A DNA stretch of 64,000 nucleotides from contig JAHFNJ010000001.1 in assembly GCA_023267375.1 (NCBI GenBank), forward strand, positions 85,878-149,877, read 5' to 3'. This document shows, piece after piece, positions 1 to 64,000 of the stretch (positions are counted from its first letter, which is position 1; the number at the start of each line of letters is the position of its first letter). This DNA comes from Candidatus Nomurabacteria bacterium. GTDB taxonomy: Bacteria > Patescibacteriota > Minisyncoccia > Phycocordibacterales > UBA9973. Under the pieces are notes generated by a model, which saw nothing but the letters and a program-made list of their open reading frames with translations, ran no database searches and was not told where the DNA came from. Made by a program: the position numbers and the translations under genes.

Positions 1-18
1 AATGGATACCACACAAAA

Positions 19-3000
19 CTAGAGATTCTGCGCTTTTATTGAAGCTCGTGTCTTTGGACCGAAATAACCAGCAGCTGGAGTGATTCCATTTACTTTTTGC
101 CACTCAGCGAGTGCAGCTTGAGTCAGTTTACCAAAGAAATTTGTGACGCCATGCGCTTTGAGCGCCAGTGCCGCAGGACCTTTATTTTGATCGATTAAGA
201 ATTGCTGAAGAATGGAAACATCACTATCGGTCATGCCGAACTTCAAATCTTTAATCACTTTTTGAATTTCTGAAATCGTTGGAATAGCTTGGTCTGTTGT
301 TGGTGTATTATTGTGGGAATTATTCTCTGCGTCATCCTGAGTTGCAAAGAAATGCGCAGCAATTGTCGTTGATCCACCCAAGCTGCCACCTGAACGGTTC
401 TTGTGCGCAAGCCCTTCTTCATAGAGATCTGAAATATCATCCCCTGAAAGAACTCCGCCATAGACGCGCACGTCATCAATAAGGCCATCAAACCCCGCAC
501 CTCCATCCTGCGGATAACCGATCAGTGCGATACTGTTGTCATTGAGTCGCGCTCTGCTTGTCGTGCCTGATGTATCGAGAGCACCATCAACATACAAAGA
601 AGCAAGTCCACTACGAGCATTTCTAGTAACACAAGTAAGATGCCATTCGTTATCTGAAACTCCTGTCTCGCCGATCACCGTCTCATCACCATTACCCCCA
701 TCCCCATACATAAGGTACCCCTCAGCATCTACACCAAAACCAAAATCAGCGGCACTTCCACCCACTTCACTATCTAGTATCATCATACCCGTATAGTGAT
801 CGAATCCTACCCCAACAGCAGCGGTCTTTATCCATGCACAGATAGAGAAATTATCCTGTGCTGGTCGGTCTATTTGAATTTGAGTAATAGCGTTAAACGA
901 AAAAGCATTATCTATTTTCCCAGATACCCACTTTGCTGCGCCATCAACAGATCCATCATTTTCAGTGTCTGAAGAATCTTTCGCGGTTGTACCAGACTTC
1001 TCATCGAGTTTCCACCAGCCAATGAGTGATGGCGTGAAGTAATTTAATTCAGGAGTTTCATACGAAAGACCATTAATCATTGGATAGCCGTTATTACTAC
1101 TTAGACTAATTCCCCATATATCATCGGTACCAGCGTCATCATTTTGTGTGCCTGTAAAATCCCACGCAGAATCCAACCCCTCACTCTCTGTGTCGGTAAA
1201 TGTCGTGATGCTTTTCATTTGTGATGTAGTCTTTGGAGTTCCTGCGCCATAGCCATTATCAACTGCCTGTCCTGATGTTTGATTATCCCAAAAGACATTG
1301 TTTACGTCAGTACTACCACAACCATCGCAGTTGTACCCAATAAGTCCATTTATAGTTTGGGTATCACCCTCTCCTCCAGAAACCGCACCAGTCGAATAAC
1401 TCTTTTCAACTATTCCATAATTATAACCAACGAGTCCTCCTACTTCTCCAGCCGTACCGGTCACAGAACCGGTTGCAAATGAGTCATGGATCCAGCCAAC
1501 AGAACCATCATCGCCGTTGTTGCCGACAAGTCCGCCGATTCTCCAATTCGTTCCATAGACGTTTCCTGATGCATATGAATTTCTGATTTCCTTCTCATTG
1601 TAGCCAACAAGCCCGCCGGTGGACCAATCACCGTATACATCAGCACTTGAATATGAATTGATAATCGTACTGCCAGCAACGGTATCTACTCGAGGAGTTC
1701 CTTCAATTGCGCGTGTATTCCATGTACTCAAGTATGCAGTATTTTCTGGCGTCATAGGATAACCATTCGTTTCCACTGTGTAATCCGTCATCCCCTGATA
1801 TGGAAGTGGGGTAACCGTCTTCCCAAGCAACCCAATGCTTTCATTCGAAGCATGCTTGTAGTATGCGACATTATTTAAAACAAAACTTCGTTCCATCCCA
1901 TCTGCTGGAGCTACGTACGGAAATTCAATATCCATCTGATCTCCATAGTGCATAATGACGAATTGGTCATTTGTGGATTCAAGAAGTGGTGAAACATTGC
2001 CGTATTTGGTGAAATTACCATACTGACCTTTAAACATCCCGGCTGGTAGCGAGGAAACCTTACTGTAATCATGGTTAATATAAGGAATCTTGCTGATCTC
2101 CGTAAAACCAAGAAGGCCTAAGTTTGCTTTCGTTGGATGATAGGTACTTACCGTAACCGGAACCTGCGGAGCTGTATCGACTGCGAAATAATTCACATAC
2201 ATCGTATCGAATCCGACTTTTACGTGATAATCATTTGTTAAGAATTTACCTGTGAGGTCAATCGTGCGGAGTCGTGGAGTTCCATCAGACCCTAAATCAT
2301 TTTTATTATAAATTTCTACCCAAGCACCTTCAGCATTTTTTACCGCAATAGTACGAAGTGACTGATAGGTTCCGTCAGCTCGCTTCTTTGCACTCGCTTC
2401 ATAATCGCGAGCTGTGCGCATGACAAGCTGTATATTGTCTTTGTTCGACAAATCACCAAAATCAAGAACATAACTGTTCACAAAATTGTCACCAGTATAT
2501 GCCCACTTGTCATCATTATTTTTAAGATCATTGAGACAGTTGTTTCCGCTTGCGTCAGTGCATGAAAGCAGCGGATTAGTTGATGTGTCACTCACTGTCT
2601 TTACGTCAGCTGCTGTTGCATTTCTATTTAATGGTACAGCGATACTGTATCCAGGCGCATGGTCGTATGTGGAAAGCGACAACTCATCATAATAGACAAT
2701 TTCGTTGTACTCCTCGGAAATCTTCATCGAATACTTACCATTTTTAGGGACAAGATCACCCTTGTCTATAGTTGCGGCATCTGCAGGGCTCGTAACTTCT
2801 TTTGGCAGAAGATTCCCGACATCGGCAACATATTTGTAGATATCACCATTCCATGTGTACACTAAAGGGCTTGAATTGTACCAGCTATTACTGTTTATAT
2901 GTCGTCCGGCGATTCCACCAGTATGATCTTCCCCGCTGACAAATCCAGAAATATGCACATTTTCAACAGTACCACTCAAACTACCGACAAGAGCGCCTGT

Positions 3001-3558
3001 ACTATCGAAACCAGTGATATCAACATCAGTAAGCCCTAAGTCATGTACAGTTGCACCACTATCTATTGTTGCAAATAAACCAACAAAATCAGTATTGGGT
3101 CTATTTATATAGAGACTGGTTATGTTGTGACCATTTCCATCAAACGTTCCAGTAAAAGGATTGTCGGGGGCTCCATCTGAGCCAATGGGATTGAAACCAC
3201 TTCCATCTTCCCAAGAGCTCCCATCATTATCAGAATCATTTGGGTTTGTTGCAGAACAATCAACGTCAGCATTCATGACATAGTTTGCATCGATTGGATA
3301 GTCAACATCATTTCCAATTAACTGCAATTCTTCACATGTAGCAATGACTATGTCTGGTCCGCAGTAAAATTGCGGATCTTTAGCATCAAGCCCACATGCA
3401 GTACGACGCAAGTCAGTCGTTTGTTTTGAGGTGGTATCATCAGTTCGGATTGGCATGTCTTCCGCAACTGCGAATTTATTATTAAAAGAAAAAACTCCAA
3501 TAATTAAAAACAAAACAAAAAAACACGCCGAAGCGATTGATGCTAGGTTTTTTTTCAT
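19..3558 (-). CDS. Large secreted cell-surface protein with GLUG-motif repeats, a laminin-G/concanavalin-like domain and a C-terminal peptidoglycan-binding (PG_binding_1-like) domain
   Basis: The ORF 19..3576 opens with GTG, but the in-frame ATG at 3556-3558 gives MKKNLASIASACFFVLFLIIG, a typical signal peptide/TM start. Repeated GGLVG/GGLVGYN units are GLUG-like. The stretch from ICAWIK to LIDDVRVYGG looks like a LamG jelly-roll. The C-terminus KAHGVTNFFGKLTQAALAEWQKVNGITPAAGYFGPKTRASI resembles a peptidoglycan-binding domain. The stop codon is at 19-21. Confidence 0.8.
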   Translation of the reverse strand: MKKNLASIASACFFVLFLIIGVFSFNNKFAVAEDMPIRTDDTTSKQTTDLRRTACGLDAKDPQFYCGPDIVIATCEELQLIGNDVDYPIDANYVMNADVDCSATNPNDSDNDGSSWEDGSGFNPIGSDGAPDNPFTGTFDGNGHNITSLYINRPNTDFVGLFATIDSGATVHDLGLTDVDITGFDSTGALVGSLSGTVENVHISGFVSGEDHTGGIAGRHINSNSWYNSSPLVYTWNGDIYKYVADVGNLLPKEVTSPADAATIDKGDLVPKNGKYSMKISEEYNEIVYYDELSLSTYDHAPGYSIAVPLNRNATAADVKTVSDTSTNPLLSCTDASGNNCLNDLKNNDDKWAYTGDNFVNSYVLDFGDLSNKDNIQLVMRTARDYEASAKKRADGTYQSLRTIAVKNAEGAWVEIYNKNDLGSDGTPRLRTIDLTGKFLTNDYHVKVGFDTMYVNYFAVDTAPQVPVTVSTYHPTKANLGLLGFTEISKIPYINHDYSKVSSLPAGMFKGQYGNFTKYGNVSPLLESTNDQFVIMHYGDQMDIEFPYVAPADGMERSFVLNNVAYYKHASNESIGLLGKTVTPLPYQGMTDYTVETNGYPMTPENTAYLSTWNTRAIEGTPRVDTVAGSTIINSYSSADVYGDWSTGGLVGYNEKEIRNSYASGNVYGTNWRIGGLVGNNGDDGSVGWIHDSFATGSVTGTAGEVGGLVGYNYGIVEKSYSTGAVSGGEGDTQTINGLIGYNCDGCGSTDVNNVFWDNQTSGQAVDNGYGAGTPKTTSQMKSITTFTDTESEGLDSAWDFTGTQNDDAGTDDIWGISLSSNNGYPMINGLSYETPELNYFTPSLIGWWKLDEKSGTTAKDSSDTENDGSVDGAAKWVSGKIDNAFSFNAITQIQIDRPAQDNFSICAWIKTAAVGVGFDHYTGMMILDSEVGGSAADFGFGVDAEGYLMYGDGGNGDETVIGETGVSDNEWHLTCVTRNARSGLASLYVDGALDTSGTTSRARLNDNSIALIGYPQDGGAGFDGLIDDVRVYGGVLSGDDISDLYEEGLAHKNRSGGSLGGSTTIAAHFFATQDDAENNSHNNTPTTDQAIPTISEIQKVIKDLKFGMTDSDVSILQQFLIDQNKGPAALALKAHGVTNFFGKLTQAALAEWQKVNGITPAAGYFGPKTRASIKAQNL

Positions 3559-3627
3559 ACGCCTAAATAATACCACACGAGTATATTCTATCGAATATAG
3601 ATTATGGGGAAAACAAAAAGATACTCT

Positions 3628-3849
3628 CTAGAGTATCTTTTTGAGGTCATCTTGATATTTCATCATGACTTTCTGCATTGCCGTAGTCTGATCCATACCG
3701 CCCTTGATATGCTCCTGTGCTTCCGTCGCTATTTTTTGAAATAGTTCTGGATTCTCAGTCACAATTTTAATAATCCGATCCTGATCCGCTTGCGGCATTC
3801 CTTTCAGCTGCCGCTTTAACATTTGTTTCAATAAAAAATCTTTAAACAT
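3628..3849 (-). CDS. Small hypothetical protein (73 aa)
   Basis: ATG-initiated ORF in an otherwise empty gap. The protein is hydrophilic and Met/Gln/Lys-rich. No recognisable domain. Confidence 0.3.
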   Translation of the reverse strand: MFKDFLLKQMLKRQLKGMPQADQDRIIKIVTENPELFQKIATEAQEHIKGGMDQTTAMQKVMMKYQDDLKKIL

Positions 3850-4095
3850 ACCAAATTAATATGAACGTTAGTGAATAATTAATTTGAGTATCCCGTACGA
3901 AACAAACAACCTATCTCGTGAGAAAACTCAACAAAAAGCATAACTTTCTATTCCTGCCGCAAAACGCGGGGGCGAATAGCCCATCCCTTTCACGCGAAGC
4001 GTTTTGCTATCGCTTTACCACGTTTGTTTTCGTACTGGGATGCATCCAAGTATAGAGCATCAGGTATAAAGTATCAAGTTTGGTATACTCACCAT

Positions 4096-4686
4096 ATGGA
4101 GAAACAGGAAAAATTGAAAACACTACACGAGCGATGGTTTGCAAAGTGCACCTGCGAGCTGAAAAAGACTGCTACACAGGCAGTACCTGGCGACGGCAAC
4201 GCAAACTCCCCGATTGTCTTTATCGGTGAAGCTCCGGGGAAAAATGAAGACATCGAAGGTCGTCCATTCGTGGGTACTGCCGGAAAATTCCTTGCAGAAA
4301 TGCTGGAATCGATCGGAATGAAACGCGAAGACATCTACATCACCAACATCGTCAAGTATCGCCCGCCAAACAACCGCGACCCGCTCCCTGAAGAAATCAA
4401 GGCATGCGAGGAATGGCTCGCCGAAGAACTCGCGCTCATTAAACCCACACTCATCGTCTTTCTTGGACGCCACTCAATGAACCACTTTTTTCCGCTTGAA
4501 AAAATTTCTCAAGTGCACGGAAAAATCCTCATCCGTACCTGGCCCGGACTCGGACGACAGCATTTTCTTGCGCTCTACCACCCCGCTGCCGCTTTATATA
4601 ATGGCGGCATGAGAGAAACACTCATTGAAGATTTCAAAAAAATTCCAAAAATTCTAAAGAAAATTGAAAAGGATTCTGAGAAGTAA
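4096..4686 (+). CDS. udg: Uracil-DNA glycosylase, family 4
   Basis: Contains the GEAPG...ED motif (FIGEAPGKNEDIEGRPFVGTAGKFL), plus HPAA near the C-terminus. The likely start is the ATG at 4096 (MEKQEK); the ORF as given begins at a TTG further upstream (4024). Confidence 0.8.
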   Translation: MEKQEKLKTLHERWFAKCTCELKKTATQAVPGDGNANSPIVFIGEAPGKNEDIEGRPFVGTAGKFLAEMLESIGMKREDIYITNIVKYRPPNNRDPLPEEIKACEEWLAEELALIKPTLIVFLGRHSMNHFFPLEKISQVHGKILIRTWPGLGRQHFLALYHPAAALYNGGMRETLIEDFKKIPKILKKIEKDSEK

Positions 4687-4699
4687 AATAACCCTAGTG

Positions 4700-5968
4700 T
4701 TATTTTTTTACCGAGTGGTCAATCGCTTCAAGGCACGTAGGACATGATTCACAAATCTGCGTACCACCTCTCCAGGCATCCAAAGCAGTACCGAGTGGAA
4801 GTACTGACATAAAAAAAGACAGGTCTATAAACTCCCGAATAAAGTATGCAATCAAGCCTGAAAACTCAATACTCCCCATTTTAAAAATGGCCCAACCACG
4901 CCCCACTGGAATACAATATGCAACTTTCTTTGGAGTATACGCTGATACTTTTTTCCCCAACAAAGTATTCGCAATCGTTTGCGCGATATATCCTCCATCA
5001 TAGAGTGCCGTCTGTGCCATACCTGAGTATTGCGTGTTTGCTGCATCACCAACAATAAATATATTTGTAAGGCCTTTTGCTTCAAGTGTTTCAGTTACCG
5101 CAACACGGCCATTTTTCTCCATTTGAATACCAGGAATCGTAGCATAGAGATGATTTGGTTTTACACCAGAGGTCCAGATAACTGTTTTGGTTGGCATTGC
5201 TCCATCAGCATGGCCCGTAGGTAAATCCTTCATCAGAAGTGCTGTTTTATTTTCCGCGGTTACCGCCTCGTTGAGCATGACAGTTACACCAAGCAATTCT
5301 AATTGTTTTTTAATTTGTTCAGACATTTTTTCAGGCAAGAGTGGTACGAGTCGCGGAGCAGCTTCGATAAGCGTCACTCGCACTTTTTCGGCGCCAATTT
5401 CATGCCGGCGTGCTAGATCTTGTACATAGGACAAAAGCTCAGCAGAAAGTTCGACACCAGAGGCCCCACCACCCACAACCGCAATCTGAAAATTCGCCGC
5501 AAGTTCTTGTGCGGACAGGCGTGCGTGTTTATCAAAAAGTGCGTGCAAATGTTCTTTAAGAACCAACGCCTCATTGATTGATTTGAATCCGAATGAATTT
5601 TCTGCAAGTCCGGGAATATTGAAATACACCGTTTCACTGCCGAGCGCCAGCACAAGGTATTCGTAGTGATACGACGATCCGCTTTTTCCTACTACTTTTT
5701 TTTCTACTGGATCCACAGAGAGAACATCGTCAACCACGACCTCCACCCGCCTATCACGAAAGATATCAGTAAGTGGGATACAAACTTCAAGCGGCGACTT
5801 TCCTGTCACCACTCGATAGAGTGCTGGATAATATTCAAAATGGTGCTTATTAGAAATGAGGATAATGCGAGTGTTCGGCAGCCGTTTTGCGGCAATCTTT
5901 TTTGCTGTTTCTACTCCAGCAAAACCGCCGCCAACAATGAGTATGGTACGCTCCTTAGTAGGTGTCAT
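4700..5968 (-). CDS. ndh: Type II NADH dehydrogenase (NDH-2) / FAD-dependent pyridine nucleotide-disulfide oxidoreductase
   Basis: Two Rossmann dinucleotide motifs, ILIVGGGFAGVE and IAVVGGGASGVE, and an overall NDH-2 layout with a C-terminal membrane-anchoring region. Confidence 0.8.
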   Translation of the reverse strand: MTPTKERTILIVGGGFAGVETAKKIAAKRLPNTRIILISNKHHFEYYPALYRVVTGKSPLEVCIPLTDIFRDRRVEVVVDDVLSVDPVEKKVVGKSGSSYHYEYLVLALGSETVYFNIPGLAENSFGFKSINEALVLKEHLHALFDKHARLSAQELAANFQIAVVGGGASGVELSAELLSYVQDLARRHEIGAEKVRVTLIEAAPRLVPLLPEKMSEQIKKQLELLGVTVMLNEAVTAENKTALLMKDLPTGHADGAMPTKTVIWTSGVKPNHLYATIPGIQMEKNGRVAVTETLEAKGLTNIFIVGDAANTQYSGMAQTALYDGGYIAQTIANTLLGKKVSAYTPKKVAYCIPVGRGWAIFKMGSIEFSGLIAYFIREFIDLSFFMSVLPLGTALDAWRGGTQICESCPTCLEAIDHSVKK

Positions 5969-6061
5969 CTTGCCAAATAGTATACCAAAAAAGGTGTAAA
6001 AACCCTTATAACAGAGTATACTAGGGTATGTAAGACGCGCTCCCGAGAAGCGTCACTATAT

Positions 6062-6586
6062 ATGGAAAACGCCTCAAACCCTGACAACATAAAGAGAGCC
6101 TTTCTCGAGAGCTACGATTTGTATAGCGATGCTATTTTCCGCTATGCCTACATGAAGACATCCGATCGCAACAAGGCCATCGATATAGCTCAAGATACCT
6201 TTGCGAGGGCTTGGGAATACGCCGCCAAGGGTGAGCCGATCGTCAATATGCGAGCACTCCTCTACAGGATTGCCCACAACCTAATTGTCGATGGTTACCG
6301 GAAAAAGTCCGCGGTGTCTCTCGACCACCTCATGGAAGAAGGTTTCGATTATGGGACAAACAATACCGAACGAATGATGGACCAGCTTGATGGACACGAA
6401 ACAATGAAGTTGCTCGATAAATTGGACCAGAAATATAGGGATGTGGTGATATGGCGATATATCGATGAACTCTCAGTAAAAGAAATAGCGCAAATTACCG
6501 GCGAAACCGAAAACACAGTGTCAGTCCGCATTCATCGAGGACTTGAGAAAATACGAGAATTAGCAAAATTACAAAACAATGGATAA
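6062..6586 (+). CDS. ECF-type RNA polymerase sigma-70 factor
   Basis: Region 2 is recognisable (IAQDTFARAWEY...LYRIAHNLIVDGYRKK) and region 4 has a helix-turn-helix (LSVKEIAQITGETENTVSVRIHRGLEKIRE). Confidence 0.85.
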   Translation: MENASNPDNIKRAFLESYDLYSDAIFRYAYMKTSDRNKAIDIAQDTFARAWEYAAKGEPIVNMRALLYRIAHNLIVDGYRKKSAVSLDHLMEEGFDYGTNNTERMMDQLDGHETMKLLDKLDQKYRDVVIWRYIDELSVKEIAQITGETENTVSVRIHRGLEKIRELAKLQNNG

Positions 6587-7904
6587 AACCGAAGAACAAC
6601 TAAAGAAATTACAAAACATAAAAATGACAGGGGCAGAAAAAAGTGCCTTGCGTTTTCGTGTTGCGTCTTTCATAGAAGCCCATCCTCCACAAAAGATAAT
6701 GGAACCGCTGCAAACACCTCGCTATTCACCGTATGCACGACACTTCTTATTTGGATCACCACTGTCAAAAGGATTTGTGTTGGCAGCGATTGTTTTGCTT
6801 GTTGGCACGAGTGGCGTTGCTCTTGCTTCTCAAGATGCTTTACCAGGAGGAATCCTCTTCCCAGTAAAAATTCATCTTGAAAATATTCAAGGAAAACTAA
6901 CCTTCGGAACGGAAGCAAAAGTTGCTTTTCAATCAAGCCTCGTTGAAAAACGCATCACTGAAATCAATACACTGCAAAAAGAAGGACAGCTTAAAGATGG
7001 TGCTGCAGCAGAAGCCCAGATTGCCTTCACAAAAAACACCGATGATTTGAATGTATCACTTTCTGCTCTCTCAAAAGATGGCAAACACGAAGTACTCGTA
7101 GCAGCGGTGAACAAACTCCGCCCAACACTTGAAAAAGTAGACACCGAGACAGCAGCAATGGCGGAAATTGCTATCGCACCACCAACAGCAACAACCATGA
7201 GTCTCTCAAAAATGGCAGCAGATACAGCACCAGCAGAAAAACAGCCAGAGGATGACACTACAAAAACAAAGGATGATACAGAAAAAGATACACCAGACCA
7301 TGAAGGAAAATCGCTCGCTTTCACAATTCACACACAAAAGGAAAAGATTCTTGCACAGGCAGAAAAACAAGACGATACTACAAATGCTTTCGCTGTAGCT
7401 ACAGACGAGAATGCTACGCAAAATGCAGCTGGTCTCATGCGAGGAGCTGCATCTCTTAAAAAAACACAGAGCGTTGTGCTTCCGGAGAATACATCTAATG
7501 ACAATGCGACTCACAGCACCTTTGGTATCTTGAAAGGCACTCTTGCACCAGACGCCCCTTGTGCTGACGATGAAAAATCATGTGAAGATACAACAGTATA
7601 CATAACGCAAACGATTATTATTTCTGAAAAAGAAACAGGAAAAGAAGTGACACGTATTCATCCAGACAAAGATGGCAGCTACAAAGTAGAACTGCCTGCC
7701 GGAAATTATGTTGCCGCAATCATAAAAAACGAATCGACAATTGCTGTAGATGAACGAGAAGTATTAATCCAAAACGGAAATACAACCAAACTTGATTTTC
7801 CAATGAAAGAAGAATTGGAGGAAAGCGACTTACTCAATACACAGGAGATGAAAGAGTCTAAACCTCTTCAAGAAACAAATTCATTACTCGATTTTCTCCA
7901 CTAA
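6579..7904 (+). CDS. Membrane-anchored protein co-transcribed with the ECF sigma factor (putative anti-sigma factor)
   Basis: Overlaps the sigma factor gene by 8 nt. It has a single TM helix, GFVLAAIVLLVGTSGVALAS, after a ~60 aa cytoplasmic N-terminus, followed by a long low-complexity extracytoplasmic region. This is the usual sigma/anti-sigma gene layout. Confidence 0.55.
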   Translation: MDKTEEQLKKLQNIKMTGAEKSALRFRVASFIEAHPPQKIMEPLQTPRYSPYARHFLFGSPLSKGFVLAAIVLLVGTSGVALASQDALPGGILFPVKIHLENIQGKLTFGTEAKVAFQSSLVEKRITEINTLQKEGQLKDGAAAEAQIAFTKNTDDLNVSLSALSKDGKHEVLVAAVNKLRPTLEKVDTETAAMAEIAIAPPTATTMSLSKMAADTAPAEKQPEDDTTKTKDDTEKDTPDHEGKSLAFTIHTQKEKILAQAEKQDDTTNAFAVATDENATQNAAGLMRGAASLKKTQSVVLPENTSNDNATHSTFGILKGTLAPDAPCADDEKSCEDTTVYITQTIIISEKETGKEVTRIHPDKDGSYKVELPAGNYVAAIIKNESTIAVDEREVLIQNGNTTKLDFPMKEELEESDLLNTQEMKESKPLQETNSLLDFLH

Positions 7905-7921
7905 TTTTTTTTATTTTATAC

Positions 7922-7956
7922 AAAAGAGTGTGAGTCATTGTGCTCACACTCTTTTG
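7922..7956. terminator. Bidirectional rho-independent terminator hairpin
   Basis: AAAAGAGTGTGAGTCATTGTGCTCACACTCTTTTG: a perfect 13-bp stem flanked by A- and T-runs, lying between convergent genes. Confidence 0.7.
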
Positions 7957-7987
7957 CGTTGCAAGTAGAATGTATTAATACTTTCAC

Positions 7988-9448
7988 TTATTCTACTATC
8001 AAAAATTCATCTGCAAGTGATGTCTCCATGGATTTTTTTCTGCGCAACCATAAAGAGGTACCGATACCACCCGCAACCAGGGCGATCAACCCGCCGGTAA
8101 ACAGTAAGTCATTTGGTTTTGCGGGCGTAGTAGATTCTTTTTGCGGAACCACCACATCAGGAGTTGTAGGCATCGCTGCCGCGGCAAGAACAACATTTGT
8201 GACACTATCGCCAAGCACTTCTGGTTTTATTGGACTATCCGTTACCGCTACAGGCGCTTTTATTTTTGGTTTTGTAACGGCGACAGCTATTTTTGCTTGT
8301 TCTGGAAATACTGAGGCAATAGTGGTATCAGGATATAGTAGCGCGACAGCCTGCCCAGGTTTTATTTCAATACCTAGATTTCGTCCAGCCAGAGTAATTT
8401 TTTTATCTTTTAAAATAATCGAGTTTTTAGGAAACACAAAACTGCTTTGCCCTGAACCAATCGTCCAACCTGAAATATCCATGTCAATGCCTGAAGTATT
8501 TGAAAGTTCAATGCCACCTTTCGCATCATACGAAATATGCGAAATAACAACACGTGGAGTGATCACACTCACTGTCGTCCGCGCGACCGCATCAGGCAAA
8601 GATCCAACAAAAACAGTTTCGTAATATTCAAGCGTCACCACATAGTCACCTGAATATGCAAAAGTGTGCGTGAAGGTACCTGGATCTTTTATATCTTCCC
8701 TGCTTGTACCGTCACCAAAATTCCAAACCCAACGACCTTGATCTAAGGTCTCGCGCTTCGTTCCAGTGGTCATTTCTGAAAAAGTTGTAGGGATTCCCGT
8801 TACGGCTTTTTGACTCGTAATAATTTTTGTAACTATCGGGGACAGAATAGTTGGATGTACATCTTGGGTATTTGTATTCACTAAAGTACTGCCCGCAATA
8901 TGTAGGGTGTCATTATTGTTGTTGTCTGTGTTGCTTTCGCCTTGATTTGCAGCATCTGGAGTTGGCTCACCACTCACCCACGAACCATCGACAAACTGCA
9001 TTGTTTCTTTAGTTGTATTATCACCCGCCGGCCAACCACTAGCAAAATCAAGTGAATCAACCACTTTTCCCGAAGCATCTTTAAGCACCAGATCTTCTCC
9101 TATGTTAGAAAGCCCTCCATTACCGAAGCTGCCAGATTCATCAGTAATTGAAGGCAGTGCATCAGGCATGGATGCTGTTGTCCGTTCAACAACCAAATAT
9201 CCGCCAGCACTAATTGTTTTCGAGAATGTAAAGATAAGCTTACTGCCACCGGCCTTTGCGAGCGTCCAACCAGAAAGTGACACACCCGTCGTGCCATTGT
9301 TATACAGTTCTACCCATTCGCCATATTGCCCGTTTGCTCCAGAAACCCCCATCCATGCAACCTCATTAATCAAGACATCAGCCTTCGCAAGCGCAGGCGT
9401 AAATAAAAATAATGCGATAAGAAAAAATAAATATTTCTTCATACTCAT
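7988..9448 (-). CDS. Secreted, membrane-anchored protein with two lamin-tail domains (LTD) and a central Ig/PKD-like segment
   Basis: Signal peptide MSMKKYLFFLIALFLFTPALA. An LTD signature begins DVLINEVAWMG...GEWVELYN. A second LTD-like block runs VVISHISYDAKGGIELSN...ISGWTI. The C-terminus has a TM anchor, LFTGGLIALVAGGIGTSLWLRRKK. The gene lies 27 nt downstream of ATPase-1 on the same strand. Confidence 0.7.
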   Translation of the reverse strand: MSMKKYLFFLIALFLFTPALAKADVLINEVAWMGVSGANGQYGEWVELYNNGTTGVSLSGWTLAKAGGSKLIFTFSKTISAGGYLVVERTTASMPDALPSITDESGSFGNGGLSNIGEDLVLKDASGKVVDSLDFASGWPAGDNTTKETMQFVDGSWVSGEPTPDAANQGESNTDNNNNDTLHIAGSTLVNTNTQDVHPTILSPIVTKIITSQKAVTGIPTTFSEMTTGTKRETLDQGRWVWNFGDGTSREDIKDPGTFTHTFAYSGDYVVTLEYYETVFVGSLPDAVARTTVSVITPRVVISHISYDAKGGIELSNTSGIDMDISGWTIGSGQSSFVFPKNSIILKDKKITLAGRNLGIEIKPGQAVALLYPDTTIASVFPEQAKIAVAVTKPKIKAPVAVTDSPIKPEVLGDSVTNVVLAAAAMPTTPDVVVPQKESTTPAKPNDLLFTGGLIALVAGGIGTSLWLRRKKSMETSLADEFLIVE

Positions 9449-9475
9449 TTCGTAGTATTTTTATAAATAAATTAT

Positions 9476-11944
9476 TTACTCCAAAATTTTCCGCAGCACA
9501 TCTTCAGGTACTTCTTTCGGTTTCTTTGTTTTGACTGGTGCGGGTGTTTCCTCAGCCTTTTCAGGTTCTGCTTTCAATTCAGCTTGTTTCTTTGCCTGTT
9601 CTGCCGCTTCTTTTTCAATACGTGCCGCATTTTCAGCATACACCCTCCGCTCTTCATCAAGGCGTGCTTTTTCTCTTTTGATTTCTTCTTCCCGCTCTTT
9701 TAATTTTTGAATTGTTTCGGCTTCAACCTTCTTACGCTCCTCTTCTTCTTTTTGGCGACGTAACGCAGACTCTTTCTCATCTCGTTCTTTTTGTGCCTGT
9801 ATTTCCTGCTCACGCTCTTTTTGTACTCGCTCGCGTCGCTCCTTCTCTTCTTTTTCTTCGCGTTCTTTGAGTATGCGCAATTCCGCTTCCTCGCGCTTTT
9901 TTATTTCATCCCCAGTATCTTTGCTTTCAGCAGGGGCTGGTGGCGGAACAGGAACAGATGAAGAAGAAGGTACACTTGTTGGTGCGTTAGCTTTCATCGC
10001 TCGAGCAATAACATCTTTCAATCCAGAAACATGTTCTTCGGATGCTTCTTTTTTGGAAAATTTACTGAGAGCATCATTAACTGGGGCAGGATCTTTTTTG
10101 AGAGCTGCAAGTGACACCGGTTCTGGTTCTTTCTTTGGAATTTCCGCTTGTACTTCCTCTTTCACCTCTTCCTTGGGACGCGTAGAAAACACTACTCCAG
10201 CATTGTTGAGTGCTGCCGTTAATGCATCCTTCAAATTGGTACGATTTGGAAATTCTTTCTTTGGTCGTTCAGCTGCCTGACCACTCATTGGCGGATTCTT
10301 TTTAAATACTTTTGGCGCGCCACTATCAGCAGGAGCTCCGCCTGAATTGAATGTCGGAGCAATGCTTCGCGGGACAAATGGTTTTTTCGGACCAGTTTCT
10401 TGCGCGCCGAATTCAATACCGAGAGCAGAAAGATCTGCCACTGCACGGCGGTCATCACCTCGCCCCTTCATCATGAATCCCTGCGCTGGCTTCAATTCGC
10501 CGTTCTTAATTTTCAACATACAGTCCTTGCAGTAGACAGGTCGGCCAGGAATCGGTTCAAATGGCACCATGGTTGTCTTTCCGCAGTTTGAACATTCTGC
10601 TTTAAACTTTCCTTCCTCAACCAAATCACCTTCCCCGGTAATCGTCATACCACTCCACTTGTTTATTTCTGCCTCGATCACTCCCCGTGGACGTGTATAC
10701 AAATCGCGAGAAGACTGAATAATCTTATCAACCACTTCTTTCGAGTTTTCAACTTTGATCGGCGGTAATGTTGTCGCAGAAAATGGCCGACTCGTTATGC
10801 CATCAACCATCAGTTTCAAATACACATTATAGTTCGGCAGGTTCACAATATCCTGCGGCGTAAATTCCGGCTCAAATTCATTTTCCAAAAATTCTGCGTC
10901 AGCTGCACCGACACGGAAAATAATCATCGTTCCGACGTTACCGAACACGGCGTCGCGGACAATGGTATTTGATTCGGTCACCAACTGCCCGATGTACTGG
11001 TGCGCGAGCGTAAGGTTCAAGCGGTACTTACGAGCTTCCGAAAGAATGTTTGAAAACGAATCTGTTGCAAAGTTCTGGAATTCGTCGACGTACATGTAAA
11101 AGTCCTTACGATCATCTTCTGGGATACGCACACGTTCCATCGCTGCAAGCTGGATTTTCGTAATGAGCATACCTCCCAAAAGTGCAGAGTTATCTTCACC
11201 GATGCGTCCTTTCGATACGTTCACGAGAAAGATTTTTCCCGAGTTCATGATGTCAAAAATATCAATTGTCGATTTTGACTGACCAACCACGTTTCGAATA
11301 AGTGATGTCGACAGGAACTGCCCGACTTTGTTTTGAATCGGAGCGATTGCTTCGTTACGGAACTGATCGCGCCATGCTTCGTATTCATGGATCCAGAATG
11401 CTTTCACCACCGGATCTTTCAAGTTATTCACAATCGTCTGACGAAACTCCTTGTCCACCAGCAAACGCGGAATACCCAAGAGTGTGGAGCCGGGCGTGTC
11501 CAAGAGCGCCAAAATGGCGTTGTTCAAAATATATTCCATTCGGGCACTCCAAGCATTTGCCCAAATCTTAGTGAAGATGCCCATGAGGCCAGACGCCACC
11601 AAGTGCTTGTACTTAGGATCATCAATCTGAATGACGTTGAAACCGATATGGTAGTCCGTATCAGCAGGGTTGAAATACACCACGTCTTTGACGCGATGCG
11701 GCGGAATTGATTCCAAAATGCCTTCAACCAATTCACCGTGCGGGTCGATAACACAGACCCCCTCGCCATTCTGAATGTTCTGGATAATCATGTTGGAAAG
11801 AAGCACCGATTTACCGGTACCTGACTTTCCCAAAACATACATGTGCTGACGGCGGTCTTTTCGCTTTATGCCGAAGAGACGGTCGCTATTTCGGTAATTG
11901 GTTTTGGCAAAATACGTAATATCCTTTTTGGGATCGAGCTGCAT
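9476..11944 (-). CDS. Soluble TraD/VirD4-like (type IV coupling protein-like) P-loop ATPase of the FtsK-HerA superfamily, with a C-terminal zinc ribbon and a charged coiled-coil tail (ATPase-1)
   Basis: Walker A is GKSGTGKS, followed by VIDPHGE. The Walker B/TraG-D_C-like region reads YVDEFQNF...ARKYRLNLTLAHQYIGQL. No N-terminal TM helices. The C-terminus has CSNCGKTT...YCKDCM (CxxC-x18-CxxC), then a ~250 aa Lys/Glu/Arg-rich low-complexity tail. Paralogous to 22348..23808. Confidence 0.7.
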   Translation of the reverse strand: MQLDPKKDITYFAKTNYRNSDRLFGIKRKDRRQHMYVLGKSGTGKSVLLSNMIIQNIQNGEGVCVIDPHGELVEGILESIPPHRVKDVVYFNPADTDYHIGFNVIQIDDPKYKHLVASGLMGIFTKIWANAWSARMEYILNNAILALLDTPGSTLLGIPRLLVDKEFRQTIVNNLKDPVVKAFWIHEYEAWRDQFRNEAIAPIQNKVGQFLSTSLIRNVVGQSKSTIDIFDIMNSGKIFLVNVSKGRIGEDNSALLGGMLITKIQLAAMERVRIPEDDRKDFYMYVDEFQNFATDSFSNILSEARKYRLNLTLAHQYIGQLVTESNTIVRDAVFGNVGTMIIFRVGAADAEFLENEFEPEFTPQDIVNLPNYNVYLKLMVDGITSRPFSATTLPPIKVENSKEVVDKIIQSSRDLYTRPRGVIEAEINKWSGMTITGEGDLVEEGKFKAECSNCGKTTMVPFEPIPGRPVYCKDCMLKIKNGELKPAQGFMMKGRGDDRRAVADLSALGIEFGAQETGPKKPFVPRSIAPTFNSGGAPADSGAPKVFKKNPPMSGQAAERPKKEFPNRTNLKDALTAALNNAGVVFSTRPKEEVKEEVQAEIPKKEPEPVSLAALKKDPAPVNDALSKFSKKEASEEHVSGLKDVIARAMKANAPTSVPSSSSVPVPPPAPAESKDTGDEIKKREEAELRILKEREEKEEKERRERVQKEREQEIQAQKERDEKESALRRQKEEEERKKVEAETIQKLKEREEEIKREKARLDEERRVYAENAARIEKEAAEQAKKQAELKAEPEKAEETPAPVKTKKPKEVPEDVLRKILE

Positions 11945-11983
11945 ATCGATTGTAGTATAGCATCCCCATCAAACGATTTGAAG

Positions 11984-13675
11984 CTACAATAGCTCCTTTT
12001 GGTAACACTCCTCGCAATAAACTGGACGAGGTTCTTTTTCCGTAAAAAAGGTCTCAAATGTATTGGAGCATTGCCCTGTATGATTGTGAGTTCCAGAACG
12101 GCAATCACATTGACGAGAAACGAGGTCATACCCACCTCGCATAGCTTCACGCTCAGCGTGTCGACAAAAGAAACATTCTGTCGGAATAGGAATAGAAAGT
12201 CTCTTATAGAGGAGTAATTCTTCGGGTAGAATCTTATAATTTCTTTGGCACTTTAGACATGCAAGGATTTCTTTCGTAAAAGAATCACTGACTTCATTGA
12301 TTGAATCTGGAACATCTTCTTGTTTAATTGTTTCCCTACCTCTTGTTTCCTGTATTTCATCTTGCCATTTATACCCTGCATTAAGCGCCTCTTCTTTTGA
12401 AAAAAGAAGCTCTTTCTGTGCTTGGGTTTCATTTACCCCGAATGGAGAATACTTTGTTGGGAAAAATTCCCCCCATTCTCCCCGTGATTTCATGTCAGCG
12501 ACAATTGTTTTATAGAGAGCTAGGTATTCTTCTTTTGAATACTTTTTATTAAGAATAGAGTATTCTCCTTTTTTAATACCCACGCAACCTAATAAATACT
12601 GTGAAGAGTGACAATCAAAACAGTATGCAACGTAATTATTTTTCCACGATTCGAGTGTCGCAATACTATGGTATGAATGATCTGGAGTAATACATTCATA
12701 GGAAAGTTCTGTTTCCCCTCCTACTGTACAGTCATAACATGATTTAAAAGTGACGCCATTATAGACATATTTTGAATCTTCCGAAAAAGATGCGAACATG
12801 GCGTTTTTGGTGTTTTTCGAACGAATCATATCAGTCCCAGTACACGAAACACAATTACGGAGTTCTGCGTACTGGCGAGGCTTATCTTGTAAAAATTCCC
12901 CAAACTCTTGCTTTGCTCTTTTATAACCGATTCGCGTATGTAAATTGTATGAAGCTATTATTTTTTCGTATTCCTCTTTTGAGTACTGTTTATTTTGGAA
13001 ATAGTACTTTTTGTTCCGAAGTCCCGATGACATAAAACAATCCTGACACCCGCGACAGTCGTAACAAAAAGCACAATTGATACAGGCGGTACACCAGTAA
13101 ACACTTTTACAATTTGAAACGCCATTTGCCATCGCTCCATCATAGGTATACTGTGATTCCTCTGCTATACCAAAACAGTCGGATAAATCTTTCCCTGCCG
13201 CAAGAGAGACAGAATTAAAAACGTTTTCGAGCTTCCATGCGATAAAAACCATGGCACAATTCTTTGAAAACGCCACATCGTTCGTATACAGACAATTCGT
13301 ACTGGCTATATCATTGTCATTTATTACGCCAAGTGTCGGCGTTCGTCTATATAAATCGATACATTGTTCAATAAAAGAACGCTTTGGATCATACTCCATA
13401 CCATAATCATATGGATTCCAATTATCACTATGAAAACATTTTGGACACAATAACGAAAATGGTGTGTTCGGTGCATAGATAGAAATAAATTTTTTGCTAC
13501 ATAAACTACACTCTCGAGAATAGAGAGTGCAATCATTTCTCCATGAAAGGCGGCGGATTCTGCGACAATGTGAGCAGAGCGTAGGAGCTGGGACTTCCAT
13601 TTTTTCGTAAAACGAAAAATCATCTGGTTCAATGATAAAATCCTTTTTGCAGTTTTGACAGTTGCGGGTTTCCAT
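11984..13675 (-). CDS. Cys-rich multi-zinc-ribbon protein, paralog A of a five-member tandem family (unnamed family)
   Basis: 563 aa. Two N-terminal zinc ribbons (CQNC..CSHC and CSLC..CPKC). A central region has dense CxxC arrays and an internally duplicated LRNKKY..N.QYSKEEY motif. Two C-terminal zinc ribbons. No signal peptide. ATG at 13673-13675, only 4 nt from the stop of paralog B. Confidence 0.75.
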   Translation of the reverse strand: METRNCQNCKKDFIIEPDDFSFYEKMEVPAPTLCSHCRRIRRLSWRNDCTLYSRECSLCSKKFISIYAPNTPFSLLCPKCFHSDNWNPYDYGMEYDPKRSFIEQCIDLYRRTPTLGVINDNDIASTNCLYTNDVAFSKNCAMVFIAWKLENVFNSVSLAAGKDLSDCFGIAEESQYTYDGAMANGVSNCKSVYWCTACINCAFCYDCRGCQDCFMSSGLRNKKYYFQNKQYSKEEYEKIIASYNLHTRIGYKRAKQEFGEFLQDKPRQYAELRNCVSCTGTDMIRSKNTKNAMFASFSEDSKYVYNGVTFKSCYDCTVGGETELSYECITPDHSYHSIATLESWKNNYVAYCFDCHSSQYLLGCVGIKKGEYSILNKKYSKEEYLALYKTIVADMKSRGEWGEFFPTKYSPFGVNETQAQKELLFSKEEALNAGYKWQDEIQETRGRETIKQEDVPDSINEVSDSFTKEILACLKCQRNYKILPEELLLYKRLSIPIPTECFFCRHAEREAMRGGYDLVSRQCDCRSGTHNHTGQCSNTFETFFTEKEPRPVYCEECYQKELL

Positions 13676-13679
13676 AAAA

Positions 13680-15380
13680 TCAAACTATCTCTTGCTGATA
13701 ACAGCTTTCACAATACACAATCTCAGGTCTATTTGGCGCGTAACCCGTTTTCATAGCATTGCCACATTTATCGCAATTGCGATCATAGAGCTTCGGTGGG
13801 TTTGTTCGATCAAAACGCTCCTTCTGTCGACAAGTTGGACACCGAGAAGGTAGAGGCATACTGAGTTTACGCATTAACGAAAGTTCATTGGAAACAACAC
13901 GGAACGCCTTATTGCAACTTTCACAGGCAATCACTTCGTTAACAATTTCATCTTTTGTTCCGGTTATTGTATCTGGAATTTCATCTGCTTTTTTTGTGAT
14001 AGCGTACTGATTGGTTTCTGGCTCAAGCCAATCCATTCCATAGGCTGCAACTTCTTCTTGTGTCTTTGGAAAATAACGATGCGCAACAGTTTCATTGTAT
14101 GCAAATGGCGAAAAATCAAGAGGTAGAAATTCACCATACTTCCACTCCCTTCCTAATGCATCTATATATGGATTCTTCACCATATCTTCGCGAATGTGCG
14201 CAGCCAACTTTTCATATTCTTCCTTTGAATATTCTTTGTTTAAAATACAGTATTCTTTGCGCTTCAAACTCACACAACCAAAAACATTTTTAGACGCAAT
14301 TGTATATATACAATATTCATTATAAAGCGCGTTCGGCCAACTTTGATAACAAAATTTAACGTTATTTGCTCCTTCTCCTACGATCATACATTCATAAATA
14401 AGTTCTGCTCCATTTCCCCAACCTGTGTAATCGTAACAATCTCGTGCTGATGGAACACTAATCCAACCAATGTATCGCGAATCTTCTACTCCTGAAACCA
14501 TATATGCATTCTTTGCATTTTTTGATTCATACACATAATCCCCGGTAACATTTACATTTAAACTGTTACCACTGTATGCACGACGCGGATATGTATCCCA
14601 GAATGCTCGTGCTTTTTGTTTTATTCCATTGAGGGCCGAGCGAGAATCTAAGTTAAACTCTTTCAATTTCTCAAAATATCCTTCGCGAGAATACTGTTCA
14701 TTAAATATGCAGTAACTTTTATTGCGCAAGTTTACACAACCAAAACAATTCACACACCCAGCACAACTTCGAGAAAACCAAGTATCAGTACATGAATCAC
14801 ATTCTTCAGAAAAAAATGTGTTGTAACACTTATTACAACCAACATCTTCATAGCACAGCTCACAATCCTTCATGCGATAACAATCAGCTGAATCTTTGAG
14901 AGTCATAAGATACGATGAATAGAAGGTGTTCTCGCAGTAATCTGCCCAAAACGTCATATAGGTATTTTTCTGATAAGCTACAGCATTTGTGTATTCACTG
15001 TTCTCAAGAGTCAAATAAGCGCTTTCAAGTGCTGGCCATGGGACCGTATCGAGAAATTCCTTCATCTGCGCAAGAAATGGACGAGTTTGGTCATATTCTT
15101 TCGCATATTCAGTACCATCCCAGTCATCAGCCCACCAGCACTTCTGACAGTAAACAATTCGCTTGCGTTGCGGAGAAAAAACACTAAGCATGTTTTTTTT
15201 TCCACACTTGGCACAATCCCGTTTGTAAAGACTCCAGACATCGTTAAATGAAAGACGTCTGATTAGGCGGCATTCTGGGCACCATGTTGGTGGAGGAACT
15301 TTTATCTTCTCGTAAAAACCAAAATCATCTGGTTCTATCGTAAAATCTTTTTTACAGTTTTGGCAGTTTTTAGTTTCCAT
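13680..15380 (-). CDS. Cys-rich multi-zinc-ribbon protein, paralog B
   Basis: The ORF as given starts at a TTG (15407). The ATG at 15378-15380 gives METKNCQNCKKDF, which aligns with the N-termini of the other paralogs and lies 2 nt after the stop of paralog C. Same architecture as A. Confidence 0.75.
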   Translation of the reverse strand: METKNCQNCKKDFTIEPDDFGFYEKIKVPPPTWCPECRLIRRLSFNDVWSLYKRDCAKCGKKNMLSVFSPQRKRIVYCQKCWWADDWDGTEYAKEYDQTRPFLAQMKEFLDTVPWPALESAYLTLENSEYTNAVAYQKNTYMTFWADYCENTFYSSYLMTLKDSADCYRMKDCELCYEDVGCNKCYNTFFSEECDSCTDTWFSRSCAGCVNCFGCVNLRNKSYCIFNEQYSREGYFEKLKEFNLDSRSALNGIKQKARAFWDTYPRRAYSGNSLNVNVTGDYVYESKNAKNAYMVSGVEDSRYIGWISVPSARDCYDYTGWGNGAELIYECMIVGEGANNVKFCYQSWPNALYNEYCIYTIASKNVFGCVSLKRKEYCILNKEYSKEEYEKLAAHIREDMVKNPYIDALGREWKYGEFLPLDFSPFAYNETVAHRYFPKTQEEVAAYGMDWLEPETNQYAITKKADEIPDTITGTKDEIVNEVIACESCNKAFRVVSNELSLMRKLSMPLPSRCPTCRQKERFDRTNPPKLYDRNCDKCGNAMKTGYAPNRPEIVYCESCYQQEIV

Positions 15381-15382
15381 AA

Positions 15383-17080
15383 TTAAACAATTTCTTTTGT
15401 ATAACAATCCTTACAATAAACGATCGGTTTATTCTTGAGTAATTTAGAGACAGGTGTGGTTTTACCACATTGCACACATTGGCAGGTAGTCATTTTTGAT
15501 TCATCAAGCCACATATCGAGCTTTTCTCCTATGCGACAAAAAGGACACGCTCGTGGAAGCGGAAAGTGTCGGCCACGAAGAAAATCAAGTTCTGCTCTCA
15601 CAATCTTAAACCCTTTTTTACATAAAGTACACTGAATCACCTCTTTTAGAATCGTCTCGTCCACATCTTTGATATTGTCGGGCAAATCTTCGCTTCTTTT
15701 AGTAATTGCATGCTCAGTCGGTGTTTTCTCTTGCCAGTTATAACCATAGCTTACTGCATCACTCTCAGTCATTGGAAATACTCGCTGGGCCACTGTGGCA
15801 TTGTATGTCCAAGGACTTAGTGCTATTGGGAAAAATTCACCATAACGATAGACGTTGCCCCGCTTATCGGTATATGGCATGTCATTCATCTGTTGAATAA
15901 TTTTTCCACGAAGTGCATAAAATTCTTCTTTAGAGTACGGCTTATTAAAAATCGTGTACTCTCCTTTTTTTACACTCACGCACCCGAAAAATCCTCTCCC
16001 ACCAATAGTAAGAAATGAGTACTCCATGTCACTCCCCCCGATTGCACTTAATACACTCCATTTTATATTTTGAGCATTTTCACCTATAGTGAGAGAATCA
16101 TAAGAAAGTTCAGCACCTCCCCACCCAGTAATATCATATGAATCCTTCGTGTCATGTAAAAAATGAAGATACCTACCATCTTGGCACGTAACCAACTCAA
16201 AAGAATCTTTGCAATTTTTTGATTCAAAGATCATGTTCCCTGTGCAGCCAACAGACATGTCATCATAGTAGGCTTTTTGTGGAAACGAATCCCAATGTTT
16301 TTCCGTTTCCTTTTTTATTCCTTGATACTGTGCATACGACCCAAAATCGATCTGATCCAATCTATTAGAATATTCTTCTTTGGAAAGAGGTTCATTAAAA
16401 TAGTGGTATTTTTTATTTCTCAAATTCGCCGACCCAAAACAATTTTGGCAATTAGCGCAATTGCGCAAGAAATGGCAATTCATTGATTCAGTCACTTGAT
16501 TCCGCAACCCGACTCCACCGCTCACTTTAAAGATATGCATTGAGTCATAGCATCGATCGGAGCTCATAACGAGTGACGAATCAAGCATGGTGTTACTATG
16601 CATAATATAAACACCATAGGATGCATCCTCAGTCCAGTCGGTATTAAAAACCAAATAACAATTCTTAAGCGAACCAGTGTAGTTTGTATAGGGAGATGTC
16701 GCAATCACATTCTGCTCAATCGCAAGTGCAAGATGCGGGACTTCGTGCATAAGCTCATCAAACTGCTCAAAAAATGACCGAGAAAAATCGTAGTCGCGAG
16801 CATACGAAAGCGGGTCCCAACCATCGCCCCACCAACACGTCGGGCAATATACTGTATAGTTTGCTTCGAGTGGATACATAGAAATAGTATCTTTCTTACA
16901 TAAATCACAGGGACGTTTGTAGAGCGTTACTAAATTAAAAAAAGCGAGCCGACGCTGCAATCGACACTCTGCACAAAAGGTCGGCGGAGGTACTTTCATT
17001 TTTTCGTAAAAAGAAAAATCATCAGGTTCGATAGTAAACTGATTCTTACAATTCTGACAATTTTTTGTTTCTGAATTCAT
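15383..17080 (-). CDS. Cys-rich multi-zinc-ribbon protein, paralog C
   Basis: 565 aa, N-terminus MNSETKNCQNCKNQFTIEPDDFSFYEKMKVPPPTFCAECR. Shared WW.D.WDP and GEFFP motifs. Both copies of the LRNKKY..N...SKEEY motif are present, as are the C-terminal zinc ribbons. Confidence 0.75.
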   Translation of the reverse strand: MNSETKNCQNCKNQFTIEPDDFSFYEKMKVPPPTFCAECRLQRRLAFFNLVTLYKRPCDLCKKDTISMYPLEANYTVYCPTCWWGDGWDPLSYARDYDFSRSFFEQFDELMHEVPHLALAIEQNVIATSPYTNYTGSLKNCYLVFNTDWTEDASYGVYIMHSNTMLDSSLVMSSDRCYDSMHIFKVSGGVGLRNQVTESMNCHFLRNCANCQNCFGSANLRNKKYHYFNEPLSKEEYSNRLDQIDFGSYAQYQGIKKETEKHWDSFPQKAYYDDMSVGCTGNMIFESKNCKDSFELVTCQDGRYLHFLHDTKDSYDITGWGGAELSYDSLTIGENAQNIKWSVLSAIGGSDMEYSFLTIGGRGFFGCVSVKKGEYTIFNKPYSKEEFYALRGKIIQQMNDMPYTDKRGNVYRYGEFFPIALSPWTYNATVAQRVFPMTESDAVSYGYNWQEKTPTEHAITKRSEDLPDNIKDVDETILKEVIQCTLCKKGFKIVRAELDFLRGRHFPLPRACPFCRIGEKLDMWLDESKMTTCQCVQCGKTTPVSKLLKNKPIVYCKDCYTKEIV

Positions 17081-17141
17081 TTTATATAAAAAGAAACCAT
17101 GAGCGAGATGTGGCTCGCTTTAGCATTTTAAAATCGAATAC

Positions 17142-17447
17142 TCACCGCATCGTCTCAACCATCCATTCTTTATAGCTGTGATTCAATCGACGAATATCAA
17201 CTCCAGCTACAAGCGGTACACTATATGTATGATTTTGGGAAATAATGGTCTCAACTTCCTGCAATTTCGATTCGAGTGTCGTAATCAAAAGAATCGCTTG
17301 CAAATGATCTTTCATTACTCCTTCATACATATATATCGATTCGACAGGCCAAAAATCAACACAGGCCCCCACTTTTCGCGAGATGATGAGTGATCCCAAT
17401 TTTTTCGCTTCGGCTGTGGTTTCGCATGTTGTATAGACAAATACCAT
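17142..17447 (-). CDS. cutA: CutA1-like divalent-cation tolerance protein
   Basis: 101 aa. The motif GACVDFWPVESIYMYEGV...LLITTLES...HTYSVPLVAGVDI...YKEWMVE fits the CutA fold signature. It is followed on the minus strand by the hairpin GAGCGAG-ATGTGG-CTCGCT. Confidence 0.65.
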   Translation of the reverse strand: MVFVYTTCETTAEAKKLGSLIISRKVGACVDFWPVESIYMYEGVMKDHLQAILLITTLESKLQEVETIISQNHTYSVPLVAGVDIRRLNHSYKEWMVETMR

Positions 17448-17580
17448 AGAAATAGAGCCTTTTGGGCTTAATTAGCTTTCGACCTTTACGCTTTCATTAT
17501 ACACCTCAAAAAGCTAATCAATTTGATTGACGAAAGAAGCAAATACTGTATAATTTTTCAAAAATCAAAACTATACTGAA

Positions 17581-18024
17581 ATGAAGAAACTACTGCTCAT
17601 TCTGATGGTTGTCCTGACACAAACAGTGTACGCACAACCCAAAACTACACCTTCCCTTCCTGATGAAGATTACCGTCGCCCACCAATGTCACTCAAAGAA
17701 AAACATGTGTTGGCTATCAAAAACTACATTCCTGACCCGTGCCAGGAATCGTATGTAGTAAACAATAGTACAATTTATCGTTATCGTGATGTAAATAAAA
17801 ATGTGATCTTGTTGTTTCTTCCCAAAGATACAACCGTCGGCTTTGCGGTAGCCACCCACGACACGCTCGGCAATCACATGTTTATTCCATTTACAATCGA
17901 TAAAAAAATGTTCTTCTGGTATCTCGAAGAAAACGATAAAATAACATCGGAAGAAAACCTTGATGCACTGATGGAAGAAATTATTGTTATCTTATGGAAC
18001 AAGGACAAAAAGGCAAGGATGTAG
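17581..18024 (+). CDS. Small secreted protein (147 aa), hypothetical
   Basis: Signal peptide MKKLLLILMVVLTQTVYAQ. No known domain. It is the only plus-strand gene inside the paralog array. Confidence 0.55.
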   Translation: MKKLLLILMVVLTQTVYAQPKTTPSLPDEDYRRPPMSLKEKHVLAIKNYIPDPCQESYVVNNSTIYRYRDVNKNVILLFLPKDTTVGFAVATHDTLGNHMFIPFTIDKKMFFWYLEENDKITSEENLDALMEEIIVILWNKDKKARM

Positions 18025-18034
18025 GAATGTAATC

Positions 18035-18071
18035 TTTAAAGGGATGTTCGCTTTGCGAACATCCCTTTAAA
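18035..18071. terminator. Bidirectional rho-independent terminator
   Basis: TTTAAAGGGATGTTCGC-TTTGC-GAACATCCCTTTAAA: a perfect 14-bp stem between the convergent genes 17581..18024 (+) and paralog D (-). Confidence 0.7.
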
Positions 18072-18097
18072 TTTTAATATTAGCCACTAGACATTTC

Positions 18098-19837
18098 TCA
18101 TATAACTTCCTTTTGGTAGCAACTTTCACAATAAACTTTTTCCGGTCGCTCTGGCGCATAGCTTGTTTCAAATTCATTTGAACACTTACCGGAATGCTCA
18201 TGACTTCCCTCTTCGCACATACATGAACGATGCCAGAGTTTTAGCGGATTACGCAAACGGAGGCGTTTATAGTGTCGGCAATTGGGGCAGTGTCGAGGGG
18301 CAGCAATTGAATTCTTTTTTAAAAACAACAACTCTTCACTGGTTATTCGATATGCCCCCGTACACTGTGTAAGTTCACTTCCCCCTCCAAGACAAGCGAT
18401 GGTCTCATTTAAAATAGAGTTCTCCAGCTCATTTATATGATCTGGCAATTCACTCGCTTGTTTTGTAATTTTATAATCTTTATGTTCTGGTTTTCGAAAT
18501 AAGTATCCTTGAGCCTGTATTTCTTCTTCTTTTTTTGGAAAATATTCTTGGGCAATTGTTTCATTGTAGGCAAATGGCGAAATTTCACTCGGAAAAAATT
18601 CTCCGTATCGATACACCTGCCCCTTTGCATCAAGATACGGTACTGCTCGCATATGCTCTATAATTTTTGGTACCAATGTTTCGTATTCTTCCTTAGTATA
18701 TTGTTTATTCAAAATACAATACTCTTTTTTTCTCAAACCAATACATCCAAAAAGATTTTTAGAGTTGTAACACATGTAAGTATAACGAGTATTAAAAGAA
18801 CTATGTGTCAAAACGGCAAAATACTGATTTGCAGCTTTAATACCCGAATCAATTCCTTCATAGAGAAGCGTCGCCCCTCCACCACAACCATAACCGTCAT
18901 ATCCTTCTTTCAGGTCGATGACATGGGAAATATATTTTGAATCTTCAACTTCTCCGAAAACATCAAAACAGTATTTAACATTTTTTGAATTTCCGATATT
19001 GTCACCAGTTGCATTAACCGATTTGCCGATATTGCCATACTTATGTGGAAACTTTAGTACAAAATCGGAGTATTTTTCTTCAAAATTGGAGAGCGCTTTG
19101 TAACTTCCAAAATCTAAGGATTTTTTTTGATCCATGTATTCTTCTTTAGTGTACTGAGTATTGTAGATGCAATATTGTTTATTGCGAAGATTAATACAGC
19201 CGATACAATCTCGAAGATTTTTAGAGTGTTGCAGAAAAAAAGAATTGATTGATTCATCTGTGTTATATGAATAATGGGTCTGATAAAGGCCAGTACAAAT
19301 AACATCATTGGAGCTTTGCTCAGATTTTTCAACCGTGTCTATATCCATGCAATCTTTAAGTTCAACAGCACCACGAGAGTATGCCACTCTTTCATTGTTA
19401 AACGAGGCAAATGTTAAATAGCAATCTTTGCAATCAGCATTATGGTTGCCATAAGGAGAATTGACGACATTTGTATTTCCTAAATTTGCCAGAGGTACGA
19501 GAGAAAGCAACTTTTGAAATTGCTCAAAAAATGGTCGGGAAAAATCATATTCTTGACCAAACTCTATTGGATCCCATTCATCGCTCCACCAAATATCTCG
19601 ATCGTAGACTACTACCGGCGCCTCGGGGTGGAACATGGTTATCACCTGTTTGCCAGTTTTCGCACAGGTGCGTTTAAAGAGAGACCGTTCATTGCGCCAT
19701 GTTAGGCGACGAATCATTCTACATTCCGGACAAAATGTCGGTGGCGGCACTTTAATTTTCGTATAAAAATCAAAGTCTTCAGGTTCTATTGTGAAGTCTT
19801 GTTTGCAGTTTTGGCAGGTTTTTGTTTGAGAGTTCAT
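18098..19837 (-). CDS. Cys-rich multi-zinc-ribbon protein, paralog D
   Basis: 579 aa, N-terminus MNSQTKTCQNCKQDFTIEPEDFDFYTKIKVPPPTFCPECR. Both ..LRNKQYCIYNTQYTKEEY motifs are present. The C-terminus, CMCEEGSHEHSGKCSNEFETSYAPERPEKVYCESCYQKEVI, resembles that of paralog A. The stop of paralog E is 3 nt upstream. Confidence 0.75.
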   Translation of the reverse strand: MNSQTKTCQNCKQDFTIEPEDFDFYTKIKVPPPTFCPECRMIRRLTWRNERSLFKRTCAKTGKQVITMFHPEAPVVVYDRDIWWSDEWDPIEFGQEYDFSRPFFEQFQKLLSLVPLANLGNTNVVNSPYGNHNADCKDCYLTFASFNNERVAYSRGAVELKDCMDIDTVEKSEQSSNDVICTGLYQTHYSYNTDESINSFFLQHSKNLRDCIGCINLRNKQYCIYNTQYTKEEYMDQKKSLDFGSYKALSNFEEKYSDFVLKFPHKYGNIGKSVNATGDNIGNSKNVKYCFDVFGEVEDSKYISHVIDLKEGYDGYGCGGGATLLYEGIDSGIKAANQYFAVLTHSSFNTRYTYMCYNSKNLFGCIGLRKKEYCILNKQYTKEEYETLVPKIIEHMRAVPYLDAKGQVYRYGEFFPSEISPFAYNETIAQEYFPKKEEEIQAQGYLFRKPEHKDYKITKQASELPDHINELENSILNETIACLGGGSELTQCTGAYRITSEELLFLKKNSIAAPRHCPNCRHYKRLRLRNPLKLWHRSCMCEEGSHEHSGKCSNEFETSYAPERPEKVYCESCYQKEVI

Positions 19838-19840
19838 ACA

Positions 19841-21490
19841 CTAAGAAATTTCTCGTTGGTAGCAATCAATACAGGCGATCTTCTGATAGCCCCATGATTT
19901 TGGATAGTATGCCACCACCTCCTTCGCACAGTACGTGCAGCTATACTGTTCCCCTTTAGTTTGACTCATCGGCAACAATCGCTCTTTCGTTCGCACATCA
20001 AAGTGTACTCGCGGTAACGCGATATTTTTCCGCCTTAAAAATTGCAATTCTGTCTCTGCAATATTGTATCTCCAACCAGTAACCGGACAGATAAGCGCCT
20101 GTTTTGGAAGTGATGGATCAGCATTGGTGACTAAATCAGGAAGTTCTGACGTAGGAATACCTTCTACTTTTTTACCCTCACCCTCTTCCCAATACCCTCC
20201 GCGTTCAGCTATATACTCTTTTGTTACCTCAGGGAAATAGACAGCTGCAGTTGAAAGATTGTACGGACACAATCCGAGTGAGTATGGCGGAAACTTTCCA
20301 TACTCTCCTCGTACTTTCATATCTGCAATTATTTTTTCTTTCAAAGCTTCATATTCTTCCTTTGTATATTCTTTATTCAAAATACTGTATTTTTTCTTTC
20401 GTAGTCCGACACATCCAAAACAGTAATCCACTTCCAAGCATTGGTCACAGTATTCACTATAACGAGCACCATCACACCAAATGGAATATTTAAGCTGATA
20501 CCCATTGGTACAACAGCTATTATTTCCAGAATTTTCTAGCGTCCAGCAACCAGTCAGATCGATTGCGTCTTTTGTCTTTAACCCACGAAGACAGTTGGTA
20601 CAATTTTCTGATTCTTCCCAGCAAAAAACATTTGTACAGTTATTACAATTAGACATGTACGTACCCGTAGAATTTGTAGTTTTAATATTAAAGTTCTCTC
20701 GATGAACTGCATTTGATTTCAGAAGTTCAGCATATTGTTTTTTATATTTCTCCAATTGAACATGGGAACCCAAGTTAATTCCCTTCATTTTTTCTTCATA
20801 CTCTTCTTTAGTGTATTGTATATTTTCAATGCAGTATGACTTTCCTCTCAGATTCCAGCTCATAAAACAGTGCTGGCAGTTACGACAATCAAATAAAAAT
20901 GCACTTTCTATGCAATCTCTACAGTTCCTTGAAAAAAGAAGGCTATAGGAATTGAAACAGTACCCACAGTCATAGCATTGATCGAGCGTAAATACATGCG
21001 AAATGTCCGCTGAGTCTTTGCAATCCATGGCACGATAGCCATAGAGAAGATTCTCTGATCTTGCTATCGAACGAGAAAGGTAGCAATTTTTGGAATCCCA
21101 GGCATCATCAGCCCATTCACAGCCGACACTATTAGTCCCCATTTGATGGGGACGTGGCACTTTCTCTTGCAGTTCTTTGAGTTGCTCAAAAAACGGTCGA
21201 CTGGAATCATAGTCTTGTCCGTAGCTCATTGGATCCCAGGCATCACTCCACCATTCTTTGGCAGTATAGATAGGATAACGTGGATTTTCTGGCAATACTG
21301 TAATAAATTTTTCCCCAGAAAGACTAGAGGTACCTGCACGGAATTTACCAAACGGCCAGAAGGCAAAATGGTGTTTCCAACGACATGGAACACAGATATC
21401 AGGAACTTCAATCCCGACTTTTTCGTACATGCCACTCTCTCTGTCAGTTATATCAAATCCTACCTTACAATAGGCGCAGGTCTTTTGCAT
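19841..21490 (-). CDS. Cys-rich multi-zinc-ribbon protein, paralog E (most divergent, partly degenerate)
   Basis: 549 aa. N-terminus MQKTCAYCKVGFDITDRESGMYEKVGIEVPDICVPCR. It keeps WWSDAWDP, SRPFFEQ, both LRGKSYCIENIQYTKEEY / LRKKKYSILNKEYTKEEY motifs and the final zinc ribbon (CTYC..CIDC). It lacks the second N-terminal ribbon and the first C-terminal ribbon. Confidence 0.7.
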   Translation of the reverse strand: MQKTCAYCKVGFDITDRESGMYEKVGIEVPDICVPCRWKHHFAFWPFGKFRAGTSSLSGEKFITVLPENPRYPIYTAKEWWSDAWDPMSYGQDYDSSRPFFEQLKELQEKVPRPHQMGTNSVGCEWADDAWDSKNCYLSRSIARSENLLYGYRAMDCKDSADISHVFTLDQCYDCGYCFNSYSLLFSRNCRDCIESAFLFDCRNCQHCFMSWNLRGKSYCIENIQYTKEEYEEKMKGINLGSHVQLEKYKKQYAELLKSNAVHRENFNIKTTNSTGTYMSNCNNCTNVFCWEESENCTNCLRGLKTKDAIDLTGCWTLENSGNNSCCTNGYQLKYSIWCDGARYSEYCDQCLEVDYCFGCVGLRKKKYSILNKEYTKEEYEALKEKIIADMKVRGEYGKFPPYSLGLCPYNLSTAAVYFPEVTKEYIAERGGYWEEGEGKKVEGIPTSELPDLVTNADPSLPKQALICPVTGWRYNIAETELQFLRRKNIALPRVHFDVRTKERLLPMSQTKGEQYSCTYCAKEVVAYYPKSWGYQKIACIDCYQREIS

Positions 21491-21495
21491 AGCGA

Positions 21496-21542
21496 AATTG
21501 TAGCAGTTTTGAGCTAGGGAACAAAGGTCATATAATGCATTT
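21496..21542. promoter_or_regulatory. Divergent promoter region with -10-like boxes 7 nt from both start codons (leaderless-type)
   Basis: TATAAT at 21531-21536 sits 7 nt before the dapF ATG. On the opposite strand, TACAAT sits 7 nt before the paralog E ATG. The whole intergenic region is only 52 nt. Confidence 0.35.
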
Positions 21543-22346
21543 ATGCTTACCTTCTATAAATACCACGGGGCTGGAAATGACTTCGTTGTCATAGACAACC
21601 GAGATCTTTCATTTGATAGGGCCGACAGCAAGCTAGTCCAACAGATCTGCCACCGTCGATTTGGTATTGGCGCAGATGGAATGCTCCTCCTTCAAAATCA
21701 CCCTGAATATGATTTTGAAATGATTTATATCAACTCTGATGGCTCCTACGGCGCAATGTGCGGCAACGGAGGACGATGTATCGTTTCTTTTGCTGAGAAG
21801 CTGGGAATTATCAAAAATCCAAAAGAAATAAAATTCCTGGCAGCCGACGGCCTACACGAAGCGGAACTTTTAGAAAATAACATGGTACGCCTAAAGATGG
21901 CGGATGTTTCAGCTATTAGTGAACGTAACGGTCTTCCCTTCCTCTATTCAGGAACAACCCCGCACCACATTCAGCAAGTCGTAAACCTAGAAACATTTCC
22001 TGTGGTCGCCGAAGCACAGAAGGTACGTGAGAAAAATGGTGACGCTCATGGCGTAAACGTAAACTATGTCGAGAAAAAGGGAGATATTTTTCATGTCCGA
22101 ACCTATGAGCGCGGAGTGGAAGATGAAACACTTGCCTGTGGCACGGGCGCAACATCAGTAGCTATTTATCTCGCAAACCAAAATATGCTGGGAGGTAATA
22201 CTGCGACTATTAAGATGCCTGGCGGAACACTCGAGGTCAGTTTTCAAAAAGAAAATGACGGCACCTATAAAAATATATGGCTTCTCGGACCAGCATCATT
22301 TGTTCTCAAAGGAGAATGGAACAATGAAAATACGTATGTAGTATAA
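21543..22346 (+). CDS. dapF: Diaminopimelate epimerase
   Basis: GNDFVV near the N-terminus. Catalytic cysteines in MCGNGGRC and ACGTGATS. Confidence 0.85.
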   Translation: MLTFYKYHGAGNDFVVIDNRDLSFDRADSKLVQQICHRRFGIGADGMLLLQNHPEYDFEMIYINSDGSYGAMCGNGGRCIVSFAEKLGIIKNPKEIKFLAADGLHEAELLENNMVRLKMADVSAISERNGLPFLYSGTTPHHIQQVVNLETFPVVAEAQKVREKNGDAHGVNVNYVEKKGDIFHVRTYERGVEDETLACGTGATSVAIYLANQNMLGGNTATIKMPGGTLEVSFQKENDGTYKNIWLLGPASFVLKGEWNNENTYVV

Positions 22347-22347
22347 G

Positions 22348-23808
22348 TTAGATTAACGGCTCAGCGTTTTCTTCTACTTTCACTTCTGCTTTTACTTCTC
22401 CGCGTCCTTTACCAGTAATCGCGGCCTTTTCTTGGGCGCTGCGGATAATGGTGGATTCTTCCTCTTCAATAAGTTTTCTCGCCATGTCCATCGGAATGGA
22501 ATATTTTTTACGAGAAGCTTCAACAATGCGCTCACGGTACGATGGATGCGGTGGCGGTAATACTTTCAATGTTTCAGCAGAAAACGGATCGTACGATTCC
22601 CCATCGATTGTCATCTTGATAAAAAATTCGCCGATACCCAAGTTGATCATATCTTTTACATCGAATACTGGCGCAAATTCAGGCTTCAATTTTACGGCAT
22701 CGTCACCACCCACGCGGAAGGAAATGATCGAACCGACGTTACCGAGCACCGCCGCCTGCACCTTTGGAAGCAATTGACCGACGTATTGATGTGCCACGGT
22801 CAGATTCAATCCATACTTACGCGCCTCAGAGAGAATGTTTTCAAATGTATCAGTCACGATGTTTTGAAACTCGTCTACGTAAATATAAAAATCATCACGC
22901 TTGTCATGAGCAATTTTGGCGCGCGCCATTCCAGCTTGTTTGATTTTCGTGACAAACATCGAACCAAAGAAGCTTGAATTTTCTTCACCGATCTTTCCTT
23001 TTGAAAGGTTGATGAAAATGAGTTTCTTCGAATTCATAAGCTTTTCAATATCAATTTTGTTTTCTTTCTGTCCGAAGATGTTGCGAAGCATTGGGTCAGA
23101 GAGAAATTGTCCAAGTTTGTTCACAAGCGGAATGATCGCGTCCGTATCAAATTTTTCAGACCAGTCAGCAAATTCGATTGCCCAAAAGCGCTTCACCATA
23201 TCGTCTTCGATATATTCCACCACCTTTTGACGGTAGTTACGATCAGTCAACATCGAAATCATGCCGCGCATGGTAGCGTGCGGATAGTCGAGGAGTGCGA
23301 GCACAGTAAAACGAAATACGTGCTCAAGACGCGGCGTCCAGTTCGCACCGAATTGCTTTTCCATCACTTCAATGAGACCTTGGGTCAATTGGTGTTTGAA
23401 TGTTGGATCAACGTTTGCAAGCGGGTTGAATGACACTGGATATTCATAGTCAGATGGATCAATGATACAGACGTCATCAATACGCTCCTCGGGAACGAAC
23501 GCAAGAATATCTTCAATCGCTTCACCGTGCGGATCGACAAGGCAGAGTCCATGACCATACGCGATGTCTTGGCGAATCATGAGTTCCAATAGTTTTGACT
23601 TACCAACACCAGACTTACCGATGATATAGAGGTGACGACGGCGATCAACACGCTTTATGCCGAAGATAAATTTCTTTTCTTCGAGCGCTGCAACGTAGTT
23701 TGTACGTCCAATAAACGAAATTTCCTCAGGTCGAACCTGCCCATGAATCGGTAGTTCTGGTGGCGGAGACGCGTATTTGATTATTTGGATTTTATTGGCT
23801 CGAGCCAT
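22348..23808 (-). CDS. Soluble TraD/VirD4-like P-loop ATPase of the FtsK-HerA superfamily (ATPase-2), paralog of 9476..11944
   Basis: Walker A GKSGVGKS, then LVDPHGEA. Walker B/TraG-D_C-like region YVDEFQNI...ARKYGLNLTVAHQYVGQL. It aligns along its length with the N-terminal 480 aa of ATPase-1 and lacks the zinc-ribbon/charged tail. Its ATG overlaps the TAA of the upstream ABC exporter (TAATG). Confidence 0.7.
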   Translation of the reverse strand: MARANKIQIIKYASPPPELPIHGQVRPEEISFIGRTNYVAALEEKKFIFGIKRVDRRRHLYIIGKSGVGKSKLLELMIRQDIAYGHGLCLVDPHGEAIEDILAFVPEERIDDVCIIDPSDYEYPVSFNPLANVDPTFKHQLTQGLIEVMEKQFGANWTPRLEHVFRFTVLALLDYPHATMRGMISMLTDRNYRQKVVEYIEDDMVKRFWAIEFADWSEKFDTDAIIPLVNKLGQFLSDPMLRNIFGQKENKIDIEKLMNSKKLIFINLSKGKIGEENSSFFGSMFVTKIKQAGMARAKIAHDKRDDFYIYVDEFQNIVTDTFENILSEARKYGLNLTVAHQYVGQLLPKVQAAVLGNVGSIISFRVGGDDAVKLKPEFAPVFDVKDMINLGIGEFFIKMTIDGESYDPFSAETLKVLPPPHPSYRERIVEASRKKYSIPMDMARKLIEEEESTIIRSAQEKAAITGKGRGEVKAEVKVEENAEPLI

Positions 23809-25616
23809 TATTCGTCATTATACTCCATTTTTTCCTTTTTCTCACTGCCGTTTCCAGCCAAGAAACCACCGGCCTGCATGTCCCAGAGCTTTTTATACAG
23901 ACTCTCCTTTTTCTTGAGCAATTTTGCGTGCGACCCTTCTTCGATGATTACCCCTTGCTCAAGGACGACAATCCGATCCATTTTTTGAATGGTACTCAAC
24001 CGGTGCGCAATAACGAGCGTTGTCCTCCCTTTCATAAGCTCCACAAATGCTTCCTGAATATACGACTCACTGACACTATCAAGTGAACTAGTCGCTTCAT
24101 CAAGAATAAGGATTGGTGAATTTTTTAACATCGCTCGAGCAATAGCCACGCGCTGACGTTCTCCGCCAGAGAGCTTTACCCCACGCTCACCAACCAACGT
24201 ATCGTACCCATGCGGAAGCTGTAAAATAAATTCATGTGCATGCGCTTTCTTGGCAACCGTTTCAATTTCTTCATTCGTTGCGCCAGGGTTGCCGTAGGCA
24301 ATATTTTCACGGATCGTTCGATGGAACAAAATTGCTTCCTGTGGCACATAGGAAATAGCCCCACGTAGATCATCTTGGGTCACATTCCGTATATCTTGAC
24401 CATCAATGGTAATAGAACCGGCAGTCACATCGGCAAAGCGAAGCAAGAGTTTTGTGATTGTCGACTTACCTGCACCAGAATGACCGACGAGACCGATCCG
24501 TTCACCAGGTTTGATCTCAAGATTGAAATTGTTAAATACTGACACGCCATCCTTGTAAATGAACGAAATATTCTTGAATTTTATGCACCCACCATTCATT
24601 GTAATTGGCTCAGGGTGCACGGGGTCAGCAATATCAATTGGCTGATCGAAAATATCAGTAATCTCTTTTACGTCGGTCACCGATTTTACAAAACGTGTCA
24701 TTGCTTTAGATAAATTCCAAAGACGGTCAAATAGATTGAGCATATAGGTTTCAACCAACACAAATACGCCAGTTGATACAGCCCCCTCAACCCACCCATG
24801 CGCCATTTTATACAAGATAAAAATATGGATACCGACCATCAGTAAACTTTGCACACCATCTGAAACATTCCCTAAATACCATGACTTATTTCTCGCAATA
24901 AACTCACTACTTGTAATTGTCTTATAGTGGATAATTTCTCTATCACGAGCAGAAAATATTTTTATACTAAAAATATTTGAGAGCGCATCAGCTAAACTTC
25001 CCCCTACTTTTGAATCTGCGGCAGCTTCAAGCAAGTCAAATTTTATTTTGTAACGAATAAAGAAAAGTGTGATGACAACGTATATGATAGTCCACACAAC
25101 AAAGCCAACAGCAATACTGGGAGCTTTTATAAACAAAATGATAAAAACACCAATTACCGATAGAAATGTGGTGTAAAAATCCCACGTAAAAACATCATGC
25201 ATTGCTTCAAAACCTCGAACAAAACGTTTTGCTTTTGAAACCAAGCTCCCAGAAAACTGATTAGTAAAAAAACTGTACGAGTGTTTTGTTAATTTTTCAA
25301 AAGCATAATTGTGCAATTCACGTATTGTATTACTTTGAAAATACGTAGTAGTAAAACCACCAATTCTTCCAAGGACAAAACCTGCAACAAGACTCATCGA
25401 CATCAAAAAAATAAGGTATGTCAATTCTTGTGTGTAGACTATTCGATCTACTCCGGCACCTGAAAGCAGGTCAATTATTTTTTGTAACAGGAGCGGTGGA
25501 AGAATACCCAACGATAATACCCTTAAAAAATACACGACATAAAGTGACCAGAAAGAAACTGGGTATTTTCTAATGTGGGGCCAAATATGATTGAGGATTT
25601 TTTTAAATGAAAACAT
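23808..25616 (-). CDS. ABC transporter, fused permease/ATP-binding subunit (type I exporter, MsbA-like)
   Basis: Six predicted TM helices, then an NBD. Walker A GHSGAGKST. ABC signature LSGGERQRVAIARAM. Walker B ILILDEATSSLD. Confidence 0.85.
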   Translation of the reverse strand: MFSFKKILNHIWPHIRKYPVSFWSLYVVYFLRVLSLGILPPLLLQKIIDLLSGAGVDRIVYTQELTYLIFLMSMSLVAGFVLGRIGGFTTTYFQSNTIRELHNYAFEKLTKHSYSFFTNQFSGSLVSKAKRFVRGFEAMHDVFTWDFYTTFLSVIGVFIILFIKAPSIAVGFVVWTIIYVVITLFFIRYKIKFDLLEAAADSKVGGSLADALSNIFSIKIFSARDREIIHYKTITSSEFIARNKSWYLGNVSDGVQSLLMVGIHIFILYKMAHGWVEGAVSTGVFVLVETYMLNLFDRLWNLSKAMTRFVKSVTDVKEITDIFDQPIDIADPVHPEPITMNGGCIKFKNISFIYKDGVSVFNNFNLEIKPGERIGLVGHSGAGKSTITKLLLRFADVTAGSITIDGQDIRNVTQDDLRGAISYVPQEAILFHRTIRENIAYGNPGATNEEIETVAKKAHAHEFILQLPHGYDTLVGERGVKLSGGERQRVAIARAMLKNSPILILDEATSSLDSVSESYIQEAFVELMKGRTTLVIAHRLSTIQKMDRIVVLEQGVIIEEGSHAKLLKKKESLYKKLWDMQAGGFLAGNGSEKKEKMEYNDE

Positions 25617-25626
25617 TTGAAATGTG

Positions 25627-25699
25627 TGGACCGTACCGGACTCGAACCGGTCACCTCATCCATGCCATGGATGCACTCTACCAGATGAGCTAACGGCCC
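25627..25699 (-). tRNA. tRNA-Ala (anticodon GGC)
   Basis: Folds as a cloverleaf. Acceptor GGGCCGT/ACGGTCC has the G3:U70 alanine identity pair. Anticodon loop ATGGCAT. T-arm CCGGTTCGAGTCCGG. CCA is not encoded. Confidence 0.85.
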
Positions 25700-25829
25700 A
25701 GAGCATCAGCAATCATTATACCGAAAAACCTTTAAAAATAAAGATTTTGTGACTTAGTTTTATTTGACATTTTATAAAATATAGTGTATGATGCGAAAAA
25801 ATTAACTTCATTAAAAACCTACTGACACT

Positions 25830-26873
25830 ATGAAAAAAGTTATTGTTATTATGACAACGCTCATATTCTTTATTACGAATGCCTACGGCTACGTAGAAAA
25901 GAAAAACTTGAGCAAGTGGGACAAAAAACGTCCTGTACGAAAGACAACTCAACTGATCGTTCTTCACACAACAGAGGCGGAGAATGGATCATCATTGAAC
26001 TCTGTGACCAAGCAAGGGACATGCAACTATCTTGTTGAAACTGATGGTACTGTATACAACATCATACAACACAACAAGGTAGCAAAACATGCCGGCCGAA
26101 GTATGTGGAATGGAATGATGAATGTATCAAATTTCTCAATCGGTATTGAAGTGGTTGGTGATCATGACGAAAAACCAACTACCGCACAGCTTGCATCGCT
26201 AAAAACGTTGCTGGCAAAATTACAGAAGCTCTATCGACTCTCTGATAAAGCAGTCGTAACACATTGCATGGTTGCATACGGTACGCCAAACAAGTGGTTC
26301 TCTAAAAAACACCGCGGGAGAAAACGGTGTGCCATGCTGTTTACCACTCAAGACATCCGCATGAAAATGGGGCTAGATAATGTCTTTACGATTGATCCGG
26401 ATGTGCAAGCAAAACGATTAATTAATGCTGATGAATTTTTGGCGACACTCATCTATGTGACGCATGGATATGCCAAAAAAGAAGAAACCAAGCCAATCAA
26501 GACGCTACCGCAACCCGAGGTTGATGATGATTTTGAAGGATTCAGAGAAATCGGGTCTGAAGGAGTCTACTCGTTTGCTGGTGAAGAGTATGATGCAGCA
26601 ACAACCATTTATTTCTTAACCGACGGAAAAATAAAGACAGGAAAAGAACTGCAGCAAGCAGAGTTCACATCGCTTTCCAAAGGGACGAAGGTGCTTGTCG
26701 GTTATGTTTATGGTGGAAAGATAAATCAGCATCGAAGTGCGTACAACATTGTTGGGGCTGACTGGGATCTTCCTTCAACCTACTATCGTTTCCCTGATGG
26801 GAAAATATATACTGGCGATGACGTTGATAACTTTAAGTTGCCAATAGGTACCATAGTGTTGTTTAGGAAGTAA
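25830..26873 (+). CDS. Secreted N-acetylmuramoyl-L-alanine amidase (Amidase_2/PGRP-like) with a C-terminal extension
   Basis: Signal peptide MKKVIVIMTTLIFFITNAYG. Amidase_2 motifs LIVLHTTE, HAGRS...N.SIGIEVVG, THCMV. Confidence 0.7.
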   Translation: MKKVIVIMTTLIFFITNAYGYVEKKNLSKWDKKRPVRKTTQLIVLHTTEAENGSSLNSVTKQGTCNYLVETDGTVYNIIQHNKVAKHAGRSMWNGMMNVSNFSIGIEVVGDHDEKPTTAQLASLKTLLAKLQKLYRLSDKAVVTHCMVAYGTPNKWFSKKHRGRKRCAMLFTTQDIRMKMGLDNVFTIDPDVQAKRLINADEFLATLIYVTHGYAKKEETKPIKTLPQPEVDDDFEGFREIGSEGVYSFAGEEYDAATTIYFLTDGKIKTGKELQQAEFTSLSKGTKVLVGYVYGGKINQHRSAYNIVGADWDLPSTYYRFPDGKIYTGDDVDNFKLPIGTIVLFRK

Positions 26874-26956
26874 TCACAATCGTTTTTAAAAAAGAGTGCC
26901 TGCCCCGTATTGTATGGTGGCGGGCACTTTTCTTTTGTATTGTGTATACTTTCGCT

Positions 26957-27397
26957 ATGGATATCGATCTGAAAAAAATACTCTCTGATATGGATGCTGC
27001 GATCCTCTATCAACCTATCGGCGATGAAATTGATATAACTATCATTCCTTTTTTAAAAATACAAGATTCCGTCACCGTACCGGCTGATAAAAATGCTGAC
27101 CCATTTTACTGGGCAGAAAAATGTATAGAAAAATACAACGGCAAAAAAGTGTGTATTGTCATCCCCGGTAGAAAGTTTGATATGCATGGTACCCGCCACG
27201 GCAAAGGCGGTGGCTGGTATGATCGTTTTCTCTCCAAAATTCCAAGAGAGTGGTTACGCATCGGTATTGCAACAAAAGAGCACTTCTCCTCTACTCCCCT
27301 GGCCAGAAACGAATGGGATGAACCGATGGATTATGTGGTGGTGCAAAACAGTGACTCTTGGGAAATATACAAAACTGATGTGCGTGGTCAGGAATAA
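26957..27397 (+). CDS. 5-formyltetrahydrofolate cyclo-ligase family protein
   Basis: GKGGGWYDRFL is the GxGGGYYDR signature of the MTHFS family. Likely start is the ATG at 26957 (MDIDLKK); the ORF as given starts at GTG 26942. Confidence 0.65.
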   Translation: MDIDLKKILSDMDAAILYQPIGDEIDITIIPFLKIQDSVTVPADKNADPFYWAEKCIEKYNGKKVCIVIPGRKFDMHGTRHGKGGGWYDRFLSKIPREWLRIGIATKEHFSSTPLARNEWDEPMDYVVVQNSDSWEIYKTDVRGQE

Positions 27398-27403
27398 TTT
27401 TCT

Positions 27404-27505
27404 CGCCGTCGCAAGAAAATTTTCACGACCCTGGCTCGAGAGTTTTATCTGTGGTCACAAATATTTTACTTGCCGTCGCAAGTAAAATTTCGCGACCCCG
27501 GCTCA
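27404..27505. terminator. Tandem pair of related hairpins (each a ~10-bp stem with CCGTCG loop followed by a T-run)
   Basis: Unit 1: AATTTTCTCG-CCGTCG-CAAGAAAATTTT. Unit 2: ATTTTACTTG-CCGTCG-CAAGTAAAATTT. Each is followed by a related tail, CACGACCCTGGCTC and CGCGACCCCGGCTC. A third hairpin, GCATTCGCAC..GTGCGAAT, lies at 27506-27531. All sit between the MTHFS-like gene and tRNA-Ala(UGC). Confidence 0.5.
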
Positions 27506-27588
27506 GCATTCGCACAGTAGTGCGAATATGCTTCCGCCTTCCACAAAATCACAAAACCTGCCGCGGGGCAGGTTGTTGTGTATTTTGT

Positions 27589-27660
27589 GGACCCTATCGG
27601 ATTCGAACCGATGACCTCCTCATTGCAAATGAGGCGCTCTACCAACTAAGCTAAGGGCCC
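27589..27660 (-). tRNA. tRNA-Ala (anticodon UGC)
   Basis: GGGCCCT acceptor with the G3:U70 pair. Anticodon loop TTTGCAA. T-arm ATCGGTTCGAATCCGAT. Followed on the minus strand by the terminator hairpin AACCTGCCCCGCGGCAGGTT and a T-rich tail. Confidence 0.85.
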
Positions 27661-27686
27661 AAGCAACCAACGACGCATATTCTACC

Positions 27687-28682
27687 TTATTTACCTTTAA
27701 TTGCAAGCGTCAGCACATGATCCACAAATTCTGGAAATGATGATCCGACAGAGGTGATCATTTTTGGAAAGAGAGATTCTGAGGTCAAGCCTGGCAACGC
27801 ATTTACTTCCAAGAAGTAAATCCCCCGCTTCGGATGGATGATAAAATCTGAGCGAGAATAGTGCCGCAGATCAAGTGCAGCATGTACCGCACGTGCAAGG
27901 TCTTCAAGCTGCTTGCGTTCTTCATGAGTAAATCGTCCGGGAGAAATTTCTTGCGTCTCACCGCTATATTTTCCTTCATAGTCCCAAATGCCTTTTGGTT
28001 TTACAATTTCGATCGGCAAAAAAGCATAGTGGCGGTCGTTACGGAAACGATCAATGATTCCAACCGTCGCTTCCCTACCTTCAATATATTCTTCAATCAA
28101 AATATCATCTGAAAGTTGCGAAAGATTTAAAAATGCGTCATAGAGCTCATGTATCGTTCTTGCCAAAAAAGTCGCGATCGATGAACCACCTGATACTGGT
28201 TTCAATACCCACGGTGGGGACATTTTTTCATAGACTTCCCGAGATTTTCTATTCGCATACTCTTCACGAGAACCATCGAACACCTCGTTGTAGTGCGCCA
28301 CCATAAAATGAGATGGCGTTTTGATACCAAGATGCTGTATCGCCTGCTTCGTATTAATTTTGTGCATGGAGAGCGCGGAAGCCAATGGACCTGAACCCGT
28401 ATACGGAACACCTAGTGATTCTAAAAGTTGTTGTATCTTTCCATCCTCACCATAGAGACCATGCAGACCGTTCCAAATGACATCAACGCTTTCACGCAAT
28501 TTTTCTGCTGTAACCGGACGGCCATTTACATGGAGTGCGCCCTCGGTATCAATAAGAATATCCACCGGCTTATATTTGTCAGATAATTTTTCACGAAGTG
28601 CACTTAAAACAGCACCCCCTGTTTGGATAGAGATAGGATACTCCAAGCTTACACCGCCGCGCATGACACCGACTTTGATCAT
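27687..28682 (-). CDS. ddl: D-alanine--D-alanine ligase
   Basis: ATP-grasp motifs EYIEGREATVGII and LEVNALPGLT. N-terminal MIKVGVMRGGVSLEYPISIQTG is typical Ddl. Confidence 0.85.
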   Translation of the reverse strand: MIKVGVMRGGVSLEYPISIQTGGAVLSALREKLSDKYKPVDILIDTEGALHVNGRPVTAEKLRESVDVIWNGLHGLYGEDGKIQQLLESLGVPYTGSGPLASALSMHKINTKQAIQHLGIKTPSHFMVAHYNEVFDGSREEYANRKSREVYEKMSPPWVLKPVSGGSSIATFLARTIHELYDAFLNLSQLSDDILIEEYIEGREATVGIIDRFRNDRHYAFLPIEIVKPKGIWDYEGKYSGETQEISPGRFTHEERKQLEDLARAVHAALDLRHYSRSDFIIHPKRGIYFLEVNALPGLTSESLFPKMITSVGSSFPEFVDHVLTLAIKGK

Positions 28683-28721
28683 GGAATAAGTATACCGTAT
28701 AAAGTAATAGGTATGAAGTAT

Positions 28722-29930
28722 CTAACTCAAAAAACTCTTACTTCTTTTTTCTTTATGAAAACGAATTGCAAAACGGTGCGCTTCGCTATTGGCAAGAATA
28801 ATGGCTTTTTCTTTCCCACCAAAAACTGTTTTTTCTCCTAAGATTTCTCGTGCTTTGTGACGATCATCTTTTACGACTGAAACAATAGGAATTGAGAGCT
28901 GATACCGATTGAGCACTTGTTGTGCCACATTGATTTGTGCTTGTCCGCCATCCACGACGACGAGTTCCGGAAGTCCCCATTCCATGTGACGAAACCGACG
29001 AGAAAGCACTTCTTCAAGCGCCCCAGTATCATTGGCACCTTTTTGGGTGCGGATAATAAATTTACGATATTCATTTTTGTCTGGTGCTCCATTTACGACC
29101 ACGGTCATCACACCCACCATATTTTTCCCACTCATATGCGCAATATCGTATGCCTCGATTCTAAATTCAGAAGCCTTTGCTTCATAACTTCGTACTTCAT
29201 CCTTGAGCAATGCCACATCATTGATATGTTGTAGCGCAAAAAGCTGATTGCGGACACGAGCAGCTTCTTCAAATTTTTTGTCCTTAGCCAAGGCTTTCAT
29301 TTCTTTTTCGAGCAAACGAACAATCTGCTTTTTCTTACCCTGAAAAAAGAGTTTGATGTGTTTTATGTTTTTTTTATATATCGCACTGGCGTGTACATTT
29401 GAAATATCCGGAGCAAGTCCAAGCTGTCGGTAAAATTCGTAATTATCTTTCTTTGCAGAACTTTTATCGATAAAGGGGAAAATACGACGAATGATTTTCA
29501 TTGCCTCGCGCAATTGTGGACCACTCGTAAACGGACCATACACTTCATCAAAAGTCGCGTCTTTAACTGTCCTACCACGCTCAATCACAATCATTGGTAT
29601 TTTTTCTTTTGTAACGCACACGTAATTGAAACTCTTATCATCCTTCTCTTTAGTGTTGTAATACGGCTGGTGTTTTTTGATAAGCGCTGCTTCAAGGATA
29701 AGTGCTTCAAGCACGGAATCTGTTTCTTGCCATTTCAGTGCACTGGCCTTAAAGACCATGTCTACAATGAGCGGACCACGGGTTTCGATAAGGTCTTTAG
29801 CGAAGTAGCTTTTTGTCCTATCATGGAGGGAGGTCGCCTTGCCGATATAGAGGATTTTCTTACCAGACATGAAAAAATACACGCCAGGTTTCTCTGGAAT
29901 CTTCAGTTTTGCCAAATCTTGACGTTTCAT
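28722..29930 (-). CDS. uvrC: Excinuclease ABC subunit C (short form, no C-terminal HhH region)
   Basis: N-terminal GIY-YIG domain (PGVYFFMSGKKILYIGKATSLHDRTKSY). UVR domain (EEAARVRNQLFALQ). RNase H-like endonuclease region. At 402 aa it is shorter than canonical UvrC. Confidence 0.8.
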   Translation of the reverse strand: MKRQDLAKLKIPEKPGVYFFMSGKKILYIGKATSLHDRTKSYFAKDLIETRGPLIVDMVFKASALKWQETDSVLEALILEAALIKKHQPYYNTKEKDDKSFNYVCVTKEKIPMIVIERGRTVKDATFDEVYGPFTSGPQLREAMKIIRRIFPFIDKSSAKKDNYEFYRQLGLAPDISNVHASAIYKKNIKHIKLFFQGKKKQIVRLLEKEMKALAKDKKFEEAARVRNQLFALQHINDVALLKDEVRSYEAKASEFRIEAYDIAHMSGKNMVGVMTVVVNGAPDKNEYRKFIIRTQKGANDTGALEEVLSRRFRHMEWGLPELVVVDGGQAQINVAQQVLNRYQLSIPIVSVVKDDRHKAREILGEKTVFGGKEKAIILANSEAHRFAIRFHKEKRSKSFLS

Positions 29931-29937
29931 TAATAGT

Positions 29938-30492
29938 ATGCTAACATATGAACCGGTAAAATCAAAATTAAATAACCCCCTAGAAATGAAGAAAAAACAG
30001 TCATCATTAGTCGAGCTCCAAGCGCTCTGGAAAAAGCTTGAGGAAACAGAAGCAGGAAAGAAAATCCTGAAGTTACTACACGAGGCACACCTGATAACAA
30101 TCAGAGGCGTCGGGTGGAAAGTTATTGTGGCCGCTTTATTGTTTTTAGCAATTGAAGCAGTGTCACTTTACTACTCCAGCACAGGCATCGTAAAAACAAC
30201 GATGAGTGCTACACTAACAACCGCTTTATTGTGGGCAGTAAGATTAGGTATTGGAATTCCAGCAGTCATTTTTATCGGCCGTTGGACCGACACCGTAGCA
30301 GATCATTTCGAGCGTATAAATATGCTCTCTCGTGCATTTTTTGATAAATACAAAGAGTGTATGGCTTTAATCTACCAGAACGAAGCCGAACGCGAAATCA
30401 TCCTGCAAATCACCACGTACAATGATGCCGGTGAAGTGGTCAAAGAAGAAACTTTGACCCAACACGAATTGGAACCTGTAATGGTATCTTAA
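29938..30492 (+). CDS. Hypothetical membrane protein (184 aa)
   Basis: ATG start. Two or three hydrophobic helices (VIVAALLFLAIEAVSLYY, LLWAVRLGIGIPAVIFIG). Flanked by ~33-bp imperfect direct repeats (see findings). Confidence 0.55.
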   Translation: MLTYEPVKSKLNNPLEMKKKQSSLVELQALWKKLEETEAGKKILKLLHEAHLITIRGVGWKVIVAALLFLAIEAVSLYYSSTGIVKTTMSATLTTALLWAVRLGIGIPAVIFIGRWTDTVADHFERINMLSRAFFDKYKECMALIYQNEAEREIILQITTYNDAGEVVKEETLTQHELEPVMVS

Positions 30493-30661
30493 TTCTCCTT
30501 CTCATTTCTAAACCATTTAAAGAACAGTCGCCGAACTAAAAGTAAGCGGCTGTTTTATTTTCGTAATTTTCTTGCAAACTTTTTCAGTTTTGCTAAATCT
30601 TGACGTTTCATAAAATTTATTATAGTATTCCTGTCAAATAAATCAAACAAAAAAATAGCGT

Positions 30662-30994
30662 ATGAAAAAGTTATCTATTATTCTACTTACAGGAATCCTC
30701 TACTTCACAGGATGTACTGACGACAGTCAAACAAAATTTCGCATCTGTTCTGAATGCAACATGAAAAGTTCCCCCGCAGGACTTTATCCTGTTGACACAA
30801 ATAAAGTGAAAGACGGCAAACCTGACATCTATGTTAAATGCAGTAACTTTCTTCAACATCCAGGCGAATTCAAATGTGGAGAGGAGGTTAAATTAATTTT
30901 CGACAGTACCACAGGAAAATCAGTTATCAATACTGGCTTTATAGGTGAAGTTTGCCCCATCTATAAAAGTGACTTCTGCACAAACTGTGATTAA
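30662..30994 (+). CDS. Small Cys-rich lipoprotein (110 aa)
   Basis: Lipobox LLTGILYFTGC with signal peptide MKKLSIILLTG. Eight cysteines in the mature part. Followed by a strong terminator. Confidence 0.6.
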   Translation: MKKLSIILLTGILYFTGCTDDSQTKFRICSECNMKSSPAGLYPVDTNKVKDGKPDIYVKCSNFLQHPGEFKCGEEVKLIFDSTTGKSVINTGFIGEVCPIYKSDFCTNCD

Positions 30995-31009
30995 TTAAAT
31001 CAAAAAAAT

Positions 31010-31049
31010 AAAAAGAGGTTTGGTGGAAACATCAAACCTCTTTTATTTT
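31010..31049. terminator. Rho-independent terminator
   Basis: AAAAAGAGGTTTGGTGGAAACATCAAACCTCTTTTATTTT: 10-bp stem plus T-run. Confidence 0.7.
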
Positions 31050-31168
31050 CTCAAAACTTTCTTCAGGTACTTTCCTGTATGACTTTTTGGATTATTCGCC
31101 ATCCCAGTAGTAGATCCTCGTACCGAATGCGTACTCGGCTCACTACGGGACAGGAAGTGGTAACTTTA

Positions 31169-33769
31169 TTATTTTTTCAACACTCGCTTTAAGTATTTAC
31201 CGGTATGCGAAGTCCTATGGTTCGCGACTTCTTCCGGAGTTCCTTTTGCGATAAGCTCTCCCCCGCCGACACCACCTTCGGGGCCGAAGTCGATAAGATA
31301 GTCGGCATTTTTAATGATATCTAAGTTGTGTTCGATAAGCACCACCGAGTTCCCCTTCTGCACAAGCTGATTCAACACATGAAGTAAATTTGCCACATCA
31401 TCGTAGTGAAGCCCCACAGTCGGCTCATCCAAAAGATAAATCGTTTTTTCTAAATGGGGACGGTAAAGTTCTGAAGAAATTTTTACACGTTGCGCTTCCC
31501 CACCAGAGAGTGTTGTCGCACTCTGTCCAAGCTCGACATAACCCAACCCTACGTTTACGAGTGTTTGCAAGCGGTCATTGATTGCTGGAATATCCTCAAA
31601 GAACTTCACGGCATCTTCGACGGTCATCCGAAGTACTTCATAAATATTTTTTTTCTTATACTTCACCCCAAGCGTTTCTTTATCGAAACGTTTTCCACCA
31701 CAGACATCGCACGTCACATACACCGTCGGCAAGAAATGCATTTCTACCGCGATTTCACCATTACCTTCACAGGCTTCGCAACGCCCGCCTTTGACATTGA
31801 ACGAAAAACGATTTGATTTCCAGCCACGTAGACGCGCTTCTTCAGTTGTTGCGAACAAATCGCGAATGTGGGTAAAGGTGCCAGTATAGGTAGCAATGTT
31901 TGAACGTGGAGTACGTCCGATCGGAGATTGGTCAATCAGAATGGCGCGAGATAAATATTCAGTACCCGTAAATGATGCACAATTGTGAATCTTGGCACTA
32001 CGAAATGCCCGCTCGTAGCGAGCTTGTAGATTTTTGTGAAGAATTTCATACATGAACGAACTCTTGCCAGAGCCAGATACGCCGGTGATGCACACCAGTT
32101 TTCCAAGCGGTACTTCAATGTTCAAATTTTTGATATTAAATACTTTTCCGCCAGTAATCTTGAGTGCTCCTTTATCATTATCACGACGCTTATCCGGAAT
32201 TTCGATTTTCGCCTCGCCGCGCAAATACGCGAGTGTGCGAGATTTTGAAGGATTAGTTTTGGCATCGAGCAGTTTTGGCAACCAGTCTGACACAATTACA
32301 TTGCCTCCATGGACACCAGCTTTCGGTCCGATGTCGACGATAAAGTCTGATGCAAAGATAGTGTCTTCATCGTGCTCTACCACCATGATGGTGTTACCAA
32401 GATCACGAAGATTTTCAAGCGTGCGGATCAAGCGTTCATTATCGCGCTGATGAAGTCCGATGGTTGGCTCATCGAGCACATAGAGCGCACCCACAAGACG
32501 TGAGCCCAACTGTGAGGCAAGACGAATACGTTGGGCTTCCCCGCCAGAGAGCGTGTTCGCTTTACGATTAAGTGATAGATAGTTGAGGCCAACGTTTAGC
32601 ATAAACTCGAGTCGCGCTTCAATTTCTTTGATGACTACTTTCGAAATTTCCCGTTCTTGCGCAGTCAGCTTGATATCGACAAAAAAATCAACTGCTTCTT
32701 CAATAGAAAAGTTCGTAACGTCTAAAATATTTGTTTTTTTGCCACCAAGAAATACATTGAGTGCTTCTGGTCGCAAACGTGCGCCATGACAGGTATCACA
32801 CACTTCTGTGCCGCCAAAATATTTTGTTCCTAAACCATTACAATCAGGGCACGCACCATACGGCGAATTGAAAGAAAAAAGACGTGGCTCGATTTCAGGA
32901 AAAGAGAAGCCATCTTTTGGACAAGCAAACTTACTAGAGAGTAGTGATTCTTCATCGGCAATTTTTACCGTCACCAATCCTTCAGCTTCAGCGAGTGCAC
33001 GTTCCACCGCTTCAGACAAACGCATTTTGGCGTCAGCTGGAGCATCCTTAAATTCATGGAGGGCAAACTGATCCACCAGTACGTCGATGTCATGCTTCTT
33101 GTTTTTTGAAAGGTCGATGCGGTCGCGGAGATTCATAACCTTACCATCAAGTCGGACTTTGTTATATCCCTTGCCTAACAGATCATAGAGCAATTGGTAG
33201 TATTCCCCTTTTCTACCACGGACTACCGGCGCAAAAATCTGGATCGGTGTTTCATCCCACTCGACACCCATGACTTTCTTTTTACTTTTTTGAGCTTTTG
33301 TATAGTGATCAATCTTTTCAGAAATGAAATTGAGAATCTGCTCGTTGGAAAGTTTTTTGATTTCATCGCCGCAGATAAGACAGTGTGGATGACCGATACG
33401 TGCATAGAGCACACGAAGATAGTCGTAGATTTCTGTGATAGTTGCGACGGTCGAACGCGGATTATTGGAGCGGGATTTTTGGTCGATAGAAATAGCTGGT
33501 GAAAGACCGGAGATCTCATCGACATCCGGCTTTGGCATCTGATTCAAAAATTGCCGTGCATAGGCCGAAAGTGATTCCACATACCGACGCTGACCCTCAG
33601 CAAAAATGGTATCAAAAGCAAGCGAGCTCTTGCCCGAGCCCGACATCCCCGTAATCGCGATCATCTTATTGCGCGGCATCTCCAAGCTGATATTCTTCAG
33701 ATTGTGTGTACGCGCACCACGGACAATGATTTTTCCTCCCTCAAATGAATTTTCTCCTTGTTTTGACAT
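31169..33769 (-). CDS. uvrA: Excinuclease ABC subunit A
   Basis: N-terminus RTHNLKNISLEMPRNKMIAITGMSGSGKSSLAFDTIFAEGQRRYVESLSAYARQFL. Two ABC ATPase modules (GMSGSGKSS and GVSGSGKSS) and zinc-finger cysteines. Confidence 0.9.
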   Translation of the reverse strand: MSKQGENSFEGGKIIVRGARTHNLKNISLEMPRNKMIAITGMSGSGKSSLAFDTIFAEGQRRYVESLSAYARQFLNQMPKPDVDEISGLSPAISIDQKSRSNNPRSTVATITEIYDYLRVLYARIGHPHCLICGDEIKKLSNEQILNFISEKIDHYTKAQKSKKKVMGVEWDETPIQIFAPVVRGRKGEYYQLLYDLLGKGYNKVRLDGKVMNLRDRIDLSKNKKHDIDVLVDQFALHEFKDAPADAKMRLSEAVERALAEAEGLVTVKIADEESLLSSKFACPKDGFSFPEIEPRLFSFNSPYGACPDCNGLGTKYFGGTEVCDTCHGARLRPEALNVFLGGKKTNILDVTNFSIEEAVDFFVDIKLTAQEREISKVVIKEIEARLEFMLNVGLNYLSLNRKANTLSGGEAQRIRLASQLGSRLVGALYVLDEPTIGLHQRDNERLIRTLENLRDLGNTIMVVEHDEDTIFASDFIVDIGPKAGVHGGNVIVSDWLPKLLDAKTNPSKSRTLAYLRGEAKIEIPDKRRDNDKGALKITGGKVFNIKNLNIEVPLGKLVCITGVSGSGKSSFMYEILHKNLQARYERAFRSAKIHNCASFTGTEYLSRAILIDQSPIGRTPRSNIATYTGTFTHIRDLFATTEEARLRGWKSNRFSFNVKGGRCEACEGNGEIAVEMHFLPTVYVTCDVCGGKRFDKETLGVKYKKKNIYEVLRMTVEDAVKFFEDIPAINDRLQTLVNVGLGYVELGQSATTLSGGEAQRVKISSELYRPHLEKTIYLLDEPTVGLHYDDVANLLHVLNQLVQKGNSVVLIEHNLDIIKNADYLIDFGPEGGVGGGELIAKGTPEEVANHRTSHTGKYLKRVLKK

Positions 33770-33918
33770 ATATTTTTAGACAAAGACGACACCCGCATAG
33801 AGTCTATGGGGGTGCATATCTATTCTATTGGCTCCATTATAGCATAATGGCCAATCATTGACAAAATAATTCAAGATGTTACTTTTAAATAAATAACTCC
33901 AAAAAAAAAATAATCCCG

Positions 33919-34341
33919 ATGAAAACACTTAAAATTCTTGCATGCATTGCGATATGCATCCTTACAGGCTGGATTGGAATTAAAATTCTCACATTCACCC
34001 CACTTACTCCGATGAATAACACCATCCTTGATGTTTCACTTTTGGTTCTGGGATTGCTACTTCTATTCACCCACGACCACGACCACGTAGAGACATTTTC
34101 GATGATCATGTTCATCCTAGGAGTCACCTCTGCCTTCAGTGGATTCTACTTTTTAGCGATATGGTCACCTGACGATAAGGTACATACCGCTATAACATTA
34201 ATCGTTTTTATTGCATCAGCAATAAAAATAATTCAGTTATTAAAGAGTATTGGCACAGATGAAGAGCAACCGTTTAAGGGCTTTCATCATAATTTCCCTC
34301 CAAATTATGAGAATGAAATAAAGAAACCTGATATACCATAA
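33919..34341 (+). CDS. Hypothetical integral membrane protein (140 aa)
   Basis: Four hydrophobic helices and an HDHDH motif in a loop. Confidence 0.5.
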   Translation: MKTLKILACIAICILTGWIGIKILTFTPLTPMNNTILDVSLLVLGLLLLFTHDHDHVETFSMIMFILGVTSAFSGFYFLAIWSPDDKVHTAITLIVFIASAIKIIQLLKSIGTDEEQPFKGFHHNFPPNYENEIKKPDIP

Positions 34342-34697
34342 TCAAAAGGAGGACAACCACGAAGAAGCGGTTCAAGACATCATCTTGGATCGCTTTTTTT
34401 ATTTTCTATAGTGTCGTAAATCAATACACTTCACTTTTTGGCGACACTTGACAAAATAATTATAATAGTTTATTATGGAGGCTCACCAATTGTTCATTGA
34501 TTATGATAACAACTATGTTCGCAGTGAAAGCTGCATCTGCATTGTTAATAATGTTTATTTTTGGCACAGGTCTTGGTTTTTTCAAGAAATCAGCACCTGA
34601 GGTAAAAGTAAGGATTTAAGAATAATGCTACTGGCGCAAAGTGCGCCCAATAAGGGGAGAATGGCGGAACATGCTTGCATGGATCCGCCTTCTTTTT

Positions 34698-36785
34698 TTA
34701 TTTCTCCATCTTCTGTTTCAACACCATTATTTCATCACGTAAGATCGCGGCTGTTTCGAAATCCAATTCCTTCACTGCACGATTCATTTCTTTTTCTTTC
34801 AGTTTGATTATCTTTTCATACACCACATTCTTACGCTCTTCATCGGAGAGACGCGAGAGTTTTTTCTCTTCTTTTTTATTGAGTGCCTTGCTTGCTCGTT
34901 CAAAAATCTGCACATCAAGCGCGAGTTCACTGTTGACCGCTTTCGCGTGTTCACTCTCAAGTTGTTGAGTAATATCTTTAATCTGTTTCTTGATCGTCTT
35001 GGGAGTAATGCCATTTTTCTTATTAAAGGCGATCTGGATTTCACGACGTCGGTTTGTCTCCCCTACTGCACGCTCCATTGAACCCGTCATCTGGTCAGCG
35101 TAGAGAATCACGCGACCAAGCACATTTCGCGCTGCACGACCAATCGTCTGGATAAGCGATGTTTCGCTTCGCAAAAATCCTTCTTTATCGGCATCAAGCA
35201 CTCCAATAAGCTCAAGCTCTGGCAAGTCGAGCCCTTCACGCAACAGGTTCACACCGACTAAGCAATCGAATTCACCCTTGCGGAATGAAGTCAAAATCTT
35301 AATGCGATCAATTGTTTTAATATCACTGTGTAGATATTCAGACTTTATTTTTCGCTCCTTCAGATATGCAGCCAAATCTTCCGCCATTTTTTTAGTGAGT
35401 GTTGTAGCAATAACACGTCCGCCACCTTTAATTGTTTTTTCTGCTTCCGAAATAAAATCTTGCACCTGCCCCGGATACTCTCCTTTTGGAATAATAGGCT
35501 TTAGATCAATGACTGGATCAATAAGCCCTGTGGGGCGAATAATCTGTTCCACGACCTGTTCGCTTTTTTCACGTTCAAAATCTCCCGGTGTCGCCGAAGT
35601 ATAAATCACTTGCCCGATACGCTCTTCAAACTCTGGAAACTTCAACGGACGATTGTCTTGTGCTGAAGGCAAACGAAAACCGAACTCAACGAGTGTTTTC
35701 TTGCGTGATGCATCGCCCGCATACATACCACCCAATTGTGGCACGGTCACATGTGATTCATCGATGACAGTTAGAAAATCTGCTTTGCCGTTTGCCTTAT
35801 GTGGAAAATATGAGAGCAGTGTCTCTGGCGGATCCCCCGCTTTTTTACCAGAGAGATGCCGGGAGTAGTTTTCGATGCCAGAACAATAACCAATCTCTTT
35901 AATCATGGCGAGGTCGTACGTCGTGCGGCGTTTGATTCGTTCTGCTTCAAGCAACTTCCCCTCTTTCTCAAAATGCTTAAGTTGTGCCGCAAGCTCAGCC
36001 TTGATCGCCTTCATCGCCTTTTCCTTTTTGCTCTTGTTCGTTAAAAAGTGCTTGGCTGGGAAAATAAAAATGCTTTCGGGTTCTTCAAGGATTTGCGAAG
36101 AAACCGGATCAATTTTCAAAATCTTAGAAATTTGCCCGCCCAACATTTCGATGCTCAACATAAATGTTTCAGAAACTGGAACAATTTCTACTTTTGAGCC
36201 AATGGCACGAAATTGCCCAGACTCAAGGTCGGCATTCGTGCGCGTGAAATGAATAGAGATAAGATTTGAGAGCAAGTCATTGCGCGCCATTTTCATACCA
36301 ACAGAAAGCTCAAGATTTTCTTCACGGTATTCTTCTGGAGAACCCAAGCCGTAGATACACGAAACCGATGCGACGATAATCACGTCTTTACGCGTCAAAA
36401 GCGCCTGTGTCGAGGCGTGACGCAAGCGATCGATTTCCTTATTGATCTGCGCATCTTTTTCAATATACGTATCAGTTACCGGCATGTACGCTTCCGGCTG
36501 GTAGTAATCATAGTAGGAAACAAAATAGTGCACGGCATGATCGGGAAAAAATTCACGGTATTCTTGTGCAAGCTGAGCTGCGAGTGTCTTGTTGTGTGCA
36601 ATAATGAGCGTCGGCTTATTGTACTGTGCAATAACATTTGCAATAGTAAATGTTTTTCCTGAGCCGGTCACGCCTAAAAGGGTCTGTTTTTGCATCCCCT
36701 TACCAAGACCTGTCATAAGTTGCTCTATTGCCTTAGGCTGATCACCTGCTGGAGCCCAGTCGCTTTGTAGTTTAAATACACCCAT
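34698..36785 (-). CDS. uvrB: Excinuclease ABC subunit B
   Basis: GVTGSGKTFTIANVI Walker A, YYDYYQPEAY beta-hairpin region, helicase motifs, and a C-terminal UVR domain (ETAAILRDEI). Confidence 0.9.
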   Translation of the reverse strand: MGVFKLQSDWAPAGDQPKAIEQLMTGLGKGMQKQTLLGVTGSGKTFTIANVIAQYNKPTLIIAHNKTLAAQLAQEYREFFPDHAVHYFVSYYDYYQPEAYMPVTDTYIEKDAQINKEIDRLRHASTQALLTRKDVIIVASVSCIYGLGSPEEYREENLELSVGMKMARNDLLSNLISIHFTRTNADLESGQFRAIGSKVEIVPVSETFMLSIEMLGGQISKILKIDPVSSQILEEPESIFIFPAKHFLTNKSKKEKAMKAIKAELAAQLKHFEKEGKLLEAERIKRRTTYDLAMIKEIGYCSGIENYSRHLSGKKAGDPPETLLSYFPHKANGKADFLTVIDESHVTVPQLGGMYAGDASRKKTLVEFGFRLPSAQDNRPLKFPEFEERIGQVIYTSATPGDFEREKSEQVVEQIIRPTGLIDPVIDLKPIIPKGEYPGQVQDFISEAEKTIKGGGRVIATTLTKKMAEDLAAYLKERKIKSEYLHSDIKTIDRIKILTSFRKGEFDCLVGVNLLREGLDLPELELIGVLDADKEGFLRSETSLIQTIGRAARNVLGRVILYADQMTGSMERAVGETNRRREIQIAFNKKNGITPKTIKKQIKDITQQLESEHAKAVNSELALDVQIFERASKALNKKEEKKLSRLSDEERKNVVYEKIIKLKEKEMNRAVKELDFETAAILRDEIMVLKQKMEK

Positions 36786-36842
36786 AAAGGAGAGTGTACC
36801 CTAAAGATGCAAATAAAAAAAGTATTTACGTTTAGGGACAGG

Positions 36843-36964
36843 ACTTACATAGATGGATGCAGTTCGAGGCGGCAAGTGAAATGAGCGAGGCGCCGTACTA
36901 CTTTGTACGGTAACGAGAACATTTTGCTTGCCAACGAAGAAATGCGCCGTCTATGTAAGTCCTG
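36843..36964. repeat. 122-nt element bounded by 15-bp perfect terminal inverted repeats (MITE-like or structured RNA) in the uvrB upstream region
   Basis: CAGGACTTACATAGA at 36843-36857 and TCTATGTAAGTCCTG at 36950-36964. The interior is GC-richer and has internal hairpins (CCGTACTACTTTGTACGG). It lies 58 nt upstream of the uvrB start. Confidence 0.5.
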
Positions 36965-37019
36965 AAAAATGTAAAAGCTCCGCAGTGTAAGTGGGGAGCT
37001 TTTAAGGCAGTTTGGAAAA

Positions 37020-37427
37020 CTAAGTTTCAAATGATACTTTCTGGTTGATTTTCTCACTCTTGTCTACATACCACATTTCCTCTAACATCAGGAATACTCG
37101 CATACTTTGTCCAGAGGTATCAACACTCGCTGGCACACTTGTAAGGACGACATCGCGCATACTAAACGCGCGATGATCAGGACCTTTTGATATCGCAATC
37201 CTGTATCGCTTCGTCTTCAACAATACCTGATAGATTTCATCTGGTATGGTCACCTGTACTTTAGGAAAGCTTCCGCTATTCGCTAAGAACGGAATGGGAG
37301 GATACGGACGCCCGTTATCATCGTCCTCATCCTTGTATATAGTGAGAATCGCTTCTTTGCAACCGGTAATAAAATTCTTACATTTTTCCCCTGCCTCTTT
37401 CGGATTTAACTTATGTAATAAGTCCAT
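37020..37427 (-). CDS. Hypothetical protein (135 aa)
   Basis: ATG start. Followed by the terminator hairpin AAAAGCTCC..GGGAGCTTTT at 36973-37006. No recognisable domain. Confidence 0.5.
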   Translation of the reverse strand: MDLLHKLNPKEAGEKCKNFITGCKEAILTIYKDEDDDNGRPYPPIPFLANSGSFPKVQVTIPDEIYQVLLKTKRYRIAISKGPDHRAFSMRDVVLTSVPASVDTSGQSMRVFLMLEEMWYVDKSEKINQKVSFET

Positions 37428-37494
37428 TTTCTTTTTTTTGAGAACTAGATCTCAATTCATGATAACCATAGAACAGAAAACAAGTCAATGAGAC

Positions 37495-37833
37495 CTAGGA
37501 GTACATTTCATCGCGGATTTTTTCAAGTTTTGCAATCAATTCTTTATCGGTAATTTTCTGAAATCGTGGGAAAGTTTTGCCATCTTTTGTCACTGCTTCT
37601 ATAAACATACCGAGTGGGCGAATATCGAACATTTTGCCATTCTTATACACGAATGCTTCATATAATGGACGATACACGACCATGTATTGGTCGACGGAAC
37701 GACAATCATCTTCTGTGTGATGCCCAACCCCAACGACCTCATAAGCGTAATTGTTAATCAACCCGCTTGAATCGTGTTTATAGTGATAGTAAAATCCTTT
37801 TTCTGGTTGTTGCATATCGTATTTATACTCCAT
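37495..37833 (-). CDS. DUF1653-like protein
   Basis: 112 aa. YYHYKHDSS...YEVVGVGHHTEDD...VVYRPLYE resembles the DUF1653 signature. Confidence 0.5.
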   Translation of the reverse strand: MEYKYDMQQPEKGFYYHYKHDSSGLINNYAYEVVGVGHHTEDDCRSVDQYMVVYRPLYEAFVYKNGKMFDIRPLGMFIEAVTKDGKTFPRFQKITDKELIAKLEKIRDEMYS

Positions 37834-38206
37834 TAAACGATTTCCGACGTCGAATCATCTCTTCGCGTTCTTTACTGTCGCGAATATGAGAAATAGTTTT
37901 CTTCGTCCTATTGTAACGATTTGTTCCGAATAAAAATATAAGGAAACCGATAAAAAGGAGACCTCCGCCAATGAAATTATAGAAAGAGATATCAGAAAAA
38001 TGCATGAGAGTGGCACCAGCAGCAGCAACTGCAAGACCGGTACGAATATATGCCAAAAACGTGGATTCGTTTGCAAGTCGCGTGCGATCAATCGCCAAGT
38101 GATCACGCAAGATAAATTGGTGAGTTAAAAATTCCTTATAAAAATCCTGATCGTCTTTTTCACCAGAGACAAAAAGATGCTTGTAGTAGTTAGTATCGAA
38201 TTTCAT
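37823..38206 (-). CDS. DUF202/YidH-family membrane protein
   Basis: LANESTFLAYIRTGLAV is the DUF202 motif, followed by two TM helices. Confidence 0.6.
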   Translation of the reverse strand: MKFDTNYYKHLFVSGEKDDQDFYKEFLTHQFILRDHLAIDRTRLANESTFLAYIRTGLAVAAAGATLMHFSDISFYNFIGGGLLFIGFLIFLFGTNRYNRTKKTISHIRDSKEREEMIRRRKSFNGV

Positions 38207-38222
38207 AATTAGTCACATTTTA

Positions 38223-39440
38223 TCACGAATCTTTAGATGGTGAATACTTGGCCAAAAATTGCTCTTTGAGTTCTTGGAACGTACCGTCGAGTATCGCCTG
38301 GCGCATATCTGCCACGAGTTTGTTTAAAAAATAGAGATTGTGTGTTGAAGCAAGTGTACCAGCGAGCATTTCCTTACCACGAAACAGATGCGAAATATAC
38401 GCGCGGGTATAGTGCTTACACGTATTGCATTCGCAATCAGCTTCGATCGGGGAAAAATCTTTACGAAATTCCAAGTTCTCGATATGTATCTTTCCAGACT
38501 TCGTATAAATAGTACCGTTGCGTCCTAGGCGCGTTGGTGTTACGCAGTCAAACAAATCAACACCATTTTCTACTCCCATAAATAAATCTTCCGGCTCACC
38601 AATACCGAGCAGGTGCCGAGGTTTTTCTTCAGGCAAGACTTCATTCACCCATTTCACCGCAGTCGACATGTCTTCTTTGGCAAATGATCCACCGATACCA
38701 AAGCCATCAAAATCCATAGCACCAATAATTTCTGCAGACTTCCGGCGAAGCTCTTCTACTCGCCCGCCCTGCACAATGCCAAACAGCGCTTGTGTTTCTG
38801 CGTTTGGTTTTGATTTATGATAGTCCAAGCAACGTTTTGCCCACGCATGCGTGCGATCGAGCGCTTCAGTTTGATACCGTTCATCTTCTACAGGTGAAGT
38901 ACATTCATCAAACGCAAAAATCATGTCAGCGCCCAAGTTGTGCTGAATCTCAATTGATTTCTCGGGAGTAATATAGTGCAGCGACCCATCAAGATGTGAT
39001 TTAAAAGAAACACCGTCATTCCCTATTTTCGCGAGTCGCGGCGCATCGGAATCATCGAAGCGCTCGGGAATCATGAGTGATGGATCAGTAACCTTCAACA
39101 CTTTCGACATATCTTTTCCATACGCCACACCGAGAGAAAAAACTTGATAGCCGCCGGAGTCTGTCATCGTCGGACCATCCCAGTTCATAAATTTTCCCAA
39201 GCCCCCCGCATCGCGAACAATCTCATCACCCGGCTGCAGATAGAGATGGTATGTATTGGCGAGCACCACTTGAGTCTTCGCTTCTTTGATCAGTTCTGGC
39301 GTCAGCGACTTTACTGTTCCTTTTGTGCCAACAGCAACAAACGATGGGGTGAGAATTTTCCCATGTGGTGTTTCAAGTATCCCGACACGGCCAAGCTTGC
39401 CGTCTAACTTTTTTTCGATTGTAAATTTGACTGGTTTCAA
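38223..39440 (-). CDS. tgt: Queuine tRNA-ribosyltransferase (tRNA-guanine transglycosylase)
   Basis: GGYQVFSL, FDCVTPTR.GRNG, and zinc-site cysteines (CECNTCKHYTRAY). The apparent start is a TTG at 39438-39440, with no in-frame ATG near the N-terminus. Confidence 0.8.
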   Translation of the reverse strand: MKPVKFTIEKKLDGKLGRVGILETPHGKILTPSFVAVGTKGTVKSLTPELIKEAKTQVVLANTYHLYLQPGDEIVRDAGGLGKFMNWDGPTMTDSGGYQVFSLGVAYGKDMSKVLKVTDPSLMIPERFDDSDAPRLAKIGNDGVSFKSHLDGSLHYITPEKSIEIQHNLGADMIFAFDECTSPVEDERYQTEALDRTHAWAKRCLDYHKSKPNAETQALFGIVQGGRVEELRRKSAEIIGAMDFDGFGIGGSFAKEDMSTAVKWVNEVLPEEKPRHLLGIGEPEDLFMGVENGVDLFDCVTPTRLGRNGTIYTKSGKIHIENLEFRKDFSPIEADCECNTCKHYTRAYISHLFRGKEMLAGTLASTHNLYFLNKLVADMRQAILDGTFQELKEQFLAKYSPSKDS

Positions 39441-39531
39441 GATTCAAACTATAGCAAATCAATGATTCATTGACAATGTGTAGATATTGTGATAATTTTT
39501 ATAAAATTTCACCTCTTTAATTTTAACCACT

Positions 39532-39837
39532 ATGAAAAGTAAAAAAAGAAAACCTGCGCCGACACGCAGAAGAAAAATTGTTGAAGAAAAACCACAAGAA
39601 AGATTTTTGGGTGAACCTATGTCAGGAGAATCTTTCCTTCTTATTCTTTTTGCTGGATTTCTTTTAGCCGCTACAACTGGCGTCTTTGGTTATATGATAG
39701 GCACTCAAAAAGAAAAAATAAAATATCAAAAACAAAAAGTTGGGGTCATTGTGACCCCTTCTTTTTATTTTAGAGAAAAAGCTATTTTTCAATCTCTACA
39801 AATTTCAGCTGCTGCATATTCACCGGTGAACGCATGA
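39532..39837 (+). CDS. Small basic membrane protein, hypothetical (101 aa)
   Basis: ATG start. A Lys/Arg-rich N-terminus, then one TM helix (FLLILFAGFLLAATTGVFGYMIG). It fills a 340-nt gap. Its 3' end overlaps the convergent mreC by 56 nt. Confidence 0.35.
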   Translation: MKSKKRKPAPTRRRKIVEEKPQERFLGEPMSGESFLLILFAGFLLAATTGVFGYMIGTQKEKIKYQKQKVGVIVTPSFYFREKAIFQSLQISAAAYSPVNA

Positions 39838-40570
39838 GTACTTTCTGTAATGGGTCACGTGGATCAGAAATAATTTCATTCACAATACCAACTAAGTATG
39901 GGTTGATACCAGGAACAATAACCTCTGTCCCCTTCGGGATTTCGACATCGTGCGGAAAGGTCATCTCAAAATTGCCACCGCCGCGACCAGTCGCTTCTGC
40001 GGTAATATTTTTACCAGAAACAGTGACTTCCAATTTTTCGCCTGAAGTTGAAAAGAGTTTAACGACTGAAGAATTCGTATACACTTCAGAAACGGTACCG
40101 ATAAGGACAGTGCCATCAACATAAATTTTCATCCCAGAGGCAATACCGACAGCAGATCCCGCATCAATAATAAGCGTGTCGTAGAGTGAGTGTGGAGGTT
40201 TTGAAATAACAGACGCAATCACAAAATTTGGCTTATCAGCCCGACCCATGAGCGCTTTCAATGATTCGTTATCATCTTTAATGGTCTGATAGTCTGACAT
40301 CTGTATTTTTAATTTTTCATTCTCTGCTTTGAGGGCTTCATTTTCCGCTAAGATTTCACTCTTTGAACGAAGTGCGCCTGACTGAAGCGTTGTTTGATTC
40401 ACCAATGCTGTTTCATTTTTCCAAAAAGGTCTGACAATCGCATGGAATACAGACGCCAATCCTCTCCCTGCGCCAAAATGCCCAGCAATAAATATAAGGG
40501 CGAGCACAACAATAACCACGATAACCGTGATTCTTTTTTTCTTTTCTTGTTTATCGCGGAGGGAGTACAT
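39782..40570 (-). CDS. mreC: Rod shape-determining protein MreC
   Basis: N-terminal TM helix, a coiled-coil region (LKAENEKLKIQMSDYQ), a C-terminal beta-rich domain, and position immediately downstream of mreB, overlapping it. Confidence 0.75.
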   Translation of the reverse strand: MYSLRDKQEKKKRITVIVVIVVLALIFIAGHFGAGRGLASVFHAIVRPFWKNETALVNQTTLQSGALRSKSEILAENEALKAENEKLKIQMSDYQTIKDDNESLKALMGRADKPNFVIASVISKPPHSLYDTLIIDAGSAVGIASGMKIYVDGTVLIGTVSEVYTNSSVVKLFSTSGEKLEVTVSGKNITAEATGRGGGNFEMTFPHDVEIPKGTEVIVPGINPYLVGIVNEIISDPRDPLQKVLMRSPVNMQQLKFVEIEK

Positions 40571-41597
40571 CTTGGGTGTTCACGAGCACTTCACTATAGT
40601 ATGACAAATCTTCAAGTACGATACCGGCACCACGAGCGACAGCAGAGAGCGGATCCTGTGCTACATATACCGGAATCTTAAGCACACTTTGGAGCAACGC
40701 ATCGAGTCCTTGAATGAGCGCTCCACCACCGACCAAAACGATGCCACGATTCATGACGTCTGAAAGAATTTCAGGTGGTGTTGTTTCGAGTACTTCTCGA
40801 ATCCCATCGATAAGATTGTTGATTGATTGCGACATTGCTTCGCGAATATCAGAATCTGTCACAATCACTTCGCGTGGAAGACCAGTAACCAAATCACGGC
40901 CACGAACTTCAGCTTCCATAAATGTCCCAGAAATTACGGCACCAATCGCAATCTTTACACTCTCGGCAGTTTTCTCACCGATCAAAAGTTTAAATTCATC
41001 GCGCAAATAGGAAATGATGTCGTTGTTCAAACGGTCGCCAGCAATTTTCAAATTGTTTGAACGCACAATACCAGAAAGCGAAATCACGGCCACGTCAGTG
41101 GTCCCACCACCAATATCAATAATCATCGAACCAACTGGATCTTTAATCGGTAGTCGAATACCAATAGCTGCAGCCATCGGCTCTTCGATGATGTGCACCT
41201 CGCGGGCACCGGCAGATTTTGCCGCATCGTAGACCGCACGAGTTTCTACGTTTGTAATTCCTGAAGGGACACCGACGACGACACGCGGTCGAAAAAATTT
41301 CTTCGAAATTTTTTCGACTTTACCAATCAAATACGAAAGCATTTCTTCGGTCACTTCAAAGTCCGAAATCACCCCATCAACAATCGGGCGTACAGCTTTA
41401 ATATGTGGAGGTGTACGTCCCAACATTTGCTTCGCTTCGGCGCCGACAGCAACAATCTGTCCGGTTTTTTGATTCACGGCAACAACAGACGGTTCATTGA
41501 TGACAATGCCGTGACCGCGCAAATACACCAAGGTGTTTGCCGTGCCCAAGTCGATGCCGATGTCGTTTGAAAATGATTGGTAGAATTTGTCGAACAT
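40551..41597 (-). CDS. mreB: Rod shape-determining protein MreB (actin homolog)
   Basis: IGIDLGTANTLVY...NEPSVVA phosphate-1 motif. DIGGGTTDVAVIS. VLVGGGALIQG. Confidence 0.9.
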   Translation of the reverse strand: MFDKFYQSFSNDIGIDLGTANTLVYLRGHGIVINEPSVVAVNQKTGQIVAVGAEAKQMLGRTPPHIKAVRPIVDGVISDFEVTEEMLSYLIGKVEKISKKFFRPRVVVGVPSGITNVETRAVYDAAKSAGAREVHIIEEPMAAAIGIRLPIKDPVGSMIIDIGGGTTDVAVISLSGIVRSNNLKIAGDRLNNDIISYLRDEFKLLIGEKTAESVKIAIGAVISGTFMEAEVRGRDLVTGLPREVIVTDSDIREAMSQSINNLIDGIREVLETTPPEILSDVMNRGIVLVGGGALIQGLDALLQSVLKIPVYVAQDPLSAVARGAGIVLEDLSYYSEVLVNTQDVLPPR

Positions 41598-41621
41598 AAA
41601 TAAATACAGGTTTTAGTTTCT

Positions 41622-42884
41622 TTAGCTTTTAGCTTTTAGTAATTTCAGTAATTCGTCTTCTGTAACGATTTTTCCTTTTTCTTCAGTACGTTTTTTCACT
41701 TCATAGCCACCGTCTTTCAAACTACGCTCTGATACCACAACACGATACGGCATTCCCAATAAATCAGCATCGGCAAATTTTTCTCCTGCAGAAACACCGG
41801 TACGATCATCAAAGAGTACTTCAATTCCCTTCTTCACTAAATCAGCATAGAGCTTGTCTGCTGCTTTCTGTGGCTCTTCTTTGTCACCAAGAACCAAGAG
41901 ATGCACATGGAACGGCGCTACTGATTCTGGCCACATAAGCCCATTATCATCGGAAAAAATTTCTGCGAGCACTCCCATAGTTCGACTCACGCCGATACCG
42001 TAACAACCTGAAATAATAGACTTCTTCTCTCCGTGTTCGTCGGTGTAATACACACCGAGTGCATCAGTATACTTACTCTCTAAGGGAAAGATGTTTCCAA
42101 CCTCGATTGCTCGTTTTTCTACGAGCTTTGCTTTATCGAGTCCAAGCTTCGCCAAATTTTCGTCAGTATAAATCTCTTTATTGACTGCAATATTTTTTTC
42201 TTCGTCGACATAAATAGTATCTTCACCGACACCTGAAATTGTTTGGAATTCGTCACTAAACTTTTTGGTAAAGATGCCACCGTCAGCATACGTGCGATAG
42301 GTAATGTGACCAATGCCTAAACGTCGATAGACGCGGTGATATGCTTGTGCGACTTCTTCATAAATCTTCAAGTGTTCCTCTTCAGTACGTGCAAACGAAT
42401 ACATGTCTTTCATCATGAATTCCCTTCCACGCAAAATACCACTCTTCGCACGAAGTTCATTGCGAAACTTATTCTGAATCTGATAGATAGAAACAGGAAG
42501 ATCACGATATGATGAAACATACCCACCAAGCGCATCAACAATCGGCTCTTCATGGGTAAGACCAACACCAACTTCTTCTCCATTTTTTAGTTTTGTTTTA
42601 AACCAGTTGTCGACTTTTTTGTCATCCCATCGGTCAGTCTTTTCCCAAATATCGCGCGGCTGAAGTGTCGTCATGTAGACTTCTTGTCCACCCACTGCAT
42701 TCATTTCTTCACGAATAATTGTTTTAATTTTTTCGATAACACGAAGACCAAGTGGCAAAAACGCATAGACCCCAGCCATTTCCTTATGAATAAAGCCTCC
42801 TTTGATCAAGAGCTCAGCATTCTTCGAAATCTCGTCCGCTGGAGACTCTTTCTTGGTTTTAGTAAACAATTGTGATTGTTTCAT
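41622..42884 (-). CDS. proS: Prolyl-tRNA synthetase, short bacterial-type form without the editing (INS) domain
   Basis: N-terminal KESPADEISKNAELLIKGGFIHKEMAGVYAFLPLGLRV is the ProRS signature. It has class II motifs and a C-terminal anticodon-binding domain. At 420 aa it is far shorter than standard bacterial ProRS. Confidence 0.7.
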   Translation of the reverse strand: MKQSQLFTKTKKESPADEISKNAELLIKGGFIHKEMAGVYAFLPLGLRVIEKIKTIIREEMNAVGGQEVYMTTLQPRDIWEKTDRWDDKKVDNWFKTKLKNGEEVGVGLTHEEPIVDALGGYVSSYRDLPVSIYQIQNKFRNELRAKSGILRGREFMMKDMYSFARTEEEHLKIYEEVAQAYHRVYRRLGIGHITYRTYADGGIFTKKFSDEFQTISGVGEDTIYVDEEKNIAVNKEIYTDENLAKLGLDKAKLVEKRAIEVGNIFPLESKYTDALGVYYTDEHGEKKSIISGCYGIGVSRTMGVLAEIFSDDNGLMWPESVAPFHVHLLVLGDKEEPQKAADKLYADLVKKGIEVLFDDRTGVSAGEKFADADLLGMPYRVVVSERSLKDGGYEVKKRTEEKGKIVTEDELLKLLKAKS

Positions 42885-42950
42885 ATAGTGCCCATACTAC
42901 CTTAAAATGAGTAATAAAAAAAGCCCCGGATTTCCGGGGACTTTTTTATT

Positions 42951-43403
42951 TTAGGACGGCTTTTTTAAGAAGATGTTTCCTTCCACCGGGTAACGGAAAA
43001 TATTCTGAATGTAATAATTCCATTCCCTTCTTCCCACGCTGATAAAAGCTGCTTTAAGAGCCTGTTTCAGCAATTGTGAATCTTCTTTTTTCTTTTTCTT
43101 TCTGATATTTTCCTGGGCGACTGCATACAACCATAAAAGAAGACACCGTTGGAAACGAACCTTATCTTTCTTAGCCACCAGCGCGTATGCAACGATAAGC
43201 CATATATATGCTTCAAATGCATCTATTTTCGGGTGACCATTTTCCACCCGCTCCTTAAGAGAAGCTGTTAGCTTTTTTTCAAACTCCGAAAGGACCTTTT
43301 TGCGTTTAGAGATGGTTTTTGCTTTATGCAAGGCATTGTTAACTATACGCACAGCATCACGCTCGGGTTTTAGCTCGTCGTAATCTTTTTGATTAGTTTT
43401 CAT
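42951..43403 (-). CDS. Hypothetical protein (150 aa)
   Basis: ATG start. Basic, no recognisable domain. Confidence 0.4.
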   Translation of the reverse strand: MKTNQKDYDELKPERDAVRIVNNALHKAKTISKRKKVLSEFEKKLTASLKERVENGHPKIDAFEAYIWLIVAYALVAKKDKVRFQRCLLLWLYAVAQENIRKKKKKEDSQLLKQALKAAFISVGRREWNYYIQNIFRYPVEGNIFLKKPS

Positions 43404-43669
43404 AGTATTTCGTCTTTTAAAGATTTTTTATTATTTTAAAATAATATGGTTTATTGTCAACCCTTCCCAATTCCCCCTTTTTCTGCTATTATCAAGACGT
43501 CTCCGTGAAGGAGCTTTTTTAGTCCCCTCCAAAGGCGGGCAGGGAAAAGCCCTTTGTAAACAGTGCTGCTTTAGGGTAGCCAAGGTCGCCGCAGGCGACC
43601 AAGCTGTAATGCTTAAAAACGGAGGCCATACCTGTCGAGGTATGCATTTAATTAATAAGTATATTTACT

Positions 43670-44383
43670 ATGTCAGAACAAACTAAGGAAGAGGTATTGA
43701 AAACAATGTTTACGGCTGGTGCACACTTTGGGTACTCAAAGACTCGCCGCCACCCGTCAACTGCCGCGTACATTTTCGCGACCAAAAATAAAAATGACAT
43801 TATCGATCTCGAAAAAACAGAAGCGCTTCTCATGAAAGCAGAAGCCTTTGTAAAGGAACTTGCCGCATCTGGCAAAAACCTTCTCTTTGTCGGCGTGAAG
43901 CCAGAAGCAAAGAAAGCTGTTTATGAAGGTGCTTTGCATGTAGACATGCCGTACGTTATTGAACGCTGGGTTGGCGGTGCTATCACCAACTTCCCTGAAA
44001 TCAAGAAGCGTATTGCAAAGCTTGAAGATCTCCGCGACAAAAAAGAAAAAGGCGGTCTTGATATGTACACCAAGAAGGAACGCCTCTTGATTGATGAAGA
44101 TATCGCTCGTATGTCAAAGAATTTCTCTGGTCTCGTATCACTCAAAAAGACCCCAGATGCACTTTTCGTTATCGATCCTAAGCGTGAACACATCGCTGTT
44201 GCTGAGGCAAAGCATGCTGGTATTCCCGTTATCGCTCTCATGAACACCGACTGTAACGTCAAAGGAGTTGAATACCCTATTGTTGCAAACGACGCTTCGA
44301 TCTCATCAATCACCCACTTTGTAAATGCGATTGCAAAAGCATACAAAGACGGCAAAATGGCAGTCCCTGAAAAAGCTGCCTAG
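43670..44383 (+). CDS. rpsB: 30S ribosomal protein S2
   Basis: GAHFGYSKTRRHPSTAAYIFATKNKNDIIDLEKT and PVIALMNTDC. Upstream of tsf, as in the classical operon. Confidence 0.9.
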   Translation: MSEQTKEEVLKTMFTAGAHFGYSKTRRHPSTAAYIFATKNKNDIIDLEKTEALLMKAEAFVKELAASGKNLLFVGVKPEAKKAVYEGALHVDMPYVIERWVGGAITNFPEIKKRIAKLEDLRDKKEKGGLDMYTKKERLLIDEDIARMSKNFSGLVSLKKTPDALFVIDPKREHIAVAEAKHAGIPVIALMNTDCNVKGVEYPIVANDASISSITHFVNAIAKAYKDGKMAVPEKAA

Positions 44384-44456
44384 TTTTGTAGACACAACAA
44401 GTGTTGTGACTTTATAAACTGTTTATTTAACAATTTTAAATTTTTAAACATCATCT

Positions 44457-45239
44457 ATGAACATTACAACTGAAATGATTAAGGAATTGCGTGATTCTAC
44501 TGGCGTCTCAGTCATGCAATGCAAAAAGGCTCTTGAAGAAGCACAGGGCGATATGGAAAAAGCGCTTATGATTCTTCGCAAGAAATCAAGCGAGATCGCA
44601 GCAAAAAAATCTGACCGCGAAACAAACGACGGACTCGTCGCTACCAAGACAGAAGGCGGAAAGACAGTATTGCTCGTACTTAAATGCGAAACTGACTTCG
44701 TAGCAAAAAATGAAGACTTCGTAGCACTCGCAAAGACACTTGCCGACAAAGCAATTGCGGGAGGTAAAGAAGCAGTTGAGCAAGAAGCAGCTGAAATCAT
44801 CAATCCTGTCATTCAGAAAGTAGGTGAAAAAATTGAACTTGGTGAAGTTACGGTGTACGACAATGGTGTCATTGGTACGTATGTACACAATGGTAAGTCT
44901 GGAGTGATGGTATCGCTCAGAGGAGGCACCGAAGAGCTTGCTCGTGATATCGCGATGCACATCGCGGCAATGAAGCCTGTATACCTCGCAAAAAGTGACG
45001 TGCCAGAAGAAATGAAACAGAAAGCAACTGAGCTCTTCTCAAAAGAAGTTGCTGAGAGCAACAAGCCTGAAGAGATCAAGAAAAAAATGCTCGAAGGAAA
45101 AATTGACACTTACTTCAAGGAACAAACACTGCTTGACCAGCCGTTCATTAAAAATCCTGATATGACCATCAGTGCCCTCTTGCAGAAAGCGGGTCAAGAT
45201 GTGAAAATAAACAAGTTCACTCGAGTATCTCTCGCATAG
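44457..45239 (+). CDS. tsf: Elongation factor Ts
   Basis: N-terminal UBA-like region ITTEMIKELRDSTGVSVMQCKKALEEAQGDMEKAL. It sits immediately after rpsB. Confidence 0.85.
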   Translation: MNITTEMIKELRDSTGVSVMQCKKALEEAQGDMEKALMILRKKSSEIAAKKSDRETNDGLVATKTEGGKTVLLVLKCETDFVAKNEDFVALAKTLADKAIAGGKEAVEQEAAEIINPVIQKVGEKIELGEVTVYDNGVIGTYVHNGKSGVMVSLRGGTEELARDIAMHIAAMKPVYLAKSDVPEEMKQKATELFSKEVAESNKPEEIKKKMLEGKIDTYFKEQTLLDQPFIKNPDMTISALLQKAGQDVKINKFTRVSLA

Positions 45240-45251
45240 TACGAAACACGT

Positions 45252-45674
45252 ATGGTTATCCCCCTTATTACATTTTTTGCCAGTCTCCTCATTCTCCTTT
45301 TCATGGTATCCTACCAGTCATGGCGGATGCGTGCAGGCGTGGTAGTGGCAAAAGAAGTATCAGTGCCCGACTTGCTTCACGAGCAAGCAATCAAGCATAT
45401 GAAGACAAATATGCGCCGGTCATTGCAAAAAGGCGTACATTTCGCTATTATGTGGACGCTAAAGGGCTGGGTAGTATTAACCCATTCAGTTTCAAAGAAG
45501 TTCAAACAGTATTTCCCGAAGACCGTCGCCTTCTTTAAGGCCTCACCAAAGACACCGAAAGAAGGTGCGACGGGCTCGTTTTTTCTTCACAGTGTTGCTG
45601 AATACAAGCAGAAAGTAAAGAAGTTTAAGCAGAAGATCCGTGAAGTAGATGATAAGAAGAAGACAAATGTCTAA
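45252..45674 (+). CDS. Hypothetical membrane protein (140 aa)
   Basis: N-terminal TM helix IPLITFFASLLILLFMV and a Lys-rich C-terminus. It lies downstream of tsf. Confidence 0.45.
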   Translation: MVIPLITFFASLLILLFMVSYQSWRMRAGVVVAKEVSVPDLLHEQAIKHMKTNMRRSLQKGVHFAIMWTLKGWVVLTHSVSKKFKQYFPKTVAFFKASPKTPKEGATGSFFLHSVAEYKQKVKKFKQKIREVDDKKKTNV

Positions 45675-45744
45675 ATCTTAATTTCTAATGACTAACAGAA
45701 TTCCTTTAGAAATTAGACATTAGGATTTAGGATTTTGTTTGATT

Positions 45745-45820
45745 GCCGCCTTAGCTCAGTTGGTAGAGCAACGCTTTTGTAAAGCGAAGGTCCTCGGTTC
45801 AAGTCCGAGAGGCGGCTCCA
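45745..45820 (+). tRNA. tRNA-Thr (anticodon UGU), CCA encoded
   Basis: GCCGCCT acceptor, D-arm GCTCAGTTGGTAGAGC, anticodon loop TTTGTAA, T-arm CTCGGTTCAAGTCCGAG, 3' AGGCGGCTCCA. Followed by the A-run/hairpin/T-run terminator at 45821-45849. Confidence 0.85.
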
Positions 45821-46101
45821 GAAAAAATCACACGCAAGTGTGGTTTTTTATTTTAGCCTCTCGGACTTGAACCTGGAAAGGCGATGAGTACATCGTGCCG
45901 GGAGGCGCACTCGGGAAAACGGGAGTTTTCCCGTAGTGGAGGCAGGCGTAGCCGTTGGAACCGCACGGTGAGCTCGGGGTGGGACCCGAGCGCAAGACCT
46001 TTTGAGATTTTTGAGGTTGTAATCAAACGAACAAAATCCAAAAGGTGTACTGAATCTGTAAGATTCCAAAACGGAGTGAGCCTGCGAGCGAGTAGTGAAA
46101 T

Positions 46102-46125
46102 TCCGAGAGGCGGCTCCAGAAAAAA
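46102..46125 (+). repeat. Second copy of the 24-nt tRNA-Thr 3' end (TCCGAGAGGCGGCTCCAGAAAAAA); the first copy is at 45804-45827
   Basis: Exact 24-nt direct repeat, 298 nt apart, bracketing a GC-rich 274-bp segment (45828-46101). The second copy runs straight into a strong terminator. Confidence 0.6.
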
Positions 46126-46156
46126 GAACTTCCCTTGTGGGAAGTTCTTTTTTTTA
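46120..46156. terminator. Bidirectional rho-independent terminator
   Basis: AAAAAAGAACTTCCC-TTGT-GGGAAGTTCTTTTTTTT: a perfect 11-bp stem. It overlaps the stop codon of the minus-strand gene 46154..46888. Confidence 0.75.
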
Positions 46157-46888
46157 AATCTTTGGTTCAGTAGTATCAGCAACAGGTTGTTCGCTTGGCG
46201 AAACAGTTGGAGTAATTTTTGCAGCAGCCTTCTTTTCTTCTTTTGGTAACGTGTCCTTGAGTGCTGGCGCTATCTTTTCAATATCTTCCACACTCTTGAA
46301 ACCACTATAGACTTTGCCGTTGATGACGAGCGCTGGAAGCTCTTTGGGCACCTTATACACTGAAATCAATGCACGAATTGCAGAGAGGTCAAGATCGTAA
46401 TCAAATGAATACACGCGGAGCGCAGGGTATTTATTGCGAAGCTCGGTCAGTGAATAACCTTGCTTTACGCATTCAGTACAGTCATCTGCCGTCGTATAAA
46501 AATAGAGAATGAATGCAAACTTGAGCTTGCAGCGCTCAGCGATTTTTTTAGTGAGCAGATAATCCTTGATTTGAAGGAGTGAGTAATTCTTTTTCAGACT
46601 TGTCAGTTCGTCACTTGAACCGATATTATTCTCGCTATACGTGATCTTGTCTGCAAGCGATCCAAGCTCTCCTGAGAGCACGGAGTTTGTCACATCAGTA
46701 CAGGATTCTTCCTCAAGAAGTGAATTCTCAACTTCTGACGAAAGAATATCTGTCGCGATCTTGTCTTGAATATTCTGCAATTGAGAAAGCTTCTTATTAC
46801 TGAAGTAATTAGAAAGAAGAATCGCCCCAAGGAAAATGGCGAGGGTTATAAAAAACGAAAGAATATATTTTGTCCAATCAATTTTCAT
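46154..46888 (-). CDS. Membrane-anchored protein with a thioredoxin-like CxxC motif (DsbA/thioredoxin-fold candidate)
   Basis: N-terminal TM helix ILSFFITLAIFLGAILL, a coiled/low-complexity linker, then a DCTEC motif in the region YFYTTADDCTECVKQG with thioredoxin-fold-like secondary-structure spacing. Confidence 0.5.
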   Translation of the reverse strand: MKIDWTKYILSFFITLAIFLGAILLSNYFSNKKLSQLQNIQDKIATDILSSEVENSLLEEESCTDVTNSVLSGELGSLADKITYSENNIGSSDELTSLKKNYSLLQIKDYLLTKKIAERCKLKFAFILYFYTTADDCTECVKQGYSLTELRNKYPALRVYSFDYDLDLSAIRALISVYKVPKELPALVINGKVYSGFKSVEDIEKIAPALKDTLPKEEKKAAAKITPTVSPSEQPVADTTEPKI

Positions 46889-46897
46889 ATAGGTTTT

Positions 46898-48154
46898 TTA
46901 GTTGGCACGTTCAAGTGCCCAGTTAGTTTGTTTAGCAAAAATTGCACGGTAGACAGCCTTGCAGAGCCACATAGGGGCCAATGTTGCAGAGAGCACAAAG
47001 AAATACGCAATGCCCATTGTGGGACGCATCTTTCCTTCAACCATCTTCCTGCCGAGCAATAGTGAAAATAGAAGCGCCAGGGAGAGCAGTACTGCAATCA
47101 AGTTGATAGCCGCGGTATTTATGAAAAACCAATCAAACGCATGGATATGTAATAGTGAAGAAAAACCTACAGCATTGACCTGCGCGATCTTATCAATGAC
47201 CATTGTAACAATAGTATAGAGAAGCGACGTAAAAACATAAATAACAGTAAGGATAGAAATCACTCCTGCCGGTAACGCAAAGAAACCAATATTGCCATAC
47301 TTTTTATTGAAAAAGAGTTCGCGGTAATCGGCGGCATTCTTGAGAAAGCCGTAGATCCAGCGCACGCGCTGACGGTACAATTTTGCAATCGTGTCGGGAC
47401 TGGTCGTATACACATATGCGTCAGGACAATGCTCGATCGTGTAGTGATGTTTTTGCATGCGAAGGGCAATTTCCTGATCTTCAGTATTGTGTGCTTTTTT
47501 ATACGGACCAAGATTTTCAAATACCGATTTGCGGAAAATAGAAAATGGTCCAGGAGTGACGTAGATACCTCCAAGAAATCCCTGCATTTTTTTCATAAAC
47601 ACACCGAAATCATATTCTGCTTTTTGCGCTTTCTGGAGAACATTTTTTGGTTGATGCACCACTACCGCAGGCGCTACTGCCATGACTTTCTGATCGACAA
47701 AGTACGTCATGATGCGTTTCAATGCTTCGGGATGCACAAATGAATCTGCATCGAGCCCACCGACAAATTCAGCAGTCGCACGCTCGAGTCCCAGGTTCAT
47801 TGCAGTATGTTTACCGCCATTTTCCTTGCGGAACATCTGGATATTGGAATAATTTTTAAAACGTTCAAGCACATTCCATGTGCCATCAGTAGAACCATCG
47901 TCAACTAAAATAATTTCCAACTTATCTTGCGGATAATTGAGATTTAAAAGTGAGCGGATCGTTTTGTACGCTGTTTTTTCTTCGTTATAGCACGGCACAA
48001 TGATTGAAACTTTCGGATATTTCTTAAGTGTGATGTCTTCTTTACGAATCACAATCTGCTTGCGTTTATCAAAAAAAGTGACAATCAAAAAGACCTGTAT
48101 AAAAATAGACAGGAAGGTGAACACATAGAAAATGGCGTTTGGCACAGTAACCAT
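46898..48154 (-). CDS. Family 2 glycosyltransferase, processive membrane-embedded type
   Basis: VSIIVPCYNEE, LVDDGSTDGT, a DAD-like motif, and QRVRWIYG (QxxRW). C-terminal TM helices. Confidence 0.8.
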   Translation of the reverse strand: MVTVPNAIFYVFTFLSIFIQVFLIVTFFDKRKQIVIRKEDITLKKYPKVSIIVPCYNEEKTAYKTIRSLLNLNYPQDKLEIILVDDGSTDGTWNVLERFKNYSNIQMFRKENGGKHTAMNLGLERATAEFVGGLDADSFVHPEALKRIMTYFVDQKVMAVAPAVVVHQPKNVLQKAQKAEYDFGVFMKKMQGFLGGIYVTPGPFSIFRKSVFENLGPYKKAHNTEDQEIALRMQKHHYTIEHCPDAYVYTTSPDTIAKLYRQRVRWIYGFLKNAADYRELFFNKKYGNIGFFALPAGVISILTVIYVFTSLLYTIVTMVIDKIAQVNAVGFSSLLHIHAFDWFFINTAAINLIAVLLSLALLFSLLLGRKMVEGKMRPTMGIAYFFVLSATLAPMWLCKAVYRAIFAKQTNWALERAN

Positions 48155-48273
48155 AAGGGTTTTTTAACTGAGCACTCATTTTAGCATAAAAAGCTCTTAT
48201 TTTCAACCTGAACATTGACTTGTATAAATATTTGTGTTAACATGTAAACGTATGAGTTCCTCGATATTTAAGA

Positions 48274-48323
48274 TTTTATTGGTTACCAGAGGAGGCATTC
48301 CCTTTTGTGGTAACCAATAAAAT
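48274..48323. promoter_or_regulatory. 16-bp perfect inverted repeat (ATTTTATTGGTTACCA / TGGTAACCAATAAAAT) with an 18-nt GAGGAGG-containing spacer, 11 nt upstream of the methyltransferase ATG
   Basis: Perfect palindrome arms at 48274-48289 and 48308-48323. Candidate operator or regulatory hairpin. Confidence 0.4.
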
Positions 48324-48333
48324 ATAAAAAATT

Positions 48334-49101
48334 ATGGATATTCTCCTTGTTACAATAGGAACACTTGTTAGTGTTCTATACGCTTGGGGATACTCCAAGC
48401 TTGATTACATGTTTGATAGAAGTGAAATTGCCAGATTTTTAAGAAAATTAATTTGGCAAAAAAGTACAGATTCATTAAACATGAAAACGTACCAGCTCAT
48501 AATTAATGATTATAAGCAAGCGATTCATGCTGAAACGATAGATCAACCTTTCATCTCAAATTTTTTAAACTATCTTAATCCTAAATCTAAAATACTAGAT
48601 TATGGATGTGGTGGGGGTACACTAACTGCAAACCTTAACCAGCAAGGGTACTCGTGTGTGGGATCTGATATTTCAAACGACTTTCTGTCTGTTGCGAAAG
48701 AAACATATCCTAACATTGAGTACTTGAATGCTGATAGTGAAAAATTAGTGAAGGAGGGATTTATATGTGATGGCATCATTGCTGCGTATTCATTAATTCA
48801 TCTGCAAAAAATCATGATTGGCCATGTTCTTGCGGATTTTAGAAAACTCATGCCGAAGGGAGGATATTTATATCTTGCCCTGCAGTGCGACTCTTCAGAT
48901 ACATTATGTATAGGAAGTGAAGGCAAGTTTCCGGTTCCTTACAGGCCAGAACTTGCATTGTTTCTCAATCTATTTTCAGATGATGAAATACGTATTGGTC
49001 TTAACTTGGAAGGATTTGAGGTTGTAGAAATACAACACAGAAACCCAGTTGAGAATGAGTTTCCTTTTAGGAAAATGTTTGTAATAGCTAAATGTGTTTA
49101 A
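48334..49101 (+). CDS. Class I SAM-dependent methyltransferase
   Basis: ILDYGCGGGTLT (motif I), then a spaced acidic motif II and the rest of the Rossmann fold. Confidence 0.75.
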   Translation: MDILLVTIGTLVSVLYAWGYSKLDYMFDRSEIARFLRKLIWQKSTDSLNMKTYQLIINDYKQAIHAETIDQPFISNFLNYLNPKSKILDYGCGGGTLTANLNQQGYSCVGSDISNDFLSVAKETYPNIEYLNADSEKLVKEGFICDGIIAAYSLIHLQKIMIGHVLADFRKLMPKGGYLYLALQCDSSDTLCIGSEGKFPVPYRPELALFLNLFSDDEIRIGLNLEGFEVVEIQHRNPVENEFPFRKMFVIAKCV

Positions 49102-49104
49102 CCA

Positions 49105-49139
49105 GGACTGCAAATTAAAATGCAGTCCTTTTTATTTTC
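49105..49139. terminator. Rho-independent terminator, with a second palindromic hairpin at 49155-49177
   Basis: AGGACTGCAAATTAAAATGCAGTCCTTTTTATTTT, then the perfect palindrome TTAGGAAGGAC-T-GTCCTTCCTAA. Both lie between the convergent methyltransferase and rpoD. Confidence 0.7.
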
Positions 49140-49179
49140 CCAAATCACATTTTTTAGGAAGGACTGTCCTTCCTAAGGG

Positions 49180-50460
49180 TTAGTCAAAATAATTTTTGAG
49201 TCTCGATATCTTATCATTATCTCGAAGCTTGTCATGCACCTTCGCTTCAATCTGACGAATACGTTCACGAGTAACGCCAAACTCCTGCCCTACTTCTTCA
49301 AGCGTGTGTTGAATACCGTCTGAGAGTCCATACCGGAGTTCAAGAATCTTTCGTTCTTTTGGAGAAAGTTCATTCAATACTTCACGAATCTGGTCAGAGA
49401 GAATACGGCGTGAAGCGTCTTGGTCGGGACGGAGAATCTTGTCATCAGGAATAAATTCACCGAGGGTTGATTTCTCATCGTCATCACCGATTGGCTGTTC
49501 GAGTGAGCGAGTTTCTTGATTGATGTTTTCAATCACGTGTACTTTTTCTACTTCAATACCCATCTCCGTTGCAATTTCTTCAGCCAATGGTTCGCGTCCC
49601 AAGTCTTGCGACAAACGGCGTACAACCTGTTTATATTTTGAAATTGTCTCAACCATGTGCACTGGAATACGAATCGTGCGAGATTGGTCTGCAAGTGCGC
49701 GGGTAATAGACTGACGGATCCACCAAGTAGCGTAGGTTGAGAATTTGTAACCCTTTGTCCAGTCGAATTTTTCTACCGCTTTAAAAAGACCTAAGTTCCC
49801 TTCTTGAATGAGGTCAAGGAGTGTGAGGTCAGAACTACGACCAACATACTTTTTCGCAATAGACACCACAAGACGGAGGTTTGCACGAGCAAGCAAATTT
49901 TTTGCTTCTTCATCCCCTTTTTCAATACGCTTTGCAAGCTCTTTTTCCATCGAAGCTGGGATGAGCGGATACTGACCGATCTCTTTCAAGTAAATCTGAA
50001 TAGAGTCGTAGGCTGGTGATTCGCGGAGAATCTTCTCCCCTTTGGCATCCGTGCCATCCATGTCGAGCAAGTTTCCGCCTTCGAGCACATCAACGCCAGC
50101 AACAGAAAGCTTCTCATAGAGTTCATCGAGGAACAAGATGTTTGATTCGATATCAGGAAATGTCTTTAGGATCTCATCGTAGGTGATGAAGCCGCGCTTT
50201 TTACCGCGAGCAATCAGCTCTTCTGCTTTTTTTTCAAGCTGCTCAGATTTATTGAGCGTACTCTTTGCCTTGGTGTGCGACACGGAAGAGAGATTGATGC
50301 GTTTCTTCTCTTTGGCTGTTTGTTTTACAACCTTCTTCTGGTGCTTCACCACCGGCTTTGGCTTTTTGACAGCTTTTGGCTTCGGCTTCGGCTTCGCTTT
50401 TGGTTTTGCTTTTGGCTTTACCACTTTCTTTACGATTTTTTTCTTAGTATTTTTTGGCAT
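49180..50460 (-). CDS. rpoD: RNA polymerase primary sigma factor (sigma-70)
   Basis: Regions 1.2 to 4 are recognisable (e.g. [28 protein letters not shown]). The N-terminal ~60 aa is a Lys/Pro-rich repeat ([16 protein letters not shown]). The gene is 19 nt downstream of dnaG. Confidence 0.9.
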
Positions 50461-50479
50461 ATATAAAATTTGTTTCCTA

Positions 50480-52195
50480 TTATCGACTTTCTTGTTTTAA
50501 GCTATTAATGCGTGCTGATAATTTTTGACATGTTTCTAATATTTCCCGCGCCCGCTCGGTTTTCCCTGAAGCTTCTGCGATCCGAAGTTCGGCGAGCAGC
50601 ATTGAAAATTGATTTCCTAGAATTTCCCGCTCAAGACCATTTAAGAGTCCTTTGCTATCAAGCGAGAGTGTCGGACGATCACGGTAATACATTTCTGTTT
50701 TCAAAATGAGCCCTTCTTTTTCTTTCTCTGACAACATACTGATTTTCTGCTCTACCCCTACACCGATAATCGCTTCGTATTTCTTCTCAAGGTCAGCTAT
50801 ATCGACAGTGGGCGTTGTTAGTGTCTTCTGCCACAAGAGAATTCCCACAAGCGTATTTTCGATGCTATGCGAGGCTTCTTTGTGTGGAATATTCACCGGC
50901 GGACCACCACGATCCTCCTCTGTGAAGCTTGGTATTTTTTTAAGCTCAGCCGCTACAACGTCTTCAGGCGTACCGATAGCACCCGCGATGACATGAACAA
51001 AATGTGCTTGATCAATGGAATTGCTGATCGCTGCCACATAGGGCAAAACGCGCTTCGAGACTTCCATTTTAAAGGTGCGCTCATCATAGCCCATCTCCCT
51101 CAAATGTTCAAGATAGAAATCAACGATGTGCATCCCGTGCGCCACAGCATCTTTCCAGATGGCAGGATCTTTCAAAATCGCTTCTGCGGGATCAATCCCC
51201 TTCGGCAATTTGATAATCTTCACATCCATACCGAAAGTAAGGGCTCCACGCACACCGCGTTCGGAAGCACGAAGTCCGGCAGAGTCAGCATCGAACGCAA
51301 GCAATAACTTGTCGGTAAAACGTTTGATAAGCGACAAGTGCATATCAGTAAGTGCTGTACCTGAAACCGCGACAACGTTTTTGGTACCTGACTGATGCGC
51401 CATCAAGAGATCCATCTGGCCTTCAACTAAGATACAGGCACCTTCTTTCAGAAATGCAGTCTTTGCTTTATCGTAGCCGAATAAAATAGCAGATTTGTTA
51501 TAGAGCATTGTCTCAGGCGAGTTCACGTACTTCGCCATTTCTTTTTCGCCCGCTTTCGGTTCCGGATAAACACGCCCAGAAAATCCGACTACTTTCCCCT
51601 GTGAATTCGCAATCGGAAACATGATACGTCCGCGGAATCGATCGTAGAGACCATTGTTTCCAGGAATACCGAGCCCAGCTTTTTCGATCGAAGCATCGCG
51701 TACGCCTTTCCCTGAAAGATATGAAACAAGCGGCGTCCAGCCATCAGGAGCATAGCCGACACGAAATTCTTTTATAGTCTCATCGGTCAGTCCGCGTTTC
51801 TTTAAATACGCAAGCGCATCTTTATGACGAGGCAATTCTGCTTCGTAGAAACGAGTTGCATCTTCAAGTACTTTAAAGAGCAGTGATTCTTCGCTCTTCC
51901 CTTCGGTATCTTCTCTGGTTAACGTGACACCTGCGCGGTCAGCCAAAAGACGCAGCGCTTCCTTGAAAGCAATACCTTCAATCTCTTCAACGAAACTGAA
52001 AATATCTCCGCCCTTGCCGCAGCCGAAGCAATGATAGCTCCCTCGCGCCGGCGAAACAAAAAATGATGCCGATTTTTCATTATGAAAGGGACAGCGCGCT
52101 TTGAAATACGCGCCGGCCTTTTCAAGTTTCAGATACGACGAAACAACGTCCGTAATAGTCAGATGCTCTTTAATTTTTTCTACGGGAGAAGACAT
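50480..52195 (-). CDS. dnaG: DNA primase
   Basis: Zinc-binding domain [30 protein letters not shown] and TOPRIM motifs ([17 protein letters not shown]). Confidence 0.9.
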
Positions 52196-52267
52196 ATTTG
52201 CAATAAACCTCTACCCTCATCTCTTCACGTTAGAGTTGTACGTGAAGAGATTTTTCTACTTCCCTTT

Positions 52268-55945
<3,678 letters not shown>

Positions 55946-55978
55946 AGTTTTTTGAGATTAAAGATTAATAATAATGAA

Positions 55979-58900
55979 TTAATTTTTAATCTTTGTTTTT
56001 ATGAGCTCGACATCAAGCGAGAGACCGCGCAAGTAGTTCAACATCACAGAAAATGATGCAGGAGCATTTGGCGCCTCGATTTTTTGGCCCTTAATAATAG
56101 AGTCGAATGTCTGGGATCGACCGGCGATATCGTCAGACTTAATAGTGATCATTTCACGAAGCACGTGAGCAGCTCCATACCCTTCGAGCGCCCACACTTC
56201 CATTTCTCCGAAACGCTGTCCTCCGCCTTGTGCCTTACCGCCCAATGGCTGCTGCGTAATGAGTGAGTATGAACCAATCGAACGCATGTGAATCTTATCT
56301 TCAACCATGTGGTGGAGTTTCAAGACGTACATGTAACCAACTGCGATGTCCTGGTCAAATGCATCACCAGTACGGCCATCGTAAAGTGTCATACGTCCAT
56401 TTTCATTGAATCCTGCTTGTTTGAGTTCTGCTTTAATTTCTTCATTTGAAGCGCCAGAGAATGGTGGCACGATCGCCTGATAACCAAGCGTATTTGCAGC
56501 CATACCCAAGTGCATTTCAAGAATCTGTCCAAGGTTCATACGTGATGGCACGCCGAGCGGTGTCAAAATCACATCGACAGGAGTACCGTCTGCCATGTAT
56601 GGCATTTCTTCTTCCGGAAGAATAGTTGAGATAACACCTTTGTTACCGTGACGACCTGCGAGTTTGTCACCCACAGAAATGTTACGAACCTGCGCAACTT
56701 CAACAACGATTTTCTTGATGATGCCAGATTCCAAATTGTGTCCTTGATCGCGAGAGAAAATCTTCACGCCGATAATACGTCCACGCTTACCGTGTTCCAT
56801 ACGGAGTGATGTATCTTTCACATCACGAGCTTTTTCAGCAAAGATAGATCGGAGGAGGCGCTCTTCAGGGGTAAGTTCAGTTTCGCCCTTTGGTGTAATT
56901 TTACCGACGAGAATATCGTTTTCGCGAACTTCTGCACCGATACGAACGATGCCTTCTTCGTCGAGGTCTTTCAATTTTGTTTCACCGACGTTTGGAATGT
57001 CGCGTGTCGTGATTTCGGGTCCAAGCTTTGTATCACGAACGATACAGATAAATTCCTCAACGTGAATCGAAGTGAACTTGCTCTTCTTCACGAGACGCTC
57101 AGAGAGAATAATCGCGTCTTCGTAGTTTTGACCTGCCCATGACATGAATGCAACACAGACGTTTTGTCCGAGCGCAATTTGTCCATGATCAGACGTAGAA
57201 GTATCAGCAAGCACATCACCCTTCTTTACTTTCTGTCCGAGTGAGACAATTGGACGCTGATGGAATGCAGAGAAGTTGTTGGTACGAGAAAACGTAACGA
57301 GATTGTAGGTGTGCTCTTTTTCTCCTTTTCCTTCCAAGGTAATTTTCTTCGCATCTACATAGGTGATCGTACCGTCAAAACCAGCAACAACCAGACGTCC
57401 TGAATCTGCAGCAGCAGACTCTTCCATACCAGTTGCAACAAGCGGAGCTTCTGGAACGATACACGGCTGTGCCTGCTTTTGCATGTTTGATCCCATGAGT
57501 GCGCGAGATGCGTCATCGTGTTCCAAGAATGGAACCATTGATGTAGCAATAGAAAATGCTTGGTTTGTCGCAACGTCGATGTAGTCGATTTTTTCACGTT
57601 CAACGAAACCTGGTTCTGTTTTAATACGAGCTTCAACGCGTTCATCGAGCAATTTTCCTTTTTCGTCATACGATGCTCCTGCGTGCGCGATGTTGTACTT
57701 TTCTTCTTCAAGCGCATTTAAGTACACGATTTCACCAGTGATAACACCATTTTTTACTTTGATGTATGGAGTTTCAATAATACCGAAATCATTTACTTTC
57801 GCGTATGTAGAAAGGTGAAGAATAAGACCGATGTTCGGACCTTCTGGAGTGTGGATCGGACAGACGCGACCGTAGTGGGATGTGTGCACGTCACGAACCT
57901 CAAGACCTGCGCGTTCACGAGTAAGACCTCCGGGACCAAGCGCAGAGAGCGTACGTAAGTGTTCAAGCTCAGCCAAGATGTTTTCCTGACTCATAAATTG
58001 TGAGAGCTGGTTCGTCGTGAAAAATTCTTTGATACGAGCTTGGAGTGGGCGCTGGTTGATGATCTGAATCGGAAGCGAAGTCGCCACGTCGATAGTCGAC
58101 ATACGATCTTGAATGTTTCGCTTGATCTGAGTCATACCAACACGAATTTTCTGTTGGAGCATTTCACCTACGTAACGGACACGGCGCTGACCCAAGTGAT
58201 CAATGTCGTCTGCTTTTGCACCAGGAGTATTGTTGAGTAAACCAACATTTGAAACGATCGCAGCAACATCGTCTTTAGAGATAGTGCGGCGTTCCATTTC
58301 CTTATCACCCATGTCTTTGTCGAAACGCTTGTTGAAGCGGAAACGACCAACCGGAGAAATGTCGTAGCGTTCAGGAGAAAAGAGAGAGTCGATGAATTCT
58401 TTTGCGTTTTCAGCGGTAGCCAAATCGCCATCGCGGAGACGCTTGTAGATTTCGGAGTAGGCGTCGTTCAAATTCTTTGCAGGGTCCTTTTCGAGACAGA
58501 GCTTGATAGTCTTTTGATCAAGTTCGCCAGGAAATGCCTTGAGAATCATTTCATCGGTATGCATACCGAGTACGCGAAGAAGCGAAGTAACTGGGAACTT
58601 ACGCTTCTTGTCGATGCGGACGTAGAGCACGCCGTCAGCTTCAGATTCGATTTCAATCCATACGCCACGCGCAGGAATGATTTTTGCACCGAAGTAACGT
58701 TTACCCTTTACTTCTTGGTCTGGGAAGAAAACGCCGAAAGAACGCGCCAACTGTGGCACGATCACGCGCTCCACGCCGTTTATAATAAACGTACCGTGTG
58801 CAGTCATGAGCGGAATGTCCGCCATGAATATTTCTTGCTCCTTAAAACCACCCATTGTCTTGTTGGTGAGTTTTACTCGAGCTTTGAGCTGAGCTTCGTA

Positions 58901-59161
58901 TGAAAGTTTGTTAATCTTAGCGTATTGTTCGTCGAATTTTGGTTCTGCGAGATAGAACGATGAAAATTCGAGCTGGAACTTTTTCCCCGAATAATCGTTG
59001 ATCGGAGAAAACTCTTTAAAAACCTCTTTCAACCCTTTCTCAATGAGCCAGGTAAAAGAGGACACTTGTGTCTCAAGAAGAGACGGAAACGGAACCAAGG
59101 GCTTCTTGTACTTCGAAAAGTACTTCTTCGGACGCGCACCAGTTTCGCTGTGCATAGGCAT
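55979..59161 (-). CDS. rpoB: DNA-directed RNA polymerase subunit beta
   Basis: Rif-cluster region LSQFMSQENILAELEHLRTLSALGPGGL and many conserved rpoB blocks. The ORF as given starts at a TTG (59242); the first in-frame ATGs are at 59159-59161 and 59153-59155 (MPMHSETG...). Confidence 0.95.
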   Translation of the reverse strand: MPMHSETGARPKKYFSKYKKPLVPFPSLLETQVSSFTWLIEKGLKEVFKEFSPINDYSGKKFQLEFSSFYLAEPKFDEQYAKINKLSYEAQLKARVKLTNKTMGGFKEQEIFMADIPLMTAHGTFIINGVERVIVPQLARSFGVFFPDQEVKGKRYFGAKIIPARGVWIEIESEADGVLYVRIDKKRKFPVTSLLRVLGMHTDEMILKAFPGELDQKTIKLCLEKDPAKNLNDAYSEIYKRLRDGDLATAENAKEFIDSLFSPERYDISPVGRFRFNKRFDKDMGDKEMERRTISKDDVAAIVSNVGLLNNTPGAKADDIDHLGQRRVRYVGEMLQQKIRVGMTQIKRNIQDRMSTIDVATSLPIQIINQRPLQARIKEFFTTNQLSQFMSQENILAELEHLRTLSALGPGGLTRERAGLEVRDVHTSHYGRVCPIHTPEGPNIGLILHLSTYAKVNDFGIIETPYIKVKNGVITGEIVYLNALEEEKYNIAHAGASYDEKGKLLDERVEARIKTEPGFVEREKIDYIDVATNQAFSIATSMVPFLEHDDASRALMGSNMQKQAQPCIVPEAPLVATGMEESAAADSGRLVVAGFDGTITYVDAKKITLEGKGEKEHTYNLVTFSRTNNFSAFHQRPIVSLGQKVKKGDVLADTSTSDHGQIALGQNVCVAFMSWAGQNYEDAIILSERLVKKSKFTSIHVEEFICIVRDTKLGPEITTRDIPNVGETKLKDLDEEGIVRIGAEVRENDILVGKITPKGETELTPEERLLRSIFAEKARDVKDTSLRMEHGKRGRIIGVKIFSRDQGHNLESGIIKKIVVEVAQVRNISVGDKLAGRHGNKGVISTILPEEEMPYMADGTPVDVILTPLGVPSRMNLGQILEMHLGMAANTLGYQAIVPPFSGASNEEIKAELKQAGFNENGRMTLYDGRTGDAFDQDIAVGYMYVLKLHHMVEDKIHMRSIGSYSLITQQPLGGKAQGGGQRFGEMEVWALEGYGAAHVLREMITIKSDDIAGRSQTFDSIIKGQKIEAPNAPASFSVMLNYLRGLSLDVELIKTKIKN

Positions 59162-59440
59162 TTTTTTGCTAGCTTGCAAAATAAAAGAAGCACAAAGCGG
59201 CGAAAATTGCCTTACCATCGTAAGACATTTCGTGTTGTGCAACTTTTCTTTAGCAAGCCAAAGACTTTGCTAAAAAACCTGATAATAGAGGGATTGAATA
59301 CGCCAATAACTCAATCTTTTTCAATCGGGATGAGTATACTCTCTTTCCCTTTTCATGTCAAATGTCAAGAATCTGCATTATTGACATATGCCGCTTTTTT
59401 CTGTACTGTGAAGAAAAAAATTACTTAAAAATAAAAGCAG

Positions 59441-60076
59441 ATGAAAACAAATGAAAAAAATCCTCTTGAAAGTTCGTTCTTTCAAGAGGGGTACTGGGAG
59501 CGCATACTACCCACATTCTTCGCATTTAAACTCTTCAGGGACAGAAAGAAGGCTAAAAACCAACAGAATGTTGATATTAGTCTTGCTGTAGTTGAGATCC
59601 TTAAATATTACGGCCAAGGTAAACCTGATATTCTTGCTGCCGCTACGTTGTATTTACCGAAACGTTCTGAGGTATATATAGACCTACTAGACTTAGTTAA
59701 AGCAGGAGTTAACCCTCCTGTAAGTGACTTACTTATGGGGCTTATACCTAAAACAGAATGGAGAAAAGTAAATGCCCGTTGTGATAAAAATCCTGCGATA
59801 AGAAAAAGATGTTCCAAATTCTTATACAATCATTATCTGGAATATTTACGGGAGCAATCTGATGAAGTTATTCTCATCTTTTCTGCTTTTGCTTTATATA
59901 ATTTATTGTATCTGGCAAATGTTGAAAAATATCCGTTACTGCGAAATGACTCTCTATTCCGTGGACCCAAGAATCAGGTAATGAGATTCCATAAGCAATT
60001 TGGAAAAATCCTGGATGAAAGGACTGAGATTAAATGTGGTATTAAAGACGCTTACCGTTACGCACTCGCATATTAA
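59441..60076 (+). CDS. Hypothetical protein (211 aa)
   Basis: ATG start. No recognisable domain. Confidence 0.4.
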   Translation: MKTNEKNPLESSFFQEGYWERILPTFFAFKLFRDRKKAKNQQNVDISLAVVEILKYYGQGKPDILAAATLYLPKRSEVYIDLLDLVKAGVNPPVSDLLMGLIPKTEWRKVNARCDKNPAIRKRCSKFLYNHYLEYLREQSDEVILIFSAFALYNLLYLANVEKYPLLRNDSLFRGPKNQVMRFHKQFGKILDERTEIKCGIKDAYRYALAY

Positions 60077-60142
60077 ATGCGAGGAGAAAATAAAAGAACC
60101 TGAAACCTTACGGCAACAGGTTCTTTTAATTTTCATTTCTAT

Positions 60143-60700
60143 CTATCGTTTCTTCGCAAAGATACTACCGAGGATAAGCCCTGCCGTCCCGACAATCAAC
60201 AACGTGATCGTATTTATTTTCGGTTTATTTTGATTGGGAATACTTTCTGTATCAGATGAAATTCCATCGCCTAATTGTGCAAGGTCATCAGTCGCTTGTG
60301 AGGCAAGCGCTGTACGACTGCATAAACCTGCTTGTAAATTACCGTTTTCAGAATTAGTCCCTGCATAGACAACATATGTTTCTCCTTCAGTAAAATCAAT
60401 ACCACACATCGCACTGTTTCCAGGAGTAACTATTTGGAGTGGTGAATTAAAATCTTCTTTTGATAAACCTTTCCAGGCTTTTTCTACAATAAAGCTCACT
60501 GATTTTTGAGGTTCAAATTGCTGAGTATCCTCAACTTGCGTTACCTTCCCCATAAAAACCACATCAACATCTTTCAATTCTTCTTGTGGTGTTCCGGGAG
60601 TCATACAGGAACACGCGTATGCCTTTTGAGAAAATACTGGCGAGAGTAAAGATAGAAAAACAAATACAACAAGTGTTGGGTAAAAATTTTTGATAGACAT
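60143..60700 (-). CDS. Secreted protein with a TIMP/NTR-like CSC N-terminus after signal cleavage, and a C-terminal membrane anchor
   Basis: Signal peptide MSIKNFYPTLVVFVFLSLLSPVFSQKAYA. The predicted mature N-terminus, CSCMTPGTPQEEL, resembles the Cys-x-Cys start of the TIMP/netrin-like module. The C-terminus has the TM helix ITLLIVGTAGLILGSIF and KKR. Confidence 0.5.
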   Translation of the reverse strand: MSIKNFYPTLVVFVFLSLLSPVFSQKAYACSCMTPGTPQEELKDVDVVFMGKVTQVEDTQQFEPQKSVSFIVEKAWKGLSKEDFNSPLQIVTPGNSAMCGIDFTEGETYVVYAGTNSENGNLQAGLCSRTALASQATDDLAQLGDGISSDTESIPNQNKPKINTITLLIVGTAGLILGSIFAKKR

Positions 60701-60805
60701 GTAATTTATTTTTAGTTGATTAAGCTTATAAAATTATTGATTCTTTTTTGTTTTCCACTCCTCTACCCCAGTAGTAGAGCAGAGCTCACTACGGGGCACA
60801 TCTTT

Positions 60806-61495
60806 TTATGATTTCTTATTTATTGATTTTTTCCAATCTTCAATGTCTTTGTGGTTTCCCGACAATAATACCTTCGGTACTTTATATTTCTTGCCTTTGT
60901 ATTCTAAAATTTCTGGGCGAGTATAGAACTCTGCGGATGAAACGCGCTCTTCCTCAAGTGATTCAAACTTACCAAGCACGCCTTGAACCTGTCGCGCAAT
61001 GGAATCGATCAAAATCATGGCTGGCAATTCGCCGCCAGTTACCACATAATCACCGATTGAAATTGCTTCAGCTTTCAATATTTTTTCTACCCGCGCATCG
61101 ATACCTTCATACCGTCCGCACAGCAAGATAATATCGGTATATTTCTTTACTGAAGTCTTTGCATACTCTGTCGTAAACTTTTTACCGCTTGGCGAAAAAT
61201 TTATAATCTTGATTTTTGCTTTTTTATTCGTAATTTTCTTTACCGCTTTCTCTACCGCCTTCAGTACTGGCTCCGCACGAATAATCATTCCGGGACCACC
61301 ACCATATGGTCGATCATCAACCACTCGAGACACATTGCCATCTGGCCAGACTTTCTTATACTTCCCCGTCACAAAATCACGTGGATTATAGAATGAAACT
61401 TTTATTTTCTTTTCTTTTATTGCTCGCGCCAAAATAGACTCTTTGAGGTATGAGTCGAAGCTTTCGGGGAATAATGTAATGACATGGAATTGCAT
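60806..61495 (-). CDS. trmD: tRNA (guanine37-N1)-methyltransferase
   Basis: MQFHVITLFPESF N-terminus. SPOUT-fold motifs (LLCGRYEGIDARV). Confidence 0.85.
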   Translation of the reverse strand: MQFHVITLFPESFDSYLKESILARAIKEKKIKVSFYNPRDFVTGKYKKVWPDGNVSRVVDDRPYGGGPGMIIRAEPVLKAVEKAVKKITNKKAKIKIINFSPSGKKFTTEYAKTSVKKYTDIILLCGRYEGIDARVEKILKAEAISIGDYVVTGGELPAMILIDSIARQVQGVLGKFESLEEERVSSAEFYTRPEILEYKGKKYKVPKVLLSGNHKDIEDWKKSINKKS

Positions 61496-61534
61496 ACTGC
61501 TAGATTACAGTTTTAAAATAAAAAAACAATGGCA

Positions 61535-61999
61535 CTACTTTTTGAATATCTTCATTGAAACAAGTTTCGCTCCCCCGTCTACAAAATGCGCCTCGCCGGT
61601 AAAGTGTTCCCCACGGAGCAAATATGGGAGCCATTGGTCATCACCCACCCACATTTCAGAATATGGGATCTGTTCAAATGAAAACCAAGCAGGCTTCATC
61701 TCTTCCGTTTCTTGCGGTTCCCCCATCCATTTTTCAATTGTATATATTTCACCGCGCTGATTCCATTCTGGTTTATCGTCAAAATAAAAATCGATAGTTC
61801 CACTATGTTCGAGGTCGCTTTCAGTAATATCGACGCCTGCTTCTTCTTTCACTTCTCGCACCGCAGCTTCCGTAACCGTCTCGCCCTCCTCAAGCTTTCC
61901 ACCATAGCCATTCCATTTCCCAATACCAAAGCCACGTTTCTTCATCGCGAGCAATATTTTTTCTCCGTCGATTAAAAAGATTAGATTAACGATTTTCAT
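61535..61999 (-). CDS. NUDIX hydrolase
   Basis: Nudix box GKWNGYGGKLEEGETVTEAAVREVKEEAGV. Confidence 0.8.
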   Translation of the reverse strand: MKIVNLIFLIDGEKILLAMKKRGFGIGKWNGYGGKLEEGETVTEAAVREVKEEAGVDITESDLEHSGTIDFYFDDKPEWNQRGEIYTIEKWMGEPQETEEMKPAWFSFEQIPYSEMWVGDDQWLPYLLRGEHFTGEAHFVDGGAKLVSMKIFKK

Positions 62000-62040
62000 G
62001 AAAATTAGGTTATAGGTTCTAGTTTATAGTTTCTAGTGAA

Positions 62041-62080
62041 AAATGCAAAAAAACTCCCCTGGGGGAGTTTTTTTGCATTT
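62041..62080. terminator. Bidirectional rho-independent terminator inside a longer imperfect palindrome
   Basis: AAATGCAAAAAAACTCCCC-TGG-GGGAGTTTTTTTGCATTT. The flanks (GGTTCTAGTTTATAGTTTCTAGT and ACTAGAACCTAG) are also inverted relative to each other. Confidence 0.7.
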
Positions 62081-62123
62081 ATTTTTTTCTATAACCTAAA
62101 ACCTAGTAACTAGAACCTAGTTT

Positions 62124-62447
62124 TTAGATCCCCTTAAGGTCTTCCATTGCCTGATTTACTGTCGCTGAAGAAGTAGACATGCTACCACCACCATCCTGAC
62201 GGCCACCTTCTGGCTCATTGATCTTGAGGTTTACGCGAGCGTTGTTCTTCATACCGATAACGCGGAGCAGGGTGCGAATAGCCTTAGCGGTATTACCCTG
62301 ACGTCCGATGATTTTGCCCATATCAGCAGAATTGACTGAAAGTGTAATGAGTACACCCATTTCATCAACAGTGCGATTAATCTTTACATCGTTCGGGTTA
62401 TCTACTAAAGCCTTCACTACGTATTCTAGAAATGCTTGATCTTCCAT
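62124..62447 (-). CDS. KH-domain RNA-binding protein (YlqC/UPF0109 family)
   Basis: KH motif MGKIIGRQGNTAKAIRTLL. Position downstream of rpsP, as in the rpsP-ylqC-rimM-trmD cluster. Confidence 0.75.
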   Translation of the reverse strand: MEDQAFLEYVVKALVDNPNDVKINRTVDEMGVLITLSVNSADMGKIIGRQGNTAKAIRTLLRVIGMKNNARVNLKINEPEGGRQDGGGSMSTSSATVNQAMEDLKGI

Positions 62448-62583
62448 AATAATTTATATCGTACTAACCTTATAATCGTTTAATAATCGTGCAGTTTTCG
62501 ACAAAGTACTGCTATCAAATAGTATAAAGTATAGGGTATAAAGTATCAAGTATGGAAAATAAAAATCGCCCTGTGGGCGATTT

Positions 62584-62892
62584 TTATTTTGCTGCTTTGA
62601 GTTCTTTTCGTTTCTTTGTTGGAGCCTTCTTTGAGAGAACGTTCTTTTTCTTTCCCTCAACCATTTTCTTGTGAACCATAAAGTTATGGAGTGTTGGAGA
62701 TGGTCGGGCGCCATTGGCAATCCAGTGCTTGATGCGGTCTTCTTTCAAAAGAACCTCACCAGACTTTGGATTGTATGAACCCAAAATCTCCTGGAATTTA
62801 CCACTTTTTGCTGAATTTTTGTGGTCGGTCAAAACGACGCGGAAATGCGCTTCGTTCTTGCGGCCAATACGTTGTAATCTGATTGCTAACAT
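62584..62892 (-). CDS. rpsP: 30S ribosomal protein S16
   Basis: MLAIRLQRIGRKNEAHFRVVLTD...LGSYNP is the canonical S16 sequence. It has a Lys-rich C-terminal tail. Confidence 0.9.
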   Translation of the reverse strand: MLAIRLQRIGRKNEAHFRVVLTDHKNSAKSGKFQEILGSYNPKSGEVLLKEDRIKHWIANGARPSPTLHNFMVHKKMVEGKKKNVLSKKAPTKKRKELKAAK

Positions 62893-63006
62893 GTGTCCCG
62901 ATATACTAACAGAAACCGATTAAAATGGCAAGAAAATACTGGACTCAAACGAGACACCTAATCCTACACCTTGTCAATATCACTATTTTGTGCTATTTTA
63001 TAGGCA

Positions 63007-64000
63007 ATGAAAAAACGCAAAAAACAGCATTCTGACTCCCCTCTCCACCGGAACCACAATCACAAGAAGCACACCACGAATAAAAAAATACATTCACATT
63101 CTCCTCGCAGCACTCCGCATTCCACTAGAAGCCAGGAGTCAGGTGCTAAGAGCTCGTTTGAAGGCATCATTTCCGTATCCGGCAAAGGCACGGGCTATTT
63201 GCGCATCGGAGCAGGAAAAGATGATGTAGAAGTATCATTCGAAAATTTAAACACCGCGCTTAATGGCGACATCGTCAAAGCAGAGATCGCCAAGAAAAAA
63301 GGTGCGCCTGCCTCAGGAAAAGTCGTTGATATTATCCGCCGGGCAAAAGTTGGTTTTTCTGGCACACTCAATCAAGATGGCAATGTGTACTATTTGAATG
63401 CCTCCGATTCAAAAATGTACATGAATATCGCTATTCCAAAAACAGAACTGGCTGGCGCAAAAGTGGGGCAAAAAATATTTGTGACGATTACGAAATGGGA
63501 TGATCCAAAAACCGCTCCGATTGGAAAAGTAGAACGCGTATTAGGCCAGCCGCTTGAAAACAATGCTGAGATGGAAGGCATCGCGCTTGAACGCGGGTTC
63601 GATGAATCATTTCCATCAGATGTCGAGCGAGAAGCCAAAGCACTTGAAGCGGGGGCAGCAGCAGACTTTGCTGCCGAAATACCAAACCGTCGCGACTTCC
63701 GTGGAACAACCACATTCACCATCGACCCCGAAGATGCAAAAGATTTCGATGACGCGATTTCGCTTCGCACACTCGAAAATGGCAACTTTGAAATCGGCAT
63801 CCACATCGCCGACGTTTCGCATTTCGTCAGAAAAGGCACTGCGCTCGACACGGAAGGATATCGCCGTGGTACATCGGTGTATCTCGTCGACCGCACCATC
63901 CCGATGCTTCCTGAAGTACTCTCAAATGATTTATGTAGTTTGAAACCAAACGTGGATCGCCTTACCATGAGTGCCGTTTTTACGATGAACAAAAAAGGTG
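63007..64000 (+). CDS. rnr: Ribonuclease R / RNase II family exoribonuclease (5' partial; runs off the window)
   Basis: ATG at 63007 and an open frame to the window end. A His/Lys-rich N-terminus, OB/cold-shock-like region, then RNB domain motifs TIDPEDAKDFDDAIS and YLVDRTIPMLPEVLSNDLCSL. It was not in the ORF track, presumably because no stop falls within the window. Confidence 0.8.
   Translation, partial: MKKRKKQHSDSPLHRNHNHKKHTTNKKIHSHSPRSTPHSTRSQESGAKSSFEGIISVSGKGTGYLRIGAGKDDVEVSFENLNTALNGDIVKAEIAKKKGAPASGKVVDIIRRAKVGFSGTLNQDGNVYYLNASDSKMYMNIAIPKTELAGAKVGQKIFVTITKWDDPKTAPIGKVERVLGQPLENNAEMEGIALERGFDESFPSDVEREAKALEAGAAADFAAEIPNRRDFRGTTTFTIDPEDAKDFDDAISLRTLENGNFEIGIHIADVSHFVRKGTALDTEGYRRGTSVYLVDRTIPMLPEVLSNDLCSLKPNVDRLTMSAVFTMNKKG

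Follow-up and report, generated by a model that had tools for sequence, protein, structure and literature searches.

Why do two paralogous TraD/VirD4/TrwB-type ATPases bracket an array of cysteine-rich paralogs in a Candidatus Nomurabacteria chromosome, and which of the genes around them form a functional set? The window analysed here, a 64-kb stretch of contig JAHFNJ010000001.1 (64,000 nucleotides), also encodes RpoB/C, RpoD, DnaG, UvrABC, MreBC, Ddl, S2 and EF-Ts, and the ATPase pair lies in the core chromosome. Among the window ORFs scanned, none matched the Pfam families of VirB4, VirB6, VirB8-11, relaxase or pilin, in line with the lack of these components asserted in an earlier note on this DNA, and the window holds no integrase, relaxase, nuclease or Sir2-type effector. 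Both genes encode TraD/VirD4/TrwB-type ATPases, motors that ordinarily deliver DNA to conjugation machines, and here they lie outside any canonical type IV secretion system (T4SS) or conjugative element.

ATPase-1 (822 aa; 9476..11944, minus strand) and ATPase-2 (486 aa, no extra domains; 22348..23808, minus strand) are TrwB/VirD4-fold P-loop ATPases. The core of ATPase-1 (aa 1-430; 10655..11944, minus strand) is the paralog of ATPase-2, with 194/432 identities in BLASTP (45%, E 2e-132), which bears out the paralogy noted earlier. Walker A and Walker B are intact in both minus-strand genes, with GKSGTGKS at aa 39-46 (nt 11807-11830) and Walker B at aa 286-291 in ATPase-1, and GKSGVGKS at aa 64-71 (nt 23596-23619) and YVDEFQN at aa 310-316 in ATPase-2. 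Further motifs read VIDPHGE and YVDEFQN...ARKYRLNLTLAHQYIGQL in ATPase-1, and VDPHGE and YVDEFQN...ARKYGLNLTVAHQYVGQL in ATPase-2; the Walker A, DPHGE and Walker B motifs described earlier are thus found in both translations. Both proteins score above the Pfam gathering scores of TrwB_AAD_bind (6e-11 for the ATPase-1 core) and DUF87, while TraG-D_C is passed additionally by ATPase-1 and T4SS-DNA_transf by ATPase-2, and the TraD/VirD4/TrwB-like identity is upheld by these profile searches. A PDB profile search returned TrwB (4e-7) and DotL (3e-4). The AF2 model of ATPase-2 (pLDDT 87) had TrwB as its top Foldseek match in the PDB (E 1e-13, TM 0.56-0.66), with ~415-430 aligned columns that cover helices 135-245, and both ATPases keep the all-alpha insertion characteristic of coupling proteins.

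Neither ATPase has a transmembrane segment, with a maximal 19-residue Kyte-Doolittle hydropathy of 1.2-1.3, compared with 2.6 for the neighbouring ABC exporter and 2.0 for the signal peptide of the LTD surface protein on the same scale. The earlier description of the ATPases as soluble is therefore correct for this pair but not as a family trait. In other lineages, many relatives come with a DUF8128 domain, which contains a membrane helix and is either fused to the N-terminus of the ATPase or encoded by a separate gene just upstream; such a separate gene matches the fused N-terminus of the relative P0257 at 1e-33 (BLASTP), and DUF8128 is annotated on database records of relatives. Within the best 80 diverse loci of the scan, DUF8128 occurs in 54 and a sigma-r4/HARE-HTH gene, usually placed upstream, in 36. 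Since DUF8128-anchored relatives exist, the soluble form appears to be a derived state. The HARE-HTH gene may be a transcriptional regulator and nothing more; neither this gene nor a DUF8128 membrane partner is present within the 64-kb window.

Beyond its core, ATPase-1 carries a zinc ribbon (aa 447-478; 10511..10606, minus strand). It matches PF23477 (1.1e-13, 51 bits, cut-off 27) and TIGR04272 (3e-15, 55.6 bits, cut-off 36), and it is present in 50/50 full-length ATPase-1 orthologs versus 0/80 ATPase-2 orthologs. The ribbon itself had been recognized in the earlier note, but its spacing is CxxC-x17-CxxC rather than x18, and it lies in the middle of the 822-aa protein rather than at its end. 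It is followed by a 344-aa tail (aa 479-822; 9476..10510, minus strand) with the motif GE[IL]KP...LxxLGIEF and then a low-complexity stretch of variable length; the Lys/Glu/Arg-rich tail stands as described, but not its extent of ~250 aa, as in the source genome the K/E/R-rich, helix-prone part is confined to the final ~150 aa. The motif is kept in 12/14 ATPase-1 orthologs inspected and is missing in that of locus L072. Beyond the motif the tails do not align among orthologs, which range from 542 to 866 aa.

Five Cys-rich paralogs, all on the minus strand, lie between the ATPases: A (563 aa, 38 Cys; 11984..13675; family HMM E 6e-197), B (13680..15380; E 6.5e-242), C (565 aa; 15383..17080; the member whose structure was modelled), D (579 aa; 18098..19837; E 8e-244) and E (549 aa; 19841..21490; E 1.9e-189). 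The ORF of paralog B extends to a TTG at 15407, and its homologs begin at the ATG at 15380 (METKNCQNC). Paralog C is 30-41% identical to the others, with E the most divergent (30%), consistent with the five paralogs originally reported. Family members share one order of parts, namely two zinc ribbons, a beta-solenoid, a region termed Mid2, two further zinc ribbons and a conserved ...CYQQEV(Y/V) C-terminus. In the model of paralog C, the ribbon pairs are predicted at aa 1-95 and 481-565 and the solenoid at ~126-380; its conserved Mid2 region bears the motif YGEFFP..SPFxYNET, and paralog A matches all four sub-domain HMMs (ZnR-N, solenoid, Mid2 and ZnR-C). PF23477/TIGR04272 matches occur in ATPase-1 and in paralogs A, B (PF23477 at 2.1e-9, two stretches) and C, and by these shared profiles the ribbon of ATPase-1 and the C-terminal one of the Cys-rich proteins belong to one domain family. 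The proteins are of constant length (~567 aa) and mildly acidic (pI ~6), with the C-terminal ribbon pair as the only basic part.

At 45% identity, the Cys-rich copies from all loci fall into ~24 clusters, nearly all of which hold a single copy from each locus, and the five window paralogs belong to five different clusters. The cluster of paralog A is common to 6 other loci, that of D to 24, and that of E to 12 with a single copy per locus. Judged by this divergence, the paralogs seem to be old. Genes are closely packed in the window, with gaps of 2-40 nt. The array also contains an opposite-strand ORF (17581-18024), which was missing from the earlier listing.

The association between ATPases and Cys-rich genes extends well beyond this window. 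In 64 of 81 species-level Paceibacteria loci (the genome sample), Cys-rich genes are found no more than 10 kb from an ATPase-2 ortholog, and in 18 of 80 metagenome loci (the diverse sample) they lie near ATPases only 34-51% identical. These counts stand for far fewer independent observations, because each scan contributed its "best 80" loci and these are phylogenetically related. This neighbourhood check agrees with the co-localisation expected from the window. The 81 Paceibacteria loci hold 52 ATPase-1-type ORFs, most modules thus including an ATPase-1 ortholog, and 1 to 8 Cys-rich genes per module, all 155 copies being on the same strand; ATP1/ATP2 calls in distant lineages rest on HMMs built from Paceibacteria. 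The module core is kept through three flanking syntenies and in both gene orders. In one distant lineage the Cys protein is split between two genes, one for the ribbon (~105 aa) and one for the solenoid (~305 aa), which abut a fused DUF8128-ATPase. The reverse look-up from Cys-rich genes found ATPases within 10 kb in 2/3 cases.

Not every gene of the 7988-25616 block, which the earlier note had read as one set, follows this pattern. The coherent set comprises ATPase-2, the Cys-rich genes and ATPase-1, often together with CutA; the claim of a coherent, unexplained gene set thus survives for the ATPase/Cys-rich core and fails for the ABC exporter, dapF and the LTD protein as fixed members. The CutA1-family gene inside the array (17142..17447, minus strand; Pfam CutA1 8.5e-23), missed in the earlier note, is a recurrent module member; in 21/81 genome loci the family is encoded on the same strand, a median of 213 nt away from ATPase-2. 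The LTD surface protein (7988..9448, minus strand) has a signal peptide, two LTDs (Pfam 7e-27, two stretches) with a PKD (4e-7) between them, and a membrane anchor at the C-terminus. The 27-nt spacing of its gene from ATPase-1 is confirmed in the sequence, and an LTD gene lies directly downstream of ATPase-1 in 11 loci, with Niyogibacteria locus L090 showing the same arrangement, making it a facultative partner of ATPase-1. The MsbA-like ABC exporter (23808..25616, minus strand; ABC_tran and ABC_membrane matches) does share a TAATG stop/start overlap with ATPase-2 and is translationally coupled to it here, yet it is not a conserved partner: it directly precedes ATPase-2 in 1/94 cases, namely this window, and occurs on either strand in 12/81 loci. 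dapF is unrelated to the module and appears in no locus except the window. A gene for an NRAMP-like metal transporter, named by reading its sequence only, recurs in 9 loci.

ATPase-2 orthologs are 66-89% identical to the window protein (66-85% in 80 genome loci, 88-89% in the closest protein cluster, P0002), and ATPase-1 shares 73% identity with its Nomurabacteria ortholog at locus L001. Over the same genome pairs, identity is 85.7% for ATPase-2, 82.3% for DnaK, 66% for DnaJ and 57% for CysRS, which shows Hsp70-grade purifying selection on ATPase-2. This conservation, together with the link to an undescribed zinc-binding family in many genomes, points to an uncharacterised housekeeping machine. 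The ATPases themselves are not new, as a 2025 survey counted, without characterising, 5,713 VirD4-like homologs, spread over 2,918 of the 3,035 Patescibacteria genomes (~96%), and suggested exaptation (PMC12102498). The two genes represent, in this one Paceibacteria genome, the pair of chromosomal coupling-protein-type ring ATPases found in nearly all Patescibacteria; we found no published description of the ATPase/Cys-rich module in the literature.

The best explanation, which we hold tentatively, is a housekeeping, T4SS-independent motor acting on a polymer, probably DNA, with zinc-ribbon adaptors. A conjugative DNA pump would have become fixed in the chromosome and turned into a housekeeping motor, a hexameric ring in which ATP would drive the movement or remodelling of a polymer, most likely DNA. 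DNA ancestry is suggested because distant relatives reside in plasmids and integrative elements beside integrase and Replic_Relax genes (one adjoins integrase, HTH_17 and Replic_Relax), with plasmid homologs in Sulfolobus, haloarchaea, Streptomyces and Bacillus; others occur in some large phages. The fold itself does not identify the substrate, because the coupling-protein fold is also used in protein-only secretion (DotL, Cag-beta). The motor would work at or near the membrane, a putative site in the source organism, where DUF8128 is absent from the 64 kb. The Cys-rich proteins would be zinc-ribbon adaptors or clients. Through the ribbon that ATPase-1 also carries, they would dock either on the ATPases or on a ligand that the ATPases bind as well; zinc ribbons bind protein and nucleic-acid partners with equal ease. 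The five old paralogs may provide five specificities, and the LTD surface protein, where present, might be an extracellular partner. The adaptor idea is limited to some lineages, since 62/80 diverse loci have no Cys-rich neighbour of the ATPase.

A rather unlikely alternative is that the ATPases are genuine coupling proteins (T4CPs), recruiting cargo and feeding it to a Patescibacteria T4SS encoded elsewhere (virB4/virB6/pilin), with the Cys-rich paralogs as translocated effectors or, bound to the ATPase tail, as zinc-binding adaptors like DotN. T4CPs have this fold and these Pfam families, the fold matches include DotL, and DotN in the DotL complex is a precedent for a zinc-binding adaptor. 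The long C-terminal extension of ATPase-1 with its conserved short motif resembles that of substrate-binding T4CPs, and the strictly conserved CYQQEV(Y/V) end of the array proteins could be a C-terminal secretion signal. Moreover, T4CP genes often lie apart from virB4, and protein cargo is plausible because Patescibacteria T4SSs lack relaxases (PMC12102498). However, data of the same survey speak against coupling: only 148 of the 5,713 homologs lie near virB4, genomes with VirD4-like homologs outnumber those with VirB4 (2,918 versus 2,417), and in S. epibionticum the T4SS genes are essential but the VirD4-like gene is not (PMC12102498). The Cys-rich clusters, apparently old, mostly single-copy and constant in length, are unlike fast-evolving effectors, at least four structural zinc sites would impede the unfolding of these proteins for export, and the strong conservation of ATPase-2 is atypical of T4CPs.

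It is improbable that the ATPases instead unfold, metal-load or assemble the beta-solenoid Cys-rich proteins (e.g., as filaments or a scaffold) with the DnaK system, in a protein- rather than nucleic-acid-handling device. In one large clade the module sits inside a chaperone operon, GrpE-(Cys)-DnaK-ATPase-1-Cys(n)-ATPase-2-DnaJ, where 37 cases have DnaJ directly downstream of ATPase-2 and 14 have DnaK directly upstream of ATPase-1; CutA, a divalent-cation protein, and the NRAMP-like transporter are recurrent neighbours. However, this setting belongs to a single synteny type, seen in related genomes; the window and the other two types lack it, and ATPases of the same family have no Cys-rich neighbour in most diverse loci. 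No FtsK/HerA/T4CP-class ring ATPase is known to act as a general protein assembly factor.

Still less probable is the absence of any functional module, with ATPases and Cys-rich proteins serving unrelated processes and kept together by inherited synteny in small, slowly rearranging genomes. Patescibacteria do retain long syntenic blocks, housekeeping genes (SecDF, CysRS, ribosomal proteins) turn up repeatedly in these loci, and the Cys-rich gene of locus L089 has no ATPase within 10 kb. Yet the core persists in at least three flanking contexts and both gene orders, with complete strand concordance and close packing in the window; the link recurs where the split Cys-rich genes abut the ATPase stop codon, and ATPase-1 and the Cys-rich family have a domain in common. 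Already disfavoured and very improbable is the reading that the genes are the decaying remains of a conjugative element, or that they form an anti-phage defence system around a HerA/T4CP-like ATPase: distant relatives in plasmids, integrative elements and large phages, a phrog_5156 match (E 3e-59), weak PADLOC matches to mad8 (3e-12) and HerA models, and a paralog array of the kind common in defence islands stand against a Cys-rich family with no PADLOC match, a core-chromosome setting without mobility or effector genes, two ORFs with intact motifs, Hsp70-grade conservation and the presence of such ATPases in nearly every Patescibacteria genome surveyed.

Two paralogous P-loop ATPases and a family of Cys-rich proteins encoded between them form a module that is conserved in many Patescibacteria loci. 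The earlier note on this DNA had proposed a comparison of gene neighbourhoods across genomes, and ATPase-2 homologs do co-localize with the Cys-rich family, which lies ≤10 kb from ATPase-2 in 64 of 81 loci (155 copies, all on the ATPase-2 strand); 52 ATPase-1-type ORFs were found in the 81 loci. The set comprises 80 loci from a scan of one genome per species, with ATPase-2 orthologs 66–85% identical, and a Nomurabacteria ortholog locus (L001); the loci of each scan are its best-scoring 80 and are mutually related, and genes were taken from simple ORF calls. By record title, the 80 belong to Candidatus Paceibacterota/Paceibacteria, Nomura-, Staskawicz- and Nealsonbacteria, Parcubacteria or Minisyncoccia; many titles go no further than 'Patescibacteria group', 'bacterium' or 'uncultured bacterium', and about 20 are TPA assemblies titled 'uncultured Candidatus Saccharibacteria'. 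Three flank arrangements were observed: GrpE-(Cys)-PaaX<-DnaK-ATPase-1-Cys(n)-(RsmE<)-ATPase-2-DnaJ; SecD-SecF-[sigma-r4/HARE-HTH]-[460-aa membrane protein]-[~170-aa membrane protein]-ATPase-2-(CutA)-Cys(n)-ATPase-1; and NRAMP<-ATPase-2-CutA-nucleotidyltransferase-Cys(n)-ATPase-1-LTD, the type of the window. Constant across all three, in either order, are ATPase-2, Cys(n) and ATPase-1, often with CutA (21 loci). The earlier note had read the whole block, from an ABC exporter to a lamin-tail-domain (LTD) surface protein, as one coherent gene set, and this holds for the three-part core but not for the rest: among immediate neighbours counted over 162 loci, the LTD gene is directly 3' of ATPase-1 in 11, the ABC exporter is directly 5' of ATPase-2 once, in the window itself, and dapF does not recur.

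Searching from the Cys-rich side agrees with this pattern. In a Liptonbacteria locus, seven Cys-rich genes come after SecDF-HARE-DUF8128-ATPase-2; in a Niyogibacteria locus (L090), ATPase-1-LTD lies 5 kb from three Cys-rich genes; and a Giovannonibacteria copy has no ATPase beside it. The three Cys-rich genes of L090 are set among glycosyltransferase, epimerase and cytidylyltransferase genes, and ~8 kb from them lie bAvd and reverse-transcriptase genes (L090:19311–20677) that look like a diversity-generating retroelement. In one clade (L001, L027, L030 and ~35 other loci), the module sits between dnaK and dnaJ within the chaperone operon, with an extra Cys-rich gene between grpE and dnaK. A published Paceibacteria metatranscriptome study makes no mention of the module genes.

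In the window, the module is embedded in the core chromosome. The rest of the 64 kb encodes RpoB/C, RpoD, DnaG, UvrA/B/C, MreB/C, Ddl, TGT, ribosomal protein S2, EF-Ts and tRNA genes. The minus-strand genes of the block run from the ABC exporter (23808–25616) through ATPase-2 (22348–23808), Cys-rich paralogs E (19841–21490) and D (18098–19837), CutA (17142–17447), paralogs C (15383–17080), B (13680–15380) and A (11984–13675) and ATPase-1 (9476–11944) to the LTD/PKD surface protein (7988–9448), with dapF (21543–22346) on the plus strand. The CutA gene had been overlooked in the earlier gene list, whereas the reported 27-nt gap between ATPase-1 and the LTD gene and the TAATG overlap of the ABC exporter with ATPase-2 were both found as described. 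From paralog C through the LTD gene, intergenic gaps are only 2–39 nt. A promoter and terminator scan over the block returned counts at chance level (43 vs 43.3 and 17 vs 14.6), and the sole signals standing out surround a 147-aa plus-strand ORF (17581–18024) within the Cys-rich array. The N-terminus of its product resembles a signal peptide (MKKLLLILMVVLTQTVYAQ). On its 5' side lies a near-consensus promoter-like site (TTGACG-16-TATAAT, 17527–17554) and on its 3' side a palindromic terminator with a 17-bp stem (18035–18071), which could double as the end of the transcript of paralogs E and D. Searches of Pfam, NCBIfam and PHROGs gave no match for this ORF, and none of the 81 related loci has a homolog.

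The predicted fold of both ATPases is that of a type IV coupling protein (T4CP) with an all-alpha (helical) insertion, since TrwB is the best match by both profile and Foldseek. The paralogy asserted from sequence is borne out (45% identity over 432 residues, BLASTP E 2e-132), and the Walker A, DPHGE and Walker B/ARKY..LNLT.AHQY blocks given in the earlier note can be read in both proteins, Walker A starting at aa 39 in ATPase-1 and aa 64 in ATPase-2. The profile searches suggested at the time place both above Pfam cut-offs for coupling proteins and for DUF87, the HerA central domain: ATPase-1 matches TrwB_AAD_bind (42.3 bits; cut-off 20.5) and TraG-D_C (25.9; 22), ATPase-2 matches T4SS-DNA_transf (28.5; 20.1) and TrwB_AAD_bind (23.7; 20.5), and DUF87 scores 33.6 and 27.2 bits in the two (23.2). 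In the PDB, the family profile matches TrwB (4e-7) and DotL (3e-4). The AF2 model of ATPase-2 (pLDDT 87) has a helical block at aa 135–245, and its best Foldseek match is TrwB (E 1e-13, TM 0.56–0.66, >400 aligned columns); the top nine hits are all TrwB, aligned over 409–466 columns with a target-normalised TM of up to 0.68, followed by HerA, DotL and Cag-beta.

The resemblance to TrwB of plasmid R388, VirD4 and TraD consists of the FtsK/HerA-superfamily P-loop domain and the inserted all-alpha domain, and it has clear limits. Identity to T4CPs is only ~14–15%, and scores against the named TraD/VirD4 families of NCBIfam are far below cut-off (SXT_TraD 35.8–47.7 bits against 366; conju_CD1115 53.5 against 250). 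The N-terminal transmembrane anchor is missing, with a maximum 19-residue hydropathy of 1.2–1.3 in both ATPases, in line with the absence of membrane helices described earlier. Linked relaxase or VirB4-type channel genes, the other T4CP hallmark, are likewise missing; the stated absence of a type IV secretion system (T4SS), relaxase and pilin agrees with our Pfam search, in which no T4SS, relaxase, pilin or integrase family matched any scanned window ORF. Unlike T4CPs, the window ATPases are core-chromosomal, with no relaxase or mating-pair-formation genes nearby, and are two fixed paralogs per genome with extreme conservation and a zinc ribbon on one of them. HerA translocases (HerA-NurA and the HerA-Sir2 and HerA-DUF4297 defence complexes) are the second-best fold matches (E 5e-13 to 1e-9) and share DUF87 above cut-off, but their TM-scores are below that of TrwB, the T4CP-type insertion sets the window ATPase apart, and no nuclease or Sir2 partner family is present among the window ORFs scanned. 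PADLOC returned only mad8 (E 3e-12) and HerA models over short stretches, with partner genes absent. Neither ATPase matches FtsK_SpoIIIE in Pfam at E ≤ 0.01, and the membrane domain is also absent; as for a possible replacement of FtsK by these ATPases, FtsK itself is reported in at least Saccharibacteria. We class both by their likely mode of action, that of a T4CP-class ring ATPase, and outside the conjugative coupling-protein family.

The Cys-rich proteins are a large family with little annotation. We found 4,500 homologs at E ≤ 1e-5, with a length of ~567 aa; among the 120 listed, the few organism names given are Patescibacteria or unclassified 'bacterium'/metagenome records, most labels are "hypothetical" or the generic JGI "Zn ribbon nucleic-acid-binding protein", and all but two are without a precomputed Pfam match. 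The alignment and an AF2 model (pLDDT 81, pTM 0.82) give an N-terminal CxxC-x24-CxxCR ribbon and CxxC-x17-CxxC ribbon, a beta-solenoid followed by a highly conserved region with the motif YGEFFP..SPFxYNET, and a C-terminal repeat of the ribbon pair. The proteins contain 23–47 cysteines, have a pI of ~6 and a conserved end ...CYQ(Q/K)EV(Y/V), and carry no signal peptide. Searches of the family found the zinc ribbon alone in Pfam and NCBIfam, nothing in PADLOC, one weak match in PHROGs (phrog_15341, 2e-4), only LIM/CRP zinc fingers at E > 0.007 in the PDB and only ribbon-sized matches in BFVD. At 45% identity, each of the five window paralogs belongs to a separate cluster common to 6–24 other loci, and most Cys-rich clusters have one copy per locus; thus, the paralogs are old and individually retained. 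In one distant lineage, the protein is split into a ~105–112-aa ribbon-pair gene and a ~301–306-aa solenoid gene, which adjoin a fused DUF8128-ATPase, with the ATPase stop codon and the ribbon gene overlapping in L082.

A zinc-ribbon domain connects this family with ATPase-1. The CxxC-x17-CxxC ribbon is present in 50 of 50 full-length ATPase-1 orthologs and in none of 80 ATPase-2 orthologs, and it is directly followed in ATPase-1 by a conserved GE[IL]KP...LxxLGIEF motif. The spacing is x17, not x18 as first described, and the ribbon lies mid-protein (aa 447–478) with a 344-aa tail after it, not at the terminus. It scores 55.6 bits with TIGR04272 (cut-off 36) and 51.1 with PF23477 (cut-off 27). 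The ribbon of paralog B passes in Pfam (37.3 bits; cut-off 27) and is below the NCBIfam cut-off (30.2; 36), paralogs A and C, at 17.7 and 19.5 bits, do not reach the cut-offs, and PF23477/TIGR04272 match neither D nor E. Zinc binding has been demonstrated for two small Methanosarcina proteins of this ribbon family (PMC12704099). Those proteins are stand-alone and archaeal, whereas here the ribbon is joined to a ring ATPase and to beta-solenoid proteins.

Membrane-anchored relatives indicate that the "soluble" ATPases of the window are a derived state. The earlier description as soluble is right in that neither has a membrane segment, but many relatives have a fused or adjoining DUF8128 membrane domain. 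Many of the 150 best ATPase representatives are 700–1,200 aa long, with the ATPase starting at residue ~250–450; before it come a membrane helix and a domain of ~330 aa that the records call DUF8128. This N-terminus is homologous to the separate 460-aa membrane protein 5' of ATPase-2 in the second flank arrangement (BLASTP 1e-33), and the fused form is known for both ATPase-1-like and ATPase-2-like proteins, labels that in distant lineages derive from Paceibacteria-trained HMMs. In a diverse sample of 80 metagenome loci, with ATPases 34–51% identical to a fused member, DUF8128 was found in any form in 54 (fused in 18, split in 37, both in one locus), a sigma-r4/HARE-HTH gene in 36, SecDF in 23, an ATPase with a C-terminal ribbon in 17 and the Cys-rich family in 18. 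The fusions (e.g., protein clusters P0257 and P0266 in other Patescibacteria, and P0291 in integrative elements of other bacteria) belong to the same ATPase family as the window pair, with ATPase domains 37–53% identical in the broader comparison and 47–53% where orthology to the fused proteins was assessed, and in many Paceibacteria DUF8128 is a separate gene directly 5' of ATPase-2. In contrast, DUF8128, HARE-HTH and SecDF genes are absent from the 64 kb of the window; DUF8128 for the window ATPases could sit elsewhere in the genome.

In diverse Patescibacteria (L009, L014, L091, L105, L117 and many of L092–L171), the order SecD-SecF-[sigma-70 region 4 + HARE-HTH protein]-DUF8128-ATPase was observed, with DUF8128 split or fused and SecDF convergent instead in the fused forms. 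The ATPase family seems to conserve this order as its wider core, which the window lacks. In 19 loci, a membrane protein of ~160–190 aa lies between DUF8128 and ATPase-2 (e.g., L076:2317–2886 and L091:5740–6213); it has no Pfam match, and its C-terminal soluble domain contains an R-N-x-x-x-H motif (HKLRNKIAHE) that resembles a HEPN/DUF4145 signature.

Outside Patescibacteria, the family occurs on mobile DNA. A non-Patescibacteria contig (L084:6663–14444 and L085) combines genes for an integrase, an HTH_17 excisionase-like protein, a 234-aa protein and a 1,227-aa DUF8128-T4CP with Replic_Relax; a second TrwB-like ATPase is close by, and an Omp85-like protein (weak Pfam match) is encoded on the same contig. 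These genes may constitute a minimal integrative element, mobilisable or conjugative, that is based on ATPases of this family. Because it lies beside integrase, excisionase-like HTH and Replic_Relax genes, the non-Patescibacteria DUF8128-T4CP is regarded as mobile DNA, whereas the window copies are housekeeping-like. Plasmid relatives were found in Sulfitobacter, Streptomyces, Bacillus, Sulfolobus and haloarchaea, the closest being that of Sulfitobacter (36% identity) in transposase-rich, uninformative surroundings. Phage relatives (records H1–H25) come from large Bacillus myoviruses (phage G gp156, SPO1-like) and a small cyanophage (Microcystis phage Mwe-JY31); they belong to the same broad family at 21–28% identity (phrog_5156, E 3e-59).

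ATPase-2 is as constrained as Hsp70. Over the same 351 genome pairs, its median identity is 85.7%, compared with 82.3% for DnaK, and DnaJ (66%) and CysRS (57%) are far below; ATPase-1 is 70–72% identical with its variable tail counted in. Neither a defence gene nor an effector chaperone nor the remnant of a mobile element would be expected to show such constraint. The first search found at least 7,998 ATPase-2 homologs at E ≤ 1e-10; the best 120 cluster representatives are all 79–100% identical, and those named are DUF87 or "T4SS DNA-binding domain" proteins of Pacebacteria, Nomurabacteria and Patescibacteria. An exhaustive search, with clustering at 50% identity, gave 21,385 clusters at E ≤ 1e-3, of which 5,540 reach E ≤ 1e-30.

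What is established is the fold, together with catalytic motifs that are intact in either paralog, fixation in the chromosome, conservation of the module, the common ribbon and the membrane-domain and mobile-DNA relatives. Building on these, our tentative reading, which falls somewhat short of an even chance, is that the pair descended from a conjugative DNA pump and would now be a T4SS-independent ring motor whose polymer substrate is probably DNA; the Cys-rich proteins would serve it as zinc-ribbon adaptors or clients. The broader proposal is more tentative still: an unrecognised, housekeeping-grade and Patescibacteria-specific machine, in which the motor pair and its old zinc-ribbon adaptors might handle DNA or another polymer at the envelope, with the LTD protein outside in some lineages.

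Genuine coupling to a T4SS, with the Cys-rich proteins as cargo or DotN-like adaptors, seems unlikely. Legionella DotL is a T4CP whose long C-terminal extension binds small adaptors, among them DotN, which binds zinc. The fold, the ATPase-1 tail, the conserved Cys-rich C-terminus and the presence of DotL among the profile and fold matches are consistent with this reading. The module differs from DotL-DotN in the size of the Cys-rich proteins (~567 aa), their beta-solenoid core and their number of up to 8 copies, and the window has no Dot/Icm channel genes. Coupling is disfavoured by the degree of conservation, by the Cys-rich paralogs' slow evolution as orthologs and by published data: 5,713 VirD4-like homologs occur in 2,918 of 3,035 Patescibacteria genomes (~96%, about two per genome), only 148 of them near virB4 although VirB4 itself is present in 2,417 genomes, and in S. 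epibionticum the VirD4-like homolog is non-essential while the T4SS genes are essential (PMC12102498). The authors of that 2025 survey could not exclude exaptation of these homologs (PMC12102498).

A protein-handling role tied to DnaK/DnaJ and metal handling, to which one synteny type and the presence of CutA and NRAMP point, is distinctly improbable. Inherited synteny with no functional module is less probable again, as the core outlasts rearrangements of its flanks and ATPase-1 shares a domain with the Cys-rich family. Those two observations, together with the conservation level, leave a defence system or element remnant hardly credible.

The ATPases have already been published as uncharacterised "T4CP homologues". 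In the literature searched, we found no description of their pairing with a zinc-ribbon/beta-solenoid family, of the split DUF8128 relationship or of the Hsp70-grade constraint, and nothing on DUF8128, the Cys-rich family or a zinc ribbon with a coupling protein in CPR. A large part of bacterial diversity belongs to Patescibacteria, whose minimal genomes hold few genes, and ~96% of these bacteria keep roughly two VirD4-like ATPases unlinked to a T4SS. The window supplies a handle on these proteins: a conserved operon-like module, a partner family of thousands without its own Pfam family or an informative name, and a common zinc-ribbon domain that suggests how the parts connect. Should the module prove independent of the T4SS, it would clearly exemplify the conversion of a mobile-element DNA pump into a core cellular function, with relevance to macromolecule acquisition or handling by these epibionts.

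Further genes of the window deserve mention. A 185-aa protein (60143–60700, minus strand) matches the domain of tissue inhibitors of metalloproteinase (TIMP; Pfam E 1.2e-9, 38.7 bits; cut-off 23.1), which is unusual for a bacterium. On the LTD side of the module, a 1,185-aa protein (19–3576, minus strand) contains Laminin_G_3, GLUG and peptidoglycan-binding domains, and genes for an ECF-type sigma factor and a DUF5667 protein (6062–7904, plus strand) are convergent to the LTD gene; together, these suggest a cell-surface theme beside the module.

Follow-up and report, generated by a model that had tools for sequence, protein, structure and literature searches.

A Patescibacteria protein family with terminal zinc ribbons and a predicted double β-solenoid, encoded between two VirD4-like ATPases

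Type IV coupling proteins (VirD4, TrwB, TraD-TraM and the soluble TraJ of pIP501) are the closest described counterparts of the ATPases at the locus analysed here. Gram-positive systems offer a precedent for a coupling protein that is soluble and is brought in by a distinct membrane protein. Coupling-protein genes usually adjoin those of substrates or of the relaxosome, as is known from type IV secretion systems (T4SS; PMC12102498). In Patescibacteria 5,713 VirD4-like coupling-protein homologues have been counted in 2,918 genomes, only 148 of them near virB4; nearly all the surveyed genes thus lie away from secretion-system genes, and what they do was left undecided by the authors, a different, exapted function being possible (PMC12102498). 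The window, that is, the whole 64,000-nucleotide stretch from a Candidatus Nomurabacteria bacterium, contains two ATPases of this kind, here called 486-type and 822-type, with five tandem paralogs between them. The ATPases resemble coupling proteins in the P-loop and the TrwB all-alpha domain, in a TraM-recognition region (over the threshold in the 822-type, just short of it in the 486-type protein), and in adjoining candidate partner genes, as is usual for coupling proteins. They differ in that they have no transmembrane (TM) anchor and no relaxase, virB4 or channel genes nearby. Unlike the coupling proteins of mobile elements they are chromosomal, paired and ~75-80% conserved across lineages, and the family encoded between them resembles no known relaxosome protein or effector.

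The closest described fold for the paralogs is that of the Tenebrio antifreeze protein (TmAFP; PDB 1ezg, PF02420), a narrow right-handed β-helix of 12-residue coils with Cys at fixed inward positions. The family differs from TmAFP by lacking the TCT ice-binding ladder in the 12-residue register, by Cys spacings of 3, 9 and 12 instead of 6, and by the presence of two solenoids per chain, set between zinc-ribbon modules; we take the modelled likeness as a resemblance of fold and not as demonstrated homology. C-CAP, tubulin cofactor C and RP2, bactofilins and pentapeptide-repeat proteins are comparable as soluble, capped right-handed β-helices that act as rigid protein-binding surfaces, although their coil length and motifs differ from those of the family and no HMM-level relationship was found. 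The zf_Tbcl, zf_Tbcl_2 and TIGR04272 domains are small stand-alone or accessory domains of unknown function, which cover less than 30% of a family protein and are silent on its core.

The array and its neighbours

The five paralogs are intact ORFs on the minus strand: A at 11984-13675 (563 aa, 38 Cys), B at 13680-15380 (566 aa from the ATG at 15380), C at 15383-17080 (565 aa; the copy modelled full-length), D at 18098-19837 (579 aa) and E at 19841-21490 (549 aa; the copy that diverges most). A and B are separated by 4 nt, B and C by 2 nt, and D and E by 3 nt. These coordinates bear out the first-pass annotation, which had described five same-strand genes of 549-579 aa with a common architecture and a spacing of 2-4 nt within A/B/C and D/E; the motifs it quoted (WWSDxWDP, SRPFFEQ, the duplicated LRNKxYxIxNxxYsKEEY and GEFFP) were all seen in the alignment. 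A TTG-extended ORF of paralog B reaches 15407. By alignment, paralogs B to E are 29-38% identical to paralog A, and the best in-window match of each paralog shows 32-45% identity.

The locus had been thought to be made of paralogs alone, but two other genes lie between C and D: a CutA1-family gene (17142-17447, minus strand; 101 aa; Pfam PF03091, E 8.5e-23), inside the array and directly upstream of paralog C, and, between it and paralog D, a 147-aa ORF on the plus strand (17581-18024). The position of CutA1 is repeated in other lineages; CutA is present in 12 of 83 related loci, where it typically separates the 486-type ATPase from the first family member. In the gap on which the 147-aa ORF and paralog D converge, a terminator scan located a hairpin with a 17-bp stem and T/A-rich flanks (18035-18071), which is likely to be a bidirectional terminator closing the E-D transcription unit. 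The array is indeed flanked by two coupling-protein-like ATPases, both of the VirD4/TrwB/HerA P-loop type by Pfam and NCBIfam profiles. The 822-type VirD4/TrwB-like gene (9476-11944, minus strand) is located 39 nt downstream of paralog A, and the 486-type gene (22348-23808, minus strand) upstream of the array.

Architecture of the paralogs

The five genes encode cytoplasmic proteins of ~565 aa with a palindromic A-B-B'-A' architecture. Each end is formed by a double zinc ribbon of the treble-clef, CxxC-x17-CxxC type, after which comes a basic helix. The middle is predicted to fold into two duplicated narrow right-handed β-solenoids of 12-residue coils, similar to the Tenebrio antifreeze protein. 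The LRNKxYxIxNxxYsKEEY turn and a helix cap each solenoid, and a conserved aromatic-rich segment, YGEFFP...SPFxYNET, is placed after the solenoids. In paralog C (minus strand) ribbons 1-2 occupy nt 16829-17071, solenoid repeat 1 nt 16346-16687, solenoid repeat 2 nt 15899-16240 and ribbons 3-4 nt 15392-15643. HHalign matched the N-terminal with the C-terminal double ribbon (probability 99.3%, E 1.7e-20) and the first with the second half of the core (probability 98.8%, E 5.8e-17), the latter confirming the internal duplication noticed before; at the DNA level the KEEY-motif element was found 9 times, ~450 nt apart within genes. Hydrophobic windows long enough for a membrane helix occur in 0/5 window paralogs and in 1/205 family members, so that the hydrophobicity scan agrees with the earlier description of the window paralogs as devoid of TM segments and signal peptides.

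The full-length AF2 model of paralog C has a pLDDT of 84.7 and a pTM of 0.86, the solenoid regions being of moderate confidence (pLDDT 58-70), and the core of paralog A modelled alone (residues 105-400, nt 12476-13363) reached a pTM of 0.58. The modelled core superposes on the Tenebrio β-helix with a sequence identity of 14%. One family member has a faint precomputed PF02420 match, and no such match was obtained in Pfam scans of the window proteins and family members. Since the family is cytoplasmic and without signal peptide, a disulfide-braced core of the TmAFP style is unlikely. One weak TBCC Pfam match was found in the family, with a score within the range of any β-helix. Left-handed β-helix hexapeptide transferases (LpxA, γ-carbonic anhydrase) were considered and rejected, as the [LIV]-G-x4 repeat, 18-residue coil and trimeric active site that define them were not found. 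The predicted arrangement, a cytoplasmic, Cys-laddered, antifreeze-like double solenoid with treble-clef zinc-finger caps, would represent a new protein architecture.

The assignment of four terminal ribbons to each paralog holds for A, B and C but not for D and E. In A, B and C ribbons 2 and 4 align as CxxC-x17/18-CxxC, and in B the four ribbons are intact. In paralog D ribbon 2 is degenerate and ribbon 4 bears an extra CxC...HxH...C insert, while paralog E has intact ribbons 1 and 4 and has lost the cysteines of ribbons 2 and 3. Ribbon 4 is kept in all five paralogs; in the family it is present in 100% of the members and a four-Cys ribbon 2 in ~62%. The profile PF23477 (zf_Tbcl_2) scored 37.4 bits in paralog B, the only window paralog over the cut-off of 27, and 17.7 and 19.5 bits in A and C, respectively. 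No zf_Tbcl_2 or CxxC-x17-CxxC match was obtained for D and E in Pfam and NCBIfam profile scans, and 0/5 window paralogs reached the TIGR04272 cut-off of 36 bits. Among 41 members, 17 match zf_Tbcl (PF13451) and 13 match zf_Tbcl_2 at their terminal ribbons (best E 2e-09). Small Methanosarcina proteins with the same domain bind zinc by ICP-MS (PMC12704099) which, with the motifs themselves, makes it probable that the terminal ribbons bind zinc. The core is acidic and the C-terminal ribbons are basic (net charge +7.8); the overall pI of the family proteins, ~6, argues against general nucleic-acid binding.

The flanking ATPases and a proposed role

The 822-type ATPase has a Walker A motif GKSGTGKS, a Walker B motif VDEFQN, a long E/K/R-rich tail and a CxxC-x17-CxxC ribbon of its own at aa 447-478; PF10412, PF12696, PF01935 and PF23477 are above their cut-offs and TIGR04272 scores 55.6 bits. 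The 486-type protein is 44% identical to it (BLASTP E 2e-132). By Pfam and readable Walker motifs both are P-loop NTPases with the TrwB all-alpha insertion: PF10412 scores 42.3 and 23.7 bits in the two ATPases (cut-off 20.5), PF02534 28.5 bits in the 486-type (cut-off 20.1) and PF12696 25.9 bits in the 822-type (cut-off 22). TrwB_AAD_bind is over its cut-off in both, and TraG-D_C in the 822-type, falling just under in the 486-type (21.9 vs 22 bits); both ATPases would therefore keep the parts for substrate docking, borderline for TraG-D_C in the 486-type. No TM segment was found in either, no hydrophobic window reaching 1.6, and both score far below every cut-off of the NCBIfam equivalog models. 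The window and the annotated related loci yielded no virB4, relaxase or T4SS channel gene. Median orthologue identity across lineages is ~79% for the 486-type and ~75% for the 822-type, with MreB of these loci at ~45%; among the listed homologues of the 486-type, the best 120 are 79-88% identical to it, save one exact copy.

The suspected partnership with the flanking ATPases is backed, at the level of synteny, by a neighbourhood conserved across many Patescibacteria lineages. Of 83 family-centred loci, 30 contain ATPase-cluster genes (57 in total), which share the strand of the arrays and flank them or are interleaved with them. In 4/4 loci picked by the ATPase alone, both ATPase paralogs and 1-3 family members occur within 10 kb, whereas the chance of finding one given gene within ±10 kb in a genome of ~0.6-1 Mb is estimated at ~2-3%. 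The association is not constant, as in ~60% of the family-centred loci no ATPase is seen within 10 kb, a set that includes many short contigs or secondary arrays but also some long ones. The window shares the arrangement [486]-family(1-7)-[822] with loci L012, L046, L048, L057, L087 and L088; how the paralog classes are ordered with respect to the ATPases varies. The surrounding genes vary among loci (SecDF/sigma, UvrABC, or GrpE-DnaK-DnaJ). That the family and the two ATPases stay together while their surroundings change is the usual signature of functional coupling, not of passive synteny. In many relatives the genes just upstream code for two small TM proteins (DUF8128 and one of 179 aa), both of which are missing from the window.

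From this conserved neighbourhood we tentatively propose that the family members act in the cytoplasm as adaptors or clients of a chromosomal pair of coupling-protein-like motors that has been exapted. In the model, the paralogs and the two soluble VirD4/TrwB-like hexameric ATPases would constitute one chromosomal module of housekeeping grade. The rigid acidic solenoid would provide a spacer or a surface for recognition specific to each class, and through the basic ribbon modules of its two ends the protein would attach to the motor, whose 822-type subunit bears the same kind of ribbon, or to nucleic acid. Each paralog class might thus be a distinct adaptor or client engaged by the ATPase pair, and in many relatives the motor would probably be tethered to the membrane by DUF8128 and the 179-aa TM protein. 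A further step, possible but doubtful, is that the two near-invariant ATPases, found about twice per Patescibacteria genome, form with the family an unrecognised core machine in which 1-11 interchangeable paralog adaptors select DNA, RNA or protein clients for ATP-driven translocation or remodelling; if true, it would be a lineage-defining system without counterpart in other bacteria. Many Patescibacteria, with genomes of ~0.6-1 Mb, devote 1-3% of them to as many as 11 copies of this 1.7-kb gene, and that investment, together with a conservation of the ATPases above that of MreB, points to a central, lineage-specific and so far unannotated function. By offering concrete candidate partners, the locus makes the question of what the VirD4-like ATPases do directly testable.

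Proximity to the ATPases could also reflect conserved core gene order, the paralogs being housekeeping structural or scaffold proteins unrelated to the ATPases, for example of a cytoskeleton-like or other heteromeric β-solenoid assembly. The window as a whole is a core-gene block (UvrABC, RpoBC, DnaG, TGT), MreB is a recurrent neighbour (14 loci), many arrays have no ATPase within 10 kb, and ancient classes with one-to-one-like relatives resemble the subunits of heteromeric assemblies. We consider this reading unlikely, because the family-ATPase trio persists while its surroundings change, Pfam scans gave no match to bactofilin or other cytoskeletal HMMs, and the capped solenoid ends (turn, helix and ribbons) and the compact monomer of the model argue against end-to-end polymerisation.

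By analogy with T4SS, the paralogs might instead be cargo that the ATPases hand to a Patescibacteria T4SS for delivery to the host cell, making up a set of effectors directed at the host. The habitual adjacency of coupling-protein and substrate genes would fit, as would the multi-copy arrays and the positively charged C-terminal ribbon module, reminiscent of many T4SS signals; many Patescibacteria have T4SS genes, and one cultivated species cannot grow epibiotically without them. However, effectors usually turn over fast, and here paralog classes and length are kept across orders with presumably different hosts. The chain ends in a folded zinc ribbon and not in a disordered tail, and zinc-stabilised folds are poor substrates for unfolding. 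With no virB4 found in the window and the annotated related loci, the lack of TM anchors in the ATPases and the dispensability of the coupling-protein homologue in the one Tn-seq study cited (PMC12102498), translocation of the paralogs would seem improbable.

Cysteines, paralog classes and range of the family

The proteins contain 26-38 Cys in the window and 22-43 in the family (median 34), which could be seen as ligands of an intracellular Zn/Cu/Fe buffer or store, or of a carrier of Fe-S or other metal clusters, tied to CutA1. In line with this are a CxxCxxCxxC rung with 70-97% occupancy per position, the presence of CutA1, a divalent-ion tolerance family, in or beside arrays in at least 12 loci, and a P-type cation ATPase adjoining one array. 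The core Cys are nevertheless individually dispensable: they are freely swapped for Ser, Val, Ile, Leu or Ala, their covariation is weak (maximum phi 0.46), and all four Cys of the rung are present in 91 of 205 members (44%). Cys-Cys spacings are almost exclusively multiples of 3, with peaks at 3, 9 and 12, and follow the solenoid geometry. Invariant, co-conserved ligand Cys of the Fe-S or metallothionein type are absent, rung positions being substituted by Leu, Ser and Ala, and no Fer4, ferredoxin, metallothionein or Fe-S Pfam match was found for the family. The biochemical role of CutA1 is itself unclear. A metal store is consequently very unlikely. The view of the central cysteines as CxxC/NCxNC zinc-ribbon arrays is not supported either, since most of them lie at period 3/12 in 12-residue coils, freely replaced and weakly covarying. 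The obligate metal sites would be the 2-4 terminal ribbons only, and the core Cys buried residues of the predicted solenoid ladder; what survives of the proposed metal-binding module is the probable zinc at the ends of the chain.

The idea of a lineage-specific expansion of a metal-binding recognition module under strong selection for diversification, suggested by five copies at one locus, a copy number of 1-11 between genomes and low in-window identities (29-45%), is largely refuted and extremely unlikely, because for each copy there are 17-59 other loci with relatives closer than those of the window, divergence is even along the protein without any hypervariable region (27-36% identity in all segments except ribbon 1), the copies are 60-80% similar in DNA at motif sites only, with no recent DNA-level duplication seen among the five, and no hits in viral contigs or to defence-system models were found. 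PADLOC anti-phage defence HMMs gave no match for paralogs C and E, and generic HerA/mad8 P-loop hits only for the ATPases.

The family itself went unrecognised, as the first-pass annotation had stated: the core has no Pfam or NCBIfam model, the whole protein has no PDB relative, its members are annotated as hypothetical protein everywhere, no literature describing them was found, and profile and structure-database searches gave no confident whole-protein match to a well-characterised housekeeping family. It comprises more than 4,500 homologues (among the matches listed, 49-62% identity to paralog C over 560-608 aa), forms at least 2,175 clusters at 50% identity (E<=1e-30) and was confirmed in at least 545 genomic stretches. 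The family was found only in Patescibacteria (Parcubacteria lineages); the titles of the 80 best genomic stretches are nearly all Patescibacteria, CPR-lineage or unclassified-MAG, two being otherwise labelled. Both family and neighbourhood are therefore present in related genomes and not private to one lineage, with array sizes of 1-11 copies. The five copies are best regarded as anciently separated paralog classes. Paralog D has relatives in 35 other loci that are closer than any in-window paralog, and even paralog E, with a family HMM score of 585 bits, has its closest relatives elsewhere, at 47-59% identity.

The paralog array and its surroundings

Paralogs A (11984-13675), B (13680-15380), C (15383-17080), D (18098-19837) and E (19841-21490) are intact ORFs on the minus strand, placed as in the first-pass annotation, and encode cysteine-rich proteins of 563, 566, 565, 579 and 549 amino acids, that of B being counted from its ATG (a TTG-extended ORF reaches 15407). 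The gaps within the A/B/C and D/E groups are 4, 2 and 3 nt, and alignment confirmed that the sequence motifs attributed to the family are common to all five. Identity to A is 29-38% for B-E, and the best in-window match of each paralog is 32-45% identical. The two genes at either side of the array, taken earlier for coupling-protein-like ATPases, encode VirD4/TrwB/HerA-type P-loop proteins of 822 aa (9476-11944, minus strand) and 486 aa (22348-23808, minus strand) according to Pfam and NCBIfam matches; they and their orthologues are referred to as 822-type and 486-type. A hydrophobic stretch of membrane-helix length is found in none of the seven proteins, paralogs and ATPases together.

The locus is not built entirely of paralogs, as had been stated. 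A CutA1 gene (17142-17447, minus strand; PF03091, E 8.5e-23) and a 147-aa ORF on the plus strand separate C from D. This ORF, inserted between CutA1 and D, encodes a product that has a signal-peptide-like N-terminus and matches no database family. Its promoter is near-consensus and sigma-70-like (11/12, 17527-17554), and a 17-bp hairpin detected by the terminator scan 3′ of it (18035-18071) would act as its terminator and would end the E-D unit too. Barring these two elements, promoter and terminator scans at the locus gave results no better than shuffled sequence. The same insertion is present in two metagenome contigs with an identical locus (L001, L002).

The 64 kb of the wider window are ordinary chromosome, where UvrA/B/C, TGT, DnaG, RpoB/C, MreB and three tRNAs are encoded; T4SS channel genes were not found there. 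Directly downstream of the 822-type gene lies that of a secreted protein with lamin-tail and PKD domains, whose N-terminus is a signal and whose C-terminus has a TM segment (7988-9448, minus strand); it occurs also in two related loci (L088, 21142-; L090, 15902-17335). An ECF-sigma/DUF5667 pair is located nearby in the window and in the related locus L087. The 1,185-aa protein encoded at 19-3576 (minus strand) contains GLUG motifs and Laminin_G_3 (concanavalin-like lectin); it is probably one of the large surface or adhesion proteins that have been discussed in connection with host attachment of Patescibacteria.

A conserved neighbourhood with two coupling-protein-like ATPases

Clustering of the neighbours over 83 related loci showed the ATPases to be by far the most enriched partner of the family: 30 of the loci hold 57 ATPase-cluster genes between them. 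MreB, an ABC transporter, a sigma-70-r4/HARE-HTH protein, CutA1 and a LeuRS-like protein follow, each in 10-14 loci, as do two more uncharacterised clusters, of which one is a 179-aa TM protein. A frequent order is SecD-SecF-sigma/HARE-DUF8128-179aa-[486 ATPase]-CutA1-family array-[822 ATPase], and that of the window, [486], E, D, CutA1, C, B, A, [822], is the core of it; the DUF8128 and 179-aa TM genes are absent from the 64-kb window. The minimal module is a single family gene flanked by both ATPases (L048, L057). When four loci were picked solely for a 486-type ATPase on a long contig, both ATPase types and one to three family members were found within 10 kb in all four, and the surroundings differed, with UvrABC in two and GrpE-DnaK-DnaJ interleaved in one Nomurabacteria locus. 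The co-occurrence of arrays with TraD/VirD4-like ATPases, which the first-pass annotation proposed to check, was seen in these four and in 30 of the 83 family loci, and is not invariable. A fixed order of paralog classes, in the manner of an operon of subunits, was dropped as the order is not conserved. In the interleaved locus (L089, Candidatus Nomurabacteria, GCA_021413905.1, 1193-12601) the order is GrpE - family member - ... - DnaK - 822-type - ... - 486-type - DnaJ, and this arrangement, found in a single lineage, hints at a link to proteostasis.

Directly upstream of the 486-type gene, many relatives encode two membrane proteins, one of about 470 aa with two TM segments, labelled DUF8128 (15 loci), and one of about 179 aa with a single TM segment. 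Their genes lie at 5808-7235 and 7240-7779 in L005 and at the same positions in 10-15 other loci (L009, L010, L012, L014, L019, L027, L061 and others). The two proteins could anchor the soluble motor in the membrane. The DUF8128 protein had been merged into the ATPase cluster; its interpretation as a degenerate ATPase paralog was discarded, there being no similarity, and it had been pulled in by BLAST single-linkage clustering.

The two ATPases of this three-part neighbourhood are soluble, paired and highly conserved. They are 44% identical to each other, and the 120 best 486-type homologues are 79-88% identical, one exact copy aside. Within the collected loci, the median identity to the window protein is 79% for the 486-type and 75% for the 822-type, compared with 47% for CutA1, 45% for MreB and 32-44% for the family paralogs. 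Conservation so far above that of MreB and CutA1 is not usual in coupling-protein homologues and suggests that the pair has a core role in the cell. In a 2025 survey, 2,918 Patescibacteria genomes contained 5,713 VirD4-like homologues, of which only 148 lay near virB4; according to its authors, exaptation to another function cannot be excluded (PMC12102498). The all-alpha domain, which binds partners in conjugative coupling proteins, scores above the Pfam threshold in both ATPases, and the TraM-recognition region passes in the 822-type and falls just below threshold in the 486-type. The 822-type carries in addition a ribbon of the family's type. Its C-terminal ~340 aa (9476-~10500, minus strand) follow this CxxC-x17-CxxC ribbon and comprise a long Pro/Ala/Ser-rich segment and then an extremely E/K/R-rich stretch (EREEKEEKERRERVQKEREQE...) that resembles a charged spacer, either a single alpha-helix or a coiled coil; orthologues range from 594 to 950 aa, with tails of variable length.

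From gene context we infer that the family works with the two flanking ATPases. Considering that: (i) the all-alpha domain is kept; (ii) the 822-type and the family share a ribbon type, and (iii) TM proteins accompany the module in relatives, we favour a model in which the paralogs would be class-specific adaptors or clients of the ATPase pair. The overall model, paralogs together with ATPases, is put forward tentatively, at somewhat less than an even chance, and its mechanism more tentatively still. In the mechanism, recognition would fall to the surface of the rigid acidic solenoid predicted for the core, docking on the motor or on nucleic acid would fall to the basic ribbon modules, and in relatives the two small upstream-encoded TM proteins could tether the motor to the membrane. 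That the family is instead a structural housekeeping protein unrelated to the ATPases, its synteny with them being passive, we consider unlikely. Secretion of the paralogs as T4SS cargo is decidedly improbable, being weakened by the conservation of the family, by the folded C-terminus and by the absence of nearby channel genes. The closest system logic to the adaptor or client model is that of a coupling protein with adjacent partner genes; unlike a T4SS, the module has no membrane anchor, virB4, relaxase or mobile element.

Ribbons, core and cysteines of the paralogs

Profile-profile comparison matched the N-terminal double ribbon of C (residues 4-84, ribbons 1-2) to the C-terminal one (480-563, ribbons 3-4; probability 99.3%, E 1.7e-20), and the first half of the intervening core (about 132-245) to the second (about 281-394; 98.8%, E 5.8e-17). 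These two nested duplications give the domain order A-B-B′-A′. Both ribbon pairs had been assigned to every paralog; they are complete in A, B and C, and the alignment lacks ribbon 2 in D and ribbons 2 and 3 in E. Over 205 full-length members from the 83 loci, cysteine occupancy falls into two groups: it is about 100% in ribbon 1, 62-82% in ribbon 2, 88-99% in ribbon 3 and 100% in ribbon 4, and about 30-80% in the core, where C214 and C367 reach 94-97%.

The central cysteines had been read as CxxC/NCxNC arrays. With very few exceptions they are spaced by multiples of three, the spacings peaking at 3, 9 and 12, and they recur at a period of 12 (141/153/165/177 and 290/302/314); set in rows of 12, the core displays a recurrent x-[KE]-[ND]-[CS] rung. 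The positions are freely swapped for Ser, Val, Ile, Leu or Ala, covariation is weak (phi <= 0.46), and the best-conserved CxxCxxCxxC rung is complete in 91 of the 205 members. These features point to solenoid rungs, and we conclude that these arrays are not additional zinc ribbons: they form the rungs of two narrow beta-solenoids with 12-residue coils, in which cysteine is favoured at the buried ladder positions. The predicted obligate metal sites are the two to four terminal ribbons. Structure prediction is in keeping with such a core: AF2 folds full-length C compactly (pLDDT 84.7, pTM 0.86), with lower confidence (58-70) in the solenoid parts. Modelling of the core alone gave as nearest fold the Tenebrio molitor antifreeze protein, a 12-residue-coil beta-helix; it is a resemblance only, since the family has neither the ice-binding motif nor secretion. 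Service as a metal store or carrier, weakened by the dispensable core cysteines, is very improbable.

Matches of the ribbons to the treble-clef models zf_Tbcl, zf_Tbcl_2 and TIGR04272 lie mostly below threshold. The closest domains, treble-clef CxxC-x17-CxxC fingers, are themselves uncharacterised; zinc binding was demonstrated for Methanosarcina proteins with such a domain (PMC12704099). The paralogs are mildly acidic (pI 5.4-6.1), with an uneven charge that opposes an acidic core to a basic C-terminal ribbon module (net +7.8). Ribbon 4 of A (~12068-12112, minus strand) and D (~18180-18230) holds an insert, CxC-x3-HxH-x3-C (CDCRSGTHNHTGQC and CMCEEGSHEHSGKC, respectively), that could be an extra Cys/His metal site; member P0175 has a longer version. 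Another member, P0261 (731 aa), has ~180 additional residues at the N-terminus, GNAT acetyltransferase-like, which may stem from a genuine fusion or from two genes merged in gene calling, and its ribbons 1 and 3 keep one Cys in each CxxC pair.

Distribution and age of the family

The family is real and uncharacterised, as had been surmised. Pfam, NCBIfam and PADLOC scans returned terminal zinc-finger matches and none in the core, a profile search of PDB sequences gave nothing but LIM/CRP noise on the C-terminal ribbons (E 0.005), and in a cluster look-up all relatives are named "hypothetical protein". No match to defence-system models and no relatives in viral contigs were found. No description of the family, its ATPase link or DUF8128 was found in the literature, of which our coverage is incomplete, and a metatranscriptome study of cultivated Paceibacteria (PMC10936435) does not mention the family. 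The core architecture and the conserved module have no known counterpart; the building blocks are known folds.

Homologues of C exceed 4,500 in the database, and the best 120 listed are 560-608 aa long, 49-62% identical and all unnamed or "hypothetical". At 50% identity, an exhaustive profile search (E<=1e-30) yielded 2,175 clusters, and nearly all of the best 150 are full length. Relatives are encoded in at least 545 stretches of a species-representative genome set; the best 80 are nearly all titled Patescibacteria, a named CPR lineage (Jorgensen-, Staskawicz-, Giovannoni-, Nomura-, Morani-, Magasanik-, Sungbacteria, Paceibacterota) or unclassified MAG, some are titled "uncultured Saccharibacteria" and two Gammaproteobacteria or Bdellovibrionales, and the labels of these last two kinds we judge untrustworthy. 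The family is restricted to Patescibacteria and, far from lineage-private, spread over many of their lineages, with 1 to 11 copies per locus.

Each window paralog has relatives closer than its best in-window match in 17-59 other loci, and inter-paralog divergence is even along the chain (27-36% identity per segment; 55% in ribbon 1). Therefore, A-E are ancient classes and not a private or diversifying expansion. The array contains no long or near-identical DNA repeats and hence no recent duplication or gene conversion, and the KEEY-motif element occurs nine times at the DNA level with ~450 nt spacing within genes. Because the nearest non-identical relatives are only ~62% identical in protein, synonymous sites are expected to be saturated. 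The strong selection for diversification proposed earlier is hardly credible given the closer relatives elsewhere, the even divergence and the lack of recent DNA duplication. We hold the structural and evolutionary description of the family with high confidence.

Follow-up and report, generated by a model that had tools for sequence, protein, structure and literature searches.

Five paralogous proteins encoded in the 64,000-nucleotide stretch of DNA analysed here (the window) share one architecture, [Zn-a,Zn-b]–unit–unit–linker–[Zn-a,Zn-b] (5 of 5 paralogs). They belong to a large unnamed CPR/Patescibacteria family in which two different modules are each internally duplicated and arrays are conserved beside orphan VirD4-like ATPases. 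We put at about 60% the probability of the explanation given here taken as a whole, of which the ATPase-driven assembly is the less certain part.

Gene content of the array

Paralogs A to E (29-38% pairwise identity) are acidic, hydrophilic proteins of ~565 residues each, and since they also lack an N-terminal hydrophobic stretch they are probably cytoplasmic. The genes of the region and the modules of the paralogs (N-Zn and C-Zn, terminal zinc-finger modules; mid1 and mid2, central units; amino acids, then window positions) are as follows.

7988-9448, minus strand: LTD–PKD protein, 486 aa, downstream of ATPase1 (Pfam LTD 7e-27, PKD)
9476-11944, minus strand: ATPase1, soluble VirD4/TraD/HerA-like P-loop ATPase, 822 aa, directly downstream of paralog A
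11984-13675, minus strand: paralog A, ORF of 563 aa, orthogroup d. N-Zn 1-94 = 13394-13675; mid1 95-246 = 12938-13393; mid2 247-395 = 12491-12937; linker 396-467 = 12275-12490; C-Zn 468-563 = 11987-12274
13680-15380, minus strand: paralog B, 566 aa from ATG, orthogroup a (the most populous). N-Zn 1-95 = 15096-15380; mid1 96-245 = 14646-15095; mid2 246-400 = 14181-14645; linker 401-480 = 13941-14180; C-Zn 481-566 = 13683-13940
15383-17080, minus strand: paralog C, 565 aa, orthogroup e. N-Zn 1-96 = 16793-17080; mid1 97-247 = 16340-16792; mid2 248-398 = 15887-16339; linker 399-478 = 15647-15886; C-Zn 479-565 = 15386-15646
17142-17447, minus strand: CutA1 homologue, 101 aa, inside the array (PF03091 8.5e-23)
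17581-18024, plus strand: 147-aa ORF within the region, unrelated to the paralogs
18035-18071: perfect 17-bp hairpin in the gap separating paralog D (−) from the 147-aa ORF (+), whose 3' ends face each other; from a terminator scan (consensus match alone)
18098-19837, minus strand: paralog D, 579 aa, orthogroup b. N-Zn 1-96 = 19550-19837; mid1 97-244 = 19106-19549; mid2 245-396 = 18650-19105; linker 397-476 = 18410-18649; C-Zn 477-579 = 18101-18409
19841-21490, minus strand: paralog E, 549 aa, orthogroup f (the most divergent). N-Zn 1-93 = 21212-21490; mid1 94-241 = 20768-21211; mid2 242-391 = 20318-20767; linker 392-462 = 20105-20317; C-Zn 463-549 = 19844-20104
22348-23808, minus strand: ATPase2, second soluble VirD4-like ATPase, 486 aa, upstream of the array

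The hairpin probably divides transcription of the array in two, with E-D as one unit and CutA-C-B-A-ATPase1 as the other. The CutA1 gene and the 147-aa ORF are unrelated genes sitting among the five paralogs.

Internal repeats

An ~80-residue N-terminal module recurs at the C-terminus of the paralogs, in degenerate form in E. Smith-Waterman comparison of the first 95 with the last 95 residues (300 shuffles each) gave z-scores of 17.2, 25.5, 8.8 and 15.9 for A, B, C and D, respectively, and only 1.9 for E, so that the likeness between the two ends seen in every protein by the initial annotation stands for four paralogs and lapses in the fifth. With cysteines masked, z remained at 10-14 in A, B and D, and the N/C signal in these three is therefore not mere CxxC spacing; in paralog C the masked similarity was gone (z = -0.4). 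Using family profiles built from a 118-sequence alignment, hhalign matched N (residues 2-83) to C (482-562) at 99.7% probability (E = 4e-25, 81 columns, 35% identity), while no control comparison (N vs mid1, N vs linker, mid1 vs linker) reached a probability of 1%. The terminal repeat comprises two fingers, ZnF-a (CxxC-x24-CxxCR) and then ZnF-b (CxxC-x17/18-CxxC), and exceeds the ~31-residue example first put forward.

The motif [ST][KR]E[EG][YF] (KEEY) occurs exactly twice per protein, as had been noted, and the two copies turn out to be the ends of ~150-residue homologous units; their spacing is 148-154 residues, and not the ~130 originally given. For mid1 vs mid2, z was 9.3, 13.8, 8.0, 17.8 and 14.5 in A, B, C, D and E, respectively (7-17 in 5 of 5 paralogs with cysteines masked), and hhalign returned a probability of 99.6% (E = 4.6e-24, 135 columns). 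A profile lag scan found strong off-diagonals only at lags 154 and 480, and at the DNA level a 39-nt KEEY-coding segment is present in nine copies, 444-462 nt apart within genes. Self-alignment thus reveals repeats, of ~80 and ~150 residues, that reach far beyond the short KEEY motif. That such repeats arise by chance or composition, from recurring CxxC spacing in proteins that are indeed Cys-rich, draws on the masked N/C result for paralog C and the non-significant one for E, but is refuted, and left with next to no probability, by the Cys-masked z-scores of A, B and D (N vs C) and of all five paralogs (mid1 vs mid2) together with the profile comparisons (E-values of 1e-24 to 1e-25, clean negative controls).

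At the level of sequence, the N/C modules and mid1/mid2 are confirmed as true homologues from intragenic duplication. Mean Smith-Waterman scores are 172 and 194 for modules at the same position in different paralogs, against 95 and 109 for the paired copies inside one protein, and the internal duplications are therefore older than the gene duplications. An ancient intragenic duplication, as previously suggested, is thus upheld, but a single duplication of a half-protein could not have made these proteins: in tandem it would yield Zn–unit–Zn–unit. The observed order, Zn–unit–unit–linker–Zn, therefore implies at least two separate events, or later rearrangement. The five-fold gene duplication did come after the internal ones, as the same annotation had it, but was not recent, because A to E fall in five different orthogroups that recur in other Paceibacteria arrays. 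Arrays elsewhere are mixtures of orthogroups, and ligand loss is orthogroup-specific. Judged by orthogroup membership, the gene-family expansion is itself ancient.

Zinc-finger ligands and fold

Cysteine occupies 16 of 16 finger ligand positions in paralog A (C6, 9, 34, 37, 56, 59, 77 and 80 in the N-terminal module; C473, 476, 501, 504, 523, 536, 554 and 557 in the C-terminal module) and likewise 16 of 16 in paralog C. The ZnF-b copies of paralog B read C56xxC59-x18-C78xxC81 and C536xxC539-x17-C557xxC560. Paralog D has lost three of the four ligands of its N-terminal ZnF-b (T61, D79, I82), as have 68% of its orthogroup, and the first knuckle of its C-terminal ZnF-a is C-x9-C. In paralog E all four ligands of the N-terminal ZnF-b and three of four in the C-terminal ZnF-a are missing, the same being true throughout orthogroup f. 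The C-terminal ZnF-b carries a CxC-x6-HxH-x3-C insertion in paralog A and a CxC..HxH..C insertion in D; the latter pattern is found in 62 of 421 family members. Across the family, the outermost fingers (N-terminal ZnF-a, C-terminal ZnF-b) retain their ligands in practically all orthogroups, with ~100% Cys in the ten largest, with 97-100% for the C-terminal ZnF-b in the five largest, while the two inner fingers are missing in specific orthogroups; the N-terminal ZnF-b is lost in orthogroups b (partly), c, f, h and l.

In the AF2 model, a β-hairpin holds one of the two knuckles of every finger, and the other sits where a helix starts (H35-43, H79-82, H515-524, H558-565). As modelled, the fingers are of treble-clef type, and the term 'zinc ribbon' used in the initial annotation does not suit them, the classical two-hairpin/three-stranded-sheet geometry being absent. 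Module net charge is unremarkable save for a basic C-terminal ZnF-a (+4.7), and as calculated it does not point strongly to nucleic-acid binding.

ZnF-b at both ends has the CxxC-x17/18-CxxC spacing of the PF23477 (zf_Tbcl_2)/TIGR04272 finger. Paralog B matches PF23477 at aa 52-82 with 37.4 bits (cutoff 27), A and C fall below the cutoff (17.7 and 19.5 bits), and D and E have no match; against NCBIfam TIGR04272, B reaches 30.3 bits (cutoff 36). In small proteins of Methanosarcina mazei, the CxxC-x17-CxxC domain binds zinc by ICP-MS (PMC12704099). Known examples of PF23477/TIGR04272 are small stand-alone proteins or C-terminal tags, whereas ZnF-b is here always paired with an upstream ZnF-a, with one such pair on either side of a 400-residue core. 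ZnF-a (CxxC..F.I...D..FY.K..VP.P..CxxCR) superposes over 41 residues on phage 'putative zinc-ribbon domain' proteins of the PF13451 (zf_Tbcl) type with an RMSD of 0.5-0.9 Å (identity 32-34%, Foldseek probability 0.95-0.97, E-values 0.8-1.6). The PF13451 sequence model gave no significant match (paralog D alone, E = 0.74, 10.3 bits vs a cutoff of 24), and from the structural superposition a distant homology of ZnF-a to PF13451 is plausible. Two consecutive Cys-rich treble-clef fingers also recall the LIM domain (CRP1, PDB 1ctl, 1b8t), and the second ZnF-a knuckle plus ZnF-b weakly matches CRP LIM profiles (E = 7e-4, first knuckle omitted). A LIM domain is excluded by this partial match, the ~18-residue spacer and the all-Cys ligands, LIM fingers having a 2-residue spacer and including His or Asp ligands (C2HC + C4/C2HC/C3D).

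A predicted β-solenoid in the central unit

In each unit a helix is followed by a narrow β-solenoid, predicted to have ~eight 12-residue coils, then by the hairpin that caps it (FGCxNLRxKxYCIxN) and last by the 'YSKEEY' helix; the linker, a highly conserved ~80-residue α/β domain, lies between unit 2 and the C-terminal fingers. The full-length AF2 model of paralog B has a pLDDT of 81.7 (~90+ in fingers and linker) and a pTM of 0.87. The pLDDT of its solenoid region is only 56-68, and the 12-residue coil therefore rests on a second model and on sequence periodicity. When mid1 of paralog B was modelled alone with a stacked mid1+mid2 alignment, pLDDT was 84.3 (core 90-97). Predicted strands in the unit model autocorrelate at lag 12 (0.60) and the sequence profile peaks at lags 12, 24 and 36, giving a periodicity of 12 residues (12-13 in unit 2). 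The central unit is accordingly predicted to be a narrow β-solenoid with 12-residue coils.

Foldseek of the central unit against the PDB returned no neighbour at E<0.01. The sole matches, all non-significant (E ≥0.017, TM-score ≤0.36), were β-solenoids (MfpA, Qnr, SV2 luminal domain, CAP/RP2, LpxD, γ-carbonic anhydrase), and this favours a fold of the solenoid class for the modelled unit; the sequence motifs of MfpA, Qnr and the others are absent from it. The coils of these proteins are generally given as 18-20 residues long. A pentapeptide-repeat or hexapeptide (LβH) β-helix was rejected on the 12-residue periodicity, not 20 or 18, and on these Foldseek E-values. The beetle antifreeze protein TmAFP (PDB 1EZG) shares with the unit a 12-residue coil and the recurrence of Cys at set places in the coil (TCTxSxNCxxAx in TmAFP; PMC8038014). 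It is secreted, disulfide-bonded and ~10 kDa, has another motif and is absent from the Foldseek matches; the resemblance is a geometric analogy only.

Distribution and conserved neighborhood

More than 7,800 relatives were found, every one named 'hypothetical' and from Patescibacteria. Clustered at 50% identity, the family makes up 3,816 clusters, and at least two units are present in each of the top 150. Pfam and NCBIfam hold no model for the family apart from one finger. The family is chromosomal and specific to Paceibacteria/Parcubacteria-type Patescibacteria, and its orthogroups keep 45-70% identity and a fixed architecture across classes.

Family genes form co-directional arrays of up to nine, typically in the order ATPase2–CutA–array–ATPase1 (with the same finger type)–LTD surface protein. 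The order ATPase2–CutA–array–ATPase1 occurs in loci L019, L024, L029, L053 and L079, an LTD protein stands in the equivalent position in L002, L012, L024, L029, L058 and L079, and the same cassette was found in Jorgensenbacteria and a JGI contig. In 12 regions, one of them the window, CutA either heads the array or lies within it. The ATPase1 family is the commonest array neighbor (35 of 82 regions, i.e., 81 loci plus the window; 60 ORFs). The ATPase lies within 10 kb in 34 of the 81 fetched loci, and in 16 of 23 with at least four family genes; the 47 loci with none within 10 kb are mostly single-copy or contig-end loci. The array–ATPase synteny could also mean no more than that genes of unrelated function share a conserved operon.

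The two flanking ATPases

ATPase1 has a CxxC-x17-CxxC finger at aa 447-478, which resembles the family ZnF-b (z = 4-12), and a long K/E-rich tail; its Pfam matches are TrwB_AAD_bind (6e-11), DUF87, TraG-D_C and PF23477 (51 bits). ATPase2 matches T4SS-DNA_transf, DUF87 and TrwB_AAD_bind in Pfam and, below cutoff, the CD1115-type VirD4-like model of NCBIfam (1.8e-14). By these profile matches, both are distant VirD4/HerA-superfamily ATPases. Type IV coupling proteins proper were excluded: every match to the NCBIfam TraD/VirD4 models is far under cutoff (e.g., 53.5 vs 250 bits), both N-termini are hydrophilic with no membrane-anchor-like hydrophobic segment, and neither virB4 nor a relaxase is among the window ORFs scanned with Pfam. 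In PADLOC the ATPases match only generic HerA/mad8 models, and paralogs A, B and E match no defense-protein model.

In Legionella, DotL–DotN is a type IV coupling protein complex with a zinc-binding adaptor subunit. The genetic linkage of a VirD4-family ATPase to Cys-rich zinc-binding partners offers a mechanistic analogy only; the ATPases here lack a membrane-anchor-like N-terminus and are not beside virB4. A survey counted 5,713 VirD4-like genes in 2,918 Patescibacteria genomes, only 148 of them near virB4, and raised possible exaptation (PMC12102498).

Possible functions

We tentatively propose that the paralogs serve as separate subunits, or as adaptors, within a single cytoplasmic assembly driven by an ATPase. 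The zinc-finger modules at both tips would make the contacts, either with nucleic acid or with the ATPase, and the β-solenoids would be rigid spacers. ATPase1 bears the same finger type as the paralogs. The likeliest process would be DNA or nucleoprotein handling.

Metal or redox handling (zinc or iron-sulfur storage, buffering or delivery), with solenoid and finger cysteines as metal sites and CutA1 as a partner, seems improbable. It would accommodate the Cys content (4.5-6.7%), a CxxCxxCxxC rung in the last coil of unit 1 (Cys 84-99% in B-type proteins), the recurrent CxC..HxH..C insertion and CutA1 within arrays. However, solenoid cysteines are poorly kept between orthogroups and largely missing from unit 2, fitting better as small core residues; whole fingers are dispensable in some orthogroups; and residues other than Cys hold many of the strongly conserved positions (D85, W87, Q105, N227, N381, linker YGEFFP..SPF.YNET).

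We give equally little credence to a structural role in which solenoids would stack by their ends, as in bactofilins, to build a heteropolymeric filament or scaffold in the cytoplasm, with the ATPases as unrelated neighbors. The β-solenoid prediction agrees with it, and hetero-oligomeric structures typically have several conserved paralogs, but a conserved hairpin and helix cap each solenoid, arguing against open-ended stacking, and ATPase linkage is the strongest context signal.

Slightly less probable still are secreted effectors, recognized by the VirD4-like coupling proteins and exported by the Patescibacteria T4SS, whose multiplicity would be effector diversification. Coupling proteins recognize substrates, effector genes often occur as clustered paralogs, the arrays adjoin VirD4-like genes and T4SS are widespread in Patescibacteria (PMC12102498). 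Yet the ATPases have no membrane-anchor-like start, and such Patescibacteria ATPases are almost all far from virB4; the identity and fixed architecture kept across classes are housekeeping-like rather than a product of arms-race evolution; and up to four zinc-stabilized fingers plus a solenoid would presumably be hard to unfold for export.

The reading of the paralogs as subunits of an ATPase-driven assembly may be carried further, more speculatively: the arrays and two soluble VirD4-like ATPases could form an undescribed cytoplasmic machine, widespread in Paceibacteria, that handles incoming or chromosomal DNA. Its parts would be 5-9 ancient paralogs joined in a hetero-oligomer, each with a rigid double β-solenoid whose 12-residue coil is unusual in geometry and with zinc fingers at both ends; exapted coupling-protein ATPases would supply the power. 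If true, the machine would explain the approximately two 'orphan' VirD4 homologues per Patescibacteria genome that lie far from any T4SS. The co-located LTD surface protein may hint at DNA scavenging. In the LTD–PKD protein of the window, the N-terminus and a stretch near the C-terminus are both hydrophobic and are read as a putative signal peptide and anchor, and the protein is weakly similar to the N-terminus of the extracellular exonuclease ExeM.

Organization of the paralog array

The window is an ordinary stretch of chromosome from a Patescibacteria (CPR) bacterium; elsewhere it encodes RNA polymerase β/β', DnaG, UvrABC, Tgt, Ddl and a class II aminoacyl-tRNA synthetase. Five co-directional paralog ORFs (A to E) occupy 11984-21490 with gaps of 2-4 nt between adjacent genes, the run being broken between C and D by CutA1 and an opposite-strand ORF. 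The gene order is ATPase2, E, D, CutA, C, B, A, ATPase1, LTD protein:

7988-9448, minus strand: LTD/PKD protein (Lamin-tail domain plus PKD)
9476-11944, minus strand: ATPase1, VirD4/TraD/HerA-like, 822 aa
11984-13675, minus strand: paralog A, 563 aa
13680-15380, minus strand: paralog B, 566 aa
15383-17080, minus strand: paralog C, 565 aa
17142-17447, minus strand: CutA1 gene, between C and D
17581-18024, plus strand: 147-aa ORF, between C and D, opposite in strand to the array
18035-18071: perfect hairpin of 17 bp, in the position of a convergent terminator facing paralog D
18098-19837, minus strand: paralog D, 579 aa
19841-21490, minus strand: paralog E, 549 aa
22348-23808, minus strand: ATPase2, soluble VirD4-like, 486 aa
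25626-25699 and 27587-27660, minus strand: tRNA-Ala genes (anticodons GGC, TGC) on either side of an amidase gene region
45745-45820: tRNA-Thr

The proteins share 29-38% identity with paralog A, are acidic (pI 5.4-6.1) and hydrophilic, and contain 4.5-6.7% Cys; an N-terminal hydrophobic stretch is absent from all five. A promoter/terminator scan gave background level only, the one strong hairpin excepted. This hairpin comes after the 147-aa ORF, whose N-terminus is signal-peptide-like and which matched nothing in Pfam, NCBIfam or PADLOC.

Two kinds of internal repeat

Each paralog has similar modules at its two ends (N and C) and two central units, and both kinds of repeat are real. In single-sequence comparisons (Smith-Waterman, 300 shuffles) the first 95 against the last 95 residues gave z = 17.2 in A, 25.5 in B, 8.8 in C, 15.9 in D and 1.9 in E, and the central segment pair gave z = 8-18 in 5/5 paralogs; control pairs (N module with unit 1, C module with unit 2) reached z ≤3.3. 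With every Cys masked, N vs. C still scored 10-14 in A, B and D, and the central pair 7-17. Profiles from a 118-sequence family alignment, compared with hhalign, matched N (2-83) to C (482-562) with 99.7% probability (E 4e-25, 81 columns, 35% identity), and unit 1 (101-238) to unit 2 (252-392) with 99.6% probability (E 4.6e-24, 135 columns, 26% identity). Comparisons of N with unit, N with linker (the domain between unit 2 and the C module) and unit with linker each had <1% probability, and the two fingers within a module (ZnF-a and ZnF-b) had no detectable similarity by profile comparison; there are thus only two repeat types. A lag scan of the family profile showed strong off-diagonals at lags 154 and 480 only.

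The intragenic duplication proposed in the initial annotation is therefore borne out by self-alignment (z 8-25, except N/C of E) and by hhalign, and significant repetition extends beyond the YSKEEY-type (KEEY) motif to a ~150-residue unit and a ~80-residue terminal module. The terminal likeness it had described is genuine, spanning ~80 residues rather than ~31 and being degenerate in E. The KEEY motif does occur twice, not as a stand-alone motif but as the end of the duplicated unit, at a measured spacing of 148-154 rather than ~130 residues. In the DNA, a 39-nt KEEY-coding repeat is present in 9 copies (within-gene spacing 444-462 nt) that are only 64-79% identical, and so give no sign of recent gene conversion.

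Duplication history and extent of the family

Had a Zn–unit half been duplicated in tandem, the result would be Zn–unit–Zn–unit, unlike the observed order [a,b]–unit–unit–linker–[a,b], in which all copies are in direct orientation. This calls for two or more events, or a rearrangement, instead of the single duplication to a pseudo-dimer suggested previously. Modules at the same position across paralogs (mean scores 172, 194) are more alike than the two copies within one protein (95, 109), and thus the internal duplications preceded the gene duplications. The gene duplications, earlier described simply as later, are themselves ancient: among 421 family sequences A to E each belong to a different orthogroup, orthologues of the B type share 55-70% identity across Brenner-, Lipton-, Jorgensen- and Nomurabacteria, and the arrays of other genomes are mixtures of orthogroups.

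The family is large, unnamed and found in Patescibacteria, mostly in Paceibacteria-type lineages; its five-part architecture is fixed and includes ancient internal repeats of two kinds. Among 1.84 billion representatives, a unit profile matched 3,816 proteins at E ≤1e-3 (1,513 at E ≤1e-30), and each of the 150 best-ranked representatives had ≥2 matched stretches. We fetched 81 loci from other genomes (79 GTDB species representatives and two metagenome contigs), of which 80 are labelled Patescibacteria-type, generic ‘bacterium’ or uncultured. These include Nomura-, Jorgensen-, Staskawicz-, Giovannoni-, Lipton- and Niyogibacteria and Paceibacterota, along with several MAGs labelled ‘Saccharibacteria’, taken as labelled; contig L051, labelled Gammaproteobacteria, is probably mis-binned. 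Complete members in the 81 loci have ~540-650 residues (191 of 248 matches at 540-600), shorter matches being contig-end or split genes. No single-unit or single-module relative or ancestral form was found in these loci or among the best 150 unit-profile matches.

Tblastn searches of phage and plasmid collections gave no family relatives, and the family is therefore not mobile-element cargo in those collections. PADLOC returned no match for the paralogs, and we found no description of the family in the literature. A large part of bacterial diversity belongs to Patescibacteria, and no role has been assigned to the majority of their lineage-specific proteins; here a family of thousands of members, with up to nine ancient paralogs per locus, is covered by family models over one small finger only.

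Several loci (L033, L035, L015, L019 and others) have tblastn matches of ~2,000-2,500 nt instead of ~1,700, and in others, among them L036 (295 + 282 aa) and L067 (381 + 189 aa), family genes occur as two adjacent pieces. This points to MAG frameshifts, assembly errors or masked stretches, not to shorter family members.

Terminal zinc-finger modules

Each terminal module consists of two different Cys4 fingers: ZnF-a (CxxC-x24-CxxCR, with a conserved F.I...D..FY.K..VP.P..C..CR signature) and ZnF-b (CxxC-x17/18-CxxC). Each protein has up to four Cys4 sites, of a type that binds zinc elsewhere. In Pfam and NCBIfam scans ZnF-b matched PF23477/TIGR04272, above the Pfam cutoff in B (37.4 bits) and below threshold in A and C, with no match in D or E; a domain of this type in Methanosarcina mazei small proteins binds zinc, as determined by ICP-MS (PMC12704099). 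ZnF-a has no significant Pfam match. It was the sole region matched in a Foldseek search against viral models, its 41 residues superposing on phage ‘putative zinc-ribbon domain’ proteins with an RMSD of 0.5-0.9 Å and 32-34% identity. An AlphaFold model of B (102-sequence alignment; pLDDT 81.7, pTM 0.87) places the second knuckle of every finger at a helix start, and the fingers are therefore predicted to be treble clefs rather than the classical ribbons named in the initial annotation. A PDB sequence search with the family profile gave a weak partial match to LIM domains (E 7e-4); membership was rejected, as spacing and ligands are wrong. Domain charge analysis did not clearly indicate nucleic-acid binding.

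In all sizeable orthogroups the outer fingers (N-terminal ZnF-a, C-terminal ZnF-b) retain ~100% of their Cys ligands. Losses affect N-terminal ZnF-b in orthogroups b (68%), c, f, h and l, and C-terminal ZnF-a in f, i and l; ligand loss in D (N-terminal ZnF-b) and E (both inner fingers) agrees with this pattern. In 62 of 421 family members, from A- and D-like orthogroups, the first knuckle of C-terminal ZnF-b is replaced by CxC-x4-6-HxH-x3-4-C (A, aa 523-536, ~12068-12109; D, aa 539-552, ~18182-18223), which could form an additional or alternative metal site.

Central units and linker

No Pfam or NCBIfam model covers the 400-residue core of the five paralogs. Conservation is high in the linker (B 401-480, motif YGEFFP..SPF.YNET), which is also confident in the full-length AlphaFold model; the central units are poorly resolved there (pLDDT 56-68), with short strands already visible every 12-13 residues. 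A second model, of one unit from an alignment stacking unit 1 and unit 2 sequences, reached pLDDT 84.3 (core 90-97), with strand autocorrelation of 0.60 at lag 12 and 0.45 at lag 6, corresponding in the model to about eight 12-residue coils of two strands each. The sequence profile of unit 1 likewise peaks at lags 12, 24 and 36. Against the PDB, Foldseek found nothing below E 0.5 for the full-length model and a best, non-significant E of 0.017 for the unit. All weak matches are β-solenoids (LpxD, γ-carbonic anhydrase, GlmU, SufBD, SV2 luminal domain, MfpA, Qnr, CAP/RP2), and on this basis we describe the unit as a narrow β-solenoid by prediction; it has no close relative of solved structure and no assignable fold family. 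Beetle antifreeze protein shares the 12-residue coil, a likeness of geometry only (PMC8038014). If confirmed, a solenoid of this kind would represent an unusual variant of the fold in a bacterial protein of the cytoplasm.

The last predicted coil of unit 1 reads CxxCxxCxxC in B (aa 206-215, ~14736-14765), at positions with equivalents in A, C, D and E; A extends the pattern to seven Cys, one every third residue (aa 195-213). Conservation of these Cys is 84-99% among B-type proteins; other orthogroups have them in part, and unit 2 lacks them. The coil could bind metal or an Fe-S cluster as a fifth site, or its Cys may just be small core residues.

Neighboring genes and possible function

Family arrays contain up to 9 genes. 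By far their commonest neighbor is a soluble VirD4/TraD/HerA-like ATPase family, present in 35 of 82 regions (81 loci plus the window; 60 ORFs) and beside 16 of the 23 loci with ≥4 family genes. The order ATPase2–CutA–array–ATPase1–LTD/PKD surface protein recurs and is kept in the window, and linkage to the two ATPases is conserved. Both ATPases have hydrophilic N-termini (that of ATPase1 is not membrane-anchor-like) and fall well short of the cutoff of every TraD/VirD4 model. ATPase1 carries a CxxC-x17-CxxC finger (aa 447-478; PF23477, 51 bits) that matches the paralogs' ZnF-b in type (z = 4-12); behind it lies a ~340-residue low-complexity tail rich in K and E. The start of ATPase2 abuts the stop of an ABC exporter gene (23808-25616, minus strand); in loci of other genomes (L001), DUF8128 and a small ORF precede ATPase2 instead.

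Known module types, treble-clef fingers and a β-solenoid as predicted, are thus combined in a conserved gene cassette in a way that is new and undescribed. We tentatively propose, at a probability of about 30%, that an ATPase drives a cytoplasmic assembly to which the paralogs contribute as non-redundant subunits or adaptors. Contacts would be made through the terminal finger modules, and the solenoids would serve as rigid spacers. DNA or nucleoprotein is a plausible substrate, because of the ATPase superfamily and the adjacent LTD protein. T4SS effectors are another possible reading of the paralogs, but one that fits the conservation pattern less well. CutA1, a putative metal-tolerance protein, lies at the head of or inside arrays in 12 regions including the window (e.g., L001, L009, L015, L019, L024), a recurrent, unexplained association with Cys-rich zinc proteins; a role in metal or redox handling with CutA fits the conservation pattern less well than an ATPase-driven assembly, and so does a structural filament.

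A 2025 survey counted 5,713 VirD4-like genes in 2,918 Patescibacteria genomes, only 148 of them near virB4, and its authors raised possible exaptation (PMC12102498). For these ‘orphan’ coupling-protein homologues, which the survey could not place (PMC12102498), the link supplies a first concrete candidate partner set and makes the question testable by co-purification, zinc stoichiometry and DNA binding. The defined architecture (double finger, two solenoid units, linker, second double finger) offers clean domain boundaries for structural and biochemical work.

The LTD/PKD protein lies directly downstream of ATPase1, as in L002, L012, L024, L029, L058 and L079, and is hydrophobic near both termini, in stretches interpreted as a signal peptide (N-terminal) and an anchor (C-terminal). 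Its N-terminus is weakly like that of the extracellular exonuclease ExeM, a sequence likeness that suggests a surface DNA-binding role.
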